Below, in pieces: positions 1 to 64,000 of a stretch of DNA of 64,000 nt. Position numbers and translations under genes: made by a program. Below the pieces are notes generated by a model. It was not told the DNA's origin, did not search any database, and saw only the letters and a program-made list of their open reading frames with translations. The DNA is taken from IMG/VR virus record IMGVR_UViG_3300031224_000010; one strand, given 5' to 3'. Origin of the DNA: an uncultured virus (IMG/VR IMGVR_UViG_3300031224_000010) (taxonomy: Duplodnaviria; Heunggongvirae; Uroviricota; Caudoviricetes). Each line of letters begins with the position of its first letter. Positions within the stretch are counted from its first letter, which is position 1.

Positions 1-1858
1 CGGCTATGCCGTCGCTAAACGCGCCTTTAATGTTTCCCCAGAGTCCGGACAGGACGCCAGCCACAGCGCTGGCCGCGTTGCGGATTCCCGACACCAGGCC
101 AGCGATCATCTTGCCGCCGGCGCCGGTAAGGTTGGCTGGCATGTCTACGCCCAGCCAGCTCATAAGGGCGGAGAAGCCTTTGTAGAGCAGGCCTATCGGC
201 GACCAGTTCACCAGGAGCTTGGCAATGCCGCCCAGGCCATCGTCGAAGGCGGAAGTCACTTCACCCCAGATCCCTTTGAACCAGCTGGCTATGCCATCCC
301 AGTTCTTATAGATCAGGTAGGCCGCCGCCCCGATGGCGGCAATGATGATGCCAATCGGGTTGGCGGTCAGGGCGGCGCCGATTGCTTTAACGCCAGCCGC
401 CACGGCGGGCAGTCCACCGGCCAGCCCTATAACGGCGGTTGTGGCTGCAAAGATAGCCTTGCCGAAAGCCAGAATGGCCATGACCGGCTTCATCGCGAAA
501 AGGAAAGCGATGATCATGCCCAAGTTATCGAAGCCACCAACCACCTTAGCCAGAGCACCGGTTATGGACGCCAGAGTGCCTGCCATAGAAGCAGCGCCCG
601 TCGCTATATCCCGAAGCACCGGAACGGCATCCTTGAGTCGCTGCCCGAAATCCTTCGCGAAGGCTTTCACGTGGTCCCGGTTCTCTTTCATCCAGCCAGA
701 CAGGTCTCCCATCATGTCGCTGATCGCGGGCATAAGCTCGGCACCGATCGTGTTCTTCATGCCGGCCAAGCCTAGCTGTGCGTCCAGAAGCGAGTCCTTG
801 AACACCTCGGCATCCCGCGCGGCTTTATCGCTCAGCACATAGCCGGTTTCCTGCGCCTGCCTTCGCAGCTCCTTCAGGCCGCCGCTGCCGTCTTTCAGCA
901 TGTTGACCATGCCAACGCCTTCGCGGCTGAACATCTGAGATGCCAGCGCCACCCGTTCGGTTTGGCTGTCCACCGAAGCCAGCCGATCGGCCACCACGTT
1001 CAGCGCGTCTTCCGGTGTCATTTCGGCCAGCCGCGACGATGACAGGCCCAGCTGGTCGTATGCTTTGCGCGCCGCGCCAGTACCTTGCTTGGCTTCGCCC
1101 AGCCGCTTGGTAAAGGCCACCATGTTGCTGTCCAGCTTCTGCGTGGATATGCCTGATCGTTCTGCTGCGTAGCGCAATTCCTGGTAGGGCCCCAGGGCCA
1201 CACCGATCTTGTCGGCGGTCTTTGCAACGCTGTCGCCCAAGGTCGCCGTTGAGTTGGCCACCGCGAAGATCCCACCGGCGGCCGCACCACCCAGCATGGC
1301 TGTACGCCGCCCGAACTTGCCGACTTCGCCGGTCATGTTGCGGAACTTGCCGGATACGTCGGCTTTGCCCAGTTGTTCCAGGTGTCGTTTCTGGCGCTGA
1401 ATGCGGTCGTTGGCGGTCTTCATCCGCTCGGCCAGCCGGCGCTCTTCGTCGGCCAGGTTGCGTGTGCTGATGCCGGCATCCTTCAGGCGCTTGCGAACGG
1501 CGCCCAGCTCTTTCCTCTGCTCCTGACCCTTACGGGTGAACTGCTCAACTTCCTTGCGGGCCTTGTTGTATTCGGAGCGGAGTTTCGCGGTGGGCTTGCT
1601 GGTGCTTTTGAGCTCCTGGCCCAGCTGCCGCACCTTCTCCTGAGAGGCAGACAGCGCGGTGCCGTTGTCCTTGATGGCGCGGTCCATTTTACGGAACGAG
1701 GAAACGTCCCGCTGGGCACCCTTCAGCTGCTTGATTTCCTGCTGGCTTTTTTTCAGGGCCTTGGCGGTTCCGGTGGATGATGCGTTGATTTTCTTCAGCG
1801 GCCCGGTGACCTTGTCGCGGGCTGCCAGGATGACCTGAAGGTCCAGGCTCTTAGACAT
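1..1858 (-). CDS. Tail tape measure protein (P2 gpT-like), 3' end outside window
   Basis: ATG at 1858 gives MSKSLDLQVIL..., the same start as the 822-aa paralogue at 34075-36543; follows gpE/E'. Confidence 0.9.
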   Translation of the reverse strand, partial: MSKSLDLQVILAARDKVTGPLKKINASSTGTAKALKKSQQEIKQLKGAQRDVSSFRKMDRAIKDNGTALSASQEKVRQLGQELKSTSKPTAKLRSEYNKARKEVEQFTRKGQEQRKELGAVRKRLKDAGISTRNLADEERRLAERMKTANDRIQRQKRHLEQLGKADVSGKFRNMTGEVGKFGRRTAMLGGAAAGGIFAVANSTATLGDSVAKTADKIGVALGPYQELRYAAERSGISTQKLDSNMVAFTKRLGEAKQGTGAARKAYDQLGLSSSRLAEMTPEDALNVVADRLASVDSQTERVALASQMFSREGVGMVNMLKDGSGGLKELRRQAQETGYVLSDKAARDAEVFKDSLLDAQLGLAGMKNTIGAELMPAISDMMGDLSGWMKENRDHVKAFAKDFGQRLKDAVPVLRDIATGAASMAGTLASITGALAKVVGGFDNLGMIIAFLFAMKPVMAILAFGKAIFAATTAVIGLAGGLPAVAAGVKAIGAALTANPIGIIIAAIGAAAYLIYKNWDGIASWFKGIWGEVTSAFDDGLGGIAKLLVNWSPIGLLYKGFSALMSWLGVDMPANLTGAGGKMIAGLVSGIRNAASAVAGVLSGLWGNIKGAFSDGIA

Positions 1859-2028
1859 CATTCCTCCGGCTGGCTGCGCTTGCGGGCGTGCTCCCGCCAC
1901 TCCATCAGTTCGGCTATGGTCATATCGGCCATGTCAGCGGGGCGCCAGTGAAAGATGGCGGCCACGTCTGCCATGGCGTCGTCAACGCGGCGAGGGATTA
2001 CCCCTTGTGCCGCTTCTGCAGCAAAAAA
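1858..2028 (-). CDS. gpE' extension reached by -1 programmed frameshift
   Basis: Slippery TTTTTTG at 2022-2028; -1 frame open through ...DDAMADVAAIFHWRPADMADMTIAELMEWREHARKRSQPEE*. Confidence 0.8.
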   Translation of the reverse strand, partial: FFAAEAAQGVIPRRVDDAMADVAAIFHWRPADMADMTIAELMEWREHARKRSQPEE

Positions 2029-2288
2029 CCGGCAATCTCCTTGCCCGCTTCGACCAGGTCTGCGGGATCCATGTTGCGGACCTCGTGTTCAGTAAGGATG
2101 GGGTTACTGATGCGGGGCACCAGCTTGGTAATGCTGTCCACGTCCAGGTTCAGCACGTCGGCCAGGCTCAGCCCTCGCAGCTCTCCGGCCATCGGCTTGC
2201 GCAGGGTGATGGTTTCGATTTTCTCACCGTCACGCTGGATAGGCGTGTCCAGGGCAACAGTAACGTTGTTGGCTTCGTTCTTGCCCAT
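1998..2288 (-). CDS. Tail assembly chaperone (P2 gpE-like)
   Basis: TLRKPMAGELRGLSL...LVPRIS motif; lies between tube and tape measure genes. Confidence 0.9.
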   Translation of the reverse strand: MGKNEANNVTVALDTPIQRDGEKIETITLRKPMAGELRGLSLADVLNLDVDSITKLVPRISNPILTEHEVRNMDPADLVEAGKEIAGFLLQKRHKG

Positions 2289-2301
2289 GAGCTAGGGCTC
2301 C

Positions 2302-2811
2302 TTATAGGCCGATGTTCTGGCGGTGCTCTTCCAGGCGATCGGTGCCACGTACGCGCTCGACCATGTTGGTCACGTCGATTTCTACAATTTCTTCACCGGC
2401 GATGGTGAGCTTGTAGTAGCTGAGCGTGGTGGTGATGCTCTGCGTGTTGTCGCTGCCGGCTTCGGCATCGCCCATGTTGATTTCGCGGTGGCGGCCACGG
2501 GCTACGATTTCCACCGGTACGGTTTCGCCGGTGTCGTCGCGCTGGTAGCTGCCAGCAAAGCGGAGCATGTCGCTGTCCAGGCGGTTGGTACCGAAGTTGT
2601 CGAACAGCTCCGGAATCAGCCCGGCAGGCGTCCAGCTGAACTCCATCTTTTCCATGCCCATGTCGATATCGACCGGGGCGTTCATGCCGCCGCCGCGATA
2701 CTCTTCCATCTGGCGCACCATGGGCGGCAGGGTAAGGGAGGAAATCTGGCCCTGCCAGTTGTCACCGTTGCCGAACAGGTTGAAGTGTTTGAGCTTCTTG
2801 GGAAGTGCCAT
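2302..2811 (-). CDS. Major tail tube protein (P2 gpFII-like)
   Basis: MALPKKLKHFNLF...EEYRGGGMNAPV...YYKLTI. Confidence 0.93.
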   Translation of the reverse strand: MALPKKLKHFNLFGNGDNWQGQISSLTLPPMVRQMEEYRGGGMNAPVDIDMGMEKMEFSWTPAGLIPELFDNFGTNRLDSDMLRFAGSYQRDDTGETVPVEIVARGRHREINMGDAEAGSDNTQSITTTLSYYKLTIAGEEIVEIDVTNMVERVRGTDRLEEHRQNIGL

Positions 2812-2824
2812 AGTTCAATGCTCC

Positions 2825-4339
2825 TTAGGAGTTCACGCGGGCAGCGAAGTCGACCAGGTAGCGGTCGGTGATGCGCTGACGCAGCAGGAGGTTTTCCAGC
2901 GGGGGCACTGGGGTGTAGTCGTAGTCGATGTAGAGCTTGCCAGCCTTCAGGGTGTCCTTGGTGTTGGCTTCTGCATCGAACCGGGCGCGCGCATCGATCA
3001 GCAGGCCCAGCGCTTTGAGTTCGCGGAACTTGGCGTTGATGCCTTCGATGATGTCTTTTGCCAGCGACGGGTGCATGGGTTTGTCCACTGCGTACATGTG
3101 CGCCTCGGCGATGGTGTCGGCCAGGATCTGGGCGGTGCGGGTGTAGTTCTCGAACTGGAACAAGGGGTCTGCGCTGCAGGTGCGGGAACCCCAGAACCGG
3201 AAGCCGTCACGCTGGATCAGGGTGGTGACTTCGTTGGCGTTGAGCAGCCCGGCGTCGGTGTTGGGGTCTTGCAGATCCCAGTGCACGTCTTTATTGATGC
3301 CGGTTACGCCGTTCACAGCAACGTTAGACAGGGTTTTGTGCCAGCCCACCTGCTGATCGATCTTGGCGCGCAAGCCCATGGCTCGGGCGACAGCGTGAGC
3401 GGTGCCAGAGGTTGCGGTGTTCACGTTGAAGGCGACGAAGTCGGGCCAGACAAGCATTAGCTCGCGGGCACCGAAGCCATTGCGGTACATGATGGCGTCT
3501 TCGATAGTGGCGCAGCCGTAGCAGCTGGCGTACACGAAGGCCCGCAGCTTCTGGGCAATGCTGATGGTTTCAGCGGTGACGTTCTCAGTGTCGAGGCCGG
3601 GCACGCCGATTATGCGGGGTTTTACGCCCAGGTTCTGTTCGGCGGCCAACAGCGCTTTCAGGCCAGTCTTTTTGCCTTCCGGGGTGACAGTGCCAATCAC
3701 GTTGGCCTCGGTTTCGTTGGCTTCAGCGCCTTCCTCTACCCGCACCACCACCACAATGGCGCTGGCCTGGTCTGCAATGGCGTCCAGTGCCGCTGGCAGA
3801 GTACCGGTGGTGCCCGCATCGCCAATGGCGTCCAGAACGTTTGTAACCAGTACCGGGGTGTTCAGCGGGAAGGCTTCGTTTTCGCCCCCGCTGAGCTTGG
3901 TGTAGTCCGCGATGTTGGCCAGGCCCGCGCCGGTGTTGCCATCGTCCAGGGCTGCAGAGACCAGGGCGGAAGCTTCGGCGCTGCCGTTAACGGCGGTGAC
4001 GATGTCCTGTGCGGTGCTGGTAACAACCGCCTCGGCGTCAGTGGCCAGACTGACGGTAATGTCTTGCCCGGCCACGGTCACTTCCAGGGTGGACGCTGCT
4101 GTGCCTGGGTCGACGTACCGGACGCGGATCTGGTTTCCGGAAGTGCCTGCCTCCAAGGCGGTGAAAATGATATCGCCGTTGTCGGCAATGGTTCGGATTG
4201 CGGCCTCGGCTTTTACGCCAGTGGACGCTTCCGGAGCGGTAGCCACAAGGCCGATGATGGCTGTTGCAACGGTACGGATGGTCCGGGTGCCTTCGTTGAT
4301 TTCGAGCACTCGAACCCCGTGGTGGTATTGGTCTGGCAT
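2825..4339 (-). CDS. Tail sheath protein (P2 gpFI-like) with an inserted N-proximal domain
   Basis: [47 protein letters not shown] motifs. Confidence 0.95.
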
Positions 4340-4415
4340 AGCGCCTCCTGGTTTGGTTTTGCCGGGGTATAGGTGCCATGATGAACCCTGCGGCGCTCGC
4401 AGCCATTCGTTTAAG

Positions 4416-4436
4416 TTGTCTGCAACAAACGCACAA
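4416..4436. promoter_or_regulatory. Putative Ogr-family late-promoter box upstream of sheath gene
   Basis: TTGT-N13-ACAA; same dyad found ahead of all six late operon starts. Confidence 0.6.
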
Positions 4437-4467
4437 AACCCCAGCCGTCCCTGGCTTTTGGGTGACC

Positions 4468-4989
4468 CTAGGCTTCGATGGCGATCCCCTCTTCAAACAT
4501 CAGATCAAGCTCATCATCTGTAATGCCCAACTGAGCGCCCAAGCCGTTCAGCATTGGCGACAGGCGCCGGAACTCGCTGGCGTCGTTCCATGCGTCCACG
4601 GCGAGCGGGTCGGTCTCGGGCGCTGCCATCATTTGCTCGATCTGGTCCCGGTAACCGTAACGGCGAAGAACGGCGCGGGCTTGAAATCGGGACAGCACCA
4701 TACCGGCGCGCCACTTCTGCAGCTCGCGCATTTCATTGTCAATCCTCCAGCTCTCAACCTCGGCCACCAGGCTGTCGTGCTCGGCCTTATCGATCAGAAC
4801 CATGCCCGGAGCCGGTGACTCGCTGGAGGGAATGTGCCCAACGATCAGAGCGGGGGACTGGCGCCGGTCAACTACGCTGACCTTCAGGTTGTCGCTGGGC
4901 CGTTTCGGGCCGTGGCGAAGTGGCGCTTCGTTGGCCGGGCGGCCGTCTCTGGCGTCCAGGTAATAAGCGGTAACGTATTTGTTGCTCAT
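4468..4989 (-). CDS. Hypothetical 173-aa protein coupled to DGR RT (possible tail-fibre assembly/chaperone-like)
   Basis: ATG overlaps the RT stop (ATGA); diverged homologue at 39166-39687. Confidence 0.75.
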
Positions 4990-6089
4990 GCTGCGGTCCT
5001 CTTCGGTTGGCAGGGGGTGACTTTCGTTAGTTGCCCACGGAAGGCAATGCCGGTTTCGACGGCCAACGACTTCCGCAGGTTGTAGGTGTTGGCGTGCTGG
5101 CAAATGCCCAGGTAGCTGTTCATTCTTGAGGCCCAGGCTTCTGGGTTGTCGTGTCTTTCGGCGCTGTGCGCTACGGCTTTCATGGCATTTGTGCTGCGCC
5201 GGCGAACGTACCGGCGGTGCGGCAGCATCACGTAGCCGCAGAAATTAATACCGCGATAGACGCTGTTTCTTTGCGTTTTATTGGGGTGGAAATGTACATC
5301 CAGCTGCGTCAACGCGAACGTTTTCATGGCCTCAAACGCGTCGTTCAGTTCTGCAGGCGTTTTACCGATCAGAACCACGTCATCGACATAACGCCCGTAC
5401 CAGCGCACGCCCAGGTCGCGCTTTACGAACTGGTCCATAGAGTCGAGATAAACGTTGGCGAAAAACTGGCTCGATAGATTCCCGATCGGAAGCCCTTTGT
5501 TACCACTATTGAAAAGGCTTTTGTGGTGCGGCACGTGGCGGAATTTCCACGCCGGACTGTTCACGATCGGGCGCTGGGTTGGGTCGTGAAACAACACTTG
5601 AGCGGTCAGATTGAGAGTCTCATCGTCGTCTATTCGCTTGCGCAGCAAATTGAACAGAATGTCTTTATCGATGCTGACAAAGAAATTCGCCAAATCGGCT
5701 TGCAGAAAGCAGGCGGGGTGCTGCCAGTTTTCAGTCGCCTTGCGCATGAATCCGTGGATCCGCTCAACCCCTTTCAATGAGCCACGCCCGGGGATGCAGG
5801 CATAGCTGTCGTGAATAAACCGGCGATAGAAGCGGTCAGACACCCGGTTGTAGATGATGTGGTGCACCACCCTGTCGCGGAACTGAGCCGCCCACACTTC
5901 GCGCCATTTTGGGTAACTGACCACAAATGCGATTGACCGGCCAATGCGATAGGCGCCAGCGTTAAGGTCGCGCATTAACTTCATGAGATTGCGCTCCAGT
6001 CGCAGCTCGAAATCGCACTGTGACAGCGCATTGCGCTTATTTCTGCGGCAATCGTAATACGCTTGAAAGACCTCTTCAACAGTAAACAC
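4986..6089 (-). CDS. DGR reverse transcriptase (copy 1)
   Basis: RDRVVHH, GLPIGNLSSQ (DGR-type IGxxxSQ), YGRYVDD; 367 aa with no intron maturase/endonuclease extension; adjacent TR and avd. Confidence 0.96.
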   Translation of the reverse strand: MFTVEEVFQAYYDCRRNKRNALSQCDFELRLERNLMKLMRDLNAGAYRIGRSIAFVVSYPKWREVWAAQFRDRVVHHIIYNRVSDRFYRRFIHDSYACIPGRGSLKGVERIHGFMRKATENWQHPACFLQADLANFFVSIDKDILFNLLRKRIDDDETLNLTAQVLFHDPTQRPIVNSPAWKFRHVPHHKSLFNSGNKGLPIGNLSSQFFANVYLDSMDQFVKRDLGVRWYGRYVDDVVLIGKTPAELNDAFEAMKTFALTQLDVHFHPNKTQRNSVYRGINFCGYVMLPHRRYVRRRSTNAMKAVAHSAERHDNPEAWASRMNSYLGICQHANTYNLRKSLAVETGIAFRGQLTKVTPCQPKRTAA

Positions 6090-6095
6090 TATGAT

Positions 6096-6230
6096 CTCCT
6101 GACGGCACGCACCCGGTTGCTGTTCGTCTTGTTGTTCCGGTTCTGGTTGCCATTGTTGAAGTTCTGGTTCCAGGCGTTGCTCGCATCGTTCTCCGTCGAT
6201 GACCAGTAGTTGCTGGGCTCGAAAGCGTCG
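6096..6230 (-). repeat. DGR template repeat (TR), copy 1
   Basis: 135 bp aligning gaplessly to VR 6792-6926; 13 AAY codons; 15 mismatches all at TR A. Confidence 0.97.
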
Positions 6231-6401
6231 TTAAGCTGCTCACTGTCACGTCGCACCGCGGGATATTAAAACCGCCGTGAAACTGGCTTTCGCCTTTTCG
6301 CGGGGCCCGGGCAAGCCGAACCCTGCGGGAGCAGTCCGAGATTATTGGCTCGCCGCGCAAAGCCTTGGCCCTGCGCGTTCTGGCCGTGTTTACCTGAAAA
6401 G
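6231..6401 (-). ncRNA. Putative structured 5' leader of the DGR template RNA
   Basis: 171-bp avd-TR intergenic; hairpin 6354-6377 and GGC-GAAA-GCC tetraloop 6285-6294. Confidence 0.45.
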
Positions 6402-6743
6402 TCACTTACTCGCCTTTTCCCAGCCGTAGGCCTGACGGCCGATAGCGTCCGTTCGCTCAACCAGCTGGCCGTGCTGTTTTTTACTGATTAACGCAAGGTC
6501 GCAGCAAAGCCGGATGGTCATTTCAACCACTTGAACGGTCTCCAAAATGGCTGAGATTATCGGCCGGCGGCCATCTCGCGCCGCGTTGGCGCGGTACACG
6601 TTGATCACGATGTCCAGGCAATCGGATCTCAACCGCTCGCCCAGGGATATCTTCAGATCACGCGGGAAATTCCGCGTCATCTGGGTGATCAATTTCATGA
6701 GCTCAAATGTGTCCCGATAAATCGGCAATTCTTTCGCCTTCAT
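6402..6743 (-). CDS. avd: Accessory variability determinant (Avd-like four-helix bundle), copy 1
   Basis: 113 aa; LPIY..., NFPRDLKISLGERLR, IGRQAYGW motifs; between VR and TR. Confidence 0.88.
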   Translation of the reverse strand: MKAKELPIYRDTFELMKLITQMTRNFPRDLKISLGERLRSDCLDIVINVYRANAARDGRRPIISAILETVQVVEMTIRLCCDLALISKKQHGQLVERTDAIGRQAYGWEKASK

Positions 6744-6778
6744 AGCGAAACACCCCAAATAAAAGTGGAAAGAAAAGT

Positions 6779-8806
6779 TTAAAGTGCAATCCTCCTGACG
6801 GCACGCACCCGGTTGCTGACCGTCTTGCTGGTCCGGTACTGGAAGCCAATGTTGAAGCGCTGGAACCAGGCGAGGCTCGCATCGTTCTCCGTCGATGACC
6901 AGTAGTGGCTGGGCTCGAAAGCGTCGGCGGACGCGCCTTTGAAGCTTTCACGGTCGGTTTGCGCTGGGTCTCCTGCGGTGTAGCCAGTTTGAGTGGGCCG
7001 CGAATTTGCGTTAGTACCGAAAGTGGCGCCATCACCGCCGAAACCCGTAGTTTGGCGAGCGGAGGTGTTGTTTGCCGTGGTGTCGGGCTTGAAGTTTCGA
7101 TAGAGGATTTCAAGCTCGTCGCGGCTTGGCAGGTACCAGTCGGTGTGGCCATTCAGACCCTGGGCCGCGTTGCAGTTGTCTTCAATCCACTTAAAAGCCG
7201 GAAACTGAGACAAGCTATTCAGCGCAAGAATGGCGTTGTGATTTGTGCGGCCGTCGGCCAGGGTCATCGGCGGCACGCCTGCAGTGCCGGTCACAGCCGT
7301 GTTAGCGGTGCGCCAGCTCATTGTTCCGTCGCCCATCTTAACGCTGTCGCCACCGCCGTCCGACACAACAAGGCCGTACGTCTGACCGTCGTAATCTGAG
7401 ACAATTTTGCCCGCGACATAACCGCCGCCGTAGGGTGCGCCGATCTCGGTATCAAAATCAGGCACAAACGATGCAGACGTTGTGATGCTGCTGCCGGCGC
7501 CGCGGGCGGAATCGCCATAGACCGCGCCGTGGTACTGCGGCTCAATAGTGTAAGTCTGGCCTGGCTGCAGGATATCTGCGGGCACCGTGACGCTGGTGAG
7601 CTGCGTTTCAGAGCGGATCACGTCGTAAACAATGCCGCCGGTGCTGTCGCGAATACGCAGTGACGTGGCCACGTGCTCGTCTGTGCCGCTGATTACGTTA
7701 AATGCGGACAGCTCGATAACCGGCTGCTCAGGTATGTCGGTTGCGCCAGCTGCCGGGCTTGTAACGCTCGGCGTGTCGATGTAGGTGTCAGCGGTACCGA
7801 AACGGGTGCGGGGTGAGCGCTGCGCCCACTCGCCTTCCACGTTTTCGTCCTGGTACTGCCATTCGTGATCTGAGCCCACGTCTATTGGCGATGCAACCGT
7901 GTGAGCTTCGATCGGATTTTCGTCAAGCGGCGTCTCGTCGGCTTCGTAGACTGGCACGTCTTCGTTCAGTCTGAAGATGTAAAACCGGCGGAGATTTTGC
8001 GGCACGCCGTACAGGGGGTAATAAGGCGAACCGACCAACTCTGGCGTTGCTGTTACACCGGTGGCGGCGGCGGCCGGTGAGATGTTTTCGGGGCGGCGGG
8101 TTACGCCGATCGGCAAGGCTGTGATGATCGCGACGCGGGAAATAACGCCCATCACGCGCAAGCGCGTGACGTTGCTGGGGATGTTCCAGCTGCCGTCTGC
8201 CCGTGCTGTCAGGTTCTGCCACGCACTGCCGGTCCAATACCGTGCTGCCAGGTTTGAGCCCTGCACGTGCAAATAAGCGCCGCGCTCCATGTCTGTCAGC
8301 TCTGGCGTTGCGTACTCTGCCGGAGCAAGGCGGCCAAGGGTTGAGCCCACAGCGACGGTGCTGGTGAGCGAGCCGTACAGCGTGATGCGCTTATCCGAGA
8401 GCACTTGACGAACCCGAACGCTTTGGGTGTTTCCAGAGTCAACAATGAAATAGTGCTGGCCAGGCTGAATGCCGGCAGTGCTTACCAGGTCGATGCTGTC
8501 ATCGCCGCCCACAGCGGATTCGATCACAAACTCAGGCACTTGTTCTGCACGCTCAACAAAAACGCGTTGCGCGCCGTATTGAACCAGGGCGTCAAGCCGA
8601 TCTGACAGGTTGATAGGATCGCTGCCCAGAATGTCTTCAACCTGGCCTTGGGTTTGGGCGATTTTATCGCGCAGCCAGAAGTCGTTTTCGATCAAAGCCA
8701 AGTATTGCGGATTCCAGGAATCCGGGTGCGCCGGATCTGCGGTTGTCATCGCGCGCAGCTGCTCACTAAATGCCGGGGGGCTGTTAGGGGTTAAATATTC
8801 GGCCAT
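6779..8806 (-). CDS. DGR target: tail fibre/receptor-binding protein with Ig/FN3-like repeats and C-terminal DUF1566 (CLec-fold) domain
   Basis: DWYLPSRDEL...YWSSTE...VRAVRR; VR at the C-terminus; at the tail-fibre position after gpI. Confidence 0.88.
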   Translation of the reverse strand: MAEYLTPNSPPAFSEQLRAMTTADPAHPDSWNPQYLALIENDFWLRDKIAQTQGQVEDILGSDPINLSDRLDALVQYGAQRVFVERAEQVPEFVIESAVGGDDSIDLVSTAGIQPGQHYFIVDSGNTQSVRVRQVLSDKRITLYGSLTSTVAVGSTLGRLAPAEYATPELTDMERGAYLHVQGSNLAARYWTGSAWQNLTARADGSWNIPSNVTRLRVMGVISRVAIITALPIGVTRRPENISPAAAATGVTATPELVGSPYYPLYGVPQNLRRFYIFRLNEDVPVYEADETPLDENPIEAHTVASPIDVGSDHEWQYQDENVEGEWAQRSPRTRFGTADTYIDTPSVTSPAAGATDIPEQPVIELSAFNVISGTDEHVATSLRIRDSTGGIVYDVIRSETQLTSVTVPADILQPGQTYTIEPQYHGAVYGDSARGAGSSITTSASFVPDFDTEIGAPYGGGYVAGKIVSDYDGQTYGLVVSDGGGDSVKMGDGTMSWRTANTAVTGTAGVPPMTLADGRTNHNAILALNSLSQFPAFKWIEDNCNAAQGLNGHTDWYLPSRDELEILYRNFKPDTTANNTSARQTTGFGGDGATFGTNANSRPTQTGYTAGDPAQTDRESFKGASADAFEPSHYWSSTENDASLAWFQRFNIGFQYRTSKTVSNRVRAVRRIAL
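6792..6926 (-). repeat. DGR variable repeat (VR), copy 1
   Basis: Encodes DAFEPSHYWSSTENDASLAWFQRFNIGFQYRTSKTVSNRVRAVR vs TR DAFEPSNYWSSTENDASNAWNQNFNNGNQNRNNKTNSNRVRAVR. Confidence 0.97.
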
Positions 8807-8817
8807 GAATTACTCCG

Positions 8818-9174
8818 TCAAAATTGCAGGGTGAGTGTTGTGTCAATGTCGGTACCGGGTGCGAGCTCTAACGCTCCGAACGCGCGGCGGCCAGCAAGGT
8901 CACCATCACTGTCGATGATGGCCATTTCGCGGATGGCCAGGCCCGCAACGTCAGCGCCCCGAAGCACATCAGAAACAGCCAAAACGGTGCCGCCGGCGGT
9001 TGCTGATACCACTACTTGTCGGTGCACTTCAGCGCCCAGGGCTGCGTCCTCGTCCGTTGCCGGGCTGCCGTCAGTGCCCCAGGCCGTGTGCGTAATGCGA
9101 GGGGGCGCCGTGGCGGTCGCTACCGCCAAAGCCACTTTTGCCCGGAACTGTTTGTTTGCGGGTATCACGCTCAT
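8818..9174 (-). CDS. Small tail/baseplate protein resembling the gpH N-terminal (tail-collar) domain
   Basis: ITHTAWGTDG...IREMAIIDSDGDL; homologue 43519-43878. Confidence 0.65.
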   Translation of the reverse strand: MSVIPANKQFRAKVALAVATATAPPRITHTAWGTDGSPATDEDAALGAEVHRQVVVSATAGGTVLAVSDVLRGADVAGLAIREMAIIDSDGDLAGRRAFGALELAPGTDIDTTLTLQF

Positions 9175-10259
9175 AGACGTATCTCCGTTTTAATGCGCCG
9201 ATCACGCATTACCGCGTGGGCAGTGGTGCCGATGCTGTTAAGGATTTTGGTGGCGCCCAGGGTTCGGACACCGCTTAGCATTGGGATTCGCGTCTGCTCC
9301 AGGATACTTATGGACAGCGGCCAGCTGCCGTCTATATCACGGTGGCCATCAACGGTTTCGTTTAGCTGCCAGGTGCCATCCACTCGATCTGTTTCAAATT
9401 CGCCAAGGGTCCATAGGTTTCTATTTTCTGAGCGCATACCCATTTCTTTACGCTGGGTAATGCGAATTTCAGCGGAACCCCAGCCCTGGTCTAACGGCTG
9501 GCCAATTGCTTGCTGGCCGGTTAATTGCCAACCGCCATCAATGCGGTCGGCCGCGGTCAAAAGGCGGGGCTTATATTCGCCGGTGAGCCCCCAGCACCCG
9601 GTGAGCAGGCGGGCACTGTGTATCTGCTCGCCTGTGCAGCCGGTGAACAGTTGCCGCACAGTGATCTGAGGGGCAGACAGCATGATTCGGGCGTCAAACT
9701 CGGCAGCGTAGCGGTATATCAGAGCGATCAATTCCGAGCGAACCGGGGCCGCGGCCTCCACTCGCTTGCGCAGCTGGCCTTGGCTGCGGGCGGTCAATGG
9801 CGCTTCGTTTATGTTGAATGCGAGTGCGTACTGGGCCCAGTGTGTTGTGACGATTCGCGGGCCGCCCTGCACTTCCAAGCTGCGCCCATCCAGGCTCCAG
9901 GTGCCATCCAATAGCAGTCCGCCGGCGGCGATCCACTGGTTGCGCTGGGCCGTGTGCTCCAGCAGCTCAACATCGCTAAAACCAAGCACCTCTAATGCGC
10001 GGCGCACGGCCCGAACCGTGCCTCGCTTGCGGCGGATGGGTATAGCGGCATCGATGGCGTTCCGCTTCTGCTGCTCAGTCCATTGGCTGTCCCAGGCGTC
10101 AACGCCAACGGCCCAGGCCAGCCAAGGCAATATGTTTTCGGGGGCCGAAGCGCCGTTCCACACGGTGTGCAAGGGTGCATTTGCCCGTTCGATCAGCGCG
10201 TCCGCTTGCTCGATTCGGCGCTCCAGCGGCGTGGCGTTTGGTGGCAAAAGGCTAGTCAT
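9171..10259 (-). CDS. Tail protein I (P2 gpI-like) with C-terminal DGxWxL repeats
   Basis: SLLPPNATPLER...LPWLAWAVGVDAW...RKRGT. Confidence 0.9.
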   Translation of the reverse strand: MTSLLPPNATPLERRIEQADALIERANAPLHTVWNGASAPENILPWLAWAVGVDAWDSQWTEQQKRNAIDAAIPIRRKRGTVRAVRRALEVLGFSDVELLEHTAQRNQWIAAGGLLLDGTWSLDGRSLEVQGGPRIVTTHWAQYALAFNINEAPLTARSQGQLRKRVEAAAPVRSELIALIYRYAAEFDARIMLSAPQITVRQLFTGCTGEQIHSARLLTGCWGLTGEYKPRLLTAADRIDGGWQLTGQQAIGQPLDQGWGSAEIRITQRKEMGMRSENRNLWTLGEFETDRVDGTWQLNETVDGHRDIDGSWPLSISILEQTRIPMLSGVRTLGATKILNSIGTTAHAVMRDRRIKTEIRL

Positions 10260-11160
10260 TGATGATTACTTGGATGCCGGTGCAGTAAGGGGACTCACTG
10301 GGCTCGCCGCCCAGATCCGCAACAGGTGAATGCAGCGTGACACGCTCAACACCAGGCGCGTAGAGCCGTGACTCCAGGGCACCGGCGACGATTGTTTCGC
10401 CCAGGGCGTGGCGCTCATCGACATAAATTCTTGCCGCCGCGATTGCCTGCTCACGCACGACCGCCGAATCGGGCCCGCCGCGTAACTCGATGGTGGCGGA
10501 AACGCTGAATCTCAAAACCGATGCACTGGCAACCAGAACCGTGTCGGTGAGCGGGCGAGCGTCATCCGCGCTGAGTGCTTGTTCAACGATGTTGACCAGC
10601 TCGGTTGATGCTTCGCCATCGCCCTCTCGTGACAGAACGTATGCCTGCACTAGCCCAGCAAGCGGGCGAACCACTTCTGCATCTTTGATGCGCGGGTCTG
10701 CGCGTAGCGCGAAATAACGATAGGCGTTACGGGATCCGGCTGTGCTGAAGGCGTCATGGGCCAGCAATATCCGGCGCAAATAATCGGTGTCGGACTCATC
10801 AACCCGGACCACTGGCGGCGTTGCGTCGGGTTGGGCTGGCGTGATGACTAGCCGCGGCGTCAAGTAATACGTTACGCCAATGTGATCAAGCTCAGGGCCG
10901 GCAGCGTAGGCGAGCATGAGCGATCGGGCGCGCTCGTTTTGCATCTGCCGAAGCATTAGCTCTCGGTAGGCTGACTCTTGAAGAAATTTGACCAGGGGTT
11001 CGCTTTCGAGCTGTAGCGTTTCCACAAGCTGTTCTCGTTCCGTCTCGGGTGTTAGCTCAATGAGTCGTTCTTTACGCTCAACAAGCAACGACTCGAACGT
11101 CATTGAGTCAATCAAGTTAGGCGCTGGCAGCCTAGAAAGGTCGATCGCGTTATTGCTCAT
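10252..11160 (-). CDS. Baseplate protein (P2 gpJ-like)
   Basis: IDLSRLPAP...ESEPLVKFL...STAGS...PYCT. Confidence 0.93.
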   Translation of the reverse strand: MSNNAIDLSRLPAPNLIDSMTFESLLVERKERLIELTPETEREQLVETLQLESEPLVKFLQESAYRELMLRQMQNERARSLMLAYAAGPELDHIGVTYYLTPRLVITPAQPDATPPVVRVDESDTDYLRRILLAHDAFSTAGSRNAYRYFALRADPRIKDAEVVRPLAGLVQAYVLSREGDGEASTELVNIVEQALSADDARPLTDTVLVASASVLRFSVSATIELRGGPDSAVVREQAIAAARIYVDERHALGETIVAGALESRLYAPGVERVTLHSPVADLGGEPSESPYCTGIQVIIND

Positions 11161-11516
11161 TCGCCTGCGCCTATGTTTACGATGATTGAAAGGCGCTGAT
11201 CGCCGCCGCTTTCGCCTGCAGCGATTGTGGCTTCAATCTCAACTGAAAATAAGCCGGGGGAGTTTGTGCTGGCTATCGATACAACTCTGCTTAGCCGAAC
11301 CCGGGGCTCCCACTGCTGAATCGCGATAGCGATGGCGGCGTAGGCCCTTAGTTGGGTGCCACCGTTTAGCGGCTGGTCGATAAGCTCGGGAAGAAGTGAT
11401 CCATACCCACGGCGCATAACACGGCTGCCGATGGGCGTTGCCAGAATATCCGCGATGCTCTGTTGTATATGTTGGACCCCAGATAATTTTCGTCCGGTTT
11501 TTGCGCTCATGCCCAT
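11157..11516 (-). CDS. Baseplate wedge protein (P2 gpW/gp25-like)
   Basis: HIQQSIADILATPIGSRVMRRGYGS...WEPR. Confidence 0.93.
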   Translation of the reverse strand: MGMSAKTGRKLSGVQHIQQSIADILATPIGSRVMRRGYGSLLPELIDQPLNGGTQLRAYAAIAIAIQQWEPRVRLSRVVSIASTNSPGLFSVEIEATIAAGESGGDQRLSIIVNIGAGE

Positions 11517-11713
11517 TAGTCCACCTTGTATTGGCCGGCTGATGAACCGTCTGTTACAGGTACTTCCGCGTTGCTCTGAACTTCATCAACAACAGCGTTG
11601 GCAATAGCGGTTGCCATGCGATCGACCCAACTGTGCTTGCCCGATGCGGTGGCACCTTGCGCTTTCATTTCTGCAATGATGCGGCTTTTAAGCTGGCCTT
11701 TGCTCAGTGCCAT
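11516..11713 (-). CDS. Hypothetical 65-aa baseplate-region protein
   Basis: Conserved homologue at 46208-46405; tight spacing with neighbours. Confidence 0.75.
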   Translation of the reverse strand: MALSKGQLKSRIIAEMKAQGATASGKHSWVDRMATAIANAVVDEVQSNAEVPVTDGSSAGQYKVD

Positions 11714-11715
11714 GG

Positions 11716-12276
11716 CTATTTACCTGCCGTTACTGTGCTGGATCCATCGCCGTGCGGGTTACCGGTGAAGTGGCAGATGTGGCCCGTTGTTACAACGGGG
11801 TTGCCATCGTTGTGGTGGATTTTCTCGGCATTCACTTTGCACACGCCGCCCACTGCTGTGGTTGCATTGCCGCCAATGTTGATGGTGGCGTTTCCGGCTA
11901 CGTTGATATTCACTTTCCCAGGGAATGTAGCGACCAGTTCTTTCTTCACGTGGTCGTAAGTGATCGTGGCGCCATCCGGATAGACCCGCTTGTGCTCATC
12001 AGCGCTTTTAGACGGTGCGTTCTGGGTGTAAAGGCCGGTGATGATGATGGCCTGGGCCAAGTCGCCAGCGGGTGACAGCAAAATAACCTGTTCGCCGACT
12101 GTCGGCGGATTCCATTCCAAAGTGCTGCCTGTTCTTGCGGATATCCACGGCTGCCACCCGGTGACGTTATCGCCGGCTTTTACTTTCGCCCGTGCGTGGT
12201 CAACGTCCACTTCGGCGATGGTGCCGATGCGAACGATGTTGTTAATCAGGCGGATTGCTTCGGTGGTTTTGTCCAT
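11716..12276 (-). CDS. Baseplate spike (P2 gpV-like)
   Basis: IVRIGTIAEVD...WNPPTVGEQV...YPDGATITYD. Confidence 0.93.
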   Translation of the reverse strand: MDKTTEAIRLINNIVRIGTIAEVDVDHARAKVKAGDNVTGWQPWISARTGSTLEWNPPTVGEQVILLSPAGDLAQAIIITGLYTQNAPSKSADEHKRVYPDGATITYDHVKKELVATFPGKVNINVAGNATINIGGNATTAVGGVCKVNAEKIHHNDGNPVVTTGHICHFTGNPHGDGSSTVTAGK

Positions 12277-12321
12277 GCGGACAGTTTGTGCTGGGGCAAT
12301 GCGCAACAGTAGGCGCGGCAG

Positions 12322-12343
12322 TTGTCAGCCGGTAATGCGACAA
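12322..12343. promoter_or_regulatory. Putative late-promoter box upstream of gpV
   Basis: TTGT-N14-ACAA (one base longer than the other five). Confidence 0.5.
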
Positions 12344-12350
12344 CTTCAAA

Positions 12351-12803
12351 TCAAAGCGTGACGTGTTCCAGGATCTTCTCGGCGATCATGTCCAGGTCCT
12401 GACGGCTGGTGCCCAGCAGTGGGCGAGATGGGTAATCGTATTCCGGGCCATTCTTGTCGACTTTCGCCCGTAGCCCGTAATGGTGGATTCGGGCAATACG
12501 CCCTACTGCACCACTGAACAGCAGCCCGGCGGCGTCTGGCGAGGTATTAATCCGCAGAAACTTGGACGTGCGAATTTTGGTGAACATCGCTTTTTTCCGT
12601 ATGCCTCCCGACTTTCCGCCAATACGGCTTTTCCGTGGCTCCCAGCTTTCACCGTTCGGGCCTTCCTGCTTTTTCATCCGCTCCTGGTTAGATTTGCGCA
12701 GCTCCCGGGCAATGGATTTCATCAGCTTTCGGCGTTCAGCCGGTTGCATTTTTCTTAGCAGGGGCTCGGCCCAGCCAGACAGCGCATCGATGTCGTCAGT
12801 CAT
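12351..12803 (-). CDS. Tail completion/virion morphogenesis protein (P2 gpS-like)
   Basis: WEPRK, IARIHHYG, YPSRPLLG. Confidence 0.9.
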   Translation of the reverse strand: MTDDIDALSGWAEPLLRKMQPAERRKLMKSIARELRKSNQERMKKQEGPNGESWEPRKSRIGGKSGGIRKKAMFTKIRTSKFLRINTSPDAAGLLFSGAVGRIARIHHYGLRAKVDKNGPEYDYPSRPLLGTSRQDLDMIAEKILEHVTL

Positions 12804-13257
12804 CGAAATCTACGTCCTCTTTAAAGTGATGCAGATCCATTATTATTTCCCATTCGGTGGCGTCCATTTCCATAGGCGCTTCGGGCAGCACGTGTTCCAC
12901 GTCTAGGCCCGCTTCGGTGGCCTTTACGATTACTCGCTCGGTTACGTTAACGGTGATCGCTATGTCATAGCTGTTGTTGTTCAGCAGCTCTGCTTCAAAG
13001 CGAATGGTGTTCATGGGGTCATGGCCCGGCTCGCGCACTTGCAGCCAGGACAGTATGGGCAGGACCAGGTCATCCACGTTGCCGGCGTAGTCGGTCACAA
13101 TGATCTGGATTGGGATGGCGTAGGCGTGGCTGAGGTTTTGCCCGGGCCAGAACTCTATGCTGCCGTCTTCGATAAATGTCAGCAGCTTGTCCGGGTTGCG
13201 CTTCAGGCCGGGAACGTTAGCCAGTAAGTGGCCGCGCAGGTCTTCAAGCTTTTTCAT
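12796..13257 (-). CDS. Tail completion protein (P2 gpR-like)
   Basis: LKRNPDKLLTFIEDG...VTERVIV. Confidence 0.9.
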   Translation of the reverse strand: MKKLEDLRGHLLANVPGLKRNPDKLLTFIEDGSIEFWPGQNLSHAYAIPIQIIVTDYAGNVDDLVLPILSWLQVREPGHDPMNTIRFEAELLNNNSYDIAITVNVTERVIVKATEAGLDVEHVLPEAPMEMDATEWEIIMDLHHFKEDVDFDD

Positions 13258-13520
13258 GGCTGGCTCCGGAGTTGTAAATTGATGGCTTCAACCAGCCCGT
13301 TATGTCGAATTTTGCAACGGTGATAGATTTTGGCCCACTCGTTCATTGTGGCGCCGACCGTGCCGCCCTTGCCGTCAGTCAGCTGCGGCAGCTGCTGCGG
13401 GCACTTGGTCAGCAGGTTCTGCTGGTAAGATTGCGGCCTGTCCTGTTGCGGCATTATTGAGCAGGCGGACAAACTCAGGCTCAAGACACACGCGCTGATA
13501 AGTGGGCTTTTGAATTTCAC
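13254..13520 (-). CDS. Outer-membrane spanin lipoprotein (Rz1/LysC-like)
   Basis: Lipobox LSAC; overlaps i-spanin in another frame. Confidence 0.75.
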   Translation of the reverse strand: MKFKSPLISACVLSLSLSACSIMPQQDRPQSYQQNLLTKCPQQLPQLTDGKGGTVGATMNEWAKIYHRCKIRHNGLVEAINLQLRSQP

Positions 13521-13749
13521 GAATAATTCCCCTATCGATAACCCTTTCACTGGGCTCAAGGCGGGCCAGCTGGTGTTCCACTACCCGGGCCACTTCGGAT
13601 TCCCGGCTCATTTCGGCTTCAATCACTTGGCGCGCCACGCGCTCAGCCGTCAGGGCCTGGCTGTCTTCAAACCAGCCGCGGGCCTGCCAGCCTGAAAAAG
13701 CGATCGCGACCATAAGCGCCAGGGGGCCCAGTATTTTTGCGTAGATCAT
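13375..13749 (-). CDS. Inner-membrane spanin (Rz/LysB-like)
   Basis: N-terminal TM helix; lysis cluster position. Confidence 0.72.
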   Translation of the reverse strand: MIYAKILGPLALMVAIAFSGWQARGWFEDSQALTAERVARQVIEAEMSRESEVARVVEHQLARLEPSERVIDRGIIREIQKPTYQRVCLEPEFVRLLNNAATGQAAILPAEPADQVPAAAAAAD

Positions 13750-13949
13750 TCGCGCTGCCTCCCGCTGTGCACATAAAGACCAAACCAGCCGGCAGATGCG
13801 CCGACGACCGTGCTAACGAAAGCCGACTGCGCGGCAGTTGGGTCTGGCAGCGCCATAAACCATTGGCAGATTTGCCAGAACATGATGGCGTACATGGTTA
13901 CCAGTGTCCTGGGTACCGCGCGCCAGGCGTCTAACTGCTCAGGGGTCAT
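13746..13949 (-). CDS. Small two-TM holin-like protein
   Basis: MTPEQLDAWRAVPR...; two hydrophobic segments; homologue 48554-48763. Confidence 0.65.
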   Translation of the reverse strand: MTPEQLDAWRAVPRTLVTMYAIMFWQICQWFMALPDPTAAQSAFVSTVVGASAGWFGLYVHSGRQRE

Positions 13950-13959
13950 GGGCGCTGCC

Positions 13960-14394
13960 TCAGTCAATTCTGTGTTGGGATTTGGTGGCCCACCAGGGGC
14001 GAACGTCGAAGTTAGGGCAGGTTTTGCGGGAATCCAGGTCACGGTGGCCAACAACTTCAGCATCAGGGTACTCCCCCAGCTTTGCGATCAGCCAGCCTTC
14101 CAGAACTAGAAGCTGGTCGGCATCAGGCGCTTTGTTGGTAATAATGCAAATGCCCAGACTGTCGCTATTGTCGCCTTCGCCGTTTTCGTCAAAATCGCGC
14201 ACATGCGCGCCTTGCCAGTAATCTGGCCGGCCTTGCTGCAGTTGCGCATCGCCGGTTATCACGGCGTTATAGCCAATACCTGACCAGCCGCGCTGCTTAT
14301 GCCACCGGTGGATGTCTGCTGCGGTATCGCCGCGATCTGCCGGGCTGTCGCTGATATGCACGACCAGGTACTTAATCTTCGATCTGCTCTTCAT
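13960..14394 (-). CDS. Endolysin, N-acetylmuramoyl-L-alanine amidase (T7-lysozyme/Amidase_2-like)
   Basis: LVVHIS, RWHKQRGWSGIGY, GAHV, VGHRD, KTCPNF. Confidence 0.92.
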   Translation of the reverse strand: MKSRSKIKYLVVHISDSPADRGDTAADIHRWHKQRGWSGIGYNAVITGDAQLQQGRPDYWQGAHVRDFDENGEGDNSDSLGICIITNKAPDADQLLVLEGWLIAKLGEYPDAEVVGHRDLDSRKTCPNFDVRPWWATKSQHRID

Positions 14395-14822
14395 TAGCTG
14401 CCTCCAAGTACGGATATGAGCACTTTCAGTAATTCAGTTCGATAGGCCATCACAAGACCGCCAATGCCCATTAGGGCGTATAATGCGCCAGTGGCGAATG
14501 CCACTTTTCTGGTGAGCTCGCCCACACTCTTCACCAATGATGTGATTGCTCCAGTTGTTGCGCCTGCTATCTCCGTCATTGCGACCACAGTCGCGCGATA
14601 ATCGCTGTCCATGCGCTTACGAAATGATTCCAAGGCCTGCCGGGTTTCGCGCTGCTCTTCTTGTTGTTCGATTCGAGCTTCTCGTACTTCGCTGCGGATG
14701 CCCGTAACAGCGTGCTCAAGTGCGTGAACTCTGGGTTGCAGTTGTTCAAGATCGCGGAGCCGAGCAGCCCAGTCCTGGGCTACCATGTCGTGCAACAGTT
14801 TTTCATTGGAGTCATTGCTCAT
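14394..14822 (-). CDS. Coiled-coil protein with C-terminal TM helix (lysis-associated)
   Basis: Homologue 49557-49970 (DWAARLR.LE.L.PRV.ALE). Confidence 0.7.
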   Translation of the reverse strand: MSNDSNEKLLHDMVAQDWAARLRDLEQLQPRVHALEHAVTGIRSEVREARIEQQEEQRETRQALESFRKRMDSDYRATVVAMTEIAGATTGAITSLVKSVGELTRKVAFATGALYALMGIGGLVMAYRTELLKVLISVLGGS

Positions 14823-14832
14823 AAATCCCCGC

Positions 14833-15039
14833 TTAGTTCCAAAGCTGCACAGTTTGCCGTGCCGGCTGAGCCGGAACCTCTGGCAATCGAATGCGGGTAC
14901 CCATGGCAATTATCGGGCCCTGCTCTGCCAGGCCAGGGTTGGCTTCCAGCACGGCTTCTGTAACGGCAGCTGTGTAGCCGTAATGGCGAAAGCAGATGCG
15001 GTCTACCGTGTCGCCCTGAATGGCTCTTACGTCAACCAT
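14833..15039 (-). CDS. Tail protein X (P2 gpX-like)
   Basis: VRAIQGDTVDRIC...ANPGLA...TVQLW. Confidence 0.92.
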   Translation of the reverse strand: MVDVRAIQGDTVDRICFRHYGYTAAVTEAVLEANPGLAEQGPIIAMGTRIRLPEVPAQPARQTVQLWN

Positions 15040-15500
15040 CAGATCAGCTCCACAGTTGTGCGCCGGGCGCCGCGAACATCCGACAGCGCCCAGGCAGCAT
15101 TACGCCGGTAATCATCGTCTGCGGGTGCCAGTGCACCGGCTTTCTGATGACCTTTGCCGGTGGTGTCGTAATCGCGATACCGCTCGATCAGGTCCGCTTT
15201 TGCCAGGCTATAAACGGCACGCAGATAGAGTTGCTGGTGATAGCCCGCACGCTGCCAGGGCTGAATGGGCATTCCAGTGATGTCGGTAACGCCACTGGCA
15301 ACCTGTTCCTGCACCCAGTTGCTCAACTGATCGTTGGCGTCAGAGATCGCAGCCTCCAGTGCGTGCTGGCATCGCTCATTGGTCACCGTGCCATCCACGC
15401 GTGTTGCATCGCGGAATGATTCGACGGCAATATCGGGAAAAAACGGGGCATTCGTGATGATTGCGGGTTCGGTAGGCCCGCCGGCGGCGATCAGGCTCAT
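15039..15500 (-). CDS. Head completion/stabilisation protein (P2 gpL-like)
   Basis: FFPDI...YLRAVYS...ERYRDYDTT...RTTVELI. Confidence 0.92.
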   Translation of the reverse strand: MSLIAAGGPTEPAIITNAPFFPDIAVESFRDATRVDGTVTNERCQHALEAAISDANDQLSNWVQEQVASGVTDITGMPIQPWQRAGYHQQLYLRAVYSLAKADLIERYRDYDTTGKGHQKAGALAPADDDYRRNAAWALSDVRGARRTTVELI

Positions 15501-15602
15501 GCTTGCTCCTATGAAGGCGGTGGACGGGGCCGAAGAGTTGCAGGCAAAGCCGCAAATCATGGCCCCGTGCCGCCTTGGCGTCGGGGGCCGACTCGGTAAC
15601 GG

Positions 15603-16265
15603 CTATTCGCCGGAATCTTTCAGATTTCGCTCCAGGCGCTCAATGTCTTTCTTCACACCCACCCGTTCATTCAAATCCAGAGCGCGGTTCAGGGCAGACA
15701 GCGCTTGCTCGTCATTCCCTTGGTCGCGCAGCAGATAGCCGTAGGCTTTGAACAGTTTGGCTTTCACCTGGTCTTGCATGTCCGCATCGGCAAACAGATC
15801 AACGGCCCTACGTAGCTGCACCGGCAGGTCTTCCTCAACGGTTTCATTGGCTATGGCCAACAAGCTGAACACGGCAACTTCTTCAGCTGCCAGTGTTGCG
15901 GTAGTACGTGCGTACTTGTCCGGGGTTTGCATACCGTGCTCTATCGCGTATTCCGCGATATCCAGTCCGGTTTTGACGTCACCAATATCCAGATACCAAA
16001 CCATCAGGGTTACCAGGACATCGTCTTGCTGGCCGGTACCGGCTTCGAGTACACCCTGCACATAGCTGTCGTACTTCGGCAGCATTTCGCGCTTCGCGTC
16101 GATCTTGCGTTCGATGCTTTGAATGTCGTGCAGCCGTCGCGAGTCTTCAATTATTGCAATCCGGTGCAATTCGTGGGACTCGCCTTGCGGGCGCTCTGGC
16201 GAAGACTGCGCCGCCTCCACGGCGGCGCGTACTCGCAAGAAATGTTTTCTTGCTGGGCTTGTCAT
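15603..16265 (-). CDS. Terminase small/endonuclease subunit (P2 gpM-like)
   Basis: MTSPARKH, IQSIERK, QDDVLVTLMVW, GVKKDIERL. Confidence 0.92.
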   Translation of the reverse strand: MTSPARKHFLRVRAAVEAAQSSPERPQGESHELHRIAIIEDSRRLHDIQSIERKIDAKREMLPKYDSYVQGVLEAGTGQQDDVLVTLMVWYLDIGDVKTGLDIAEYAIEHGMQTPDKYARTTATLAAEEVAVFSLLAIANETVEEDLPVQLRRAVDLFADADMQDQVKAKLFKAYGYLLRDQGNDEQALSALNRALDLNERVGVKKDIERLERNLKDSGE

Positions 16266-16276
16266 ATCAACCTCGA

Positions 16277-17281
16277 TCAAACGATGGTGATGTTTTCAAC
16301 CACGCAGCCGGCGCCGAAATCTTCAACCACATAGGCTTCGTTTGAAGACTCGTAGTTCTCGATGCGGTTACGCTTTGGGTTGTCGATCACGTGACGGCGA
16401 CGGGCGCCGGACTGGTAGTAAATCGACAGGTTTTCCAGCGTTGTGATCATCAGCGCGCCTTCTGGGAAGAACGGTGCTGAGACGGCAGGAAGGCCGCCCA
16501 TTCGCTTCTGCGAGACGATAAGGTCCGTGGCTGATTTTTCAGACGGGGTCTGATTGTCGTTGATCAGCGGAAAATACTTGTCTTGCAGCAGTGCGCTGCC
16601 CACCATGACAACCAGGTCCGGATTTCCTTGGTGCCAGGTTTCAACCATGCTGTGCAGGGCATCGTAAACAAGGGCGTCTAAGTTCTTGTAGTCGCCAGTG
16701 GAGCCAACATTCACCTCGCCGGACTCGGCTACCACTTCGGACATCACGCGCTCGGGTGCACTGGCGCGGTAGTGCTGCAACCAGCCGATGTTGACGTCCT
16801 GCAGCAACTGGTTTGTCGCGCGGTCAGTTTCCACAGCCGCCGATGTGCCGTTAAAACCGATCATGATTCGGTCGAGCGCTTGCTGGCGCAAAATCGCATC
16901 GCGAACAAGAGCCTGGAAATTCGGGAACTTCGCCCAAGCATCAATTTTGGCGTATGGCAGCGCGGTGTCGAACTCGGTCAGCAGGCACTCGTAGCCGTTA
17001 CTACCCAAATCGCTAACATCCCGCGGCGCACGGTCTTTGCTGGACACGTTGGTGCGGCCGGCAATACTACCAACGCCAAGGCCAATTTTCGCGCCCTTGA
17101 TTTCATCAACGCCAATCATGTTGATGGCCTGGAGCAAAGCACTGGATTCCTGAATTCGTCTTTCCAGGGTTTGCTGTACAGACGGCGTTACGTTGAACTG
17201 CTCAGCTGGGTTTTCTGCGCCATTCAGTGTCGCGATCTGAGAGCGCAGCTTGTTAAAAAGTACCCGTGTTTCATTACGCAT
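16277..17281 (-). CDS. Major capsid protein (P2 gpN-like)
   Basis: PSVQQTLE...QESS, ALDRIMIGFNG, LLQDVNIGWL, ENYESSNEAYVVED. Confidence 0.96.
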   Translation of the reverse strand: MRNETRVLFNKLRSQIATLNGAENPAEQFNVTPSVQQTLERRIQESSALLQAINMIGVDEIKGAKIGLGVGSIAGRTNVSSKDRAPRDVSDLGSNGYECLLTEFDTALPYAKIDAWAKFPNFQALVRDAILRQQALDRIMIGFNGTSAAVETDRATNQLLQDVNIGWLQHYRASAPERVMSEVVAESGEVNVGSTGDYKNLDALVYDALHSMVETWHQGNPDLVVMVGSALLQDKYFPLINDNQTPSEKSATDLIVSQKRMGGLPAVSAPFFPEGALMITTLENLSIYYQSGARRRHVIDNPKRNRIENYESSNEAYVVEDFGAGCVVENITIV

Positions 17282-17292
17282 TTCGTTTTCCT

Positions 17293-17326
17293 TCAGCAGT
17301 CGGTCAGAATCAGCAGTCGGTCAGAA
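17293..17326. repeat. 17-bp perfect tandem duplication at scaffold stop codon
   Basis: TCAGCAGTCGGTCAGAA x2; single copy at the homologous site near 52616. Confidence 0.85.
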
Positions 17327-18122
17327 TTTCTTCGTGGCCACCGGTGGCAGGGTCGCGTCTGCTTTGGTTGTAGGGGCTGGTTTCAAGATCGGTTTTCAGC
17401 GCGGTGAATTCCGCTTTAAGTGAGTCCAGCGCAGTTTTCATCTGGCTGTACTCACTGTTCATTTCATCAATTGACGCGCGAAGTTGCTGGGCATCGGTGA
17501 CAAACAGCTCGAGTGTTTTTTCCAGATCCGCACGGAAGTCACTGAATTTCGCCGCGCTCGCGTCGCGATGCTTTGAAAACAGTGCCTTCACCTTGGTAAA
17601 CAGGGTGTCGGTGTCAGCGGCCGGGGGCTTTTCTGCAAAACCCAACTCCGCTTCCAGCGCTGCAGAAAACAGGTTTTCCGGGCGTTGCTTACGATTGGCC
17701 AGTGGGCTGTCTGTTGCCGTGCTGCTGAACTGGAGCATTTCGGTGCCCAGGGATGAGGGGGAATCCGTCACGGCCAGGCCTACCATGTACGCTTCGCCGG
17801 TGCCTGCAAAATCAGGATCCACTTCGATGGACGTGTAAATCTTCTGGCGGTCTTTCGACATTTTCACCAGATCATCAGTGGGGTCGACTTCTGCGAACAG
17901 CTCCAGCTTGCCTTCCGCGTTTTCGCGGGTTTCCAGGCTAACCACATCGCCGAAAGCCTTGAACGCGCCATCTGCCATCATGCTGCGCATGTGCTCAAGC
18001 CAAATCCGCGCCCCGTATTTCTCGGGATTGAAATTGGCAGCCATCTGTTCAATCCAGGTGCGGCTTATTGCGCGGCCATCCGTAGTGGCCCCTTCCGTTG
18101 CGACTCGAAATTTCTTTTTCAT
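17310..18122 (-). CDS. Capsid scaffolding protein (P2 gpO-like)
   Basis: FRVATEGATTDGR, QKIYTSIE, GLAVTDSPSSLGTEML, C-terminal LTDC. Confidence 0.95.
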   Translation of the reverse strand: MKKKFRVATEGATTDGRAISRTWIEQMAANFNPEKYGARIWLEHMRSMMADGAFKAFGDVVSLETRENAEGKLELFAEVDPTDDLVKMSKDRQKIYTSIEVDPDFAGTGEAYMVGLAVTDSPSSLGTEMLQFSSTATDSPLANRKQRPENLFSAALEAELGFAEKPPAADTDTLFTKVKALFSKHRDASAAKFSDFRADLEKTLELFVTDAQQLRASIDEMNSEYSQMKTALDSLKAEFTALKTDLETSPYNQSRRDPATGGHEEILTDC

Positions 18123-18215
18123 GTTGCCACTCCAATGCTTTATGGGCGATTCTGTAAAACCTCATCAGTAGCCCACAGATTCACGGCATAGCCGTTCAAT
18201 TCCAACGTGTTGCAC

Positions 18216-18236
18216 TTGTCCCGGTCTATCGAACAA
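18216..18236. promoter_or_regulatory. Putative late-promoter box in divergent O/P intergenic
   Basis: TTGT-N13-ACAA. Confidence 0.6.
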
Positions 18237-18281
18237 AACCTGCACCAATAACGGCACCGCCGCAGCCATTACGCTGGGCGC

Positions 18282-20045
18282 ATGGATAAAACAGTTGAAT
18301 CGGATTACAGAGAGCATTTCGTCGAAGCCCGCACCTTGTATTGGCTGGGCTGGCGTGCAGTGCGCATCTGTGAGCGATTGGGCATCAGCCAGCAGTTGTT
18401 CAACAACTGGAAGAAGCGGTTTGAATGGGACCAAAGCTCGCCAATTCAGAGGGTCGAGAGCTCTATCGAGTCGCGCATGGTTCAGCTGGTTTTCAAGGAT
18501 GAAAAAGAAGGTAGGGATTTCAAGGAAATTGACTTGCTAGGCCGGCAGATAGAGCGACTGGCGCGGGTGAACAAGTACGAGACAACCAGGCGCGAATCGG
18601 ATCTGAACCCGAATATTCTTGAAAGTAGCCGGGCGCCACGCAAATCGAAAAACGACATTGGCGAAGAAGGCCTGGAGCTGATCACCACTGCTTTTAATGA
18701 ATCGTTATTCGACTATCAGCACACGTGGAAAGTTGCGGGGCTAACCCATCGCATTCGAAACATTCTTAAATCTCGGCAGATCGGCGCCACCTGGTACTTT
18801 GCCCGGGAAGCAATCGTTGATGCTTTTCACACGAGTAAGAACAAAATCTTCCTGAGTGCATCGAAGGCCCAGGCGCATGTTTTCCGGCAGTACATCGTGC
18901 AGTTCATCAAAGACACCTGCGATGTTGAACTGAAAGGCGACCCGCTCATTCTGCCGAACGGCGCCACCCTGTACTTTCTCGGCACCAACGTGCGCACGGC
19001 CCAGAGCTATCACGGCGATCTTTTCATGGATGAGTACTTCTGGATTCACGACTTTCAGCAATTCCGGAAAGTGGCCAGCGGCATGGCCATGCATAAGAAG
19101 TGGAGTCAAACCTATATTTCCACGCCATCGGCGTTCACCCACGATGCCTACCCCTTCTGGACGGGCGAGCTTTTCAATAAGCGCCGGGCCAAAGATAAAC
19201 GGGTAATTGTTGAAACCTCGCACGCTGCACTGGCCAATGGCCTGGCATGCCCGGATGGGCAATGGCGACAGATCGTGACCGTTGAAGACGCGATGGCCGG
19301 AGGTTGTGACCTTTTCGACATAGAACAGCTGAGCATGGAATATTCTCCAGACGAATACGCCAACTTGCTGATGTGCCAGTTTGTCGACGACACCCACGCT
19401 GTATTCCCGTTGGCAAAATTGCAGCCGTGCATGGTCGACAGCTGGATTGAATGGCGGGATTTGAAGCCCTACACCGACAGGCCTCTGGGTGATAGTCCGG
19501 TATGGATTGGTTACGACCCATCGGGGGCTGGCGAAGACGGAGATGGCGCGGGACTGGCTGTTATTTCCCCCTCACATTCCAACAGTAAACCGCACCGCGT
19601 AATTGAAAAGCTTCGATTGAGGGGCCTTGATTACGAGCAGCAGGCTGATGAGATCCGGAAGCTAACCTTCCGGTATAACGTCGAATTCATTGGCATTGAT
19701 GTGACCGGCCTGGGTGAAGCGGTGGCCGAATTGGTGGAGAAGTTCTTCCCGGGCGTTACCAGGTACCAGTATTCGCTGGATGTGAAGGCCAGGCTGGTCA
19801 TCAAAACCCAGAACATCATCGACCGCTGCCGGCTTCAGTTCGACGCCGGCGACACCGCGATCGCCCAGAGTTTCATGGCTATTCGCCGTGTAATGACAGA
19901 TTCCCAGAAACACATAACCTACGCTGCCGGTCGCCGTGGCGACACCGGGCATTCGGACATCGCCTGGGCAATTATGCATGCCCTGGCGAATGAGCCGCTT
20001 GAAGGCCCGGCAAAGCATGGCGGCAGCATGATGGAGATTTATTGA
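18282..20045 (+). CDS. Terminase large ATPase subunit (P2 gpP-like)
   Basis: ILKSRQIGATWYFAREA, DEYFW, GYDPS, GHSDIAWA. Confidence 0.97.
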   Translation: MDKTVESDYREHFVEARTLYWLGWRAVRICERLGISQQLFNNWKKRFEWDQSSPIQRVESSIESRMVQLVFKDEKEGRDFKEIDLLGRQIERLARVNKYETTRRESDLNPNILESSRAPRKSKNDIGEEGLELITTAFNESLFDYQHTWKVAGLTHRIRNILKSRQIGATWYFAREAIVDAFHTSKNKIFLSASKAQAHVFRQYIVQFIKDTCDVELKGDPLILPNGATLYFLGTNVRTAQSYHGDLFMDEYFWIHDFQQFRKVASGMAMHKKWSQTYISTPSAFTHDAYPFWTGELFNKRRAKDKRVIVETSHAALANGLACPDGQWRQIVTVEDAMAGGCDLFDIEQLSMEYSPDEYANLLMCQFVDDTHAVFPLAKLQPCMVDSWIEWRDLKPYTDRPLGDSPVWIGYDPSGAGEDGDGAGLAVISPSHSNSKPHRVIEKLRLRGLDYEQQADEIRKLTFRYNVEFIGIDVTGLGEAVAELVEKFFPGVTRYQYSLDVKARLVIKTQNIIDRCRLQFDAGDTAIAQSFMAIRRVMTDSQKHITYAAGRRGDTGHSDIAWAIMHALANEPLEGPAKHGGSMMEIY

Positions 20046-21031
20046 TGAGCAACGGCAAGTTTGAAGCATTTACATTCGGCGAACCCACACCGGTAATGGA
20101 TCGGTATGAAATGCTTTACACCGGCTGCTGGGCAGCGGGACAGGATTATTACGAACCACCGGTTGATCTGGGCGCACTGGCAAAATCATACCGGGCCACC
20201 GCACACCACGGCAGCGCATTGCAGGTTAAACGGAATATTCTGGTGAAGTCCTTCCAGCCAACAAAATACTTAAGCCGTCAGGACTTTTCGCGTATGGCGC
20301 TGGATTACCTGGTGTTCGGTAACCTCTACGGCGAGATGATTACCAATCGGCTGGGTGGCCTGGTAAAGATCAAACCGGTATTGGCCAAGTACTGTCGACG
20401 CGGAATCAAACCTGAAACTTATTGGTGGGTGCATGGTTGGCTGCAGGCAGAAGAGTTTGCAGCCGGAAGCATAATCCACCTGATGGAACCCGACCTAGAC
20501 CAGGAATTGTATGGCGTGCCCGACTATATCGGCTCGCTGCAGTCTGCCTGGCTGAACGAAAGCGCCACCCTATTCCGCCGCAAGTATTACAACAACGGCA
20601 GCCACGCCGGATTCATCATGTACATGACCGACGCGGCACAGCAGCAGGGTGACATCGATGAGCTGCGCACCGCCTTACGCAACAGCAAAGGCCCGGGCAA
20701 CTTCAAAAACCTGTTCATGTATGCGCCCAACGGGAAAAAAGACGGGCTGCAGGTAATACCGGTTAGCGAGGTGGCCGCGAAGGATGAGTTCTGGAGCATC
20801 AAGAACGCAACGCGTGACGACCAGCTGGCAGGCCACCGCGTACCGCCGCAGCTGATGGGCATTATCCCCACCAACACCAGTGGGTTCGGGGATGCAGAAA
20901 AGGCGGCTCGAGTATTTGCCGCCAATGAACTGGAGCCGCTGCAAGAGCGCATGCTGGAGATGAACGACATCGCCGGCAAGGAAGTGCTGAAGTTCAAGCC
21001 GTATTCCCTGGGCGAGCCAGTCACGTCCTAG
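20042..21031 (+). CDS. Portal protein (P2 gpQ/PBSX family)
   Basis: EAFTFGEP, AWLNESATLFRRKYY.NGSHAG, HRVPPQLMG. Confidence 0.96.
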   Translation: MMSNGKFEAFTFGEPTPVMDRYEMLYTGCWAAGQDYYEPPVDLGALAKSYRATAHHGSALQVKRNILVKSFQPTKYLSRQDFSRMALDYLVFGNLYGEMITNRLGGLVKIKPVLAKYCRRGIKPETYWWVHGWLQAEEFAAGSIIHLMEPDLDQELYGVPDYIGSLQSAWLNESATLFRRKYYNNGSHAGFIMYMTDAAQQQGDIDELRTALRNSKGPGNFKNLFMYAPNGKKDGLQVIPVSEVAAKDEFWSIKNATRDDQLAGHRVPPQLMGIIPTNTSGFGDAEKAARVFAANELEPLQERMLEMNDIAGKEVLKFKPYSLGEPVTS

Positions 21032-21053
21032 CCGTTACCAAGCCAGGCTAAAC

Positions 21054-21078
21054 AGCCCGCCACGCGCGGGCTTTTTTT
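21054..21078 (+). terminator. Rho-independent terminator after portal
   Basis: AGCCCGC-cacgc-GCGGGCT followed by T tract. Confidence 0.8.
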
Positions 21079-21120
21079 CGTCCCGAGCAAACCACACGGG
21101 TGGGGTTGCTCGTAGTGCCA

Positions 21121-21144
21121 GCGCGAACTCCCCCCCGCCTTCGG
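21121..21144. other. Candidate cos site (phage X)
   Basis: C-rich CTCCCCCCCGCCTTCG loosely resembling the P2 cos complement, just downstream of portal. Confidence 0.3.
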
Positions 21145-21249
21145 TTCTTGTATGCACTCCTGCCTTAATCCACACCGTATTTACACGCTCCAACGGAGGC
21201 TCAGAGGGTGAAGCAGACTGATATATCAGCTTTCTGTTCTGTGGCAGCA

Positions 21250-21541
21250 GGGGGGCTTCGGAAAAGCGTAACAAGCGTAACAAGGGGAAATAATGCCCTG
21301 CAGGCCGCACCACTGCTCACTCTTCCTGTTACAAAAAAGAGTAGCAGGGAGTAACAAAAACGTAACAGCATTGATTATAAAGGGTTTTTTATTTTTAAAA
21401 GTTACGTTCGTAAAGTGTAACAGCGTTACGTGTTCGTTACAGATTACTTGCCACTACTAACGATTATAGGTAATTAATATATATAGATAATAATAATAGT
21501 GTTACATGTGTTACGTTTGTTACTCCTTTCCGAACCCCCCC
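21250..21541. repeat. Inverted-repeat-bounded AT-rich GTAAC/GTTAC array (candidate replication origin)
   Basis: Arms GGGGGGCTTCGGAAAAGCGTAACAA / TTGTTACTCCTTTCCGAACCCCCC; many GTAAC/GTTAC motifs; counterpart at 56565-56848. Confidence 0.7.
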
Positions 21542-21697
21542 AACATTCTGAGGGAAACCTCCCAACGCACCTGCACGCACACGCGTACACCATCATTGTC
21601 TTTCGTCTCACAATAAACGGATTCGCTCGATTAACGCTGACGTGTACGTTGCTGTGGCGAGCAGTGGTGGTGCCGAAGTAGTTCAGATTTCACGTAG

Positions 21698-21943
21698 GAG
21701 CGCGCCCCGACAGAGTATTCGCAGGTTATTGATTCTAAAGGGACTAGCTTAGGCAAAAAGAGGTGTCAAACAGGATTAAGATTGCGGTGCAGGTGATTCA
21801 TTTAGCGTAACAAAAGGCTATCAGATGGAGCACCCTGCAACTCCGTTAACGCCGGTTCGATTCCGACCCGCGCCTCCATTTTTATCTTTATATTCCAATG
21901 CCTTGGGGCTTCCGAAATTTACCGGCGAGCGCTCCCCGACAGA
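21698..21943. repeat. 17-bp direct repeats flanking att core (putative integrase arm sites)
   Basis: GAGCGCgCCCCGACAGA 21698-21714 and GAGCGCtCCCCGACAGA 21927-21943; further CCCGAC copies up to ~21962. Confidence 0.65.
21835..21878 (+). other. att core: 3' half of tRNA-Cys(GCA), not an intact tRNA
   Basis: CTGCAAC anticodon loop, GGTTCGATTCC T-arm, CGCGCCTCCA end; no 5' half upstream; 86 bp from integrase stop. Confidence 0.88.
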
Positions 21944-21964
21944 ACCCCGACCAAGTCCCGACAA

Positions 21965-23215
21965 TCAATCGCTAGTTTGTGCTGCATCGCGTAGTGATTT
22001 AAGCGTGGATCGGCTGCGCTCTGGCGGCCGGATCAGGCGGTAGTGGTTACGCATGGCTTCGGTTTCATGGCCACCCTTGTTGTTCTCGCCCTGGGACACG
22101 AACTCGTCGGTTAAGCCTTTCTTGCGCAAGTCTCGCAACTGATACTGCCCTTTATAGCCAGCGTCCTCACAGGCTTGCGCCCAGCACCCCTGCATAAATC
22201 GATGCTTCACCGGCTGGGTGCGGCTGCGCATGTCGAAGTAGCGGGGATAAACCATCAGATACGGCGAGATAATGCCCTGCTCTCGCTTCCAGTTGCGAAA
22301 CCAATCAACCAGCTGGCGCAGTTCGGTGTTCATTTCCAGCAAAATACCCACGCCGGTTTTGTGCCGGGAGAAGGTAATTTCTCCAAATTCGCCACCATCA
22401 TCGTTTATTTGGCTTTCTTTCAGGCCGAAAACGTCAATGGGTTGCTGGCTCATCATGTAAATCAGGTCGCATATTTTCGCGCGCCAAGCACCGTCGCATG
22501 CTCGGCGGTTCAGGTTGTGCACCAGTAGGTGTTCGGTAATGGCTACGTAAACATCGTTAGGTATCAGCACTTCGCGCTTTGGTTCGACTGATTTCTGGAT
22601 GTCGGGAATGGGGTTTCTGTCGATCACGCCATCCTGGATGGCATGGCCAAATACCCTGGATAACGTATTGCGCAGGCCGTTGTAGTGAGTGGGCTTGGTT
22701 AACCAGGGCGATAGGAGTTTGCGAACCTTGCGCAAAACGTGGGGATCGCAAAGGAAGAACTGGGAATCGTCGCTGGCTGCCAGCTGCTGCGCGTCGGCGG
22801 CGTAATCGGTGCGGGTGGCCATGGCTACGGGCCTGCCTCGGTTGCGGCCGCGCTGGCTTAGTACGTGGCACTCGTTCCAGGTAACACTGCCTTCGGATAG
22901 TTGATGGCCAAGCACCGTTGTGCGCCACTTTTCCAAGTAGGCCTTGAGGGTTATTCGTTTGATGGTTTCGGTAGATCTGGAAATGGCAAGGCTACCCGCT
23001 AACAGATCTGCCTCGAAATCGCCGCCGTCCTGCTCCCACATCTGCTGCAATATTCCCCAGCGCCGGATGGCCTGCTGCTTATCGCGGGTTTGTAGGCTGC
23101 CTTGCTTGCGGGTTTTGGGATGGCGCACGTAAAAAACGCCACTGCGGGCGTCTATGTACAGGCCAGGGTAGCGCTGAAGCCACTCCTGACCTTGTTTCCG
23201 TTGGTTTTTGGCCAT
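21965..23215 (-). CDS. int: Tyrosine recombinase/integrase (divergent active-site motifs)
   Basis: N-terminal arm-binding-like YPGLY...FYVRHP; HKTG, QLRDLRKKG, GH, HY motifs; next to att; SQQPID where GxRxxD/E is expected. Confidence 0.85.
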   Translation of the reverse strand: MAKNQRKQGQEWLQRYPGLYIDARSGVFYVRHPKTRKQGSLQTRDKQQAIRRWGILQQMWEQDGGDFEADLLAGSLAISRSTETIKRITLKAYLEKWRTTVLGHQLSEGSVTWNECHVLSQRGRNRGRPVAMATRTDYAADAQQLAASDDSQFFLCDPHVLRKVRKLLSPWLTKPTHYNGLRNTLSRVFGHAIQDGVIDRNPIPDIQKSVEPKREVLIPNDVYVAITEHLLVHNLNRRACDGAWRAKICDLIYMMSQQPIDVFGLKESQINDDGGEFGEITFSRHKTGVGILLEMNTELRQLVDWFRNWKREQGIISPYLMVYPRYFDMRSRTQPVKHRFMQGCWAQACEDAGYKGQYQLRDLRKKGLTDEFVSQGENNKGGHETEAMRNHYRLIRPPERSRSTLKSLRDAAQTSD

Positions 23216-23216
23216 G

Positions 23217-23456
23217 TTACTGCAGCTGCTGCGCGAGATTTTGAAGGAAACCCAGCTCCTGGTTGCTCTCAGGCAATCCTTTAAGCCGGCGTTCCATTGT
23301 CTCGAAATACGTGTCCAGGTCAATTCGCCACCGTCGACCGTCGCGGAATGCTCCTGGTATGTCCGGACACCGGTTGCGGATGGACACCAGCGAAGGCGGC
23401 TCTTTGTCGTCGCAGTACACCACATCGATGAACGTTTGAAGGCTGACAGGTCTCAT
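23217..23456 (-). CDS. Putative excisionase (winged-helix)
   Basis: 79 aa directly upstream of int; IPGAFRDGRRWRID; homologue 57182-57421. Confidence 0.65.
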   Translation of the reverse strand: MRPVSLQTFIDVVYCDDKEPPSLVSIRNRCPDIPGAFRDGRRWRIDLDTYFETMERRLKGLPESNQELGFLQNLAQQLQ

Positions 23457-23746
23457 CTGGTTGTTTCCTCCCTCCGCGCCTGCCGGCCTTGCCAGCGCAG
23501 GAAGTGTGACTTTATGTGGCGAAAGCGAGTAGCGGCGCCCAGGTTGTGGTCCAGTTCGGCACGGCTGGCGATGTTGCAGGCCGTAACGATGAGATCCCGC
23601 GCATCTTCTACCGTGTGGGTGCCATCCGGAATGGTAACTCCGGCCTTTTTGCTCTGGGCCCTGTCCAGGTACACGCGGAACTCTGGATCTTGGCAGAGCA
23701 TGGCGGCGGATCGGGCGAGGTGGCCGCCTTTCATTTCAGTCGTCAT
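23453..23746 (-). CDS. Conserved phage hypothetical protein
   Basis: LARSAAMLCQDP...SRAELDHN; homologue 57418-57747. Confidence 0.8.
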   Translation of the reverse strand: MTTEMKGGHLARSAAMLCQDPEFRVYLDRAQSKKAGVTIPDGTHTVEDARDLIVTACNIASRAELDHNLGAATRFRHIKSHFLRWQGRQARREETTR

Positions 23747-23981
23747 TGATCTGCTCCTGCACGCCCAGTTTCTCAACTGTTATCCGGTATTCAGGCTCGC
23801 CGTTTGCGTGGATCACCACCGGCTTACCGAATTGCAGAGTGTGTTCAGCCACGGCCACCAGTGCTTCCACCGTCACATCGCGCTTATTCGCAGCCCATAC
23901 CCTGCCACACTTAAGAAGGGTTCCGGCATAGATTGTGCCAGTAAGAGGGCTTGCTGCTACGTGGATCGGCTTACTGATCAT
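23736..23981 (-). CDS. Hypothetical phage protein
   Basis: SPLTGTIYAG motif; overlapping operon packing. Confidence 0.65.
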   Translation of the reverse strand: MISKPIHVAASPLTGTIYAGTLLKCGRVWAANKRDVTVEALVAVAEHTLQFGKPVVIHANGEPEYRITVEKLGVQEQINDD

Positions 23982-24331
23982 CGGTCTTGCTCCTTATTAG
24001 CCTCGTTGCGCAGCCTTTCAACCTCTTCTTCAATAAGATCCATTGGGTCGGTTTCGCAATATATGCCTAGTTTTAATACTAATTTGTGAACTGCTTCTGC
24101 CTGTTTTGTAAGGATAAAGGCTTTTGAATAGTCTATACCCATCTGAAAACTACTACTTTTAAGCCCATGACGACTGGCCTGCCAGCCCATCCATTTACCG
24201 TGATAAATCTTCACTTCATCAAACCCAGCAGCACCAGGCAGGGCATCGTACTGCTCGCTTGCATCATTCCAAAAGACCCCTTTCGGCACTGAAAAACACT
24301 TTTCGAAATCCTTCCTGCTAACACTAATCAC
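23978..24331 (-). CDS. Hypothetical phage protein (distal half of the 255-aa fused ORF)
   Basis: GTG at 24331 preceded by GGAGG. Confidence 0.55.
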   Translation of the reverse strand: MISVSRKDFEKCFSVPKGVFWNDASEQYDALPGAAGFDEVKIYHGKWMGWQASRHGLKSSSFQMGIDYSKAFILTKQAEAVHKLVLKLGIYCETDPMDLIEEEVERLRNEANKEQDR

Positions 24332-24745
24332 AAGCCACCTCCGATGCCGCTTTGCGCTTCTGTTCAACGAACTGATCACGCCATTCCAGAGATTTTTCAC
24401 AGGCTTCTTGATAGGTGTCGGCATAGATCCACTTTGCGGCGTAATAGCCCATGACATGCGGTGCGACTCATCAGCCTTTATGTTTTGCGGTACCGGTGTT
24501 GAGAACTTAACCAGGAAGCCGCTTTTTTCGTTATCCATCAAGTGATCGAATATCAGCCCGGGGTCGTCCAGATCGTAAGGTGGCTCTATTCCGATAGACT
24601 CCCACAGGGGCTCGGGGTCTTCTTCCATAAAAGCTTCTGTTGCTACAGGAGGAAATAAATCCTGTGCCAGCATAGTGGCCAGATGAATGATTACTTCTGC
24701 CCTGATATTGCCTTCAAACATGCTATCGATTGTTTCGGTTTTCAC
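24324..24745 (-). pseudogene. Hypothetical gene with apparent 1-bp deletion at 24448-24450
   Basis: Adding one G gives ...SWGYYAAKWIYADTYQEACEKSLEWRDQFVEQKRKAASEVACD*, ending over the next start. Confidence 0.5.
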
Positions 24746-25140
24746 AATGCCATCCCCTGTCTTACTTCGTGATTCTTGTAAAACGCCCGGGCTTTATTCG
24801 CTATGCGCTGATGCCGGCGCCGGTAAACTGTGTTTTCTTTGACACCGTTCCGCCTGGCTATAACCGTAATCCGGTAGTTCGGCATTTTGTTGGCCTTGGC
24901 CAGATGGTATTCGCTACGTAATCGCTGAATTTCTGCGTTCTGGACGTCTGTTCGGCATTTCAGGTGTTTTGTTTCTGCTATCCATATAGCAGTGGTGCTT
25001 ACGAAAAACCGATCGGCGAGCACCTGGAGCGATCGCTGCCGCAAGTAATTCAGCAAGTAATCGCGCTGGTCCAGATCAGCGTCTATGCTCCTTTGGGAGA
25101 TAACGGACGTAGCCTTGGAAATCTTCTTTTTAACGGTCAC
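24742..25140 (-). CDS. Hypothetical basic protein, possible HTH
   Basis: Operon packing; IARRNGVKENTVYR. Confidence 0.55.
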   Translation of the reverse strand: MTVKKKISKATSVISQRSIDADLDQRDYLLNYLRQRSLQVLADRFFVSTTAIWIAETKHLKCRTDVQNAEIQRLRSEYHLAKANKMPNYRITVIARRNGVKENTVYRRRHQRIANKARAFYKNHEVRQGMAL

Positions 25141-25360
25141 CTCGTTCCTCCAGAATTTTTAAGGCCCTACGGGCATGCTTGCTTGCAAGCTTGCGAAGGG
25201 TTTTGTGCTCGCAACCATTGCAACCGGAAAGGCACCACCATTTGAATATGGCAGCCACACGTTCCAGGCATTCAGCCGGAAGATCCATTGCCAGATTTTT
25301 TAGATCAATATCTGCATCTGATACCGATTGATTGAATTCTCTTGGGCGCTCAGTGCTCAT
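25130..25360 (-). CDS. Hypothetical protein
   Basis: Overlapping operon packing. Confidence 0.55.
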   Translation of the reverse strand: MSTERPREFNQSVSDADIDLKNLAMDLPAECLERVAAIFKWWCLSGCNGCEHKTLRKLASKHARRALKILEERGDR

Positions 25361-25731
25361 GCCGCCACCTTCTTCAGCTCAGCTTCAATCCGTGTGTTGC
25401 GCGCTATCAGCCAGTCCAGGTAACGAATAAAGGTTTCAATCTCTACCATTCGGACCTGGTATTCTTCTCTGCACCGTTCAACCGTAGACCAGTCGTAGAA
25501 ATCCAAATCAATACGGATAGCCGCGAGCTGTTCAGGCAACTCGAATTCTTTTTCGTAACGGGTGTTCGCTGGCATTACCCGAACATCAAAATTCTCACAA
25601 TGGGCGCTGACATGCGCATGAAACTGAACAAGACCTCGGCGGTTAATGACCATGCCTTGTAAAAAAATCTCTTCCATAACCAGGTAGAGGTTATCGATCA
25701 TCTGTTCTTTTGTTAGCGTCTGATTTTCCAT
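25357..25731 (-). CDS. Conserved phage hypothetical protein
   Basis: Same-length homologue at 58660-59034 (EEIFLQGM, ETFIRYLD). Confidence 0.78.
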   Translation of the reverse strand: MENQTLTKEQMIDNLYLVMEEIFLQGMVINRRGLVQFHAHVSAHCENFDVRVMPANTRYEKEFELPEQLAAIRIDLDFYDWSTVERCREEYQVRMVEIETFIRYLDWLIARNTRIEAELKKVAA

Positions 25732-25792
25732 AATGTTCTCCCTATATACCGCGTGTTCGTTTTTGGTGTTGCAGTGCTGCATGGCAATCAAT

Positions 25793-26206
25793 TCAGGTTT
25801 GGCCTTTACGACAGATTTCCCCAGCTTCTTCCAGGGAATCCACTGTTCCCCACCAGGTGGGGCGATCCCATGCGCCGCCGTCCAGACACTCCACCCAGTA
25901 GTGGGTCTGTTCGCCGTGTTGCCTGGTGGTGATGTAGGGCCGGTACCACCAGAAGCGGTGACTTTCGAGCCGCTCGTCGTTTGGGGTGACTGAAAACCCA
26001 TCGGGCAAGATTGGATCCAGCGCGTACCCTTCGATCACGGTGTGCACCTGCTTATTTGTTATTGCCGCGACAACGTTATCCTTTAGTGCGGCGGTCATCG
26101 TCTCTGCCAGCAACTCAAGTTCTGTCAGGGTCATTTCGTCGGTGCTCTGCATTAGTACCTCTAGAACGTCCAGGGTCTGTTGAAGGTGACTGCTGTTCGT
26201 GTCCAT
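25793..26206 (-). CDS. Hypothetical protein
   Basis: 137-aa ORF with RBS; CLDGGAWDRPTWWG motif. Confidence 0.65.
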   Translation of the reverse strand: MDTNSSHLQQTLDVLEVLMQSTDEMTLTELELLAETMTAALKDNVVAAITNKQVHTVIEGYALDPILPDGFSVTPNDERLESHRFWWYRPYITTRQHGEQTHYWVECLDGGAWDRPTWWGTVDSLEEAGEICRKGQT

Positions 26207-26239
26207 CGGTTATCTCCAGTTAGAATTTTCAGCTTTTAT

Positions 26240-26458
26240 TTATCGGTAGTTCCGGGCTTTCGCTTCCAGCAGGTGCTGGCACTCGACGCAAGTGGGACAC
26301 CCCGGCGCGGCTTTGCGCCTGGCTTCGGGGATTAGCTCGCCGCACTGTTCGCAATCAGGGGCTGTGCTTAGGTAGCTGTTCAGTTCCAGCTGGGCGCGCA
26401 GCGCGGTTTCGAGGGATTGCTCGATGTAGGCGTCGGCAACGTCGGCTTCATCGGCCAT
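26240..26458 (-). CDS. TraR/DksA C4-type zinc-finger protein
   Basis: MADEADVA...CEQCGELIPEARR..PGCPTCVECQ. Confidence 0.92.
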   Translation of the reverse strand: MADEADVADAYIEQSLETALRAQLELNSYLSTAPDCEQCGELIPEARRKAAPGCPTCVECQHLLEAKARNYR

Positions 26459-26684
26459 CGTTCAAGTACTCCGTTGCGTTGGCGCTTAAATCTTTGGCCG
26501 GTACCAGGCGCACAATTCCGGCTTCCATGCAGGCGGCAGCCTGCTCTGCGGAATCAAACACCAGCACCATGGCCACGTGGTGGTGCACACGGCCGTGGTC
26601 TTCGTTGATGACTGTCAGCTCGCCAATGTCGTGCAGGCGGGCGGCTGGGGCTTGTTCGGTTGTTATTGCTACTGCTTGGGTCAT
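26448..26684 (-). CDS. Conserved phage hypothetical protein
   Basis: Homologous to the C-terminal half of 59275-59775. Confidence 0.75.
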   Translation of the reverse strand: MTQAVAITTEQAPAARLHDIGELTVINEDHGRVHHHVAMVLVFDSAEQAAACMEAGIVRLVPAKDLSANATEYLNDGR

Positions 26685-26711
26685 AAGGTTTTCCGGTTTT
26701 TAGGTAGAGGT

Positions 26712-29423
26712 CTAGGCTTCGGCTTCAAAAATCCAGCAACGCACGGTGGCGCTGCCCAGGGCATTTCCTTCGCGGCGGAGGACGCTCCGCACGGTTCGGC
26801 TCGATTCAATAAATTTTCGGCTGCGGCTGGTTTTCAGGTGCCGCTTCAATTCGGTGATGGGCGGAATGCGCAGCTTTGCTTCAGCGCACACTTGCTCGAA
26901 GTGCTTAAGGTTGACGGCAATCAGGCTGTCGTCGTCGTAGTGGTTCAGGGTGGCGGTGCTGCTCTGGCCTTCGATGTAGTCGAACGCTTCCCAGAATTCC
27001 TGAACCATGGGGTGGTCAGCGTTCACGGCGGTTTGCCGTTCGATGGCCATGCCCTGCACCATTTCACGGGCGGGTTCCAGGTAACTTTCGGGCAGCAGCT
27101 GCAGGCCGTCTGGGCCCAGGCAGTCCAGCAGCGCCATAATCTGGCTGTGGTTTTTGGCTATCCGGTGAATGCGTATGTCTGGTAACTCGGAAAGCGCTTT
27201 TTCATAGATAGGTGACCGCTCGCAGATAATCCGCATCAGCGAGGCTTCCGCCGTGGCCGCTTGCAGAATAAAGCCGCTCACCTGTTCCATGGGTGTGCGC
27301 TCCAGGCGTTCGGCCAGGGCCTTGGTTGTTTCGCTGTGGCCTTGGCGCGTTACGTTCAGGTGCACAATCCGCTGCAGTACGGCATCGCTTGCCGACACCT
27401 GGGCGTTCTGGCTGATCACCACGGCGCCGCGGAACGGTGGCTCGTAAGTGTCGTTGCCGCCGTTCTTCATGCCACGGCTGCGAACAGACCGGCCGTTGTA
27501 GGCCGTTTTTAGTTCGTCCCAATCAAACTGGCGCTGCTTTGCGCCGGCGCCGTCCTGGTCCCGATCGGACTCGATCAGCACTACCGGCAAGTTGGACACC
27601 TGGGCGAAGTTACGAGCCCGGGCTGCAAGGGTGGCTTTGCTGGGGTCGAATCCTTCGTAATCCTGCCGGCCAACCAGTTTCCACAGGAATTCGATCAGCG
27701 TGGATTTACCAGAACCGGCTTCGCCCACTATCTCGATGAACGGGAAAGACTTGTGCGCCCGCCGGATCTGCTCGGCAAACAGGCTGCCCAGCCAGTACGC
27801 CAGGGCAATAACGCCCTTAGGGCCAAAACAGTTGGCCAAGTCCAATGCCCAGCCGTGCTGGTAGTCGGCACGGTTGTTGTTGATTTTCAGTGCCACCGAC
27901 TCAGAGAGCGTTTTCACGCTCATTCGGCCGATGTCGTAATAGTCCTCGTCATTCAGTTCGTAGATGCTGCCGTGGCTTACGGCCAACTCTGGGAACACCC
28001 AGGTTTCGTGCTCTTTGCTATAGCCAATGAAGTCGATAGTCTCTACGGTTTTAATGCCGCTGATCTGTTGTTTCAGCAGCCGGTCTAACTGCTGGCTGCT
28101 GCCGGTCCATACCGCACCAGGTGCAACGCTTAGCAGGCGCTTTTTGAATTCGCTGGCGCTGGCCAGCTGGCCGCCACTGAATGTGTTTTTTACCGGCCGG
28201 CCATCGTGTGGGAATTCCACGCGGGTGTAGTACCAGCTTTCATCCGTCACTTTGTTGGCCAGGTAATACAAAAAACTGACGTGGCTGTTGGCGATTTCAG
28301 AAACGGCGTTGCACTGGTCCAGCGCTCTGTCGCGGATTTCGCGATCGGTCAGGGTTTCGCTGGATTCTTCCTGGTCATTTACGGCTTTCTGAAATTCGTC
28401 CATGTTCAGGCGGAACCAGAATAGGCGGTTGCCGTAATCGAACGGGAAGTCGCGCTTTCCGGTGTGGTTGAAAATGTGGGTGGCTTTTTCGCCAGCGCTG
28501 CGAGCGATGACCAGGTCACCCTGGTGCCGTGGCTCTTTGGTCAGCAGTTCGCCGTCTTCACTGACCAGTTCGCCGCGCTGCCATGCGTCGTTCCAGTCGC
28601 GCTTCTCTTTACCCACCGGCGCGATAACAGCGGCGCCGATCAGCCAGCCCGCGGCGCGGGAAATGCGGGCGAACTTCTGAACGTAACGAACGCCAGCGCT
28701 GTCGCCGTCTAAGGCCCAAATTAAACGCGGGGGTTTATTGTCAGCGGCTTCACACAGACCAGAGACCTGTTCCAGAAGCTTTTCCGGGTAGTTGTTGCAG
28801 CTGAACGCGGCAACGGCAGCAATGCCAGCGTGGTACAACGCGATGGCGTCGAATATGCCCTCCACTATCCACAGCTCTGACACCTGGGAAAGGTCCAGCC
28901 CGGGCGGTACCCAAGCCTGACCACGGAAGTTGGCACCTTTGTTGAAGTGGGCTTTCATCTTGCCGAAGCGGTCCGGCTTATCGATGATGCGTTCCCAGTA
29001 GTCGGTACCGTTAATGGCAAAGCGCACTGTTGCTGATGAAATATTGCGGTGGTAATCCCAGTAGGTTTCCTGGCTGTACCAGCCCTGAACTTTGTCCAGG
29101 GCAAAGCCGCGGCCGTGCTCCATGTACGCATCGGCCACTTCGGTACCGCTGGCCTTTTCGCCTGGCTTTAAGTCGCGCTTTGCGAAGCGTTCTGTCCAGC
29201 TGTCGAACAGTTCCGGGAACAATTGCTTTACGTGGTGTGAATCGCCGCACTTTGATTCCCGCCCGCAGCGGATCATCCAGGGCGCATCCAGCGAGGTGAA
29301 CGCCTCTTTTTTTCCGCAGCTGGGGCACAGCAACCGGCGCACATATTTCGCGTCGGTGCTCTCTTTGCCGCCAAAGTCGCTTTTTAGCCGGGAAATGATG
29401 TCCGACCGCAGGTGGTCTTGCAT
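26712..29423 (-). CDS. Primase-helicase (Zn finger + TOPRIM + P-loop NTPase)
   Basis: CPSCGKKE, IVEGIFDA, ALDGD, GEAGSGKST; homologue 59772-62480. Confidence 0.92.
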   Translation of the reverse strand: MQDHLRSDIISRLKSDFGGKESTDAKYVRRLLCPSCGKKEAFTSLDAPWMIRCGRESKCGDSHHVKQLFPELFDSWTERFAKRDLKPGEKASGTEVADAYMEHGRGFALDKVQGWYSQETYWDYHRNISSATVRFAINGTDYWERIIDKPDRFGKMKAHFNKGANFRGQAWVPPGLDLSQVSELWIVEGIFDAIALYHAGIAAVAAFSCNNYPEKLLEQVSGLCEAADNKPPRLIWALDGDSAGVRYVQKFARISRAAGWLIGAAVIAPVGKEKRDWNDAWQRGELVSEDGELLTKEPRHQGDLVIARSAGEKATHIFNHTGKRDFPFDYGNRLFWFRLNMDEFQKAVNDQEESSETLTDREIRDRALDQCNAVSEIANSHVSFLYYLANKVTDESWYYTRVEFPHDGRPVKNTFSGGQLASASEFKKRLLSVAPGAVWTGSSQQLDRLLKQQISGIKTVETIDFIGYSKEHETWVFPELAVSHGSIYELNDEDYYDIGRMSVKTLSESVALKINNNRADYQHGWALDLANCFGPKGVIALAYWLGSLFAEQIRRAHKSFPFIEIVGEAGSGKSTLIEFLWKLVGRQDYEGFDPSKATLAARARNFAQVSNLPVVLIESDRDQDGAGAKQRQFDWDELKTAYNGRSVRSRGMKNGGNDTYEPPFRGAVVISQNAQVSASDAVLQRIVHLNVTRQGHSETTKALAERLERTPMEQVSGFILQAATAEASLMRIICERSPIYEKALSELPDIRIHRIAKNHSQIMALLDCLGPDGLQLLPESYLEPAREMVQGMAIERQTAVNADHPMVQEFWEAFDYIEGQSSTATLNHYDDDSLIAVNLKHFEQVCAEAKLRIPPITELKRHLKTSRSRKFIESSRTVRSVLRREGNALGSATVRCWIFEAEA

Positions 29424-29436
29424 TTGTAGCTCCGGG

Positions 29437-29778
29437 TTAGGCTTGGATGTGCGTAACAGGGTTGGCGTTGTCGCGCAGATGGAGCAGTTCGCGGATTGAA
29501 AAAACGGAGGTTCTGCCGGTGCTGGCGTCGAAAATAACAACGGTGTTGCCGGTGGTAAGGCTGACATCAATGAAAGCCGCAGGCATGCCCACGTCTTCAA
29601 GGTCTGCCCACACTGATAAAGCCAGTATGGCTGCGCGCCGGCGGCTGCAGTTGAACTCTTCCATCAGGCTGTCCACTACTTTCTCAACGCAGTCATTGGC
29701 GCTGTGGCTGTGCTTGCGCAGGGCCATCAACTGGCGGTAGGCGGCGTCGGTCATGATTTGTTTTGCGATAGCGGTCAT
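29437..29778 (-). CDS. Conserved phage hypothetical protein
   Basis: Homologue 62496-62834 (CSRRRAA, DVSLTTGNTVVI). Confidence 0.78.
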   Translation of the reverse strand: MTAIAKQIMTDAAYRQLMALRKHSHSANDCVEKVVDSLMEEFNCSRRRAAILALSVWADLEDVGMPAAFIDVSLTTGNTVVIFDASTGRTSVFSIRELLHLRDNANPVTHIQA

Positions 29779-29806
29779 GTTCGTGTCCTTTCGTGTTTTT
29801 GATGCG

Positions 29807-30076
29807 TTACGGCGTTTGTTCTTTGTCTTCACCCAGCAGGGCCATTTGCAGGTGGCGCTGTATGCTTTCGGTGAACGGAATGCGCTTGTCTTTCTCATGG
29901 CCGGTGTAAGAAAGCCGTGCCACGTGTTCGATGTGAATCACGCCGCGGTAGCCGCACTCGATGTCTTGGCACATCACGTATCCGCGCTTCAGCAGTGGGT
30001 CTATCTCCTGGCTGGTGCGCATCCGACAAATGCCGCCGCAATCGGGGCAGAAAATGCGCATGTAATTTCGCTTCAT
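29807..30076 (-). CDS. ogr: Ogr/Delta-like zinc-finger late activator (single domain)
   Basis: CPDCGG...RTS...CQDIECG. Confidence 0.82.
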   Translation of the reverse strand: MKRNYMRIFCPDCGGICRMRTSQEIDPLLKRGYVMCQDIECGYRGVIHIEHVARLSYTGHEKDKRIPFTESIQRHLQMALLGEDKEQTP

Positions 30077-30096
30077 GGGCGTTTTAACTTTGGCTT

Positions 30097-30285
30097 TCAC
30101 TTGCGTGGGCTCCCTACTGCGTGAATGGCACGGTTGCGCCCGGTTAACTTCAGGCTGGATTGCTTCAGCCGCTGTTTCAGCAGCCATTCGGCCGCCTGGT
30201 CAATAGTCGCTAATCTCTCTTGGTGTCGGATGGATTCGAGCAATTGCTCCTGTTCTTCTGTCAGCTCGACGTTCAGTTCAGGCAT
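30097..30285 (-). CDS. Hypothetical small DNA-binding protein
   Basis: 62-aa ORF in early operon. Confidence 0.6.
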   Translation of the reverse strand: MPELNVELTEEQEQLLESIRHQERLATIDQAAEWLLKQRLKQSSLKLTGRNRAIHAVGSPRK

Positions 30286-30311
30286 TTTTCAGGGCCTCAA
30301 AAGGTGCGAAT

Positions 30312-30518
30312 TTACAACTCGGTTTTACTGTGCCCAAAAGCCATGCTTAGTGCGGAGGGAAGCAATGCGGCCTCGGCTTGAGCGATCAGCATCTGGCGCA
30401 CCAGGCCGGCACGATCGGTGCCGGTGTAGTTCACCAGGGCGGTGATCAACGCAGCTTCGTAATCGTCCAGGTTGATGCTGACGCGGTGTTTCCGGATGCG
30501 TTTAGGGTCCTGATACAT
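30312..30518 (-). CDS. Conserved P2-like phage hypothetical (RHH-like)
   Basis: MYQDPKRIRKHRVSINLDDYE. Confidence 0.7.
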   Translation of the reverse strand: MYQDPKRIRKHRVSINLDDYEAALITALVNYTGTDRAGLVRQMLIAQAEAALLPSALSMAFGHSKTEL

Positions 30519-30544
30519 GGCAACTCTCCTTAAAGGATCTAACT

Positions 30545-30745
30545 TCAAGCGGATTTCTGGTGCTTATAGAGTTCCAGACCAGCCAGGAAGAACACTCTGG
30601 CCTGGGCCGCCATAGAACGGTTTTCGGTGGTGGCGATGTTGATTAGCTGGTCGCGCTCCTCTTGAAGGAGGCGAAGGCCAACCGGCTTTTCAACAACAAC
30701 ACCATCGGGAGCGCGATTGCGGATGGGTTTATTGGTTTGGCGCAT
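30545..30745 (-). CDS. Cro/Cox-position regulator, Arc/RHH-like
   Basis: Divergent from cI; VGLRL...ENRSMAAQAR. Confidence 0.65.
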   Translation of the reverse strand: MRQTNKPIRNRAPDGVVVEKPVGLRLLQEERDQLINIATTENRSMAAQARVFFLAGLELYKHQKSA

Positions 30746-30845
30746 GGTGTATCCTCTGTGTGTTATTTCGTTACACAGAATGATAGACCCCAATCCACAA
30801 GCCTGTAAACAATTTGGTTATTGTATTTTGCTATTGGTATTCAAT

Positions 30846-31508
30846 ATGGGTGACAAACTTTTAAATAGTGAATTAATGATTCACAGAATGAGAGAAGCGA
30901 TCGGCGCCAAAAACGATGGTCAGGTTGGTGAATTCGTCGGCGCATCTAAACAGGCGGTTTATAACTGGAAAAATCGGGGATCTATCCCGATCGAGTACTG
31001 CGTTGGGTTCTGCATGAAAACGTCCAGAAGTATGGATTGGCTGATTTTTGGAGAGACAGCCGAGGGCGCAACAGAAATACCGCCGGGCATGGATAACGAG
31101 TATTCAGAAATTCCGCTTTACGACATAGAAGTCAGCGCCGGCCACGGCTCCTTTTTCGATCACGAACGGATAAGCAGCCGCCTGAAGTTTCGCAACGACT
31201 GGCTTACCCGCGAGGGCTTGTCTAAAAGCACCCTGGTCGGCATTCTCGTGGCCGGCGACTCTATGGATGGCACACTAGCTGATGGTGACATGGTGTTGAT
31301 TGACCGCTCCCGCACTAAGCCAGATGGCGTTTTCGCTATTCGAATTGGTGATGGCCTGCGGATAAAGCGCTTGCAGAAGATGACGGATGGATCGCTTCGG
31401 GTGTCCAGCGATAACGATATGTATCGCGAAGAAATCATCCATCCGGAGAACATGGGCCAGGTGGAGATTGTGGGGCAGTGCTATTGGCGCAGTGGTAAGG
31501 TTTTTTAA
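30846..31508 (+). CDS. cI: CI-like repressor (HTH + S24 peptidase)
   Basis: GASKQAVYNWKNRGSIP; SAGHG, GDSM and IKRL autopeptidase motifs. Confidence 0.9.
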   Translation: MGDKLLNSELMIHRMREAIGAKNDGQVGEFVGASKQAVYNWKNRGSIPIEYCVGFCMKTSRSMDWLIFGETAEGATEIPPGMDNEYSEIPLYDIEVSAGHGSFFDHERISSRLKFRNDWLTREGLSKSTLVGILVAGDSMDGTLADGDMVLIDRSRTKPDGVFAIRIGDGLRIKRLQKMTDGSLRVSSDNDMYREEIIHPENMGQVEIVGQCYWRSGKVF

Positions 31509-31517
31509 TGGAAGCTG

Positions 31518-32075
31518 TTGAATAAGGAGTTTGTTGTGGCTTTAACAAAGTGCAAAGAGTGTAAAAGAGAGGTTTCAGCTCAGGCTAAGACCTGCCCGCA
31601 TTGCGGCGTAAAGAGTCCCGGGGTCGGTAATAAGGAAATGCTGATCGGACTTGGCGCCATCGCACTGGTTACAGTGATTGGCTTTACCGCTTGTTCTTCC
31701 GAAGATGAAGTGGTTGAAAAGCCAGCCGGCCCTACGGCAGAGGAAATAGCGACAACAGAAGCCGCTGAACAAGCGCTGTGCCGGCAGGATATTGCGTGCT
31801 GGGGCGAGCAACATTGGTCAGGTGCAACTAACCGATGCCAAAAAGAGATTGAGCGCCAGGCCAAGTATGAGGTTAAGTGGACTGATGAATACCCCGATTT
31901 GAAGCTGAGCCGGCGCGGCTGGCTGGACAAGGATGAGGGCACCCTTACCTACTACGGCGACCGCGTTCAGTTCTCCAATGGCTATGGCGCTTTCGAAAAT
32001 TACGCATACAGCTGTGACTATGACCCGTCAACAAAGACGGTTTTGAGCGTGGTGGTGGAGCCCGGCAGGCTCTAA
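31518..32075 (+). CDS. Zinc-ribbon membrane protein (accessory)
   Basis: CKEC...CPHC, one TM helix, Cys-containing distal domain. Confidence 0.75.
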   Translation: MNKEFVVALTKCKECKREVSAQAKTCPHCGVKSPGVGNKEMLIGLGAIALVTVIGFTACSSEDEVVEKPAGPTAEEIATTEAAEQALCRQDIACWGEQHWSGATNRCQKEIERQAKYEVKWTDEYPDLKLSRRGWLDKDEGTLTYYGDRVQFSNGYGAFENYAYSCDYDPSTKTVLSVVVEPGRL

Positions 32076-32095
32076 GTCAGCGGTTTTTTTAGTGC

Positions 32096-32593
32096 ATGAC
32101 TTCGACCATTGGAGTTATAAAAACAAGGATGTCCGCAATGGGCTCAATTTCGTTTAACTATACGGATTCAAAAGGAGAAACAAACGACTGGACGGTGGAG
32201 CACTGGAACGAGTCGGGGCGATATTTGCGGGGCGTTTGTCAGCACGATGGAAAGTACCGCACCTTTCGTAAAGACAGAATCAACCGGTACCTGGGTGAAG
32301 GCGAAGCAACGGTCAGGCAGCCTTACACGCCGCCACCGCCGAAAGCGGATACAAGCCCAGAGATTTGTTTCACGGGTTTTGCCAAAGACCTTCGGGCAAC
32401 GCTTGAAAGCCAGGCTTCCGAACACCTGATGGCGGTTAAAAAGGACGTTACCAAAAACCTTTCGTTTCTTTGCTGCGGCCCAAATGCCGGCCCGGCGAAG
32501 ATGGAAAAAGCCCGTGACCGCGGGTGCTTCATCCTTTCGCACGATGCGCTGATAACAATGCTGGAGACGGGCGAGATACCCCACGAACATTAG
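32096..32593 (+). CDS. WYL-like + BRCT domain protein (accessory)
   Basis: FNYTDSKGE...YLRGVC...RTFRKDRI; ICFTGF...VTKNLSFLCCGPNAGPAKMEKA. Confidence 0.75.
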   Translation: MTSTIGVIKTRMSAMGSISFNYTDSKGETNDWTVEHWNESGRYLRGVCQHDGKYRTFRKDRINRYLGEGEATVRQPYTPPPPKADTSPEICFTGFAKDLRATLESQASEHLMAVKKDVTKNLSFLCCGPNAGPAKMEKARDRGCFILSHDALITMLETGEIPHEH

Positions 32594-32606
32594 CAATAGG
32601 TTCTTT

Positions 32607-33593
32607 CTATTGACTGATTGTTTCGGCATTTAAGGCTGTAATCAATCCACTATCACTCAAGCTATGGCTGGCCCTGGTAATCACCCACTGCCGGCCATTT
32701 ACTTGCGGCTTCAGACCGTCCACTGACATTTGCCACTCTGGCCCAATCTCTGGCCGGCCCACGGCCAGGGTGATGCTGAATTCTGCTTCTCCTCGAGTAA
32801 GCCTGTTCAACTCCGCGTTCGCCGCTGCCAGGGCTTCCGGTTCGTTGGCGTAGGTTGCGCGCAGGCGCTTTATTCTGCCGTCACTGCCTGCCAGTGCCTG
32901 TACTTGTGTGCCCTTTTCTAAGTCTTGCCAGAACGCCACCACGCCGGTGTATTTTTCGCGGTCTACTTCGCGGTAGCTGTATTGGTCACTGCTTTGCGGG
33001 GTGATGGCCAACAGTGGCAAGGCGTTCCCGCTGGCTGTTTTGGCTTCGCCCCTGGGTGTGAACAGCAGGCGGCCGGCTTTTACTGCGGATATGGCGTCGT
33101 GCCTTTCGGCCAGACGGTTCAGCAGGTTCAAATCAGACTCGTCGGTTTGGTCCAGGTGCTCGATGGCGATCGCGCCCAGGCGCTTGGCCACCACTACTTC
33201 CAGTTCGTTGTTGGCTGCGATTTCACCCACTATGTCGCCCAGGGTTACCTGGTCCCACGATCGTGTTCGCCGCGCGGGCAAGCCGTTGCGCATGTCGGCA
33301 CTGCGGGCGGTTATGCTGATTTGGTCGGGCGGGCCGGTGAAGCTGGCTTCGTCGACAATGAACAGGCCTTTTTCGACCAGCTGCTGATTCTTCCAGCCTA
33401 TGGCCAGCTCAATCTCGGCGCCCTTAGGCGGGATCTCTACGGCGCTGTCGTGGTCGCTGATGGTGATTGAGAGGGTGTCGGCTTCGTCGCCTGGGGTTTC
33501 GTCTAGGGTCAGGTCGATCAGGCGGCCGTTTACCCGCGGGGTGATGTTGGTGCCGTTAACGATCAGGCGGTAATACGGGGCGCGGTGTTCCAT
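32607..33593 (-). CDS. Late control/baseplate hub protein (P2 gpD-like)
   Basis: EADTLSI, KGLFIVDE, HLDQTDESDLNLL.RLA. Confidence 0.93.
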   Translation of the reverse strand: MEHRAPYYRLIVNGTNITPRVNGRLIDLTLDETPGDEADTLSITISDHDSAVEIPPKGAEIELAIGWKNQQLVEKGLFIVDEASFTGPPDQISITARSADMRNGLPARRTRSWDQVTLGDIVGEIAANNELEVVVAKRLGAIAIEHLDQTDESDLNLLNRLAERHDAISAVKAGRLLFTPRGEAKTASGNALPLLAITPQSSDQYSYREVDREKYTGVVAFWQDLEKGTQVQALAGSDGRIKRLRATYANEPEALAAANAELNRLTRGEAEFSITLAVGRPEIGPEWQMSVDGLKPQVNGRQWVITRASHSLSDSGLITALNAETISQ

Positions 33594-34069
33594 TATGCGA
33601 GTAACCCTCCGCTGCGGCGTGGGTTGTAAAGCCCTAGGCCAATGGCGGCGTCGCGGCTGGTACCTGCCTGGCTGCGGAACTGTTCGAAGTTGTCTTCGTC
33701 TACCCGAACCAGTTCGATGCTGAATTCGATTTTGCGCGGCACGCCGTCGCTGAAAAACACGGAGCTGGTTTCGCTCACGCCGGTGATGGCCCAGAAGCCG
33801 TAAACCCGGCCCGATCCTTCGATCAGCGGCCAGGCTTTGCCCTCGTCTGCCATGATTCGCACGTCGTCCAGGGTTACGCGGCCGCCGGTTATTTCGGGGT
33901 GCAATGTGCCAGACAGGGATATGGTGTCTTCACCTGGGCCCAGGTATTGGTACCCGGGCCGCTGCCCTACCCGCGACTGGCTGGCGTGGCGCCATTGGCT
34001 TGCGCGCTGCAGCTGCTGATACGGCAGAGACTTTGTTTCAAATACAAACATGCCCAGCGTCATCATCAT
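33593..34069 (-). CDS. Tail protein (P2 gpU-like)
   Basis: MMTLGMFVF...PYQQLQR...QYLGPG. Confidence 0.93.
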   Translation of the reverse strand: MMMTLGMFVFETKSLPYQQLQRASQWRHASQSRVGQRPGYQYLGPGEDTISLSGTLHPEITGGRVTLDDVRIMADEGKAWPLIEGSGRVYGFWAITGVSETSSVFFSDGVPRKIEFSIELVRVDEDNFEQFRSQAGTSRDAAIGLGLYNPRRSGGLLA

Positions 34070-34074
34070 AGCGG

Positions 34075-36543
34075 TTAATCCCTGTCGTACAGTGCGCTGC
34101 GGGCGCGGGTGGCTTTGGCTCTGTCACGCGCGGCCAGTATGCGCTGCACTTCGCCGGCGATTTCCTGGGCGCTTTGCCCGGGTGCTGTGTTGACGTGGAT
34201 GGTGATGGTGTCGCCACCGGCTTGCTGTGTGGTTGGCGCGCCACGGGAAATGGGCGGCCTGCTGTCGAATTCCACGTTGCCGGCGGCGGCTGGCAGTGCT
34301 GCAGCGCCAATGGCAATGCCCGCACCGGCCTGGCGTACACGCTTTCCAAAGCCGGTAACTTGCTTGAGTGTGTCGGGCTCTTTCTGTTCCAGGCCCTGGC
34401 GGTAGCCTTCCAGGGTGTCGTGGCCTGCGCTCATGAACACGCGGGACGGGGATTTGATGCCCAACGTTTCTTTGAACCAGCCGATCGCTTTGGCGCCGGC
34501 GCCGGTGATGGTTTCTTTCACCTTGCTTAGGCCACCGAGTATGCCGCCCACCAGGCCGTCTAGGATCTGTTTGCCGAAGCCGGTGAAAGACTCGGGCAGA
34601 TCGACACCGAACCAGATCATTACTCCGGAAAAGGCTTTCTTGAAAAGGCTAACAGGCGACCACGACACAATAAGGCTACCCACCGTTGAGATGCCTTGGC
34701 TGAAGGCGCCACTGACGCCAGACCATAAGCCGCTGAGCATGCTACCCAGGCCACCAATGGCGCTACCGATACCGGACACTAGGCCGCTGATCATCTTGCC
34801 GCCGGCGGCGGTCAGGTTGGATGGCAGTTCGACACCCAGCCAGCCCATGACACCGCTGAAGGCTTTGTAGAACAGGCCTAGAGGTGACCAGTTTAAGATG
34901 AGTTTACCCACGCCGGCGATGCCGCCGCTGAAGGCGGCTTTTACCTGGGCCCAAAGCCCTTTAAAGAAACTGGCAATGCTGCCCCAGTTTTTGTAAATCA
35001 GGTAACCGGCGCCTGCAATTGCAGCAATGGCGATGCCGATCGGGTTTGCTGTGAGCGCCAGGCCAATGGCTTTTACGCCAGCCGCTATCGCGGGCAAGCC
35101 ACCGGCAAGGCCAACCAACGCGGTACCGGCCGCAAACAGTGCTTTGCCGAACGCGAGTATTGCCAATGCTGGCTTGAGCGCGAACAGAAACGCCAAGACC
35201 ATGCTCAGGTTTTCAACGCCGCCTACTAATCCAGCTGCCTTACTAGCCAGCCACGCGACATTCTTAGCCGTACTGGCAACGCCAACAGCAAGATCGCGGA
35301 TGACAGGCAGGGCTGATTTCATTTTCTCGCCAAAGGTGGCGGCGAAGGCTTTCACCTGGTCTTTGTTCTCACGCATCCAGCCGGACAAGTCACCCATCAG
35401 TTCGGTCACCGCCGGCATCAGCTCGGCGCCGATGGTGTTCTTCATGCCGGTCATGCCCAGCTGGGCGTCGAGCATTGCATCCTTGAAGGTTTCCGCATCA
35501 CGTGCGGCCTTCTCGCTGAGCACGTAGCCGGTGGCTAAGGCGTCTTTGCGCAGTTCCTTCAGGCCTGCACTTCCATCCTTTAGCATGTTGATCATGCCCA
35601 CGCCTTCACGGCCAAACAACTGTGCGGCGAGTGCGACCTTCTGGGACTGGTTTTCGACGCTGCCAAGGCGATCGGCGACCACGGCCAGACTGTCTTCCGG
35701 CGTCATCTTTGCGAGGTCTTCGGCAGATAAGCCCAGTTCATCGTAGGCTTTCTTTGCAGCACCGGTGCCGCTGGTGGCTTCGCCCATGCGCTTCACAAAG
35801 CGCTCTAGGCTGGAATCGAACTTCTGCGTGGATACGCCAGAGCGTTCAGCCGCGTAGCGCAGTTCCTGCAATGGGCCAAGGCCGATGCCGATTTTGTCGC
35901 CGGTCTTCGCCACTTCGTCACCAAGTGTTGCGGTGGAATTGGCAAGGCCGAATATGCCTGCTGCCACACCGCCTGTCGCCACTAAGGCCCGCTTACTGAA
36001 CTTACCCACCTCACTGGTCATGTTCTTGAACTTGCCGCTTACGTCGGCTTTGCCCAGCTGTTCCAGGTAGCGCTTCTGGCGCTGCATGCGACTGTTCGCC
36101 ACTTTCATGCGTTCAGCCAGCTTGCGCTCTTCATCGGCCAGGTTGCGCGTACTGATGCCGGCATCCTTGAGCCGCTTGCGTACAGAGCCCAGTTCTTTTC
36201 GCTGCTTTTGGCCTTTGTCGTTGAAATTCTCCACTTCTTTGCGTGCCTTGTTGTATTCGGCTCGCAGTTTGGCAGTGGGTTTTGCAGTGGCTTTTAGCTC
36301 ATCGCCTAGCTGGCGCACGCGCTGCTGGGATGCGGAAAGCGCCGCTGAATTGGATTTCAGCGCCTTGTCGGCTTTGCGGTATGAGGAAATGTCGCGCTGG
36401 GTGTTTTGCAGCTTGCGGGTTTCAGCCTGGGCCTGTTTAAGCGCCCGGGCTGTAGCGCCGGTTGTGGCGTTGATTTTCTTGAGCGGGCCGGTTACCCGGT
36501 CTTTGGCGGCCAGGATGACCTGCAAATCCAGGCTTTTCGACAT
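34075..36543 (-). CDS. Tail tape measure protein (P2 gpT-like)
   Basis: 822 aa helical, ANPIG motif, between E and U. Confidence 0.93.
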   Translation of the reverse strand: MSKSLDLQVILAAKDRVTGPLKKINATTGATARALKQAQAETRKLQNTQRDISSYRKADKALKSNSAALSASQQRVRQLGDELKATAKPTAKLRAEYNKARKEVENFNDKGQKQRKELGSVRKRLKDAGISTRNLADEERKLAERMKVANSRMQRQKRYLEQLGKADVSGKFKNMTSEVGKFSKRALVATGGVAAGIFGLANSTATLGDEVAKTGDKIGIGLGPLQELRYAAERSGVSTQKFDSSLERFVKRMGEATSGTGAAKKAYDELGLSAEDLAKMTPEDSLAVVADRLGSVENQSQKVALAAQLFGREGVGMINMLKDGSAGLKELRKDALATGYVLSEKAARDAETFKDAMLDAQLGMTGMKNTIGAELMPAVTELMGDLSGWMRENKDQVKAFAATFGEKMKSALPVIRDLAVGVASTAKNVAWLASKAAGLVGGVENLSMVLAFLFALKPALAILAFGKALFAAGTALVGLAGGLPAIAAGVKAIGLALTANPIGIAIAAIAGAGYLIYKNWGSIASFFKGLWAQVKAAFSGGIAGVGKLILNWSPLGLFYKAFSGVMGWLGVELPSNLTAAGGKMISGLVSGIGSAIGGLGSMLSGLWSGVSGAFSQGISTVGSLIVSWSPVSLFKKAFSGVMIWFGVDLPESFTGFGKQILDGLVGGILGGLSKVKETITGAGAKAIGWFKETLGIKSPSRVFMSAGHDTLEGYRQGLEQKEPDTLKQVTGFGKRVRQAGAGIAIGAAALPAAAGNVEFDSRPPISRGAPTTQQAGGDTITIHVNTAPGQSAQEIAGEVQRILAARDRAKATRARSALYDRD

Positions 36544-36713
36544 TATTCCTCCGGCTGGCTGCGCTTGCGTGCGTGTTCACGCCATTCCATCAATTCTGAG
36601 AGTGTCATGTGTTCCATGTCTGAGGGCCGCCAGTGGAATATGGCGGCCACGTCAGCCATGGCATCGTCAACGCGGTGCGGGATTAACCCTTGTGCCGCTT
36701 CTGCAGCAAAAAA
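36543..36713 (-). CDS. gpE' extension reached by -1 programmed frameshift
   Basis: TTTTTTG at 36707-36713; open -1 frame ...MADVAAIFHWRPSDMEHMTLSELMEWRE... Confidence 0.8.
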   Translation of the reverse strand, partial: FFAAEAAQGLIPHRVDDAMADVAAIFHWRPSDMEHMTLSELMEWREHARKRSQPEE

Positions 36714-36967
36714 CCAGCGATCTCCTTTCCGGCCTCCACCAGGTCTGCGGGGTCCATGTTGCGCACTTCTTGTTCTGTCAGCGTGGGAGTGCTGATGCGA
36801 GGAATAAGCTTGGTCACGCTGTCTACGTCCAGGTTCAGCACTTCGGCCAGGCTCAGGCCGCGTAGTTCGCCCGCCATGGGCTTGCGCAGTACCAGCTTTT
36901 CGATCTTATCGCCTTCGCGCTGGATGGGGGTGTCCAGCTGCACGGTTACGCTTTCGGGTTTGCTCAC
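36683..36967 (-). CDS. Tail assembly chaperone (P2 gpE-like)
   Basis: Homologue of 1998-2288. Confidence 0.9.
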   Translation of the reverse strand: MSKPESVTVQLDTPIQREGDKIEKLVLRKPMAGELRGLSLAEVLNLDVDSVTKLIPRISTPTLTEQEVRNMDPADLVEAGKEIAGFLLQKRHKG

Positions 36968-36979
36968 GGGGTTAGCTCC

Positions 36980-37489
36980 TTACAGGCCGATGTTCTGGCG
37001 GTGTTGTTCCAGGCGGTCTACGCCGCGTACTTTTTCGACCATGCCGGGCACGTCGATTTCGATTACGACTTCACCGTTGATGGTCAGCTTGTAGTAGCTG
37101 ACGGTGGTGGTAACGCTCTGGGTGTTGTTGCTGCCAGATTCCGCATCGCCCATGGCGATTTCGCGGTGGCGGCCACGGGCCACGATTTCCACCGGGATGG
37201 TTTCGCCGGTGTCGTCTTGCTGGTAGCTACCGGCAAAGCGCAGCATGTCGGTGTCCAGCTGGCTGGTGCCGAAGTTGTCGAAAATTTCAGGGATTAGCCC
37301 GGCAGGCGTCCACTGAAATTCAAGCTTTTCCATGCCCATGTCGATGTCCACCGGGGCGTTCATACCACCCCCGCGGTACTCTTCCATCTGGCGCACCAGG
37401 GGCGGCAGCGTGAGCGAACCAATCATGCCCTGCCAGTTGTCGCCGTTGCCGAATAAATTGAAGTGCTTGAGCTTTTTCGGAAGTGCCAT
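36980..37489 (-). CDS. Major tail tube protein (gpFII-like)
   Basis: Homologue of 2302-2811. Confidence 0.93.
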   Translation of the reverse strand: MALPKKLKHFNLFGNGDNWQGMIGSLTLPPLVRQMEEYRGGGMNAPVDIDMGMEKLEFQWTPAGLIPEIFDNFGTSQLDTDMLRFAGSYQQDDTGETIPVEIVARGRHREIAMGDAESGSNNTQSVTTTVSYYKLTINGEVVIEIDVPGMVEKVRGVDRLEQHRQNIGL

Positions 37490-37501
37490 TGCTTGTGCTC
37501 C

Positions 37502-39016
37502 TTATGCGTTTACGCGGCTGGCGAAGTCCACCAGGTACCGGTCTGTGATGCGCTGGCGCAACAGCAGGTTTTCCAGCGGCGGCACTGGGGTGTAGTCGTA
37601 GTCGATGTACAGTTTGCCGGCCTTTAGCGTGTCTTTGGTGTTGGCTACGTCATCGAACCATGCGCTGGCATCGATAATCAGGCCCAGGGCTTTCAGCTCG
37701 CGGAACTTGGCGTTGATGCCTTCAATGATGTCTTTCGCCAGCGACGGGTGCATGGGCTTGTCGACGGCGAACATGTGCGCCTCTGCGATTGTGTCAGCCA
37801 GGATTTGCGCGGTGCGGGTGTAGTTCTCGAACTGGAACAGCGGGTCGGCACTGCAGGTGCGTGAGCCCCAAAAGCGGAAGCCGTCGCGCTGGATCAGAGT
37901 GGTTACTTCATTGGCGTTCAGCAGCCCTGCGTCGGTGTTGGGGTCTTGCAGATCCCAGTGCACATCTTTGTTGATGCCGGTTACGCCGTTCACGGCCACG
38001 TTAGACAGGGTTTTATGCCAGCCCACCTGTTGGTCTATCTTCGCGCGCAGGCCCATGGCACGCGCTACAGCGAAGGCGGTGGAAGTGGATGCGGTGTTTA
38101 CGTCGAACGCGACGAAATCTGGCCAGATCAGCATCAGTTCGCGGGCGCCATAGCTGTTGCGATACAAGATGGCGTCTTCGATGACTTCGCAGCCGTGGCA
38201 GCTGGCGTACACGAACGCGCGCAACTTCTGGGCCATGGCGACGGCTTCAGCGGTTACGGCTGGCGTGTCCAGGCCTGGCGCACCGATGATGCGGGGCTTT
38301 ACGCCTAGGTTCTGCTCAGCTGCCAATAGTGCTTTCAGCCCGGTTTTCTTGCCCTGGGCGGTGACGGTGCCGATGACGTTGGCGGTGGTTTCGCTTTCAG
38401 TGGTGCCCTGCTCTACCCGAACCACAACAATGGGCGTGTTGGCCTGGTCGGCAATGGCATCCAGTGCCGCCGGCAGTGTGCCGGTGGTGCCTGCATTGCC
38501 GATTGCTTCAAAGACGTTCGTTACCAAAACGGGGGTATTCAGCGGGAAGGCTTCGTTTTCGCCGCCGGTGAGTTTTTCCCAGCCGGCGGCGCTCACCAGG
38601 CCGGTACCATCATTGCCGGAATCCATCGCAACACTAACGAGGGCTGCCGCTTCGGTGCTGGCCTCGATGGCCGTCATGACTTCTGAGGCAGTGCTGTCAA
38701 GACTGCCGTCGATATCGGTGGCCAGGTTTACGGTGATGTCTTTGCCGCTGACGCTGACAGACAGCGCTGCAGAGTTGGTGCCTGGGTCTACATAGCTAAC
38801 CCGAATACCGTTACCTGCGCTGCCGGTTTCCACTGCGGTGTAAACGATGTTGGCGTTATTGGCGATAGTGCGCAGCGTGACTTCAGCAGCAAGGCCCGTG
38901 AGCGCTTCCGGAGCTGTAGCCACTAGGCCGATGATGGCTGTTGCGACTGTTCGAATGGTGCGAGTGCCTTCGTTAATTTCGAGCACTCGTACACCGTGGT
39001 GATATTGATCGAGCAT
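37502..39016 (-). CDS. Tail sheath protein (gpFI-like)
   Basis: 504 aa from ATG 39016; homologue of 2825-4339. Confidence 0.95.
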   Translation of the reverse strand: MLDQYHHGVRVLEINEGTRTIRTVATAIIGLVATAPEALTGLAAEVTLRTIANNANIVYTAVETGSAGNGIRVSYVDPGTNSAALSVSVSGKDITVNLATDIDGSLDSTASEVMTAIEASTEAAALVSVAMDSGNDGTGLVSAAGWEKLTGGENEAFPLNTPVLVTNVFEAIGNAGTTGTLPAALDAIADQANTPIVVVRVEQGTTESETTANVIGTVTAQGKKTGLKALLAAEQNLGVKPRIIGAPGLDTPAVTAEAVAMAQKLRAFVYASCHGCEVIEDAILYRNSYGARELMLIWPDFVAFDVNTASTSTAFAVARAMGLRAKIDQQVGWHKTLSNVAVNGVTGINKDVHWDLQDPNTDAGLLNANEVTTLIQRDGFRFWGSRTCSADPLFQFENYTRTAQILADTIAEAHMFAVDKPMHPSLAKDIIEGINAKFRELKALGLIIDASAWFDDVANTKDTLKAGKLYIDYDYTPVPPLENLLLRQRITDRYLVDFASRVNA

Positions 39017-39086
39017 GACGCCTCCTGGTGTTTTGCGGATATACGCACATGATGATCGCAGTAGGGTTGATTGCCATGCACAGGAT

Positions 39087-39107
39087 TTGTCTGTTTTGTC
39101 CAAACAA
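39087..39107. promoter_or_regulatory. Putative late-promoter box upstream of sheath gene
   Basis: TTGT-N13-ACAA. Confidence 0.6.
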
Positions 39108-39108
39108 A

Positions 39109-39137
39109 TTAAAGGCCGCTGAAGCGGCGGCCTTTAA
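39109..39137 (-). terminator. Terminator hairpin ending the V-to-DGR operon
   Basis: TTAAAGGCCGC / GCGGCCTTTAA 11-bp stem, T-rich tail on minus strand. Confidence 0.7.
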
Positions 39138-39165
39138 AGGGTTTTAGATAAATTCTCAGCTTACC

Positions 39166-39687
39166 TTAGGCCTCTATTCCAGCACCCTCTTCAAACATCG
39201 CGTCAAGGTCTTCATCGTTAATGCCAAGGGCGATCGCCATTGCTTTAAGCATCGGTGATGTGCGGCGAAATTCACCCGCATCATTCCACGCGTCAACAGT
39301 CAGTGCGTCGGTTTCCGGGTCGTTCATAATCTGCTCAATGGCCTCTCTGTAGCCGTATCGGCGTAGCACAGCGCGGGCCTGAAAGCGAGACAGCACCATG
39401 CCTGCCCGGCGCTTCTCGTTAGCGGCGATCTCAAGCTCTACGCGCCAGGCGTCAACGCCGGCCAGCAGGCTGTCGTGCTCGGCTTTGTCGATCAACGTCA
39501 TGCCTGGCGCCAGGGGCTCGCTTGCGGGCATGGTGCCGATTATGAGTGCCGGTACCAGGCGCCGATCCACTGCGTTGACTTTGATTTGCGGGCTGGGCAG
39601 CTTAGGGCCGTGGCGCAATTTTGCTTCGTTGGCTGGGCGTCCGTCTTGAGCGTCGACGTAATACGCGGTGATGTATTTGTTGCTCAT
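39166..39687 (-). CDS. Hypothetical 173-aa protein coupled to DGR RT
   Basis: ATGA overlap with RT stop; homologue of 4468-4989. Confidence 0.75.
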   Translation of the reverse strand: MSNKYITAYYVDAQDGRPANEAKLRHGPKLPSPQIKVNAVDRRLVPALIIGTMPASEPLAPGMTLIDKAEHDSLLAGVDAWRVELEIAANEKRRAGMVLSRFQARAVLRRYGYREAIEQIMNDPETDALTVDAWNDAGEFRRTSPMLKAMAIALGINDEDLDAMFEEGAGIEA

Positions 39688-40787
39688 GCTGCGATCCTCG
39701 TGCGGTTTGGGGTTTTGACTTTCGTTAGCTGGGCGCGAAAGGATGCGCCGGTCTCGATGGCTAATTGCTTGCGCAGATTGTAGGTGTTGGCGTGCTGGCA
39801 AATGCCCAGGTAGCTGTTCATTCTTGAGGCCCAGGCTTCTGGGTTGTCGTGTCTTTCGGCGCTGTGCGCTACGGCTTTCATGGCATTTGTGCTGCGCCGG
39901 CGAACGTACCGGCGGTGCGGCAGCATCACGTAGCCGCAGAAATTAATACCGCGATAGACGCTGTTTCTTTGCGTTTTATTGGGGTGGAAATGTACATCCA
40001 GCTGCGTCAACGCGAACGTTTTCATGGCCTCAAACGCGTCGTTCAGTTCTGCAGGCGTTTTACCGATCAGAACCACGTCATCGACATAACGCCCGTACCA
40101 GCGCACGCCCAGGTCGCGCTTTACGAACTGGTCCATAGAGTCGAGATAAACGTTGGCGAAAAACTGGCTCGATAGATTCCCGATCGGAAGCCCTTTGTTA
40201 CCACTATTGAAAAGGCTTTTGTGGTGCGGCACGTGGCGGAATTTCCACGCCGGACTGTTCACGATCGGGCGCTGGGTTGGGTCGTGAAACAACACTTGAG
40301 CGGTCAGATTGAGAGTCTCATCGTCGTCTATTCGCTTGCGCAGCAAATTGAACAGAATGTCTTTATCGATGCTGACAAAGAAATTCGCCAAATCGGCTTG
40401 CAGAAAGCAGGCGGGGTGCTGCCAGTTTTCAGTCGCCTTGCGCATGAATCCGTGGATCCGCTCAACCCCTTTCAATGAGCCACGCCCGGGGATGCAGGCA
40501 TAGCTGTCGTGAATAAACCGGCGATAGAAGCGGTCAGACACCCGGTTGTAGATGATGTGGTGCACCACCCTGTCGCGGAACTGAGCCGCCCACACTTCGC
40601 GCCATTTTGGGTAACTGACCACAAATGCGATTGACCGGCCAATGCGATAGGCGCCAGCGTTAAGGTCGCGCATTAACTTCATGAGATTGCGCTCCAGTCG
40701 CAGCTCGAAATCGCACTGTGACAGCGCATTGCGCTTATTTCTGCGGCAATCGTAATACGCTTGAAAGACCTCTTCAACAGTAAACAC
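39684..40787 (-). CDS. DGR reverse transcriptase (copy 2)
   Basis: Identical to copy 1 except the last ~27 aa. Confidence 0.96.
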   Translation of the reverse strand: MFTVEEVFQAYYDCRRNKRNALSQCDFELRLERNLMKLMRDLNAGAYRIGRSIAFVVSYPKWREVWAAQFRDRVVHHIIYNRVSDRFYRRFIHDSYACIPGRGSLKGVERIHGFMRKATENWQHPACFLQADLANFFVSIDKDILFNLLRKRIDDDETLNLTAQVLFHDPTQRPIVNSPAWKFRHVPHHKSLFNSGNKGLPIGNLSSQFFANVYLDSMDQFVKRDLGVRWYGRYVDDVVLIGKTPAELNDAFEAMKTFALTQLDVHFHPNKTQRNSVYRGINFCGYVMLPHRRYVRRRSTNAMKAVAHSAERHDNPEAWASRMNSYLGICQHANTYNLRKQLAIETGASFRAQLTKVKTPNRTRIAA

Positions 40788-40793
40788 TATGAT

Positions 40794-40928
40794 CTCCTGA
40801 CGGCACGCACCCGGTTGCTGTTCGTCTTGTTGTTCCGGTTCTGGTTGCCATTGTTGAAGTTCTGGTTCCAGGCGTTGCTCGCATCGTTCTCCGTCGATGA
40901 CCAGTAGTTGCTGGGCTCGAAAGCGTCG
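40794..40928 (-). repeat. DGR template repeat (TR), copy 2
   Basis: Same sequence as 6096-6230. Confidence 0.97.
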
Positions 40929-41099
40929 TTAAGCTGCTCACTGTCACGTCGCACCGCGGGATATTAAAACCGCCGTGAAACTGGCTTTCGCCTTTTCGCG
41001 GGGCCCGGGCAAGCCGAACCCTGCGGGAGCAGTCCGAGATTATTGGCTCGCCGCGCAAAGCCTTGGCCCTGCGCGTTCTGGCCGTGTTTACCTGAAAAG

Positions 41100-41441
41100 T
41101 CACTTACTCGCCTTTTCCCAGCCGTAGGCCTGACGGCCGATAGCGTCCGTTCGCTCAACCAGCTGGCCGTGCTGTTTTTTACTGATTAACGCAAGGTCGC
41201 AGCAAAGCCGGATGGTCATTTCAACCACTTGAACGGTCTCCAAAATGGCTGAGATTATCGGCCGGCGGCCATCTCGCGCCGCGTTGGCGCGGTACACGTT
41301 GATCACGATGTCCAGGCAATCGGATCTCAACCGCTCGCCCAGGGATATCTTCAGATCACGCGGGAAATTCCGCGTCATCTGGGTGATCAATTTCATGAGC
41401 TCAAATGTGTCCCGATAAATCGGCAATTCTTTCGCCTTCAT
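41100..41441 (-). CDS. avd: Avd-like accessory protein, copy 2
   Basis: Identical translation to copy 1. Confidence 0.88.
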   Translation of the reverse strand: MKAKELPIYRDTFELMKLITQMTRNFPRDLKISLGERLRSDCLDIVINVYRANAARDGRRPIISAILETVQVVEMTIRLCCDLALISKKQHGQLVERTDAIGRQAYGWEKASK

Positions 41442-41476
41442 AGCGAAACACCCCAAATAAAAGTGGAAAGAAAAGT

Positions 41477-43501
41477 TTAAAGTGCAATCCTCCTGACGGC
41501 ACGCACCCGGTTGCTGACCGTCTTGCTGGTCCGGTACTGGAAGCCAATGTTGAAGCGCTGGAACCAGGCGAGGCTCGCATCGTTCTCCGTCGATGACCAG
41601 TAGTGGCTGGGCTCGAAAGCGTCGGCGGACGCGCCTTTGAAGCTTTCACGGTCGGTTTGCGCTGGGTCTCCTGCGGTGTAGCCAGTTTGAGTGGGCCGCG
41701 AATTTGCGTTAGTACCGAAAGTGGCGCCATCACCGCCGAAACCCGTAGTTTGGCGAGCGGAGGTGTTGTTTGCCGTGGTGTCGGGCTTGAAGTTTCGATA
41801 GAGGATTTCAAGCTCGTCGCGGCTTGGCAGGTACCAGTCGGTGTGGCCATTCAGACCCTGGGCCGCGTTGCAGTTGTCTTCAATCCACTTAAAAGCCGGA
41901 AACTGAGACAAGCTATTCAGCGCAAGAATGGCGTTGTGATTTGTGCGGCCGTCGGCCAGGGTCATCGGCGGCACGCCTGCAGTGCCGGTCACAGCCGTGT
42001 TAGCGGTGCGCCAGCTCATTGTTCCGTCGCCCATCTTAACGCTGTCGCCACCGCCGTCCGACACAACAAGGCCGTACGTCTGACCGTCGTAATCTGAGAC
42101 AATTTTGCCCGCGACATAACCGCCGCCGTAGGGTGCGCCGATCTCGGTATCAAAATCAGGCACAAACGATGCAGACGTTGTGATGCTGCTGCCGGCGCCG
42201 CGGGCGGAATCGCCATAGACCGCGCCGTGGTACTGCGGCTCAATAGTGTAAGTCTGGCCTGGCTGCAGGATATCTGCGGGCACCGTGACGCTGGTGAGCT
42301 GCGTTTCAGAGCGGATCACGTCGTAAACAATGCCGCCGGTGCTGTCGCGAATACGCAGTGACGTGGCCACGTGCTCGTCTGTGCCGCTGATTACGTTAAA
42401 TGCGGACAGCTCGATAACCGGCTGCTCAGGTATGTCGGTTGCGCCAGCTGCCGGGCTTGTAACGCTCGGCGTGTCGATGTAGGTGTCAGCGGTACCGAAA
42501 CGGGTGCGGGGTGAGCGCTGCGCCCACTCGCCTTCCACGTTTTCGTCCTGGTACTGCCATTCGTGATCTGAGCCCACGTCTATTGGCGATGCAACCGTGT
42601 GAGCTTCGATCGGATTTTCGTCAAGCGGCGTCTCGTCGGCTTCGTAGACTGGCACGTCTTCGTTCAGTCTGAAGATGTAAAACCGGCGGAGATTTTGCGG
42701 CACGCCGTACAGGGGGTAATAAGGCGAACCGACCAACTCTGGCGTTGCTGTTACACCGGTGGCGGCGGCGGCCGGTGAGATGTTTTCGGGGCGGCGGGTT
42801 ACGCCGATCGGCAAGGCTGTGATGATCGCGACGCGGGAAATAACGCCCATCACGCGCAAGCGCGTGACGTTGCTGGGGATGTTCCAGCTGCCGTCTGCCC
42901 GTGCTGTCAGGTTCTGCCACGCACTGCCGGTCCAATACCGTGCTGCCAGGTTTGAGCCCTGCACGTGCAAATAAGCGCCGCGCTCCATGTCTGTCAGCTC
43001 TGGCGTTGCGTACTCTGCCGGAGCAAGGCGGCCAAGGGTTGAGCCCACAGCGACGGTGCTGGTGAGCGAGCCGTACAGCGTGATGCGCTTATCCGAGAGC
43101 ACTTGACGAACCCGAACGCTTTGGGTGTTTCCAGAGTCAACAATGAAATAGTGCTGGCCAGGCTGAATGCCGGCAGTGCTTACCAGGTCGATGCTGTCAT
43201 CGCCGCCCACAGCGGATTCGATCACAAACTCAGGCACTTGTTCTGCACGCTCAACAAAAACGCGTTGCGCGCCGTATTGAACCAGGGCGTCAAGCCGATC
43301 TGACAGGTTGACAGGGTCACTGCCCAGAATGTCTTCCACCTGGTTCTGGGTTTGCAGGATCAGGGTGCGCAGCCAGTGGTCATTGGCCAGCAGATCGGTG
43401 AACTGCGGGTTCCAGGTGTCCGGATGTGCCGGGTCGGTGGTCTGAATGGCGCGCAGCTCTTCGCTGAACTGCGGGTCGGTAATGGTAATTTGCTGTGTCA
43501 T
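41477..43501 (-). CDS. DGR target tail fibre/receptor-binding protein, copy 2
   Basis: Differs from copy 1 only in the first ~64 aa. Confidence 0.88.
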   Translation of the reverse strand: MTQQITITDPQFSEELRAIQTTDPAHPDTWNPQFTDLLANDHWLRTLILQTQNQVEDILGSDPVNLSDRLDALVQYGAQRVFVERAEQVPEFVIESAVGGDDSIDLVSTAGIQPGQHYFIVDSGNTQSVRVRQVLSDKRITLYGSLTSTVAVGSTLGRLAPAEYATPELTDMERGAYLHVQGSNLAARYWTGSAWQNLTARADGSWNIPSNVTRLRVMGVISRVAIITALPIGVTRRPENISPAAAATGVTATPELVGSPYYPLYGVPQNLRRFYIFRLNEDVPVYEADETPLDENPIEAHTVASPIDVGSDHEWQYQDENVEGEWAQRSPRTRFGTADTYIDTPSVTSPAAGATDIPEQPVIELSAFNVISGTDEHVATSLRIRDSTGGIVYDVIRSETQLTSVTVPADILQPGQTYTIEPQYHGAVYGDSARGAGSSITTSASFVPDFDTEIGAPYGGGYVAGKIVSDYDGQTYGLVVSDGGGDSVKMGDGTMSWRTANTAVTGTAGVPPMTLADGRTNHNAILALNSLSQFPAFKWIEDNCNAAQGLNGHTDWYLPSRDELEILYRNFKPDTTANNTSARQTTGFGGDGATFGTNANSRPTQTGYTAGDPAQTDRESFKGASADAFEPSHYWSSTENDASLAWFQRFNIGFQYRTSKTVSNRVRAVRRIAL
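41490..41624 (-). repeat. DGR variable repeat (VR), copy 2
   Basis: Same sequence as 6792-6926. Confidence 0.97.
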
Positions 43502-43518
43502 GGTTGGTCCTCGTCTGA

Positions 43519-43878
43519 TCAGAACTGTAGGTCTAGTGTCGCGACAATGCTGGTGCCGGAATCCAGCTCCAGCGGGCTGTGAACTCTTCGTGCGGCCAGG
43601 TCACCCTCGGAATCGAACAGGCCGATTTCCCGAATGGACCGCCCCAGCACGCTGTCGCCTTCCAGCGTTGCGCCGATTTTCAGGGTGACGCCATCGGCCA
43701 CGGCGGAATCCACCGCCTGCCGGTGGTCCTCGCTGGCCAGGGCCTGATCGTCTGGGTTTGTTGGCGCGCTCCCGGTGCCCCAGGCCACAGCGGTTATGGC
43801 TGGCACAGCGGTGCCGGCAGCCGCTGCGGCCGCCACCTTCGCCCGGTATATTTCAGTTGCGGGTATCACGGTTGTCAC
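43519..43878 (-). CDS. Small gpH-N-terminal-like tail protein
   Basis: SIREIGLFDSEGDL; homologue of 8818-9174. Confidence 0.68.
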   Translation of the reverse strand: MTTVIPATEIYRAKVAAAAAAGTAVPAITAVAWGTGSAPTNPDDQALASEDHRQAVDSAVADGVTLKIGATLEGDSVLGRSIREIGLFDSEGDLAARRVHSPLELDSGTSIVATLDLQF

Positions 43879-44972
43879 AATCGAATCTCCTTGCGCTGTC
43901 TGCGGTCCCGTAGCACGGCATGGGCGTCTGTCCCGATGGAATTAATGGTTGTCTTTTCTCCCAGCAGCCGAATGCCGTCCAGTGGTGTTTTTCGGACCTG
44001 GTATAGCTGGGAAAGAGCGAGCCCCCAGGTGCCGTCAATGGAGCGGTGGCCGTCGATGATCTCGTTCAGGCCCCAGCTGGCATCCAGCGTGTCGGTTTCG
44101 GTTTCGCCCAGAGTCCAGTGGTTCCGGCTTGAGGCTTGCGCGGCGGCGGTGGTGCGCTGCTTAATCTGTATGTCGATGGTGCCCCAGCCCTGGTCCAGCG
44201 GTTCGCCGGTCGGTTGCTGGCCGGTGAGCTGGTAGTCCCCGCGCAAAGAATTGAAGCCGTCAAGGACTCGAGGGAGGTAGTCGCCGGAAAGGGACTGGCA
44301 CCCCATGAGCTGGCGCGCCCGGTGAACAGGTGCGCCCTCGCAGCCCTGCCAGGACTGCTGCACTGTCTGGGTTAGCGGTGAGACGGTAATTTCTGCAGAC
44401 CAGGTGGCGGCATACTGATACAGCAGCGCCACAAGCTCGGACCTGAGCGGGGCTGCGCTCTCGACGCGGTCCCGGACACGGCGCTGGTCTGCGGCTGTGA
44501 ACGGAGCGTCTGCAATGTTGAAAGCCAGGGCGTACTGAGCCCAGTTGGTGGTGACGACTTTGGGCGGGTTAACCAGGTGTCCGCCGAGAACAGCGGTGCC
44601 ATCGACCGTAAAGCTGCCATCGACATACAGGCCGCCGGCTTCGCGCCAGGCTGAATCCTGCCTAGTGTGCTCCAGGATCTCGACATCACTAAAGCCCAAA
44701 ACCTCCAGGGCTCGGCGGACAGCCCACACGGTTCCGCGTCGGCGGCGAATAGGAATAGCTTCGCTTATGGCGTCGCGCTTAACCTGTTCTGGCCAGTCAG
44801 TGCTCCAGTGGTCGACGCCGGTCGCCCAGCCCAGCCAGGGCAGCATGTGCACGGGCATGCGCTGGGCATCCCAAAGGGCGTCAAACGGGGCGATGGCCGC
44901 TACCAGATCGGCAGAGACTTGCTCTATTCGCCGTTCAAGCGCGGTGGTGTTTGGCGGCAGCAAGCTAGCCAT
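43875..44972 (-). CDS. Tail protein I (gpI-like) with C-terminal repeats
   Basis: Homologue of 9171-10259. Confidence 0.9.
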   Translation of the reverse strand: MASLLPPNTTALERRIEQVSADLVAAIAPFDALWDAQRMPVHMLPWLGWATGVDHWSTDWPEQVKRDAISEAIPIRRRRGTVWAVRRALEVLGFSDVEILEHTRQDSAWREAGGLYVDGSFTVDGTAVLGGHLVNPPKVVTTNWAQYALAFNIADAPFTAADQRRVRDRVESAAPLRSELVALLYQYAATWSAEITVSPLTQTVQQSWQGCEGAPVHRARQLMGCQSLSGDYLPRVLDGFNSLRGDYQLTGQQPTGEPLDQGWGTIDIQIKQRTTAAAQASSRNHWTLGETETDTLDASWGLNEIIDGHRSIDGTWGLALSQLYQVRKTPLDGIRLLGEKTTINSIGTDAHAVLRDRRQRKEIRL

Positions 44973-45870
44973 TCGCCGTCACCTCAATGCTGGAGCAATA
45001 GGGCGCTTCGCTCCGGTCGCCACCTATGTCTGCGGTTGGGCTTAGCAGGGTGGCCCGCTCAACGCCGGGCGCATAAAGCCGGGCCTCCAGTGCGCCCAGA
45101 ACGATTTTTGCACCCAGGGCGTGGCGCTCTTCCACGTATTGCTTGGCGCGGCGTTCGGCCTCAGAAATGACAACGGTGGTATCTGGCCCATCCTGTATTT
45201 CAAGCTCGGCAATCACCTGGAACTCCAGAACCGTGGCGCTGCCCGCCCGAACTGTATCTGTGAGCGGGCGCACGGTGTCTTCATTCAGCGCCAGCTCGAC
45301 GGTAGTTATCAGCTCAGGGCTGGCCTCGCCATCACCTTCACGGGACAAGACATAAACCTGCACAACGCCCGCAATCGGCCGGACGGCTTCGGCATCTTTT
45401 ACGGCCGGGGCGGCGCTCAGTGAGAAGTACCGGTAAGCCTCGCGGCTGCCGGCGGTGCTGAAGGCGTCATGAGCCAGCAGGATACGGCGCAGGTAGTCGG
45501 GGTCGCTTTCCATGGTTGGTGGCGTGGGCGGGTTAGCGTCAGGCTCTCCGGGGTCCAGCGTCAGGCGCTCAGTCAGGTAATAGGTGACGCCGATATGGTC
45601 CAGCTCCGGGCCGGTGGCATAGGCCAGAAGTAGCGACTTCGCGCGCTCATTGTGCTGCTGGCGTAGATTGAGCTCTCGATATGCCGACTCCTCGAGGAAC
45701 TTTGTCAGCGGCTCGCTTTCCAGCGCCAGGGTTTCGGCCAGCTCTTGGCGCTCTGATTCGGGGGTGAGCTCCAAAAGCCTGCTTTTCCTAGATTCCAGAA
45801 TGGTCTCGAAATCCAGCGGGTCGATGATGGTCGGGGCCGGCAGCAGAGAAAGATCTATATGGCTTGGCAC
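44965..45870 (-). CDS. Baseplate protein (gpJ-like)
   Basis: Homologue of 10252-11160. Confidence 0.93.
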   Translation of the reverse strand: MPSHIDLSLLPAPTIIDPLDFETILESRKSRLLELTPESERQELAETLALESEPLTKFLEESAYRELNLRQQHNERAKSLLLAYATGPELDHIGVTYYLTERLTLDPGEPDANPPTPPTMESDPDYLRRILLAHDAFSTAGSREAYRYFSLSAAPAVKDAEAVRPIAGVVQVYVLSREGDGEASPELITTVELALNEDTVRPLTDTVRAGSATVLEFQVIAELEIQDGPDTTVVISEAERRAKQYVEERHALGAKIVLGALEARLYAPGVERATLLSPTADIGGDRSEAPYCSSIEVTANG

Positions 45871-46208
45871 TACACACCTCCCACGGGAACACCGAATGTC
45901 TGCTGTTCGCCAGAGTCTTTGATGGTGGCCCCGATCTCAATGACCGCCCTCCCGCTGGCGTCTACGGTACGATTTACCCGGCTGATCCTTACTCGGGACT
46001 CCCAGAGCGACACAGCGGTCACCGTTGCGCTATAAAGCCGCAGCAGGTTGGCATTATTCAGCGGCTGGTCGATCAGCGCCGGGATGAGCGATCCGTAGTC
46101 ACGGCGCATGACTCTGGATCCCAGCGGTGTGGCCAGAATGTCGGTGATGCTTTGCCGGATGTGGTCGTTACCGGTCAGTGATCGGCCATCGCCTGAGTTC
46201 ATTCCCAT
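45870..46208 (-). CDS. Baseplate wedge protein (gpW-like)
   Basis: HIRQSITDILATPLGSRVMRRDYGS. Confidence 0.93.
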   Translation of the reverse strand: MGMNSGDGRSLTGNDHIRQSITDILATPLGSRVMRRDYGSLIPALIDQPLNNANLLRLYSATVTAVSLWESRVRISRVNRTVDASGRAVIEIGATIKDSGEQQTFGVPVGGV

Positions 46209-46405
46209 CAGGTCACCTTGTAGCTGCCGGCGGACGATCCGCCCGGTACCGGCACTTGTGCGTTCTGCTGAATCTCATCGACCACCGCAGAGGCGATCGC
46301 TTCGGCCAGGCGCTCCACCCAGCTGTGTGGGCCGGCGGCTGTGGCGCCGGCGGCTTCCATTTCGCTGACAATCCGGCCTTTAAGTGCGCTTTTGCTCATA
46401 GCCAT
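46208..46405 (-). CDS. Hypothetical 65-aa baseplate-region protein
   Basis: Homologue of 11516-11713. Confidence 0.75.
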   Translation of the reverse strand: MAMSKSALKGRIVSEMEAAGATAAGPHSWVERLAEAIASAVVDEIQQNAQVPVPGGSSAGSYKVT

Positions 46406-46407
46406 GA

Positions 46408-46992
46408 TTACTTTCCTGCCGTCACGGTGCTGGAGCCGTCGCCGTGGGGGTTGCCGGTGAAGTGGCAGATGTGCCCCTGGGTAACGACACCTTTACCGCT
46501 GTTGTGGTGGATCTTCTGGGCGTTAACCTTGCAGACCTTGGCCACGTCCAGGTCGCAGTTGCCGCCCACGGCGGTTTTGGCATCTCCGCCGATGTTGATG
46601 GTGGCATCGCCGGTCACGTTGATGGTGGTGTCTCCGGCCAGGTGCACATCCAAAAGCTTTTTCTGGTGGTCGTAGGTGATGCGCGATCCGTCCGGAAACT
46701 CCCGGTGGCAAAGGTCGGCACTGTCCTTCGGGGCGTTGCCCGCGTATATGCCGGTAAAAATGATGGCCTGGGCCAGATCGCCCGCCGGCGAGAACAGCAC
46801 AACCTGCTCGCCAACGGTGGGGGGATCCCAGTCTATGGTCGTGCCCGTTCTGGCTGAGGCCCACGGCCGCCACCCGGTCAGGTTATCCCCGGCTTTGACT
46901 CGCGCGCGGGCGCCGGTTACGTCCACCTCGGCAATGGTGCCGATGCGAACGATGTTGTTAATAAGCCGGAATGCTTCAGTGATCCTGTCCAT
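46408..46992 (-). CDS. Baseplate spike (gpV-like)
   Basis: Homologue of 11716-12276. Confidence 0.93.
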   Translation of the reverse strand: MDRITEAFRLINNIVRIGTIAEVDVTGARARVKAGDNLTGWRPWASARTGTTIDWDPPTVGEQVVLFSPAGDLAQAIIFTGIYAGNAPKDSADLCHREFPDGSRITYDHQKKLLDVHLAGDTTINVTGDATINIGGDAKTAVGGNCDLDVAKVCKVNAQKIHHNSGKGVVTQGHICHFTGNPHGDGSSTVTAGK

Positions 46993-47038
46993 AACCCCAG
47001 TTTGTCGCGTGGGCGATGACAACAGGAAGCGGGGGCGG

Positions 47039-47059
47039 TTGTCCGGGGCTTTCTGACAA
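47039..47059. promoter_or_regulatory. Putative late-promoter box upstream of gpV
   Basis: TTGT-N13-ACAA. Confidence 0.6.
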
Positions 47060-47068
47060 AACGCGGGG

Positions 47069-47524
47069 CTACGGGGAGATGTGCTCCAGGATCTTTTCGG
47101 TGATCATTTCCAGGTCTTCCCGGGTGGTGCCGATCAGGGGCCGGGCCGGGTAGTCGTAAACCGGGCCATCCCGATCCACCTTTGCCCGCAAGCCGTAGTG
47201 GTGGGTACGGGCGATTCGACCGGCAATGCCGCCAAACGCCAGGCCGGCGCTGTTCGGGTCGGTCTGGATCTTCAGAAACTTGGCCGTTCGCAGTTTGGTG
47301 AACATGGCCTTCTTGCGGATGCCGCCGGATTTGCCTTTCAACTTCCGGGGTTTTCGGGGTTCCCACCGCTTACCGTCCGGGCCTTCCTGCTTCTTCATGC
47401 GCTCCTGGTTGGACTTCCGCAGACCACGGGATATCGATTTCATCAGCTTGCGGCGTTCAGCGGGCTCCATCTTGCGAAGCAATGGCTCGGCCCACCCGGA
47501 CAGCGCGTCAATATCGTCAGTCAT
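47069..47524 (-). CDS. Tail completion protein (gpS-like)
   Basis: Homologue of 12351-12803. Confidence 0.9.
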   Translation of the reverse strand: MTDDIDALSGWAEPLLRKMEPAERRKLMKSISRGLRKSNQERMKKQEGPDGKRWEPRKPRKLKGKSGGIRKKAMFTKLRTAKFLKIQTDPNSAGLAFGGIAGRIARTHHYGLRAKVDRDGPVYDYPARPLIGTTREDLEMITEKILEHISP

Positions 47525-47978
47525 CGAACGGCACATCCTCTTCCAGGCCATGAAGGTCCATGATGATCTCCCATTCCGTGGCGTCCATTTCCATGGCTGG
47601 CTCTGGCAGGATGTGTTCCACGTCCAGGCCCGCTTCGGTGGCTTTCACGATGACCCGTTCGGTGACCTGGACGGTGATGGCGATGTCGTAGCTGTCGTTC
47701 TTCAGCAGCTCTGCCTCAAAGCTGAGGGTATTCTTCGGATCGTGCCCCGGCTCCCGGACTTTGAGCCAGGACAGTAACGGCAGGATGATGTTGTCCACGG
47801 ATCCGGAATAGTCTGTGATGATCAGCTGGATCGGAAAAGAGTACATGTGGCTGAGGTTCGGGCCCTCCCAGAACTCGATGCTGCCATCTTCGATAAAGGT
47901 CAGCAGCTTTTCCGGGTTGCGCTTCAGGTTTGGCACGTTGGCCAGTATGTGCCCGCGTAGGTCTTCCAGTTTTTTCAT
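47517..47978 (-). CDS. Tail completion protein (gpR-like)
   Basis: Homologue of 12796-13257. Confidence 0.9.
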   Translation of the reverse strand: MKKLEDLRGHILANVPNLKRNPEKLLTFIEDGSIEFWEGPNLSHMYSFPIQLIITDYSGSVDNIILPLLSWLKVREPGHDPKNTLSFEAELLKNDSYDIAITVQVTERVIVKATEAGLDVEHILPEPAMEMDATEWEIIMDLHGLEEDVPFDD

Positions 47979-48274
47979 TGCGGCTCCGGCGTGCTCAGGG
48001 TTCGGGCTTGGGTTTCGCAGTCACCCACTTCATCGGCGATTTCTGCCATGCGTTCGTTTAGGGTGTTCAGCTTAACCGCGTACTGGTCAATCAGATCCAG
48101 CAGGCTGGCGTTCTTTTTCAGAGCTGCCCGGCTGGGGTGGCGTTCCGGCGTCGCCAGTGGCTTCACGTTGCCGCACACCAGGTAATCGGTGGTCTGTATA
48201 TAGCGGACTTTCCCGGAGCAGCCGGCCAACAACACCAGGCAGGTCAGCGCCAGCCCAATTCCTATACGCTTCAT
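47975..48274 (-). CDS. Outer-membrane spanin lipoprotein
   Basis: MKRIGIGLALTCLVLLAGC lipobox; overlaps i-spanin. Confidence 0.78.
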   Translation of the reverse strand: MKRIGIGLALTCLVLLAGCSGKVRYIQTTDYLVCGNVKPLATPERHPSRAALKKNASLLDLIDQYAVKLNTLNERMAEIADEVGDCETQARTLSTPEPQ

Positions 48275-48557
48275 TCTCTTCCTCCAGGGCTGCCCGCTTC
48301 GCTTTCTCAGCGTCCAGCTGGGCTTCAAGGTTTGCTTCCACTGTTTCGATGCGCCGGATCCGGCCGGCCAGGCGGTCACGGGCAACAACCATTTCCGCAA
48401 GCCGGCCCTTCGTGTCCTTGTGCTCCTGCTCTTGCCGATCCAGAGCCCCGGACACAGAAGCCAGCTTGCCGCTTGTGGCCAGATTGCGCTCAATGCTGTA
48501 CCAGAGGGCGCCGCACAGGGCAGCGACCACTAAACCGATTACCAGGTAAACCTTCAT
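48087..48557 (-). CDS. Inner-membrane spanin (LysB-like)
   Basis: N-terminal TM, coiled coil, ENEAYRNWAGADLP. Confidence 0.8.
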   Translation of the reverse strand: MKVYLVIGLVVAALCGALWYSIERNLATSGKLASVSGALDRQEQEHKDTKGRLAEMVVARDRLAGRIRRIETVEANLEAQLDAEKAKRAALEEENEAYRNWAGADLPGVVGRLLRESPLYTDHRLPGVRQREATGDAGTPPQPGSSEKERQPAGSD

Positions 48558-48763
48558 TCCTGCTTTCGCCCGCTGTTGACGTAGAAACCAAACCAGGCGG
48601 CGGCACCGCCCCAGATCACGCTGGCGTAAAGCTGCTGAGGGGTGGCCGGATCGCCCAGGGCGGTGAACCACTGGTGAGTGTCAAAGCACAACCATCCGTA
48701 AAGGATGACCAACAGGCGAGGGACAACGCGCCAGGCGTCCAGCTGCTCCGGAGTGAATTTCAC
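48554..48763 (-). CDS. Small two-TM holin-like protein
   Basis: Homologue of 13746-13949. Confidence 0.65.
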   Translation of the reverse strand: MKFTPEQLDAWRVVPRLLVILYGWLCFDTHQWFTALGDPATPQQLYASVIWGGAAAWFGFYVNSGRKQE

Positions 48764-49557
48764 GCGGCACGCCCCAGCTGCCGGTACCGGTCATAAGCTG
48801 TGGCCATGCGGGTGTCGTACTGGTTGCGGGCGTAGGCCGGGCCGTTGTAGCGTTCGGCAAAGGCGGGCCAGTCCCGGTCTTTCAATGCGGCGTGCAAGGC
48901 TTTGTCCTGTTTGATGAAGCGAACAAAGGCTTCCAGGTGTTCACACTCGCTTCGGTGCATTGCTTCCGAATAGTCAGCGGCGGAGGCGTACCCCAATCCC
49001 TGCCAGTGAAAGCCCATGATCTGGAACAGGCCCCAACTGGCTGACTCGATGGCAGTGGATCGGTCGATAGCGCTGGCCCGTTTCAATCGTCGCCATTCAC
49101 CATCGCCGCCAACGTATCCGCCTGGGTCTTCATTGACGATGGCCGGGAACTTGGCCGCATTGTGGGCGCGTGCTGAATTATCCAGTCGGCGGAACATGAC
49201 GTGACGCTCGAAGAGAATGACCGGACGGCCAGACGGCAGGAAGCCGCTTTCCTTGCTCTCCACTTCGGTTACCGCCTTGATGGCAGCCAGCTGAACCCCG
49301 AGTTTTCGAGCGGCGGCCTTCAGGTCTTTTTCGCAGAGCTCCTTTCCGGAGTTTTGGGTGCTGTTCGGGTTCAGCCTGCCCAGTGTTGCCGGCCCGGCGA
49401 CACCGTCGACCATTAACCCCTGATCACGCTGGAAGCGGATGACCGCCTTTTCGGTGGCGTCGCCAAACCACCCATCCACTTCAATGGCGACACCCGTTGA
49501 TTTCAGGGCCTGTTGAAGTGCGGCCACATGCTGTCCTACGTCTCCGATCCGGATCAT
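48760..49557 (-). CDS. Endolysin: PG-binding domain + DUF3380 N-acetylmuramidase
   Basis: DGWFGDATEKAV...DGVAGPAT; EVES, ILFERH, SWGLFQIMGF, YNGP. Confidence 0.92.
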   Translation of the reverse strand: MIRIGDVGQHVAALQQALKSTGVAIEVDGWFGDATEKAVIRFQRDQGLMVDGVAGPATLGRLNPNSTQNSGKELCEKDLKAAARKLGVQLAAIKAVTEVESKESGFLPSGRPVILFERHVMFRRLDNSARAHNAAKFPAIVNEDPGGYVGGDGEWRRLKRASAIDRSTAIESASWGLFQIMGFHWQGLGYASAADYSEAMHRSECEHLEAFVRFIKQDKALHAALKDRDWPAFAERYNGPAYARNQYDTRMATAYDRYRQLGRAA

Positions 49558-49970
49558 CAGCTGTTTGCTCCTATCAAGGTCAGTGCTGCGCTGAAAAGCT
49601 CTTTACGCAGGGCGAAACCAAGCGCTGCGATGCCAATAAGCACCCAGATTGCGCCCGCGAAAAACCAGACCTTTCGGGAAAGCCCGGAAACGATTTTACC
49701 CAAGCCATCGATCGCTTCAGCGGTGGTTTTATCGCTTTTTTCTATGTACTCCTTGTTCTGCTCGAGGAACTTCTCCAGCGCTTCCTTGGTTTCTTTTTGC
49801 TGCTCCTTTTGGCTCACAGTGAACTCCCGCAGGTCGCCGCGGATGTCAGAAACGGCGTTCTCCAGGGCGTTTACCCTGGGGTGGAGATCTTCCAGTTGTC
49901 TGAGTCTCGCCGCCCAGTCGAGGGCGACCATTTCTTGCAGTTGCATCGCTTCGGTCCGTTGTTCAGGCAT
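49557..49970 (-). CDS. Coiled-coil protein with C-terminal TM helix
   Basis: Homologue of 14394-14822. Confidence 0.7.
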   Translation of the reverse strand: MPEQRTEAMQLQEMVALDWAARLRQLEDLHPRVNALENAVSDIRGDLREFTVSQKEQQKETKEALEKFLEQNKEYIEKSDKTTAEAIDGLGKIVSGLSRKVWFFAGAIWVLIGIAALGFALRKELFSAALTLIGANS

Positions 49971-49979
49971 GCCGTCTCC

Positions 49980-50186
49980 TCAGTTCCACAGCTGGACGGT
50001 CGGTTGAGTGGGTTGCCGGTCTGCCTCTGGCAGTTTCACCAGGGTCCCCGCGGGAATGGTAGGGCCAAAGCTCGCAAGCCCCGGATTGGCTTCATAGGCG
50101 GCTTCAGTGACGCCAGCAGTGTGGCCATAAACCCGGTAGCAGATGCGGTCCAAGGTGTCGCCCTGTATCGCCCTGACTTCTATCAT
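49980..50186 (-). CDS. Tail protein X (gpX-like)
   Basis: Homologue of 14833-15039. Confidence 0.92.
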   Translation of the reverse strand: MIEVRAIQGDTLDRICYRVYGHTAGVTEAAYEANPGLASFGPTIPAGTLVKLPEADRQPTQPTVQLWN

Positions 50187-50647
50187 CAGATCAGCTCCAC
50201 GGTGGTTCGGGCCCTGCCTCGAATGTCTGAAAGCGCCCAGGCAGCATCACGCCGGTAGTCGTCGTCCGTCATTTCCAGGGCTTCAGCGCGGTCGTGCCCG
50301 GCGCCGGTGCTGTCATAATCTCGGTACCGCTCTACCAGGTTGGACTTGGCCAGTGACCAGACCGCACGCAAGTAAAGGGATTTGTGATAACCGGCAGGCT
50401 GCCAGGTGGGCTGGGGCGTATCCTCGATGGCGTCAACACCGGCATCCTGCTGTTCCTGCATCCACTTGGCCAGCAGCTGGTTGGCTTCGTACATCGCCGC
50501 CTCAAGGGCGTGAACGGCGCGGCTGTCAGTGACCGTGCCGTCGATCCGCATCGCTTCCCGGAAGTTCTGAAGTTGAAGATCAGGAAAGAAGCTGGCGTTG
50601 GTGATGGTGATGGTTTCGGTGGTACCACCGGCTGCAATCAGGCTCAT
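50186..50647 (-). CDS. Head completion protein (gpL-like)
   Basis: Homologue of 15039-15500. Confidence 0.92.
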   Translation of the reverse strand: MSLIAAGGTTETITITNASFFPDLQLQNFREAMRIDGTVTDSRAVHALEAAMYEANQLLAKWMQEQQDAGVDAIEDTPQPTWQPAGYHKSLYLRAVWSLAKSNLVERYRDYDSTGAGHDRAEALEMTDDDYRRDAAWALSDIRGRARTTVELI

Positions 50648-50750
50648 GTTGCCTCCGTGTGAGGGCGGTGGACGGGGCCGTAGAGCTTGTGGCGTAGCCT
50701 TGGCTCAGGGCCCCGTGCCGCCTGGCGTCGGGGTGCCGACTCGGGTCCGG

Positions 50751-51584
50751 CTATTCGCCGGAATTCTTCAGTTCTTTCCTCAGCGCCTCGATGTCCTTCT
50801 TCACGCCGGCGCGATCGTTCAGTTTCAGGGCGCGGTCGAGGGCATCCAGCGCTTGATCGGGTTTGCCGCTGTCACGCAGGCGGTACCCGTAAGCCTTGTA
50901 GAGCTTTGCCTTTACCTGGTCGTGCATGTCGGATTCCCCGAACATGTTCACAGTGCGCTCAACGGCTTGGATGAATTTTCCATCGGGGTCTTCACCCTCG
51001 GTTTCCAGCGCTGACACGGCCACTTCTTCAGCCACCAGGTTGGCGGTGGTCCGTTGGTAACGGTCCGGTGTTTCCAGCCCGTTGGCCACGGCGTAATCAG
51101 CAATATCCAAGCCGGTTTCCAGATCACCCACGTCCAGGTACCAGACCATCAGCGTCATCAGGACTTCGTCCTGGTGCCCGGGTGCGGCCTGCAGTACGCC
51201 CTTTACATACTCTTCGTAGTTGGGCAGCAGTTCGCGTTTGGCCTCTACCTTGCGCTCGATGCTCTGGATGTCGTGCAATCGCCGGGTGTCCTCGATGATC
51301 GCTGCCAGGTGCAGTTCGTAAGCGTCGCCCGTGGGGCGATCAGGTGTTGATGCCGATGCTTCCTTTTCAACCAGTTTGCGCTGGTAGCGCTTGGCGGCCG
51401 GGCTAAGCGGTCCGCCGCCCGATGGCTGTTTCTGGAACGGGTTCGGCTTTGCTTCGCTGCCCCGTTTTGCGGCCTGCTCTTCCCGCTTTCCCTGTGCCTT
51501 GCGGGCTTTTTCCTGTGCTTCGGCCCTGGCCGCCTCCCGGGCGGCCTGGACTTTTTCGAAGCGCTTCTTGGCTGGACTAACCAT
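50751..51584 (-). CDS. Terminase small subunit (gpM-like) with N-terminal extension
   Basis: Homologue of 15603-16265 plus ~55 aa. Confidence 0.9.
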   Translation of the reverse strand: MVSPAKKRFEKVQAAREAARAEAQEKARKAQGKREEQAAKRGSEAKPNPFQKQPSGGGPLSPAAKRYQRKLVEKEASASTPDRPTGDAYELHLAAIIEDTRRLHDIQSIERKVEAKRELLPNYEEYVKGVLQAAPGHQDEVLMTLMVWYLDVGDLETGLDIADYAVANGLETPDRYQRTTANLVAEEVAVSALETEGEDPDGKFIQAVERTVNMFGESDMHDQVKAKLYKAYGYRLRDSGKPDQALDALDRALKLNDRAGVKKDIEALRKELKNSGE

Positions 51585-51594
51585 TACGCCCCCT

Positions 51595-52602
51595 TTACAC
51601 CAGTGTTATGTTCTCGACCACGGCGCCGGCGCCGAAATCTTCCACTACGTAGGCCTCGTTTGAAGACTCGTAGTTCTCGATGCGGTTGCGCTTCGGGTTG
51701 TCCATGACGTGACGGCGGCGGCCGCCGTTCTGGTAATAGATGGACAGGTTTTCCATGGTGGTGACCATCATGGTTCCGTCCGGAATGAACGGTACCTGCA
51801 CGCCCTGCAGGCCGCCAATGCGCATCTGGCTGACGATCAGATCCAGTGCCTGCTGTTCAGTCGGATCGTTATCCTTGTTGATCAGCGGGAAGTACTTGTC
51901 GCTCATCAGGGTGCGGCCAACCAGCACCACCAGATCCTGGCTTTCCCGGTGCCACGGATCCAGCATGCTGTGAACCACGTCGTAAACCAGGGCGTCCAGG
52001 TTCTTGTAGTCACCGGTTGAGCCAACAGTGACTTCGCCAGATGCTGCCACTACCTCATCCATTACCCGCTCTGGGGAAGTGGTGCGGTAGTGCTGGAGCC
52101 AGCCTTTGTTGACGTCTTCCAGAAGCGGGTTGGCTACCCGGTCTGTCTCGGATGCAGCGCTGAGGCCGTTGAAGCCGATCATGATCCGGTCTAGGGCCTG
52201 CTGCTTCACGATCGCGTCGCGCAACATGGCCTGGAAGTTGGGGAACTTGGCCCAGGCGTCGATTTTGGCGTAGGGCACGGCGGTGTCGAATTCGGTCAGG
52301 AAGCACTCGTAACCGTTCGCGCCCAGGTCACTCAGATCGCGCGGTGTGCGATCCTTGGCTGACACATCGGTGCGCCCGGCAATGGTGGATCCCACGCCCA
52401 GGCCGATCTTCTCGCCTTTGACTTCGTCCACGCCGATCACGTTGATCCGGTTCAGAAAGCCGCTGGATTCCTGAATTCGCTGTTCCAGCCGCTGCTGGAC
52501 GGACGGTTCCACCGCGAAGGTTTCGGCGGCGGACTCTACGCCATTGAGCTCCGCGATCCGGCGGCGGAGCTTGTTGAACTGTACTCTGGATTCGTTGCGC
52601 AT
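51595..52602 (-). CDS. Major capsid protein (gpN-like)
   Basis: Homologue of 16277-17281. Confidence 0.96.
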   Translation of the reverse strand: MRNESRVQFNKLRRRIAELNGVESAAETFAVEPSVQQRLEQRIQESSGFLNRINVIGVDEVKGEKIGLGVGSTIAGRTDVSAKDRTPRDLSDLGANGYECFLTEFDTAVPYAKIDAWAKFPNFQAMLRDAIVKQQALDRIMIGFNGLSAASETDRVANPLLEDVNKGWLQHYRTTSPERVMDEVVAASGEVTVGSTGDYKNLDALVYDVVHSMLDPWHRESQDLVVLVGRTLMSDKYFPLINKDNDPTEQQALDLIVSQMRIGGLQGVQVPFIPDGTMMVTTMENLSIYYQNGGRRRHVMDNPKRNRIENYESSNEAYVVEDFGAGAVVENITLV

Positions 52603-52615
52603 AATCTGACTTCCT

Positions 52616-53443
52616 TCAGCAGTCGGTGAGGATAGCGTTCTGACCACCGGTGGCCGGCGTGCGGGGACTGTGTTGGTGAGGCGTGGTTTCAAGCTGGTTC
52701 TTCAGCTCGTTGAAGCTCTGCTCAAGGGCTTCATGAGACTGCTTCAGCTGTGCGTACTCGTGCTGGACTCCGTCCATAGAGCTGCGCAGATGCTGGCCTT
52801 CGGACACGAACAGCTCCAGGGTTTTCTCCAGATCGGCCCGGAAATCCGAGAAGCGGGCGGCCGTGGCGTCGCGGTGTTTGCTGAACAGGGCTTTTACCTT
52901 GGTCAGCATGGATTCACCGCCTTGATCACCGCTGCCCTGGTCGCTGACTGCTTCAGAGAAATCCAGCTCTGCTTCAACGGCTTCTGAGAAGAGGTTTTCC
53001 GCACGCTGCTTCCGCGCATTCAGCGGGCTGTTTTTGGCCCTACTGCTGAACTGGAGCATTTCGGTGCCCAGGGATGCGGGGGAATCAGTCACGGCCAGAC
53101 CTACCAGATAGGCTTCGCCGGTGTCCGAGAACTCGGGATCGACCTCGATGGAGGTGTAAATCTTCTGCCGGTCCTTTGTCATTTTGACTAGGTCTTCGGT
53201 GGGATCGATCTCCGCGAACAGCTCCAGCTTGCCTGCGTCATTCTCTTCGGCCTTCACTGCAGTCACGTCACCAAAAGCCTTGAAAGGCCCATCGGCGAAC
53301 ATGCCGCGCATGTGTTCAAGCCAGACCCGGGCGCCGTATTTCTCCCGGTTGAAGTTCGCGGCCATCTGTTCGATCCAGGCGCGGCTGATTGCCCGTCCGT
53401 CGGTAGTGGCACCTTGAGTGGCCACTCGAAACCATTTTTTCAT
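52616..53443 (-). CDS. Capsid scaffolding protein (gpO-like)
   Basis: Homologue of 17310-18122. Confidence 0.95.
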   Translation of the reverse strand: MKKWFRVATQGATTDGRAISRAWIEQMAANFNREKYGARVWLEHMRGMFADGPFKAFGDVTAVKAEENDAGKLELFAEIDPTEDLVKMTKDRQKIYTSIEVDPEFSDTGEAYLVGLAVTDSPASLGTEMLQFSSRAKNSPLNARKQRAENLFSEAVEAELDFSEAVSDQGSGDQGGESMLTKVKALFSKHRDATAARFSDFRADLEKTLELFVSEGQHLRSSMDGVQHEYAQLKQSHEALEQSFNELKNQLETTPHQHSPRTPATGGQNAILTDC

Positions 53444-53531
53444 GTTGCTCTCCAATCGGGGGTGCGAGATGCTGTCTTTCGCGTGTGCCACCAGATTCGG
53501 GCCCCAGCCCGACAAAGCCAACCGCCGCCGA

Positions 53532-53552
53532 TTGTTACGCCGCTCCTCACAA
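53532..53552. promoter_or_regulatory. Putative late-promoter box in divergent O/P intergenic
   Basis: TTGT-N13-ACAA. Confidence 0.6.
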
Positions 53553-53597
53553 ATGAACATGCGATAGCGCCACCCCCGCAGCCTTTAGGCTGACGGC

Positions 53598-55361
53598 ATG
53601 GATAAGACTGTCGAATCGGATTACCGCGATCACTTTGTGAAGGCACGCACCCTCTACTGGATGGGATGGCGAGCGCAGCGCATTGCCGATGAACTGGGCA
53701 TCAGTCCTCAGCTGTTTCACAACTGGAAAAAGCGGTTCAGCTGGGACGAAGCCGGGCCGATCCAGCGGGTGGAGAGCTCGCTGGAAGCCCGCATGGTTCA
53801 GCTGGTGTTCAAGGATGAAAAAGAGGGGAAGGACTTCAAGGAAATTGACTTGTTGGGCCGGCAGATCGAACGGCTGGCCAGGGTGCATAAATACGAAGAG
53901 TCCGGGCGCGAATCAGACCTGAACCCGAACATCCAGGAGCGCAACAAGGCACCGCGAAAGGCCAAGAACGATATCGGCGATGAAGGGCTGGAAGAGCTGA
54001 CCAGCGCTTTCGATAAATCGCTGTTTGACTACCAGCACAAATGGAAGGTGGCTGGGCTCACCCACCGGATCCGCAATATTCTGAAGTCCCGGCAGATCGG
54101 CGCCACCTGGTACTTTGCCCGCGAAGCGATCGTGGACGCCTTCCACACTGGTAAGAACAAGATCTTCCTGAGTGCGTCGAAGGCCCAGGCTCATGTTTTC
54201 CGGCAGTACATCGTTCAGTTCGTCAAGGACACCGCCGGCGTTGAACTGCGCGGTGATCCCCTGGTGTTGCCCAACGGCGCCACCCTGTATTTCCTCGGTA
54301 CCAACGTGCGAACAGCCCAGAGCTATCACGGCGATCTGTACATGGATGAGTACTTCTGGATCCAGAGCTTCCAGCAGTTCCGGAAAGTCGCATCCGGTAT
54401 GGCCATGCACAAGAAGTGGAGCCAGACCTACATTTCCACGCCTTCCGCGATCACCCACGAAGCCTATCCGTTCTGGACTGGCGAGCAGTTCAACAAGCGC
54501 CGGGCCAAAGATAAGCGGGTGTCCATCGACACATCGCACGCCGCGCTGGCTGAAGGAAAGGCATGTGATGATGGGCAGTGGCGCCAGATTGTGACGGTAG
54601 AAGATGCCATCGCCGGCGGCTGTGACCTGTTCGATATCGACCAGCTGCAGATGGAGTACTCCGCGGACGAATACTCAAATCTGCTGATGTGCCAGTTCGT
54701 TGACGACACCCACGCCGTGTTCCCGCTCGCCAAGCTTCAGCGCTGCATGGTCGACAGCTGGGTGGAGTGGCGCGAACTAAAGCCATACGCCGAAAGGCCG
54801 TTGGGTGATCTGGAAGTGTGGCTGGGCTATGACCCATCCGGCGGCGGGGACGATGGCGACGGCGCCGGCCTGGTGGTGGTTCTGCCTTCAAAATCCTCCA
54901 ATAAACCTCACCGGGTGGTGGAGAAGGTCCGCCTTCGTGGCCTGGATTACGAGCGTCAGGCAGAAGAGATACGCAAACTGACCAAACGCTATAACGTGTC
55001 GTTTATCGGCATGGACACTACCGGCCTGGGTGAAGCCGTGGCGGAGCTGGTGGAAAAGTTCTTCCCGTCGGTAACCCGTTTCAACTACTCGCCGGATGTG
55101 AAGGCCCGGCTGGTGATCAAAACCCAGAACATCATCGACCATGGCCGGCTCCAGTTCGATGCCGGCTGGAGCGATATGGCGCAAAGCTTCATGGCGATTC
55201 GACGTGCCATGACAGATTCACAGAGACAGCTCACCTACAAGTCCGGCCGCAGTGAAGACACCGGCCATGCCGATCTGGCATGGGCGGTGATGCACGCGTT
55301 GTCGAATGAACCCCTCGAAGGGCCCACCGAAAAGGGTGGCAGCATGATGGAGATTTACTGA
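53598..55361 (+). CDS. Terminase large ATPase subunit (gpP-like)
   Basis: 587-aa homologue of 18282-20045. Confidence 0.97.
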   Translation: MDKTVESDYRDHFVKARTLYWMGWRAQRIADELGISPQLFHNWKKRFSWDEAGPIQRVESSLEARMVQLVFKDEKEGKDFKEIDLLGRQIERLARVHKYEESGRESDLNPNIQERNKAPRKAKNDIGDEGLEELTSAFDKSLFDYQHKWKVAGLTHRIRNILKSRQIGATWYFAREAIVDAFHTGKNKIFLSASKAQAHVFRQYIVQFVKDTAGVELRGDPLVLPNGATLYFLGTNVRTAQSYHGDLYMDEYFWIQSFQQFRKVASGMAMHKKWSQTYISTPSAITHEAYPFWTGEQFNKRRAKDKRVSIDTSHAALAEGKACDDGQWRQIVTVEDAIAGGCDLFDIDQLQMEYSADEYSNLLMCQFVDDTHAVFPLAKLQRCMVDSWVEWRELKPYAERPLGDLEVWLGYDPSGGGDDGDGAGLVVVLPSKSSNKPHRVVEKVRLRGLDYERQAEEIRKLTKRYNVSFIGMDTTGLGEAVAELVEKFFPSVTRFNYSPDVKARLVIKTQNIIDHGRLQFDAGWSDMAQSFMAIRRAMTDSQRQLTYKSGRSEDTGHADLAWAVMHALSNEPLEGPTEKGGSMMEIY

Positions 55362-56347
55362 TGAGCAAAAGCATTGAAGCGTTCACTTTTGGTGAGCCGG
55401 TACCGGTGATGGACAGGTACGACATGCTCTACACCGGCTGCTGGATGGCCGGCCAGGATTACTACGAACCACCGGTCGATATGGCTGCACTCGCCAAGTC
55501 CTACCGATCCACCGCTCACCATGGCAGCGCATTGCAGGTTAAGCGCAACATTCTGGTGAAAACCTTCCAGCCCACTCAATACCTGAGCCGGCAAGACTTC
55601 GCGCGCATGGCGATGGATTACCTGGTGTTCGGCAACCTTTACGGCGAAAAACTGGAAAACCGGATGGGGCGACTGATCCAGGTGAAGCCGATTCTGGCGA
55701 AATACTGCCGGCGAGGCGTGAAGCCCGGATCCTTCTGGTGGGTTCATGACTGGATGAACCACACGGAATTCGCAATGGGGAGCGTCGTTCACCTAATGGA
55801 GCCAGACATTGACCAGGAGCTGTACGGTGTTCCCGATTATCTGGGCTCGCTTCAGTCCGCCTGGTTGAACGAATCCGCCACACTGTTCCGCCGCAAGTAC
55901 TACCAGAACGGAAGCCATGCCGGTTTCGTGATGTACATGACGGACGCCACCCAGAGCGCGGATGATGTCGACAACCTGAGAAATGCACTGAAGGAAAGCA
56001 AGGGCCCGGGCAACTTCAAAAACCTGTTCGTCTACGCCCCCAATGGCAAGAAGGACGGCCTGCAGGTGATCCCGGTCAGCGAGGTAGCTGCCAAGGATGA
56101 TTTCTGGAACATCAAAAATGCCACCCGCGATGACCAGCTGGCCGGGCACCGGGTTCCGCCCCAGCTGATGGGCATAATTCCCACCAACACATCCGGCTTC
56201 GGTGACGCAGAGAAGGCGGCCCGCGTCTTCGCCGCCAACGAACTGGAGCCCCTGCAGGAACGCTTGTTGGAGATGAACGACATCGTGGGCAAGGAAGTGA
56301 TCAAGTTCAAACCTTACACCCTGGGGGAACTCTCCCCCGACACCTGA
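55361..56347 (+). CDS. Portal protein (gpQ-like)
   Basis: Homologue of 20042-21031. Confidence 0.96.
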   Translation: MSKSIEAFTFGEPVPVMDRYDMLYTGCWMAGQDYYEPPVDMAALAKSYRSTAHHGSALQVKRNILVKTFQPTQYLSRQDFARMAMDYLVFGNLYGEKLENRMGRLIQVKPILAKYCRRGVKPGSFWWVHDWMNHTEFAMGSVVHLMEPDIDQELYGVPDYLGSLQSAWLNESATLFRRKYYQNGSHAGFVMYMTDATQSADDVDNLRNALKESKGPGNFKNLFVYAPNGKKDGLQVIPVSEVAAKDDFWNIKNATRDDQLAGHRVPPQLMGIIPTNTSGFGDAEKAARVFAANELEPLQERLLEMNDIVGKEVIKFKPYTLGELSPDT

Positions 56348-56374
56348 CAGATTTCGGCGACTGCGTCAGCCTTT

Positions 56375-56399
56375 GGCCACCTTCGGGTGGTCTTTTTTT
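56375..56399 (+). terminator. Rho-independent terminator after portal
   Basis: GGCCACC-TTCG-GGTGGTC followed by T7. Confidence 0.85.
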
Positions 56400-56440
56400 G
56401 TGCCCGACATACGCCCCCCGGCGGGGGTGCTCACGCCCAC

Positions 56441-56472
56441 AGCTCGCGGTCACCCCACCCCACCTGCGGGCT
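56441..56472. other. Candidate cos site (phage Y)
   Basis: C-rich CACCCCACCCCACCTGCGGG at the position equivalent to 21121-21144. Confidence 0.3.
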
Positions 56473-56564
56473 CTTGGTACTGCGATTATTCAAGGCCCAC
56501 GGATAACCAACAAGGGTACGCACGTAAGTCATTGATTGTTGGTTGCTGGGAGCCTGAGAAAGTA

Positions 56565-56848
56565 GGGGGGCTTCGGAAAAGTGTAACAACGTAACAGGGC
56601 CGGATATTGGCTTTTATGCTGCTGATATATATAGGGTTTTTCTGTTACACCTAAAGTGTAATAAAACGTAACGAAAACGTTACATCGTTGATTTTATTAG
56701 GGTGCCTATAGGCATTCCGTTACAGTTAGATAGTGTAACAACATTACGTTTTTATCTTCTAAAGTGTAACAACTTAATTCTAGGAATATCAAGTAGATAG
56801 ATACAATTATTACACTTATTACGTTTGTTACACTTTTCCGAACCCCCC
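56565..56848. repeat. Inverted-repeat-bounded AT-rich GTAAC/GTTAC array (candidate origin)
   Basis: Arms GGGGGGCTTCGGAAAAGTGTAACAA / TTGTTACACTTTTCCGAACCCCCC. Confidence 0.72.
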
Positions 56849-57141
56849 AAACATTCTGAGCCAGCACGCCCCGCACGCACGCCCGCACACGCGTATATCA
56901 CTCCAGAATATCCACACTTTCATAAACAGAAAGACTCCATCCTTGGCTTCGTGGCGATGGTGTGTGGCGGGCGGCAATACCTGGTCTTGGTCTCAGTCAC
57001 CGGCGGCAGCACGTCGACAACGCTAACGTATGTTATTGATTACTGGAGCGGGGAATGTGCGCTTGTGAGCGGGGGGATTCTGCTGGGAGAGGCTTTAAGA
57101 TGCTGAATATAATAGAGATAAGCATATCGGTGACGTGGCTC

Positions 57142-57180
57142 AAGCCACTCCTGGCCGGGTTTTCTGCGTGGTGGGGCCAT
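57142..57180 (-). pseudogene. 5' stub of integrase
   Basis: MAPPRRKPGQEWL vs MAKNQRKQGQEWL of the 21965-23215 integrase; same 1-bp spacing from the xis stop; similarity then lost, stop at 57040. Confidence 0.72.
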
Positions 57181-57181
57181 A

Positions 57182-57421
57182 TTATTGCAACTGTTCTGCC
57201 AGATCCTGAAGTAATCCTAGCTCCTGCGGGTTCTCCGGCAAACCCCGGATCCGCCGTTCCATGGTTTCGAAGTAGGTATCCAGATCAATTCTCCAGCGCC
57301 GGCCGTCGCGGAACGCGCCCGGGATGTCCGGGCAACGCCTGCGAATGGTGGCGAGCGACGGCGGCTGGTTGTCTTCGCAATAAACCACCTCGATGAAGGT
57401 CTGTATTGAGACCGGTCTCAC
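57182..57421 (-). CDS. Putative excisionase
   Basis: Close homologue of 23217-23456. Confidence 0.65.
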   Translation of the reverse strand: MRPVSIQTFIEVVYCEDNQPPSLATIRRRCPDIPGAFRDGRRWRIDLDTYFETMERRIRGLPENPQELGLLQDLAEQLQ

Positions 57422-57747
57422 TGGGTTACCGCCTCCCGCCGAACGTGCCGGCTTTTCCAGCGCTGAAAGTGTGCCTTGATCTGCCGGAACTTGGTGGCAG
57501 CCCGCACGTTATGGTCCAGTTCCGCCCGGCTGCTGATCTGGCATGCGGTGGTGATCAGGTCCCGGGCATCTTCTTCGGTGTGGGTACCGTCCGGAATTTC
57601 GACGTTGCCTTTTACGCTCTGGGCCCGGTCGAGGTACAGCTGGAAGGCTGGATCCTGGCAGAGCATGGCGGCCGAGCGGGCCAGGTGGCCGCCTTTGAGG
57701 TCAGCCATTTTCCTGTTCGCCAATTCGTTATTCTGGGTGCCGGTCAT
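57418..57747 (-). CDS. Conserved phage hypothetical protein
   Basis: Homologue of 23453-23746. Confidence 0.8.
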   Translation of the reverse strand: MTGTQNNELANRKMADLKGGHLARSAAMLCQDPAFQLYLDRAQSVKGNVEIPDGTHTEEDARDLITTACQISSRAELDHNVRAATKFRQIKAHFQRWKSRHVRREAVTQ

Positions 57748-58346
57748 AAACCCTCCAGTGAAACCCGCTTTCTGTCTTCCAGGTATTCCCGGTTAACCTG
57801 CTGCCACCGGTCGTAACGCTGCTGGCTGAAGCCCGGGCCTTTCATGCGGTTGATGGTTTTCTGGTTTTTGGTGACCTGCCGGATTATTTCTTCCGGCGCG
57901 TACTGGTATTGCCAGAGTTCCAGGGCGTCATCTGGCTTGGAACCGTGCCAGGTCTGGCAGATCCAGCCCACGTCGAATACCTGGGATGTGCGCTGGGCGG
58001 ACATTACGTCCGCTCGGAGCTGGTGATAGGCGCCCTGGATCTGCTGCAGGTTGTAGCTGGGCAGGTCGAATGTTCTGCTCTCCATCCACTTGGCCCCATC
58101 CACGGATTGGCACAGGGCGCGAACGCCAACTGACCAGTTGCGCGGGTACTTCAGTAAGTGGCTGGCCAGGTCGTAGCCCATGGGTATCCAGCCGAACTGC
58201 GTCCGCTTCTCTGCCGTGGTGTATTGCTGGCTATCGTCGGGGCTGATCATGCCCTCCCAGGTCCACAATCGGCACTGGGAGAACAGGCGCTGGTCGCGGG
58301 CGTGGGCGCTGTGCTGCTTTCTGCGGTTGTTACGCTTTTGGCTCAT
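57744..58346 (-). CDS. Hypothetical protein
   Basis: 200-aa ORF with ATGA overlaps at both ends. Confidence 0.7.
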   Translation of the reverse strand: MSQKRNNRRKQHSAHARDQRLFSQCRLWTWEGMISPDDSQQYTTAEKRTQFGWIPMGYDLASHLLKYPRNWSVGVRALCQSVDGAKWMESRTFDLPSYNLQQIQGAYHQLRADVMSAQRTSQVFDVGWICQTWHGSKPDDALELWQYQYAPEEIIRQVTKNQKTINRMKGPGFSQQRYDRWQQVNREYLEDRKRVSLEGL

Positions 58347-58663
58347 TGCGGAATCTCCCCGATTTCGGCCAGGGCTTTGCGGCCGGCGCGAAGCATGGCT
58401 TGCCGGTGGGACTTCTTCTCGATGCCGCGAAAATTCATCAGGTGCAGCACGCTCAGTACCTTTCGGATGGTGCCGGCGGGGTCGCGTTCGGCATCGTTGT
58501 TCAGGCTGATGGCGCAGTCGCTGGCGCTGGTGTTGATCAGGGCGGTCATCTGCTGTTCTGTCCGGTCAATCAGGCCCCCGAGTGGGGCGCGGACTGGCTT
58601 CCGGATGCCGTCTTCCCGAAGCCCTTCTTCGAAGTCCTGCCTGGTTGCTTCTTGGATGCTCAT
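58343..58663 (-). CDS. Hypothetical protein
   Basis: ATGA overlaps at both ends. Confidence 0.68.
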   Translation of the reverse strand: MSIQEATRQDFEEGLREDGIRKPVRAPLGGLIDRTEQQMTALINTSASDCAISLNNDAERDPAGTIRKVLSVLHLMNFRGIEKKSHRQAMLRAGRKALAEIGEIPQ

Positions 58664-59034
58664 GCCGCAGTCTCCTTCAGCTCGACTTCGATGGGTTTGT
58701 TCATGGTAATCAGGTGATCCAGGTAGCGGATGAAGGTTTCCAGCCTGGCCATCCGCTCGCGGTAGTCCTCGTGCATCTCCGTCAGGTCCATAAACTCATA
58801 GAAATACAGGCGGATATCCAGACCGCCCAATGGTTCTGGCAATTCGAAGCCCTCGCGCCACACCGTGTTCACCGGCATGATCTGCACATCAGCAGTAGAG
58901 GTGTGCCCATGAAAATCAACGTGTGCCTGAACGATCTTTCTGCGGTTCAGGATCATGCCCTGCAGGAAGATTTCCTCTAATGCCAGGTGCAGGTTGTCGG
59001 TCATCTGTTCTTCGGTTAGCGTCAGCGTATTCAT
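58660..59034 (-). CDS. Conserved phage hypothetical protein
   Basis: Homologue of 25357-25731. Confidence 0.78.
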   Translation of the reverse strand: MNTLTLTEEQMTDNLHLALEEIFLQGMILNRRKIVQAHVDFHGHTSTADVQIMPVNTVWREGFELPEPLGGLDIRLYFYEFMDLTEMHEDYRERMARLETFIRYLDHLITMNKPIEVELKETAA

Positions 59035-59066
59035 ATTCTTCTCCGTCTGGCCTTTCCGGCCTGTAT

Positions 59067-59285
59067 TTATCGGTAATTCCGCGTCTTCACTTCCAGCAGC
59101 TGCTGGCAATCCACGCAGGTGGCGCAGCCGGGCAGCGCTTCCCGCCGTTTGGCGGGGATCTCGGTACCGCACTCTTCGCAGTAAGGATCGTTACTCGTGC
59201 CCTTTGGCTGGTTCCGCTGGTTCTCCAGGGCCAGCTCCAGGGACTGCTCGATGTAGTCACCGGCGATATCGGCTTTATCCGCCAT
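59067..59285 (-). CDS. TraR/DksA C4-type zinc-finger protein
   Basis: CEECGTEIPAKRR..PGCATCVDCQ. Confidence 0.92.
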   Translation of the reverse strand: MADKADIAGDYIEQSLELALENQRNQPKGTSNDPYCEECGTEIPAKRREALPGCATCVDCQQLLEVKTRNYR

Positions 59286-59775
59286 GGCGCAGGGCCTCCG
59301 TGGCGTCTGGGTTCAGGTCCATGGCCGGGACCAGGCGAACGGATCCGGCTTTCACGCAGGCCTGGGCCTGCTCGGGGGAATCGAACACCACCACCATGGC
59401 CACGCGGTGGTGGCAGCGGCCGTGGTCTTCGTTGATCACGGTCAGCTCTCCAAGGTCGTGCACGCGGCCGGTGGGTTGATTTGCAGGTTCGTTGTTCATG
59501 GGCGCTTCCTTATTTGGCGGTAGCCGGTAACGGATCAGTTTCAGGCCACGGTCGGTGATCAGGGTTTTGGTGTAGGGCGTTTTACCCCTGGTTGGGTGCT
59601 CATAGGTGCCGGTCTTCACCACGAAGATGCCTTTGCCGCGGAACGGTCCGGCGGGCATGTTGTGTTTGTCCAGCATCTTCAGCCTGCGAAGCTCGCGGGC
59701 CAGTGTGTTGCGGCCGGTGTCCAGCAGGGCGGCGGCCTGGTCGAAGGTGTGTTCCACGGTGGTTTCCTCCCTCAC
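59275..59775 (-). CDS. Antirepressor KilAC(ANT)-like domain in frame with conserved hypothetical
   Basis: AAALLDTGRNTL...GIFVVKTGTY...KTLITDRGL; C-half homologous to 26448-26684. Confidence 0.7.
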   Translation of the reverse strand: MREETTVEHTFDQAAALLDTGRNTLARELRRLKMLDKHNMPAGPFRGKGIFVVKTGTYEHPTRGKTPYTKTLITDRGLKLIRYRLPPNKEAPMNNEPANQPTGRVHDLGELTVINEDHGRCHHRVAMVVVFDSPEQAQACVKAGSVRLVPAMDLNPDATEALRHGG

Positions 59776-62480
59776 AGCTCTTTCTCAAAGATCCAGCACC
59801 GGACGCTGTCGCTGCCAAGACTGTTGCCCTGGCTGCGAATCACGGAACGGACGGTGCGGCTGGATTCGATGAACTTGCGGCTGCGCGATGTTTTCAGGTG
59901 GCGCTTTAGCTCGCTCATCGGTGGTATGCGCAGCTTCTCTTCTGCACACACATGCTCGAAGTGCTTCAGGTTGACGGCGATCAGCTTGGCTTCGTCACCG
60001 TAGTGGTTCAGCACCGGGTAGCTGTTCAGACCCTCGATGTAGTCAACCGCTTCCCAGAACTCCTGCACCATCGGGTGGTCCGCATTCACGGACGTTTGGC
60101 GCTCCAGGGCCATTTCCTGAACCATCTCCCGCGCGGGCTCAAGGTAGGATTCGGGCAGCAGCTTCAGGCCATCCGGCCCCAGGCAATCCACCAGGGCCAG
60201 AAGCTGCCCGTGGTTTTTCGCAATCCGGTGGATGCGGATGTCGGGCATCTCGGCCAGGGCTTTTTCGTACTGGGGGGCGCGCTCAGTCACCAGGCGCATT
60301 ACCTTAGATTCGCCGGCGGTGGCCTGCAGCACGAAGCCGCTGACCTTTTCCATGGGCGTGCGTTCCAGCTTCTCGGCCAGGGCCTTGGTGGTCTCGTTGT
60401 GGTTTTCGCGGGTGACGTTCAGGTGCATGATGCGCTGCAGCACGGCATCGCTGGCGTTTACCTGGGCGTTCTGGCTGATCACGATGGCGCCACGGAAGGG
60501 CGGTTCGTAGGTGTCGTTGCCGCCGTTCTTCTGGCCACGGCTGCGCACGCTGCGGCCGTTGTAGGCGGTTTTCAACTCATCCCAGTCGAACTGTTTCTGC
60601 TTTCCGCCGGCGCCGTCCTGGTCGCGGTCGGACTCAATCAGCACAACCGGCAGGTTGGACACCTGGGCGAAGTTCCGGGCCCGGGCGGCTAGGGTGGCCT
60701 TGCTGGGGTCGAAGCCTTCGTAATCCTGCCGGCCTACCAGCTTCCACAGGAATTCGATCAACGTGGATTTACCGGAGCCGGCTTCGCCCACAATCTCGAT
60801 GAAGGGAAAGCTTTTGTGTGCCTTGCGGATCTGCTCGGCGAACAGCGTGCCCAGCCAGTAGGACAGGGCGATCACACCCTTGGGGCCGAAACAGTTGGCC
60901 AGATCCTGAGCCCAGCCGCGCTGGTAGTCTGCGGAGTTCTTATTGATGTTCAGGGCTACCGATTCCGACAGCGTTTTCACGCTCATGCGGCCGATGTCGT
61001 AGTAGTCTTCGTTGTTCAGCTCGTGTATCTGCCCGGCGTGAACGGCCAGCTCCGGGAATACCCAGGTTTCGTGCTCTTTGCTGTAGCCGATGAAATCGAT
61101 GGTCTCGACAGTTTTAATGCCGGAGATTTGCTGCTTCAGCAGGCGGTCCAGCTGATGGCTGGAACCGGTCCACACGGCACCGGGCGCCACGCCCAGCAGG
61201 CGCTTCTTGAATTCGCTGGCGCTGGCCAGCTGGCCGCCGCTGAAGGTGTTCTTAACCGGCCGCCCGTCGTGCGGGAAATCCACACGGTAGTAGTACCAGC
61301 TTTCATCGGTGATCTTGTTGGCCAGGTAATACAGGGCGGTGGGGTAGCAGTTGGCGATCTCGATGACCGCGTTGCACTGTTCCAGGGCCCGGGTAACGAT
61401 CTGCTTGTCCGTCAGCGGCTCGTCGCTTTCCTCCAGGTCGCTCATCGCCTTGTGGAATTCGTCCATGTTCAACTTGAACCAGAACAGGCGGTTGTTGAAC
61501 CCGAAAGGGAATTCTTTCCGGTTGGTGTGCGTGTAGATGCGGTTGGCTTTCTCGCCAGCGCTGCGGGCAATGACCAGGTCGCCCTGGTAAAGGAATTCGT
61601 CGGTGGTCGGCTCGCCGTGTTCGTTGACCAGCTCGCCTCGCTGCCAGGCGTCGTTCCAGTCACGCTTGAACTTGCCTTCCCGGGGGATAACCGCAGCGCC
61701 TACCTTCAGGCCCTGTGACCGGGCGATGTTGGCAAACTTGCCAATGTAGCGAACACCGGCTTCGTCACCGTCCATGGCCCAGATGATGCGGGGCATGTCT
61801 TGGCCCGCTTTTTCCCGGGTGGCTGTCAGGGTGTCCAGGAACTTATCCGGGTAGTTGTTGCAGCTGAACGCGGCCACGGCGGGTATGCCGGCGTGGTACA
61901 GGGCGATCGCATCGAAGATGCCTTCCACCACCCAGAGCTCCTTGCCCTGGGACAGATCCAGCCCGGGCGGTGCCCAGGCCAGGCCTTTGAAGTTGGCGCC
62001 CCGGTTGAAGTGGGCTTTCATTTTGCCGAACCGGTGGGGCTTGTCGATCAGCCGTTCCCAGTGGTCGCGGTCGTTGATCTGGAAGCGCACGGTGGCGCTG
62101 CTGATGTTGCGCTCGTAATCCCAGTAGGTTTCCTGGTTGTACCAGCCCTTCACCACAGCCAGATCGAAGCCGCGGCCGTGCTTCATATACGCATCGGCCA
62201 CTTCGGTACCGGTGGGCTTTTCGCCTTGCTTCAGGTCGGTTCTGGCGTAGCGCTCTGTCCAGCTGTCGAACAGATCCGGGAACAGCTCCTTTACGTGGTG
62301 CTGTTCACCGCAACGGCTCTCACGCCCGCACTTCACCATCCATGGTTCGTCGGTGCCCACGAAGGCTTCACGCTTGCCACAGGAGTGGCAGCGCAGGCGG
62401 CGCAGGAACTTGCCGCGCTCCAGGCCTTCGTAGTCACTCTGGAGCCGTAGAAGGATGTCGGCCCTTAGTTGGTCTTGCAT
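59772..62480 (-). CDS. Primase-helicase (Zn finger + TOPRIM + P-loop)
   Basis: CHSCGKRE, VVEGIFDA, AMDGD, GEAGSGKST. Confidence 0.92.
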   Translation of the reverse strand: MQDQLRADILLRLQSDYEGLERGKFLRRLRCHSCGKREAFVGTDEPWMVKCGRESRCGEQHHVKELFPDLFDSWTERYARTDLKQGEKPTGTEVADAYMKHGRGFDLAVVKGWYNQETYWDYERNISSATVRFQINDRDHWERLIDKPHRFGKMKAHFNRGANFKGLAWAPPGLDLSQGKELWVVEGIFDAIALYHAGIPAVAAFSCNNYPDKFLDTLTATREKAGQDMPRIIWAMDGDEAGVRYIGKFANIARSQGLKVGAAVIPREGKFKRDWNDAWQRGELVNEHGEPTTDEFLYQGDLVIARSAGEKANRIYTHTNRKEFPFGFNNRLFWFKLNMDEFHKAMSDLEESDEPLTDKQIVTRALEQCNAVIEIANCYPTALYYLANKITDESWYYYRVDFPHDGRPVKNTFSGGQLASASEFKKRLLGVAPGAVWTGSSHQLDRLLKQQISGIKTVETIDFIGYSKEHETWVFPELAVHAGQIHELNNEDYYDIGRMSVKTLSESVALNINKNSADYQRGWAQDLANCFGPKGVIALSYWLGTLFAEQIRKAHKSFPFIEIVGEAGSGKSTLIEFLWKLVGRQDYEGFDPSKATLAARARNFAQVSNLPVVLIESDRDQDGAGGKQKQFDWDELKTAYNGRSVRSRGQKNGGNDTYEPPFRGAIVISQNAQVNASDAVLQRIMHLNVTRENHNETTKALAEKLERTPMEKVSGFVLQATAGESKVMRLVTERAPQYEKALAEMPDIRIHRIAKNHGQLLALVDCLGPDGLKLLPESYLEPAREMVQEMALERQTSVNADHPMVQEFWEAVDYIEGLNSYPVLNHYGDEAKLIAVNLKHFEHVCAEEKLRIPPMSELKRHLKTSRSRKFIESSRTVRSVIRSQGNSLGSDSVRCWIFEKEL

Positions 62481-62495
62481 GCGGGGCGCTCCGGA

Positions 62496-62834
62496 TCAGG
62501 CGTTGATTCGATTGATGGTGTTGTGCTGCGAGTCCCGCAGCTGCAGGAGCTCGTGCACTGAAAAGATGTTGGTGCGGCCGCTGGCGTCGTGGATAACCAC
62601 GGTATTGCCGGTAGTGAGGCTGACATCGACGTAGGCCGGCGGCTTGCCGGTGGCTTCCAGATCCGCCCATGCCTTGGTGGTGACCAGTGCCGCCCGCCGC
62701 CGACTGCATTGGTACTGCTCCATCAGGCTGTCGATGGTCATATCCACACACTCGCGGGCGTCGTAGTGGCCATTGCGCAGAGCCAGAAGCTGGGCATAGG
62801 CGGAGTCGGTCATGTTTTGTGCGATCGCGTTCAT
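62496..62834 (-). CDS. Conserved phage hypothetical protein
   Basis: Homologue of 29437-29778. Confidence 0.78.
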   Translation of the reverse strand: MNAIAQNMTDSAYAQLLALRNGHYDARECVDMTIDSLMEQYQCSRRRAALVTTKAWADLEATGKPPAYVDVSLTTGNTVVIHDASGRTNIFSVHELLQLRDSQHNTINRINA

Positions 62835-63394
62835 CGTTGTGGTTCCTTTTTCTTGGGTTGGAACTTCTCGTAGGCCAGCTCCATTTCCTGCTGGCATTGC
62901 TCCCGGACTTCCGGGGATAACGGTATCTCTCGCAGGCCGCCGTCCGGGTCCAGTGACAGGCGGTCGGTGTGAGTAATGAACACCACGCCCCGGTACCCGC
63001 AATGGTCTGCGTCCTGGCAGAACACGTAGAGCTGACGCTGGGCCCGGATCATCTGCACGCTGGTGCGAACACGGCACACGCCCTGGCAGTGCGGGCAGAG
63101 AATTCTAAGAAAGCTGTTTCGAATGCCGGGCTGAAGTTTCTGGTGGCCTTCCTCCGGCATTGTCGGGTGCCTGGCTTCCAGCACCGGGCCGTAGGAGACC
63201 TGAACGGACCCCCGGTAGCCGCACTCAAGGTTCCGGCACTGCACCAGAGCGTCCGATCCGCGCTCCTGTATGCTGCGACTGGACTGAATGGAACACGCCT
63301 CCCCGCAGGATGGGCAGTTCAGGTGCAGGAAGTTCCGGGTCAGCCGGCTCATGGTTGCCGGGTTTTCCGCTTGCTGTGCGCTGTCGCTCGCCAT
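62831..63394 (-). CDS. Tandem two-domain Ogr/Delta-like activator
   Basis: CPSC...CRNLECGYRG and CPHC...CQDADHCGYRG. Confidence 0.8.
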   Translation of the reverse strand: MASDSAQQAENPATMSRLTRNFLHLNCPSCGEACSIQSSRSIQERGSDALVQCRNLECGYRGSVQVSYGPVLEARHPTMPEEGHQKLQPGIRNSFLRILCPHCQGVCRVRTSVQMIRAQRQLYVFCQDADHCGYRGVVFITHTDRLSLDPDGGLREIPLSPEVREQCQQEMELAYEKFQPKKKEPQR

Positions 63395-63411
63395 GGTGAT
63401 TGCTGCGCCCC

Positions 63412-63609
63412 TTAGTGCCGTTGTTTTGTGCCTGGGTGAACCAGGTGGATGCGGCTGTTCCGATCCTCGATGGTTTTCAGGAACCGGAGCCCTTCTGCCA
63501 TCGGCAGCCCTGCTCTGATTACGTAGGCGTTGATGCGCCACTTGGTGTCCCTTTCCTGTCTGTCGAACCACTCCATCAGCTCTTTTTCGGTGTTGGTTTG
63601 TTGGTGCAT
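63412..63609 (-). CDS. Hypothetical protein
   Basis: 65-aa ORF with RBS in early operon. Confidence 0.55.
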   Translation of the reverse strand: MHQQTNTEKELMEWFDRQERDTKWRINAYVIRAGLPMAEGLRFLKTIEDRNSRIHLVHPGTKQRH

Positions 63610-63703
63610 TCAGTCCTCGGTGGTGATTAAGGGATTCTCTGGGGATTCCCTACGGAAGCTGTTAAAAGCCAAAACTCCCTGGCGTCGTTAATTCATTGCG
63701 AAA

Positions 63704-64000
63704 TTAGAGCGTTCGGCGCTCGTACCTCTGGCGCAGCTCTTCGCCGCCCGGAATGCCTTCTTCGTCCAGGAAGCGATCAATGGCCCGGCGGCGCTGGCCG
63801 GGGACTTGACTGGCTTTCAGGATTTCTTCGGCAGAGGGAACACCGGCCTGTTCCAGGAACTGCTGGATGGCATGGCGCGCAGCGGCCGCACGGCGGCGGG
63901 TGCCGTCAGACCCCAGATTGCGAGCCCACCACAGAAGGCGGATGTGGTCTTCCGTGCTCAGGCGGATGCTGAACTTATGCTCGCGTACCGCTTTTGGCGG
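63704..64000 (-). CDS. Hypothetical RHH-like protein, 5' end outside window
   Basis: Open frame ...VREHKFSIRLSTEDHIRLLWWARNLG...ERRTL*. Confidence 0.55.
   Translation of the reverse strand, partial: PPKAVREHKFSIRLSTEDHIRLLWWARNLGSDGTRRRAAAARHAIQQFLEQAGVPSAEEILKASQVPGQRRRAIDRFLDEEGIPGGEELRQRYERRTL

Follow-up and report, generated by a model that had tools for sequence, protein, structure and literature searches.

Two phiCTX/P2-like phages sharing a tail-fibre and retroelement cassette in one 64-kb contig, most likely joined by the assembler

Background

The retroelement of Bordetella phage BPP-1 is the prototype of the diversity-generating retroelements (DGRs). The element described here resembles its mtd-avd-TR-brt locus in several respects: a target gene with a C-terminal variable repeat (VR), avd, the template repeat (TR) and the reverse transcriptase (RT) follow each other in that order, mismatches are found at TR adenines only (here 15/15), the target is a receptor-binding protein of the tail fibre, and the VR varies between samples whereas its flanks are constant. 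Unlike BPP-1, the carrier is a phiCTX/P2-like myovirus, and the protein diversified is a fibre of 675 aa that has an Lcl_C domain. The features of BPP-1 used for this comparison come from general background and from two papers (PMC5758913, PMC3091744), not from an alignment.

The gene order around the element is that of phiCTX/P2-like phages (Peduoviridae), i.e. Q,P / O,N,M,L / lysis / R,S,V,W,J,I and fibre / FI,FII,E,T,U,D, in genomes of 34-35 kb; what differs is a DGR placed between the fibre and sheath genes. In phiCTX the integrase and a tRNA-like attP adjoin cos and portal, as is the case here. P2-like phages are a classical example of tail-fibre exchange, and the locus shares with such module exchange (phage mosaicism) a host-range module that is identical in otherwise diverged genomes. 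In the present case, both break points are resolved to the base, and the distal fibre moves together with the whole diversifier while the fibre N-terminus stays.

A further body of work concerns repeats in assembly. Chen et al. (2020, PMC7111523) name perfect repeats that exceed the span of read pairs as a cause of misassembly, and characterize chimeric joins by very unequal coverage across the two sides; the paper on Phables (PMC10563150) deals with mosaic phage genomes that have unitigs in common. Our contig is similar to repeat-induced chimeras in its long perfect repeat, duplicated hallmark genes, size of about twice a genome and unequal coverage (PMC7111523, PMC10563150). It is unlike a self-concatemer in that two different genomes are joined via one shared segment.

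Composition of the window

The window (the whole stretch of 64,000 nucleotides that was analyzed) contains two phiCTX/P2-like phages. Positions 1-5079 and 43312-64000 belong to one of them (phage Y) and 8614-39777 to the second (phage X), with an identical block (R) at both joints; the order is Y(tail)-R-X(whole genome)-R-Y(rest). We assign the parts in this way because contig G002 links the outer parts of Y end to end, contig L003 shows the native order of Y, and GC3 is higher in the Y-assigned copy for all 21 gene pairs outside R (21/21, tail genes among them). These three lines agree with the first-pass annotation, which had proposed two diverged phages with a common DGR block; its impression by eye of a lower GC in X is confirmed as well, including for the tail genes that it had called inconclusive.

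The two copies of R (5080-8613 and 39778-43311, both on the minus strand) match over 3,534 bp at an offset of 34,698, without a single mismatch or N, and form the sole exact run of at least 30 nt at that offset. Directly beyond R the identity at this offset is 71/100 on the left and 69/100 on the right, and other homologous stretches are 72-87% identical. The earlier claim of an identical 3.5-kb block with diverged flanks is thus exact in its coordinates, with the flanks falling to about 70% at once.

The unique part of X (8614-39777, 31,164 bp) and one copy of R together measure 34,698 bp. X is about 34.7 kb in size, and Y about 33.7 kb as found here or about 35 kb with its integrase; proteins of X and Y are 51-85% identical. 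Based on PHROGs, the P2 order is found twice (Q, P, O, N, M, L, R, S, V, W, J, FI, FII, E, T, U, D). The set of X comprises baseplate, tail completion, lysis, L/M/N/O, terminase, portal, integrase, early genes, primase (26712-29600), cI-like repressor (30717-31508), D, U, T, E, FII and FI, together with an ORF without assigned function. One full gene set with an attP-like junction had been claimed for the interval between the repeats, and this is what we find, the attP-like site being at 21835-21880.

The left part of Y (1-5079, minus strand), identified through PHROGs and its matches to L003 and G002, holds the tail genes: a partial tape measure T (2-1900), gene E (1998-2288), tube FII (2302-2811), sheath FI (2825-4339) and an ORF without assigned function (4468-4989), the start of which overlaps the RT stop; all lie on the minus strand. 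The right part (43312-64000) contains baseplate, lysis, head, terminase, portal (55361-56347), early genes and primase (59772-62480), and no integrase was found in it with PHROGs.

The repeated block

R consists of a textbook DGR and the distal part of a tail fibre. It contains most of the RT, the TR, avd, the VR and the fibre minus its N-terminal 64 aa (coordinates below are those of the first copy, all on the minus strand). The RT (4986-6089, 367 aa) matches phrog_1423 (E 2.6e-98) and Pfam RVT_1 (1.8e-14; 54.3 bits, cut-off 29.6), and about the last 31 of its codons lie outside R. With rising coordinates it is followed by the 135-nt TR (6096-6230), which has 43 adenines, and by the gene for the 118-aa Avd accessory protein (6402-6758; phrog_3206 7.3e-26; Pfam bAvd 1.2e-10, 42.2 bits, cut-off 40). 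The VR (6792-6926) lies at the 3' end of the fibre gene, 13 nt from VR end to stop codon. Over 135 nt, TR and VR differ at 15 positions, all of them TR adenines; the two are equal over the final ~27 nt and divergent beyond. The fibre itself, which is the DGR target (6779-8806, 675 aa; phrog_4245), ends in a lectin-like Lcl_C domain (PF07603, 2.1e-10), while its N-terminal 64 aa are outside R and differ by phage.

The edges of R fall within the 3' end of the RT gene and the 5' end of the fibre gene, away from TR and VR, and we therefore reject a DGR-specific (cDNA-mediated) join.

Attachment site and integrase

The attP core of X (46 nt, 21835-21880) adjoins an integrase of 486 aa (21965-23425, minus strand; phrog_1 7.1e-14) that has no Pfam match at 1e-3. 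By its sequence the core looks like a tRNA 3' end; ARAGORN called no tRNA genes in the window, and none was found in contigs L003, L007 and L011. An identical core is present in G002, which represents an integrase-bearing form of phage Y. Comparison with G002 reveals a deletion joint in the Y of the window at 57141/57142, where about 1.33 kb is missing: the attP core and the 415-aa integrase save for about 13 codons. Loose ends of the integrase-bearing form at 57141/57142 occur for both sides in public runs X2 and X3, and for the integrase side only in run X1. The loss of attP and integrase would be a coincidence if the contig is a product of assembly, and would be sensible if X carries Y. Positions 1-1304 of G002 were considered as host DNA beside the attachment site and discarded, as the region is an IS200/IS605 element and therefore uninformative on integration.

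Origin of the contig

Most likely, the contig is a path taken by the assembler and not a real fused genome. We consider it probable that X and Y are separate genomes which recently exchanged a host-range/DGR cassette, and that the assembler walked through that repeat. Two temperate phiCTX/P2-like phages would then co-reside in a salt-lake community, and a 3.5-kb cassette (the receptor-binding part of the fibre with VR, Avd, TR and nearly the whole DGR RT) would have been swapped between them recently by ordinary recombination. The exchange points would lie in the N-terminal part of the fibre and in the last ~31 RT codons, and each phage would retain its own attachment end while gaining the receptor-binding end and diversifier of the other; by analogy with P2 gpH, the N-terminal part is presumed to attach to the baseplate. 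In a short-read assembly graph, two circles with one near-identical 3.5-kb segment would form a figure-of-eight, of which the contig would be one walk (Y-left, R, all of X, R, Y-right) with the collapsed R edge output twice. SPAdes-type assemblers would traverse a simple loop this way. Both the identical copies and the single genome between them would then be properties of the walk rather than of a molecule. We infer this behaviour of the assembler, as well as the physical separation of X and Y in the source sample. A join across the repeat was among the alternatives already listed for this DNA, and it fits the evidence from contigs, depth and alleles given below.

The main rival is a real cointegrate, in which circular X crossed over with Y, or Y with X, by homologous recombination inside the shared cassette to yield a dimer of about 68.4 kb; we regard this as unlikely. 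It would have one attP/int pair (that of X) with the own pair lost by this Y, the cassette would serve as a portable homology region, and reciprocal X/Y hybrids would be set free by cos-to-cos packaging. A single crossover in R predicts precisely this layout, and there is a single attP in the window, X having both attP and integrase and the Y of the window neither. X and Y also co-occur: at least 92% of the words of the stretch from Y-left through R to X-right are present in all 20 listed runs (which were selected by that share). On the other hand, at about double the length of X or Y alone, the 68-kb dimer would be too large for packaging in P2-like heads. The cointegrate model and the model of separate genomes yield an identical k-mer graph.

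Independent contigs speak against the cointegrate, since a hybrid pairing of flanks across R is seen in none of the six that touch R (L003, L004, L005, L010, L011 and L012). One of them, L003, has the native pairing Yleft-R-Yright: it is 100% identical to the window over 3486-5079 (1594 nt) and 43312-46153 (2842 nt), and its R segment has 22 mismatches to that of the window, 19 of them in the VR. The other five end at or inside the edges of R. L004 starts 5 nt before R and is 99.9% identical to 43312-46397, L005 ends within R just beyond the VR, and L012, with a length of exactly 3,534 bp, coincides in extent with R. L010 (window 8495-12522) and L011 enter from X-right and end 119 and 121 nt inside R, respectively; L011 presents a third genomic background, with X-type baseplate genes next to the common R. 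For the X-left flank, a string from 39700-39740 retrieved 0 contigs in the viral-contig scan, and hence the Xleft-R junction has no independent contig; its presence elsewhere is inferred from the lone L012 with the same edges and from Logan contigs ending 30 nt inside R. A string internal to R retrieved one contig only in the metagenome scan. G002 bridges 57142-64000 (99.8% identity) to 1-6978 via about 4.4 kb of DNA from outside the window, and is about 100% identical to Y-left apart from two mosaic patches. G001 corresponds to 9887-34827, with 8 SNPs in the first 11.6 kb.

Depths were obtained as mean k-mer depths of Logan contigs in four public runs (X1 to X4, of which X1 is a possible source run of the window); these are coarse values that may include other mosaic relatives (the background of L011, a depth rise at 46027). 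For the X-left contig (38534-39807) the depth is 90.9 in X1, 8.39 in X2 and 297.6 in X4, with a bin value of 55 in X3; for the Y-right contig (43313-46056; in X1 43282-46056) it is 135.7, 184.3, 460.7 and 238.5 in X1 to X4. The X:Y ratio at the joint of the second R copy is consequently 0.67, 0.05, 0.12 and 1.25, a spread of about 27-fold. The depth of R comes near to X+Y, with 203-223 against 227 in X1, 175-178 against 193 in X2, 429-439 against 516 in X3 and 441-510 against 536 in X4. Inner versus outer coverage, suggested as a check in the first-pass annotation, is thus unequal (0.05-1.25 over the four runs), and the 1:1 ratio expected of partners in a cointegrate is absent in 4/4 runs (by coarse means, with a bin value for X3), with X2 and X3 deviating most. 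The depths in X1 and X4 leave room for a large cointegrate fraction. Taken as such, ratios of 0.67 and 1.25 would permit a cointegrate in most genomes of these two runs.

The alleles of R point in the same direction as the contigs. At sites 7207, 8102 and 8185, L003, L004 and L012 have C, G and G, while both window copies have G, T and T. L003 and L004 tie the C, G, G alleles to Y-right; the Y-rich runs X2 and X3 carry these alleles, and X4, which is richest in X, carries those of the window. One crossover between such R alleles would leave two unlike copies. The two window copies are alike at all three sites and do not show reciprocal parental alleles, assuming that the source sample had the same alleles. 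A similar picture emerges from the VR, for which there are four alleles among the window, L003, L004 and L012 (L012 being the same as L005) within flanks that are 100% or 99.9% identical; the VRs of L003 and L012 differ from the window at 19-20 sites. In X1 the window VR allele has a depth of ~69-74 against ~223 for R, about one third, so that the VR is heterogeneous in that run, but both window copies have the same sequence. Overall, depths far from 1:1, hybrid pairings in 0/6 contigs and three Y-linked SNPs in neither window copy count against the fusion into one molecule that had been the leading idea for this DNA.

It is rather improbable that some members of the population really have this array, in the form of an X::Y dimer that arose through crossover in the DGR/fibre cassette, with a Y devoid of attP and integrase being carried and integrated by X. 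If so, the two cos sites in the dimer would let packaging release reciprocal X/Y hybrids, and a laterally spread DGR cassette would let phages with only 51-85% protein identity reshuffle whole head and tail modules. A cointegrate would represent a novel route to the fusion of phage genomes, driven by DGR cassettes.

Less credible still is a double lysogen with X and Y in tandem at a single tRNA attB, the DGR block having been homogenized between the two prophages by gene conversion. The 46-nt attP core common to X and the integrase-bearing Y implies the same attB, which makes tandem integration plausible, and gene conversion could account for the identity of R. However, each R would be expected to have the flanks of its own phage, whereas one X and one Y flank are observed per copy; there is no host DNA and no attL or attR within the window, the cos-attP-int region of X is uninterrupted, and the unequal depths of X and Y speak against a fixed linkage. 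The simple form of this alternative, which had also been listed before, is contradicted by the flank assignment (G002, L003, GC3) and is rejected.

Significance and relatives

With X and Y read as separate genomes, the locus would be a clean, base-resolved case in which a distal fibre and its diversifier moved between two diverged co-resident phages. The crossovers would be placed such that each phage kept its own N-terminal, presumably baseplate-attaching, end of the fibre, and the cassette apparently also occurs in the neighbourhood of a third phage background. For virus catalogues the contig suggests caution: a long shared repeat can yield a contig of about twice the genome size with two sets of hallmark genes. 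Here such a chimera can be recognized by the unequal depth of the unique segments and by alleles that are output twice.

The relatives of both phages are distant. No phage in the collection exceeds 48% identity in the RT, and a genome scan with the RT gave 12 loci, all at 35% identity or less and none in a P2-like context among those examined. The large terminase is 57-64% identical to that of the nearest cultured phages, with Bacillus phage vB_BpuM-ZY1 (63.7%) and Halomonas phage vB_HboP_4908 (61.5%) as the best records. The latter value and the salt-lake label allow no more than a guess at a host among the Halomonadaceae. When 1-12000 was compared with cultured phages by megablast, the only matches, of 60-80% in 28 records, were to the sheath and tube genes.

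Two phages around one shared block

A base-by-base comparison of the contig at an offset of 34,698 yields a single exact run, in which 5080-8613 equals 39778-43311 over 3,534 bp with 0 mismatches and 0 Ns, precisely where the first-pass annotation had placed two identical 3.5-kb blocks. Immediately beyond this block (R) identity drops, with 71/100 positions matching in the left flank and 69/100 in the right flank, and the remaining homologous stretches between the window halves are 72-87% identical. PHROG searches recover two phiCTX/P2-like gene sets, both full and in the same order; as proposed earlier, one of them lies between the R copies (phage X, 8614-39777). The predicted attP-like junction is also present in X: a 46-nt core resembling a tRNA 3' end (21835-21880) adjoins the integrase (486 aa; 21965-23425). 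No tRNA gene was found within the window, and the PHROG search found no integrase between portal and early genes in 43312-64000.

Independent public records assign the flanks. G001 (24,941 bp) corresponds to 9887-34827 with 8 SNPs confined to the opening 11.6 kb and a closing stretch that matches exactly, and thus represents X from another assembly. G002 (21,542 bp) matches 57142-64000 at 99.8%, continues through ~4.4 kb of off-window sequence and then matches 1-6978 (~100% identical apart from one mosaic patch in T and another in FI); both window ends therefore belong to one phage, Y (1-5079 and 43312-64000). L003 (7,970 bp) joins 1,594 nt of Y-left (100%) to R and 2,842 nt of Y-right (100%), its copy of R having 22 mismatches to the window, 19 of them in the variable repeat. 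The lower GC noticed by eye in X genes holds for GC3 in 21/21 non-R gene pairs (protein identity 51-85%), the five tail genes included. Together these results confirm the layout Y(tail)-R-X-R-Y(rest). X plus R measures 34,698 bp, and Y plus R ~33.7 kb (24,223 + ~4,382 + 5,079).

The carrier phages are distant members of the P2/phiCTX group, their large terminase sharing no more than 64% identity with those of cultured phages. The portal-to-primase stretch is ~2.5 kb longer in X than in Y. For four consecutive X genes at 23978-26001 (255, 132, 76 and 214 aa), PHROGs gave no hit at 1e-5 and Y has no equivalent.

The DGR cassette

The block contains a complete diversity-generating retroelement (DGR) on the minus strand: a 675-aa tail fibre with a C-terminal Lcl_C domain (6779-8806), the variable repeat (VR; 6792-6926, 135 nt, 13 nt short of the fibre gene end), the accessory protein Avd (6402-6758), the template repeat (TR; 6096-6230) and a 367-aa reverse transcriptase (RT; 4986-6089), at most 48% identical to those of cultured phages. 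TR/VR mismatches fall at TR adenines in 15/15 cases and the VR sequence varies from sample to sample. Of the five listed defining features of DGRs, the four tested (all but the IMH) were found. The right edge of R splits the fibre gene after codon 64 and the left edge splits the RT ~31 codons upstream of its stop, so that the RT tail and the N-terminal end of the fibre (presumably the baseplate-attaching part, by analogy with P2 gpH) are flank DNA.

In G002 the TR departs from the remaining four copies by three T-to-A changes (plus strand; window 6117, 6118 and 6123), which is unusual because a TR normally stays invariant. Between DGR and sheath gene, outside R, lies a minus-strand ORF of ~173 aa (phrog_6034, unknown function; 4468-4989 and 39166-39687), whose start overlaps the RT stop in ATGA; a longer ORF call containing it shows 66% identity between X and Y. 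Its product could serve in fibre assembly or be linked to the DGR.

Molecule or assembly path

A cointegrate and two circles sharing R yield the same graph for words shorter than 3.5 kb, and consequently only linkage, depth and alleles discriminate between them. Six independent contigs touch R. None (0/6) has a hybrid flank pairing, and one (L003) has the native Y pairing. L012 consists of R and nothing else (exactly 3,534 bp; 23 mismatches, 20 in VR), L010 and L011 enter from X-right and end 119 and 121 nt into R, L004 starts 5 nt ahead of the R edge and continues into Y-right, and L005 terminates within R. Assemblies of other samples thus also contain R, with the same edges, as a repeat that they did not resolve. 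This shows that the shared cassette is real and that comparable data fail to span it.

At least 92% of sampled words of 3001-13000 occur in each of 20 salt-lake metagenome runs. Four of these public runs (X1-X4) were compared over 38500-58499 as Logan contigs, using contig-mean k-mer depth, a coarse measure that may include other relatives. Depths of the X-left contig (38534-39807) and the Y-right contig (43313-46056; from 43282 in X1) were 90.9 and 135.7 in X1 (X:Y 0.67), 8.39 and 184.3 in X2 (0.05), 55 (bin value) and 460.7 in X3 (0.12), and 297.6 and 238.5 in X4 (1.25). R pieces reached 203-223, 175-178, 429-439 and 441-510, against X+Y sums of 227, 193, 516 and 536, respectively. There seems to be one R per phage, but X and Y lack a fixed 1:1 ratio; in X2 at most ~5% of Y could be joined to X. 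In X1-X3 a common loose end joins at 46027 and depth rises rightward (in X2 from 184 to 261-326); another relative seems to share the Y head region, without the Y baseplate.

Alleles at 7207, 8102 and 8185 are C, G, G in L003, L004 and L012 (linked to Y-right in the first two), whereas the window reads G, T, T in both of its copies. Among the runs, the Y-rich X2 and X3 carry C, G, G, the X-rich X4 agrees with the window, and X1 is mixed. A single crossover between such R alleles would leave differing copies, while one collapsed edge written twice leaves identical ones. The same VR also stands in both contig copies, although in X1 its depth is ~69-74, against ~223 for R.

The physical cointegrate favoured by the first-pass annotation is therefore probably not real, and its existence in a minority of the population appears unlikely, given the missing hybrid pairings, the varying depth ratio and the identical alleles. 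The layout is nonetheless what one crossover in R would produce, and X and Y occur together in all 20 listed runs (which were picked by that criterion). Also in its favour, the Y of the window lacks ~1.33 kb at 57141|57142 relative to G002 (L007 1980-3332), comprising the attP core, which resembles a tRNA, together with a 415-aa integrase gene except for ~13 codons, so that the only attP in the window is that of X; such a Y cannot integrate alone. In X1-X3 the deletion joint has loose ends that carry sequence of the integrase-bearing form (in X1 on one side only), and an X4 contig spans the joint by 30 nt, one below the 31-nt bridging rule. A plain tandem of X and Y with gene conversion deserves hardly any credence, as the layout and the flank assignment by G002, L003 and GC3 contradict it.

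The remaining suggestion, an assembler joining two genomes across the repeat, is the most likely reading and fits the breaks at R, the depths, the alleles and the VR written twice. Assemblers of the SPAdes type generally go round a loop this simple a single time, and the result is exactly A-R-loop-R-B. Misassembly at perfect repeats exceeding the read-pair span, with unequal coverage betraying chimeric joins, is described by Chen et al. 2020 (PMC7111523), and mosaic phage genomes with common unitigs are described in the Phables paper (PMC10563150).

A short, imperfect repeat (GCAACTCC / GCCACTCC) marks the deletion joint. In G002 (L007 1-1304) an IS200/IS605 element inside which the contig terminates, with a Y1 transposase (Pfam 9.5e-42) and the start of an OrfB/TnpB-like ORF, replaces the portal gene end and following region of the window.

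Origin of the shared cassette

In the favoured mechanism, X and Y, whose identical attP core makes a common host probable, recombined recently, and distal fibre, Avd, TR and RT moved as a single unit. The DGR thereafter diversifies VR separately in each lineage, and the array in the contig arises from assembly. Because the edges of R lie away from TR and VR, the join is not chemically DGR-mediated. Lateral transfer of near-identical DGRs has been published (PMC5758913), and the RT of a P2-like Burkholderia phage was judged non-DGR by its authors (PMC3091744). In listings and selected passages of the literature on P2-like phage DGRs and DGR cassette transfer, we found no DGR cassette acting as a cointegration site. 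Our finding is an instance of known phage mosaicism that involves a DGR host-range module.

L011 (1-10188; equivalent to window 8493-11016) represents a third phage background running into the R edge. Compared with X, its J-like tail protein is 100% and its baseplate J protein 93% identical (aa), W 57% and V ~29%, and nothing beyond matches; the fibre/baseplate-tip module thus appears common to more than X and Y. The G002 patches at window 246-745 (tape-measure gene) and 3742-4241 (sheath gene) are 64-86% identical to the window's Y, against ~100% elsewhere, and are still less X-like (58-72%), which implies a further donor.
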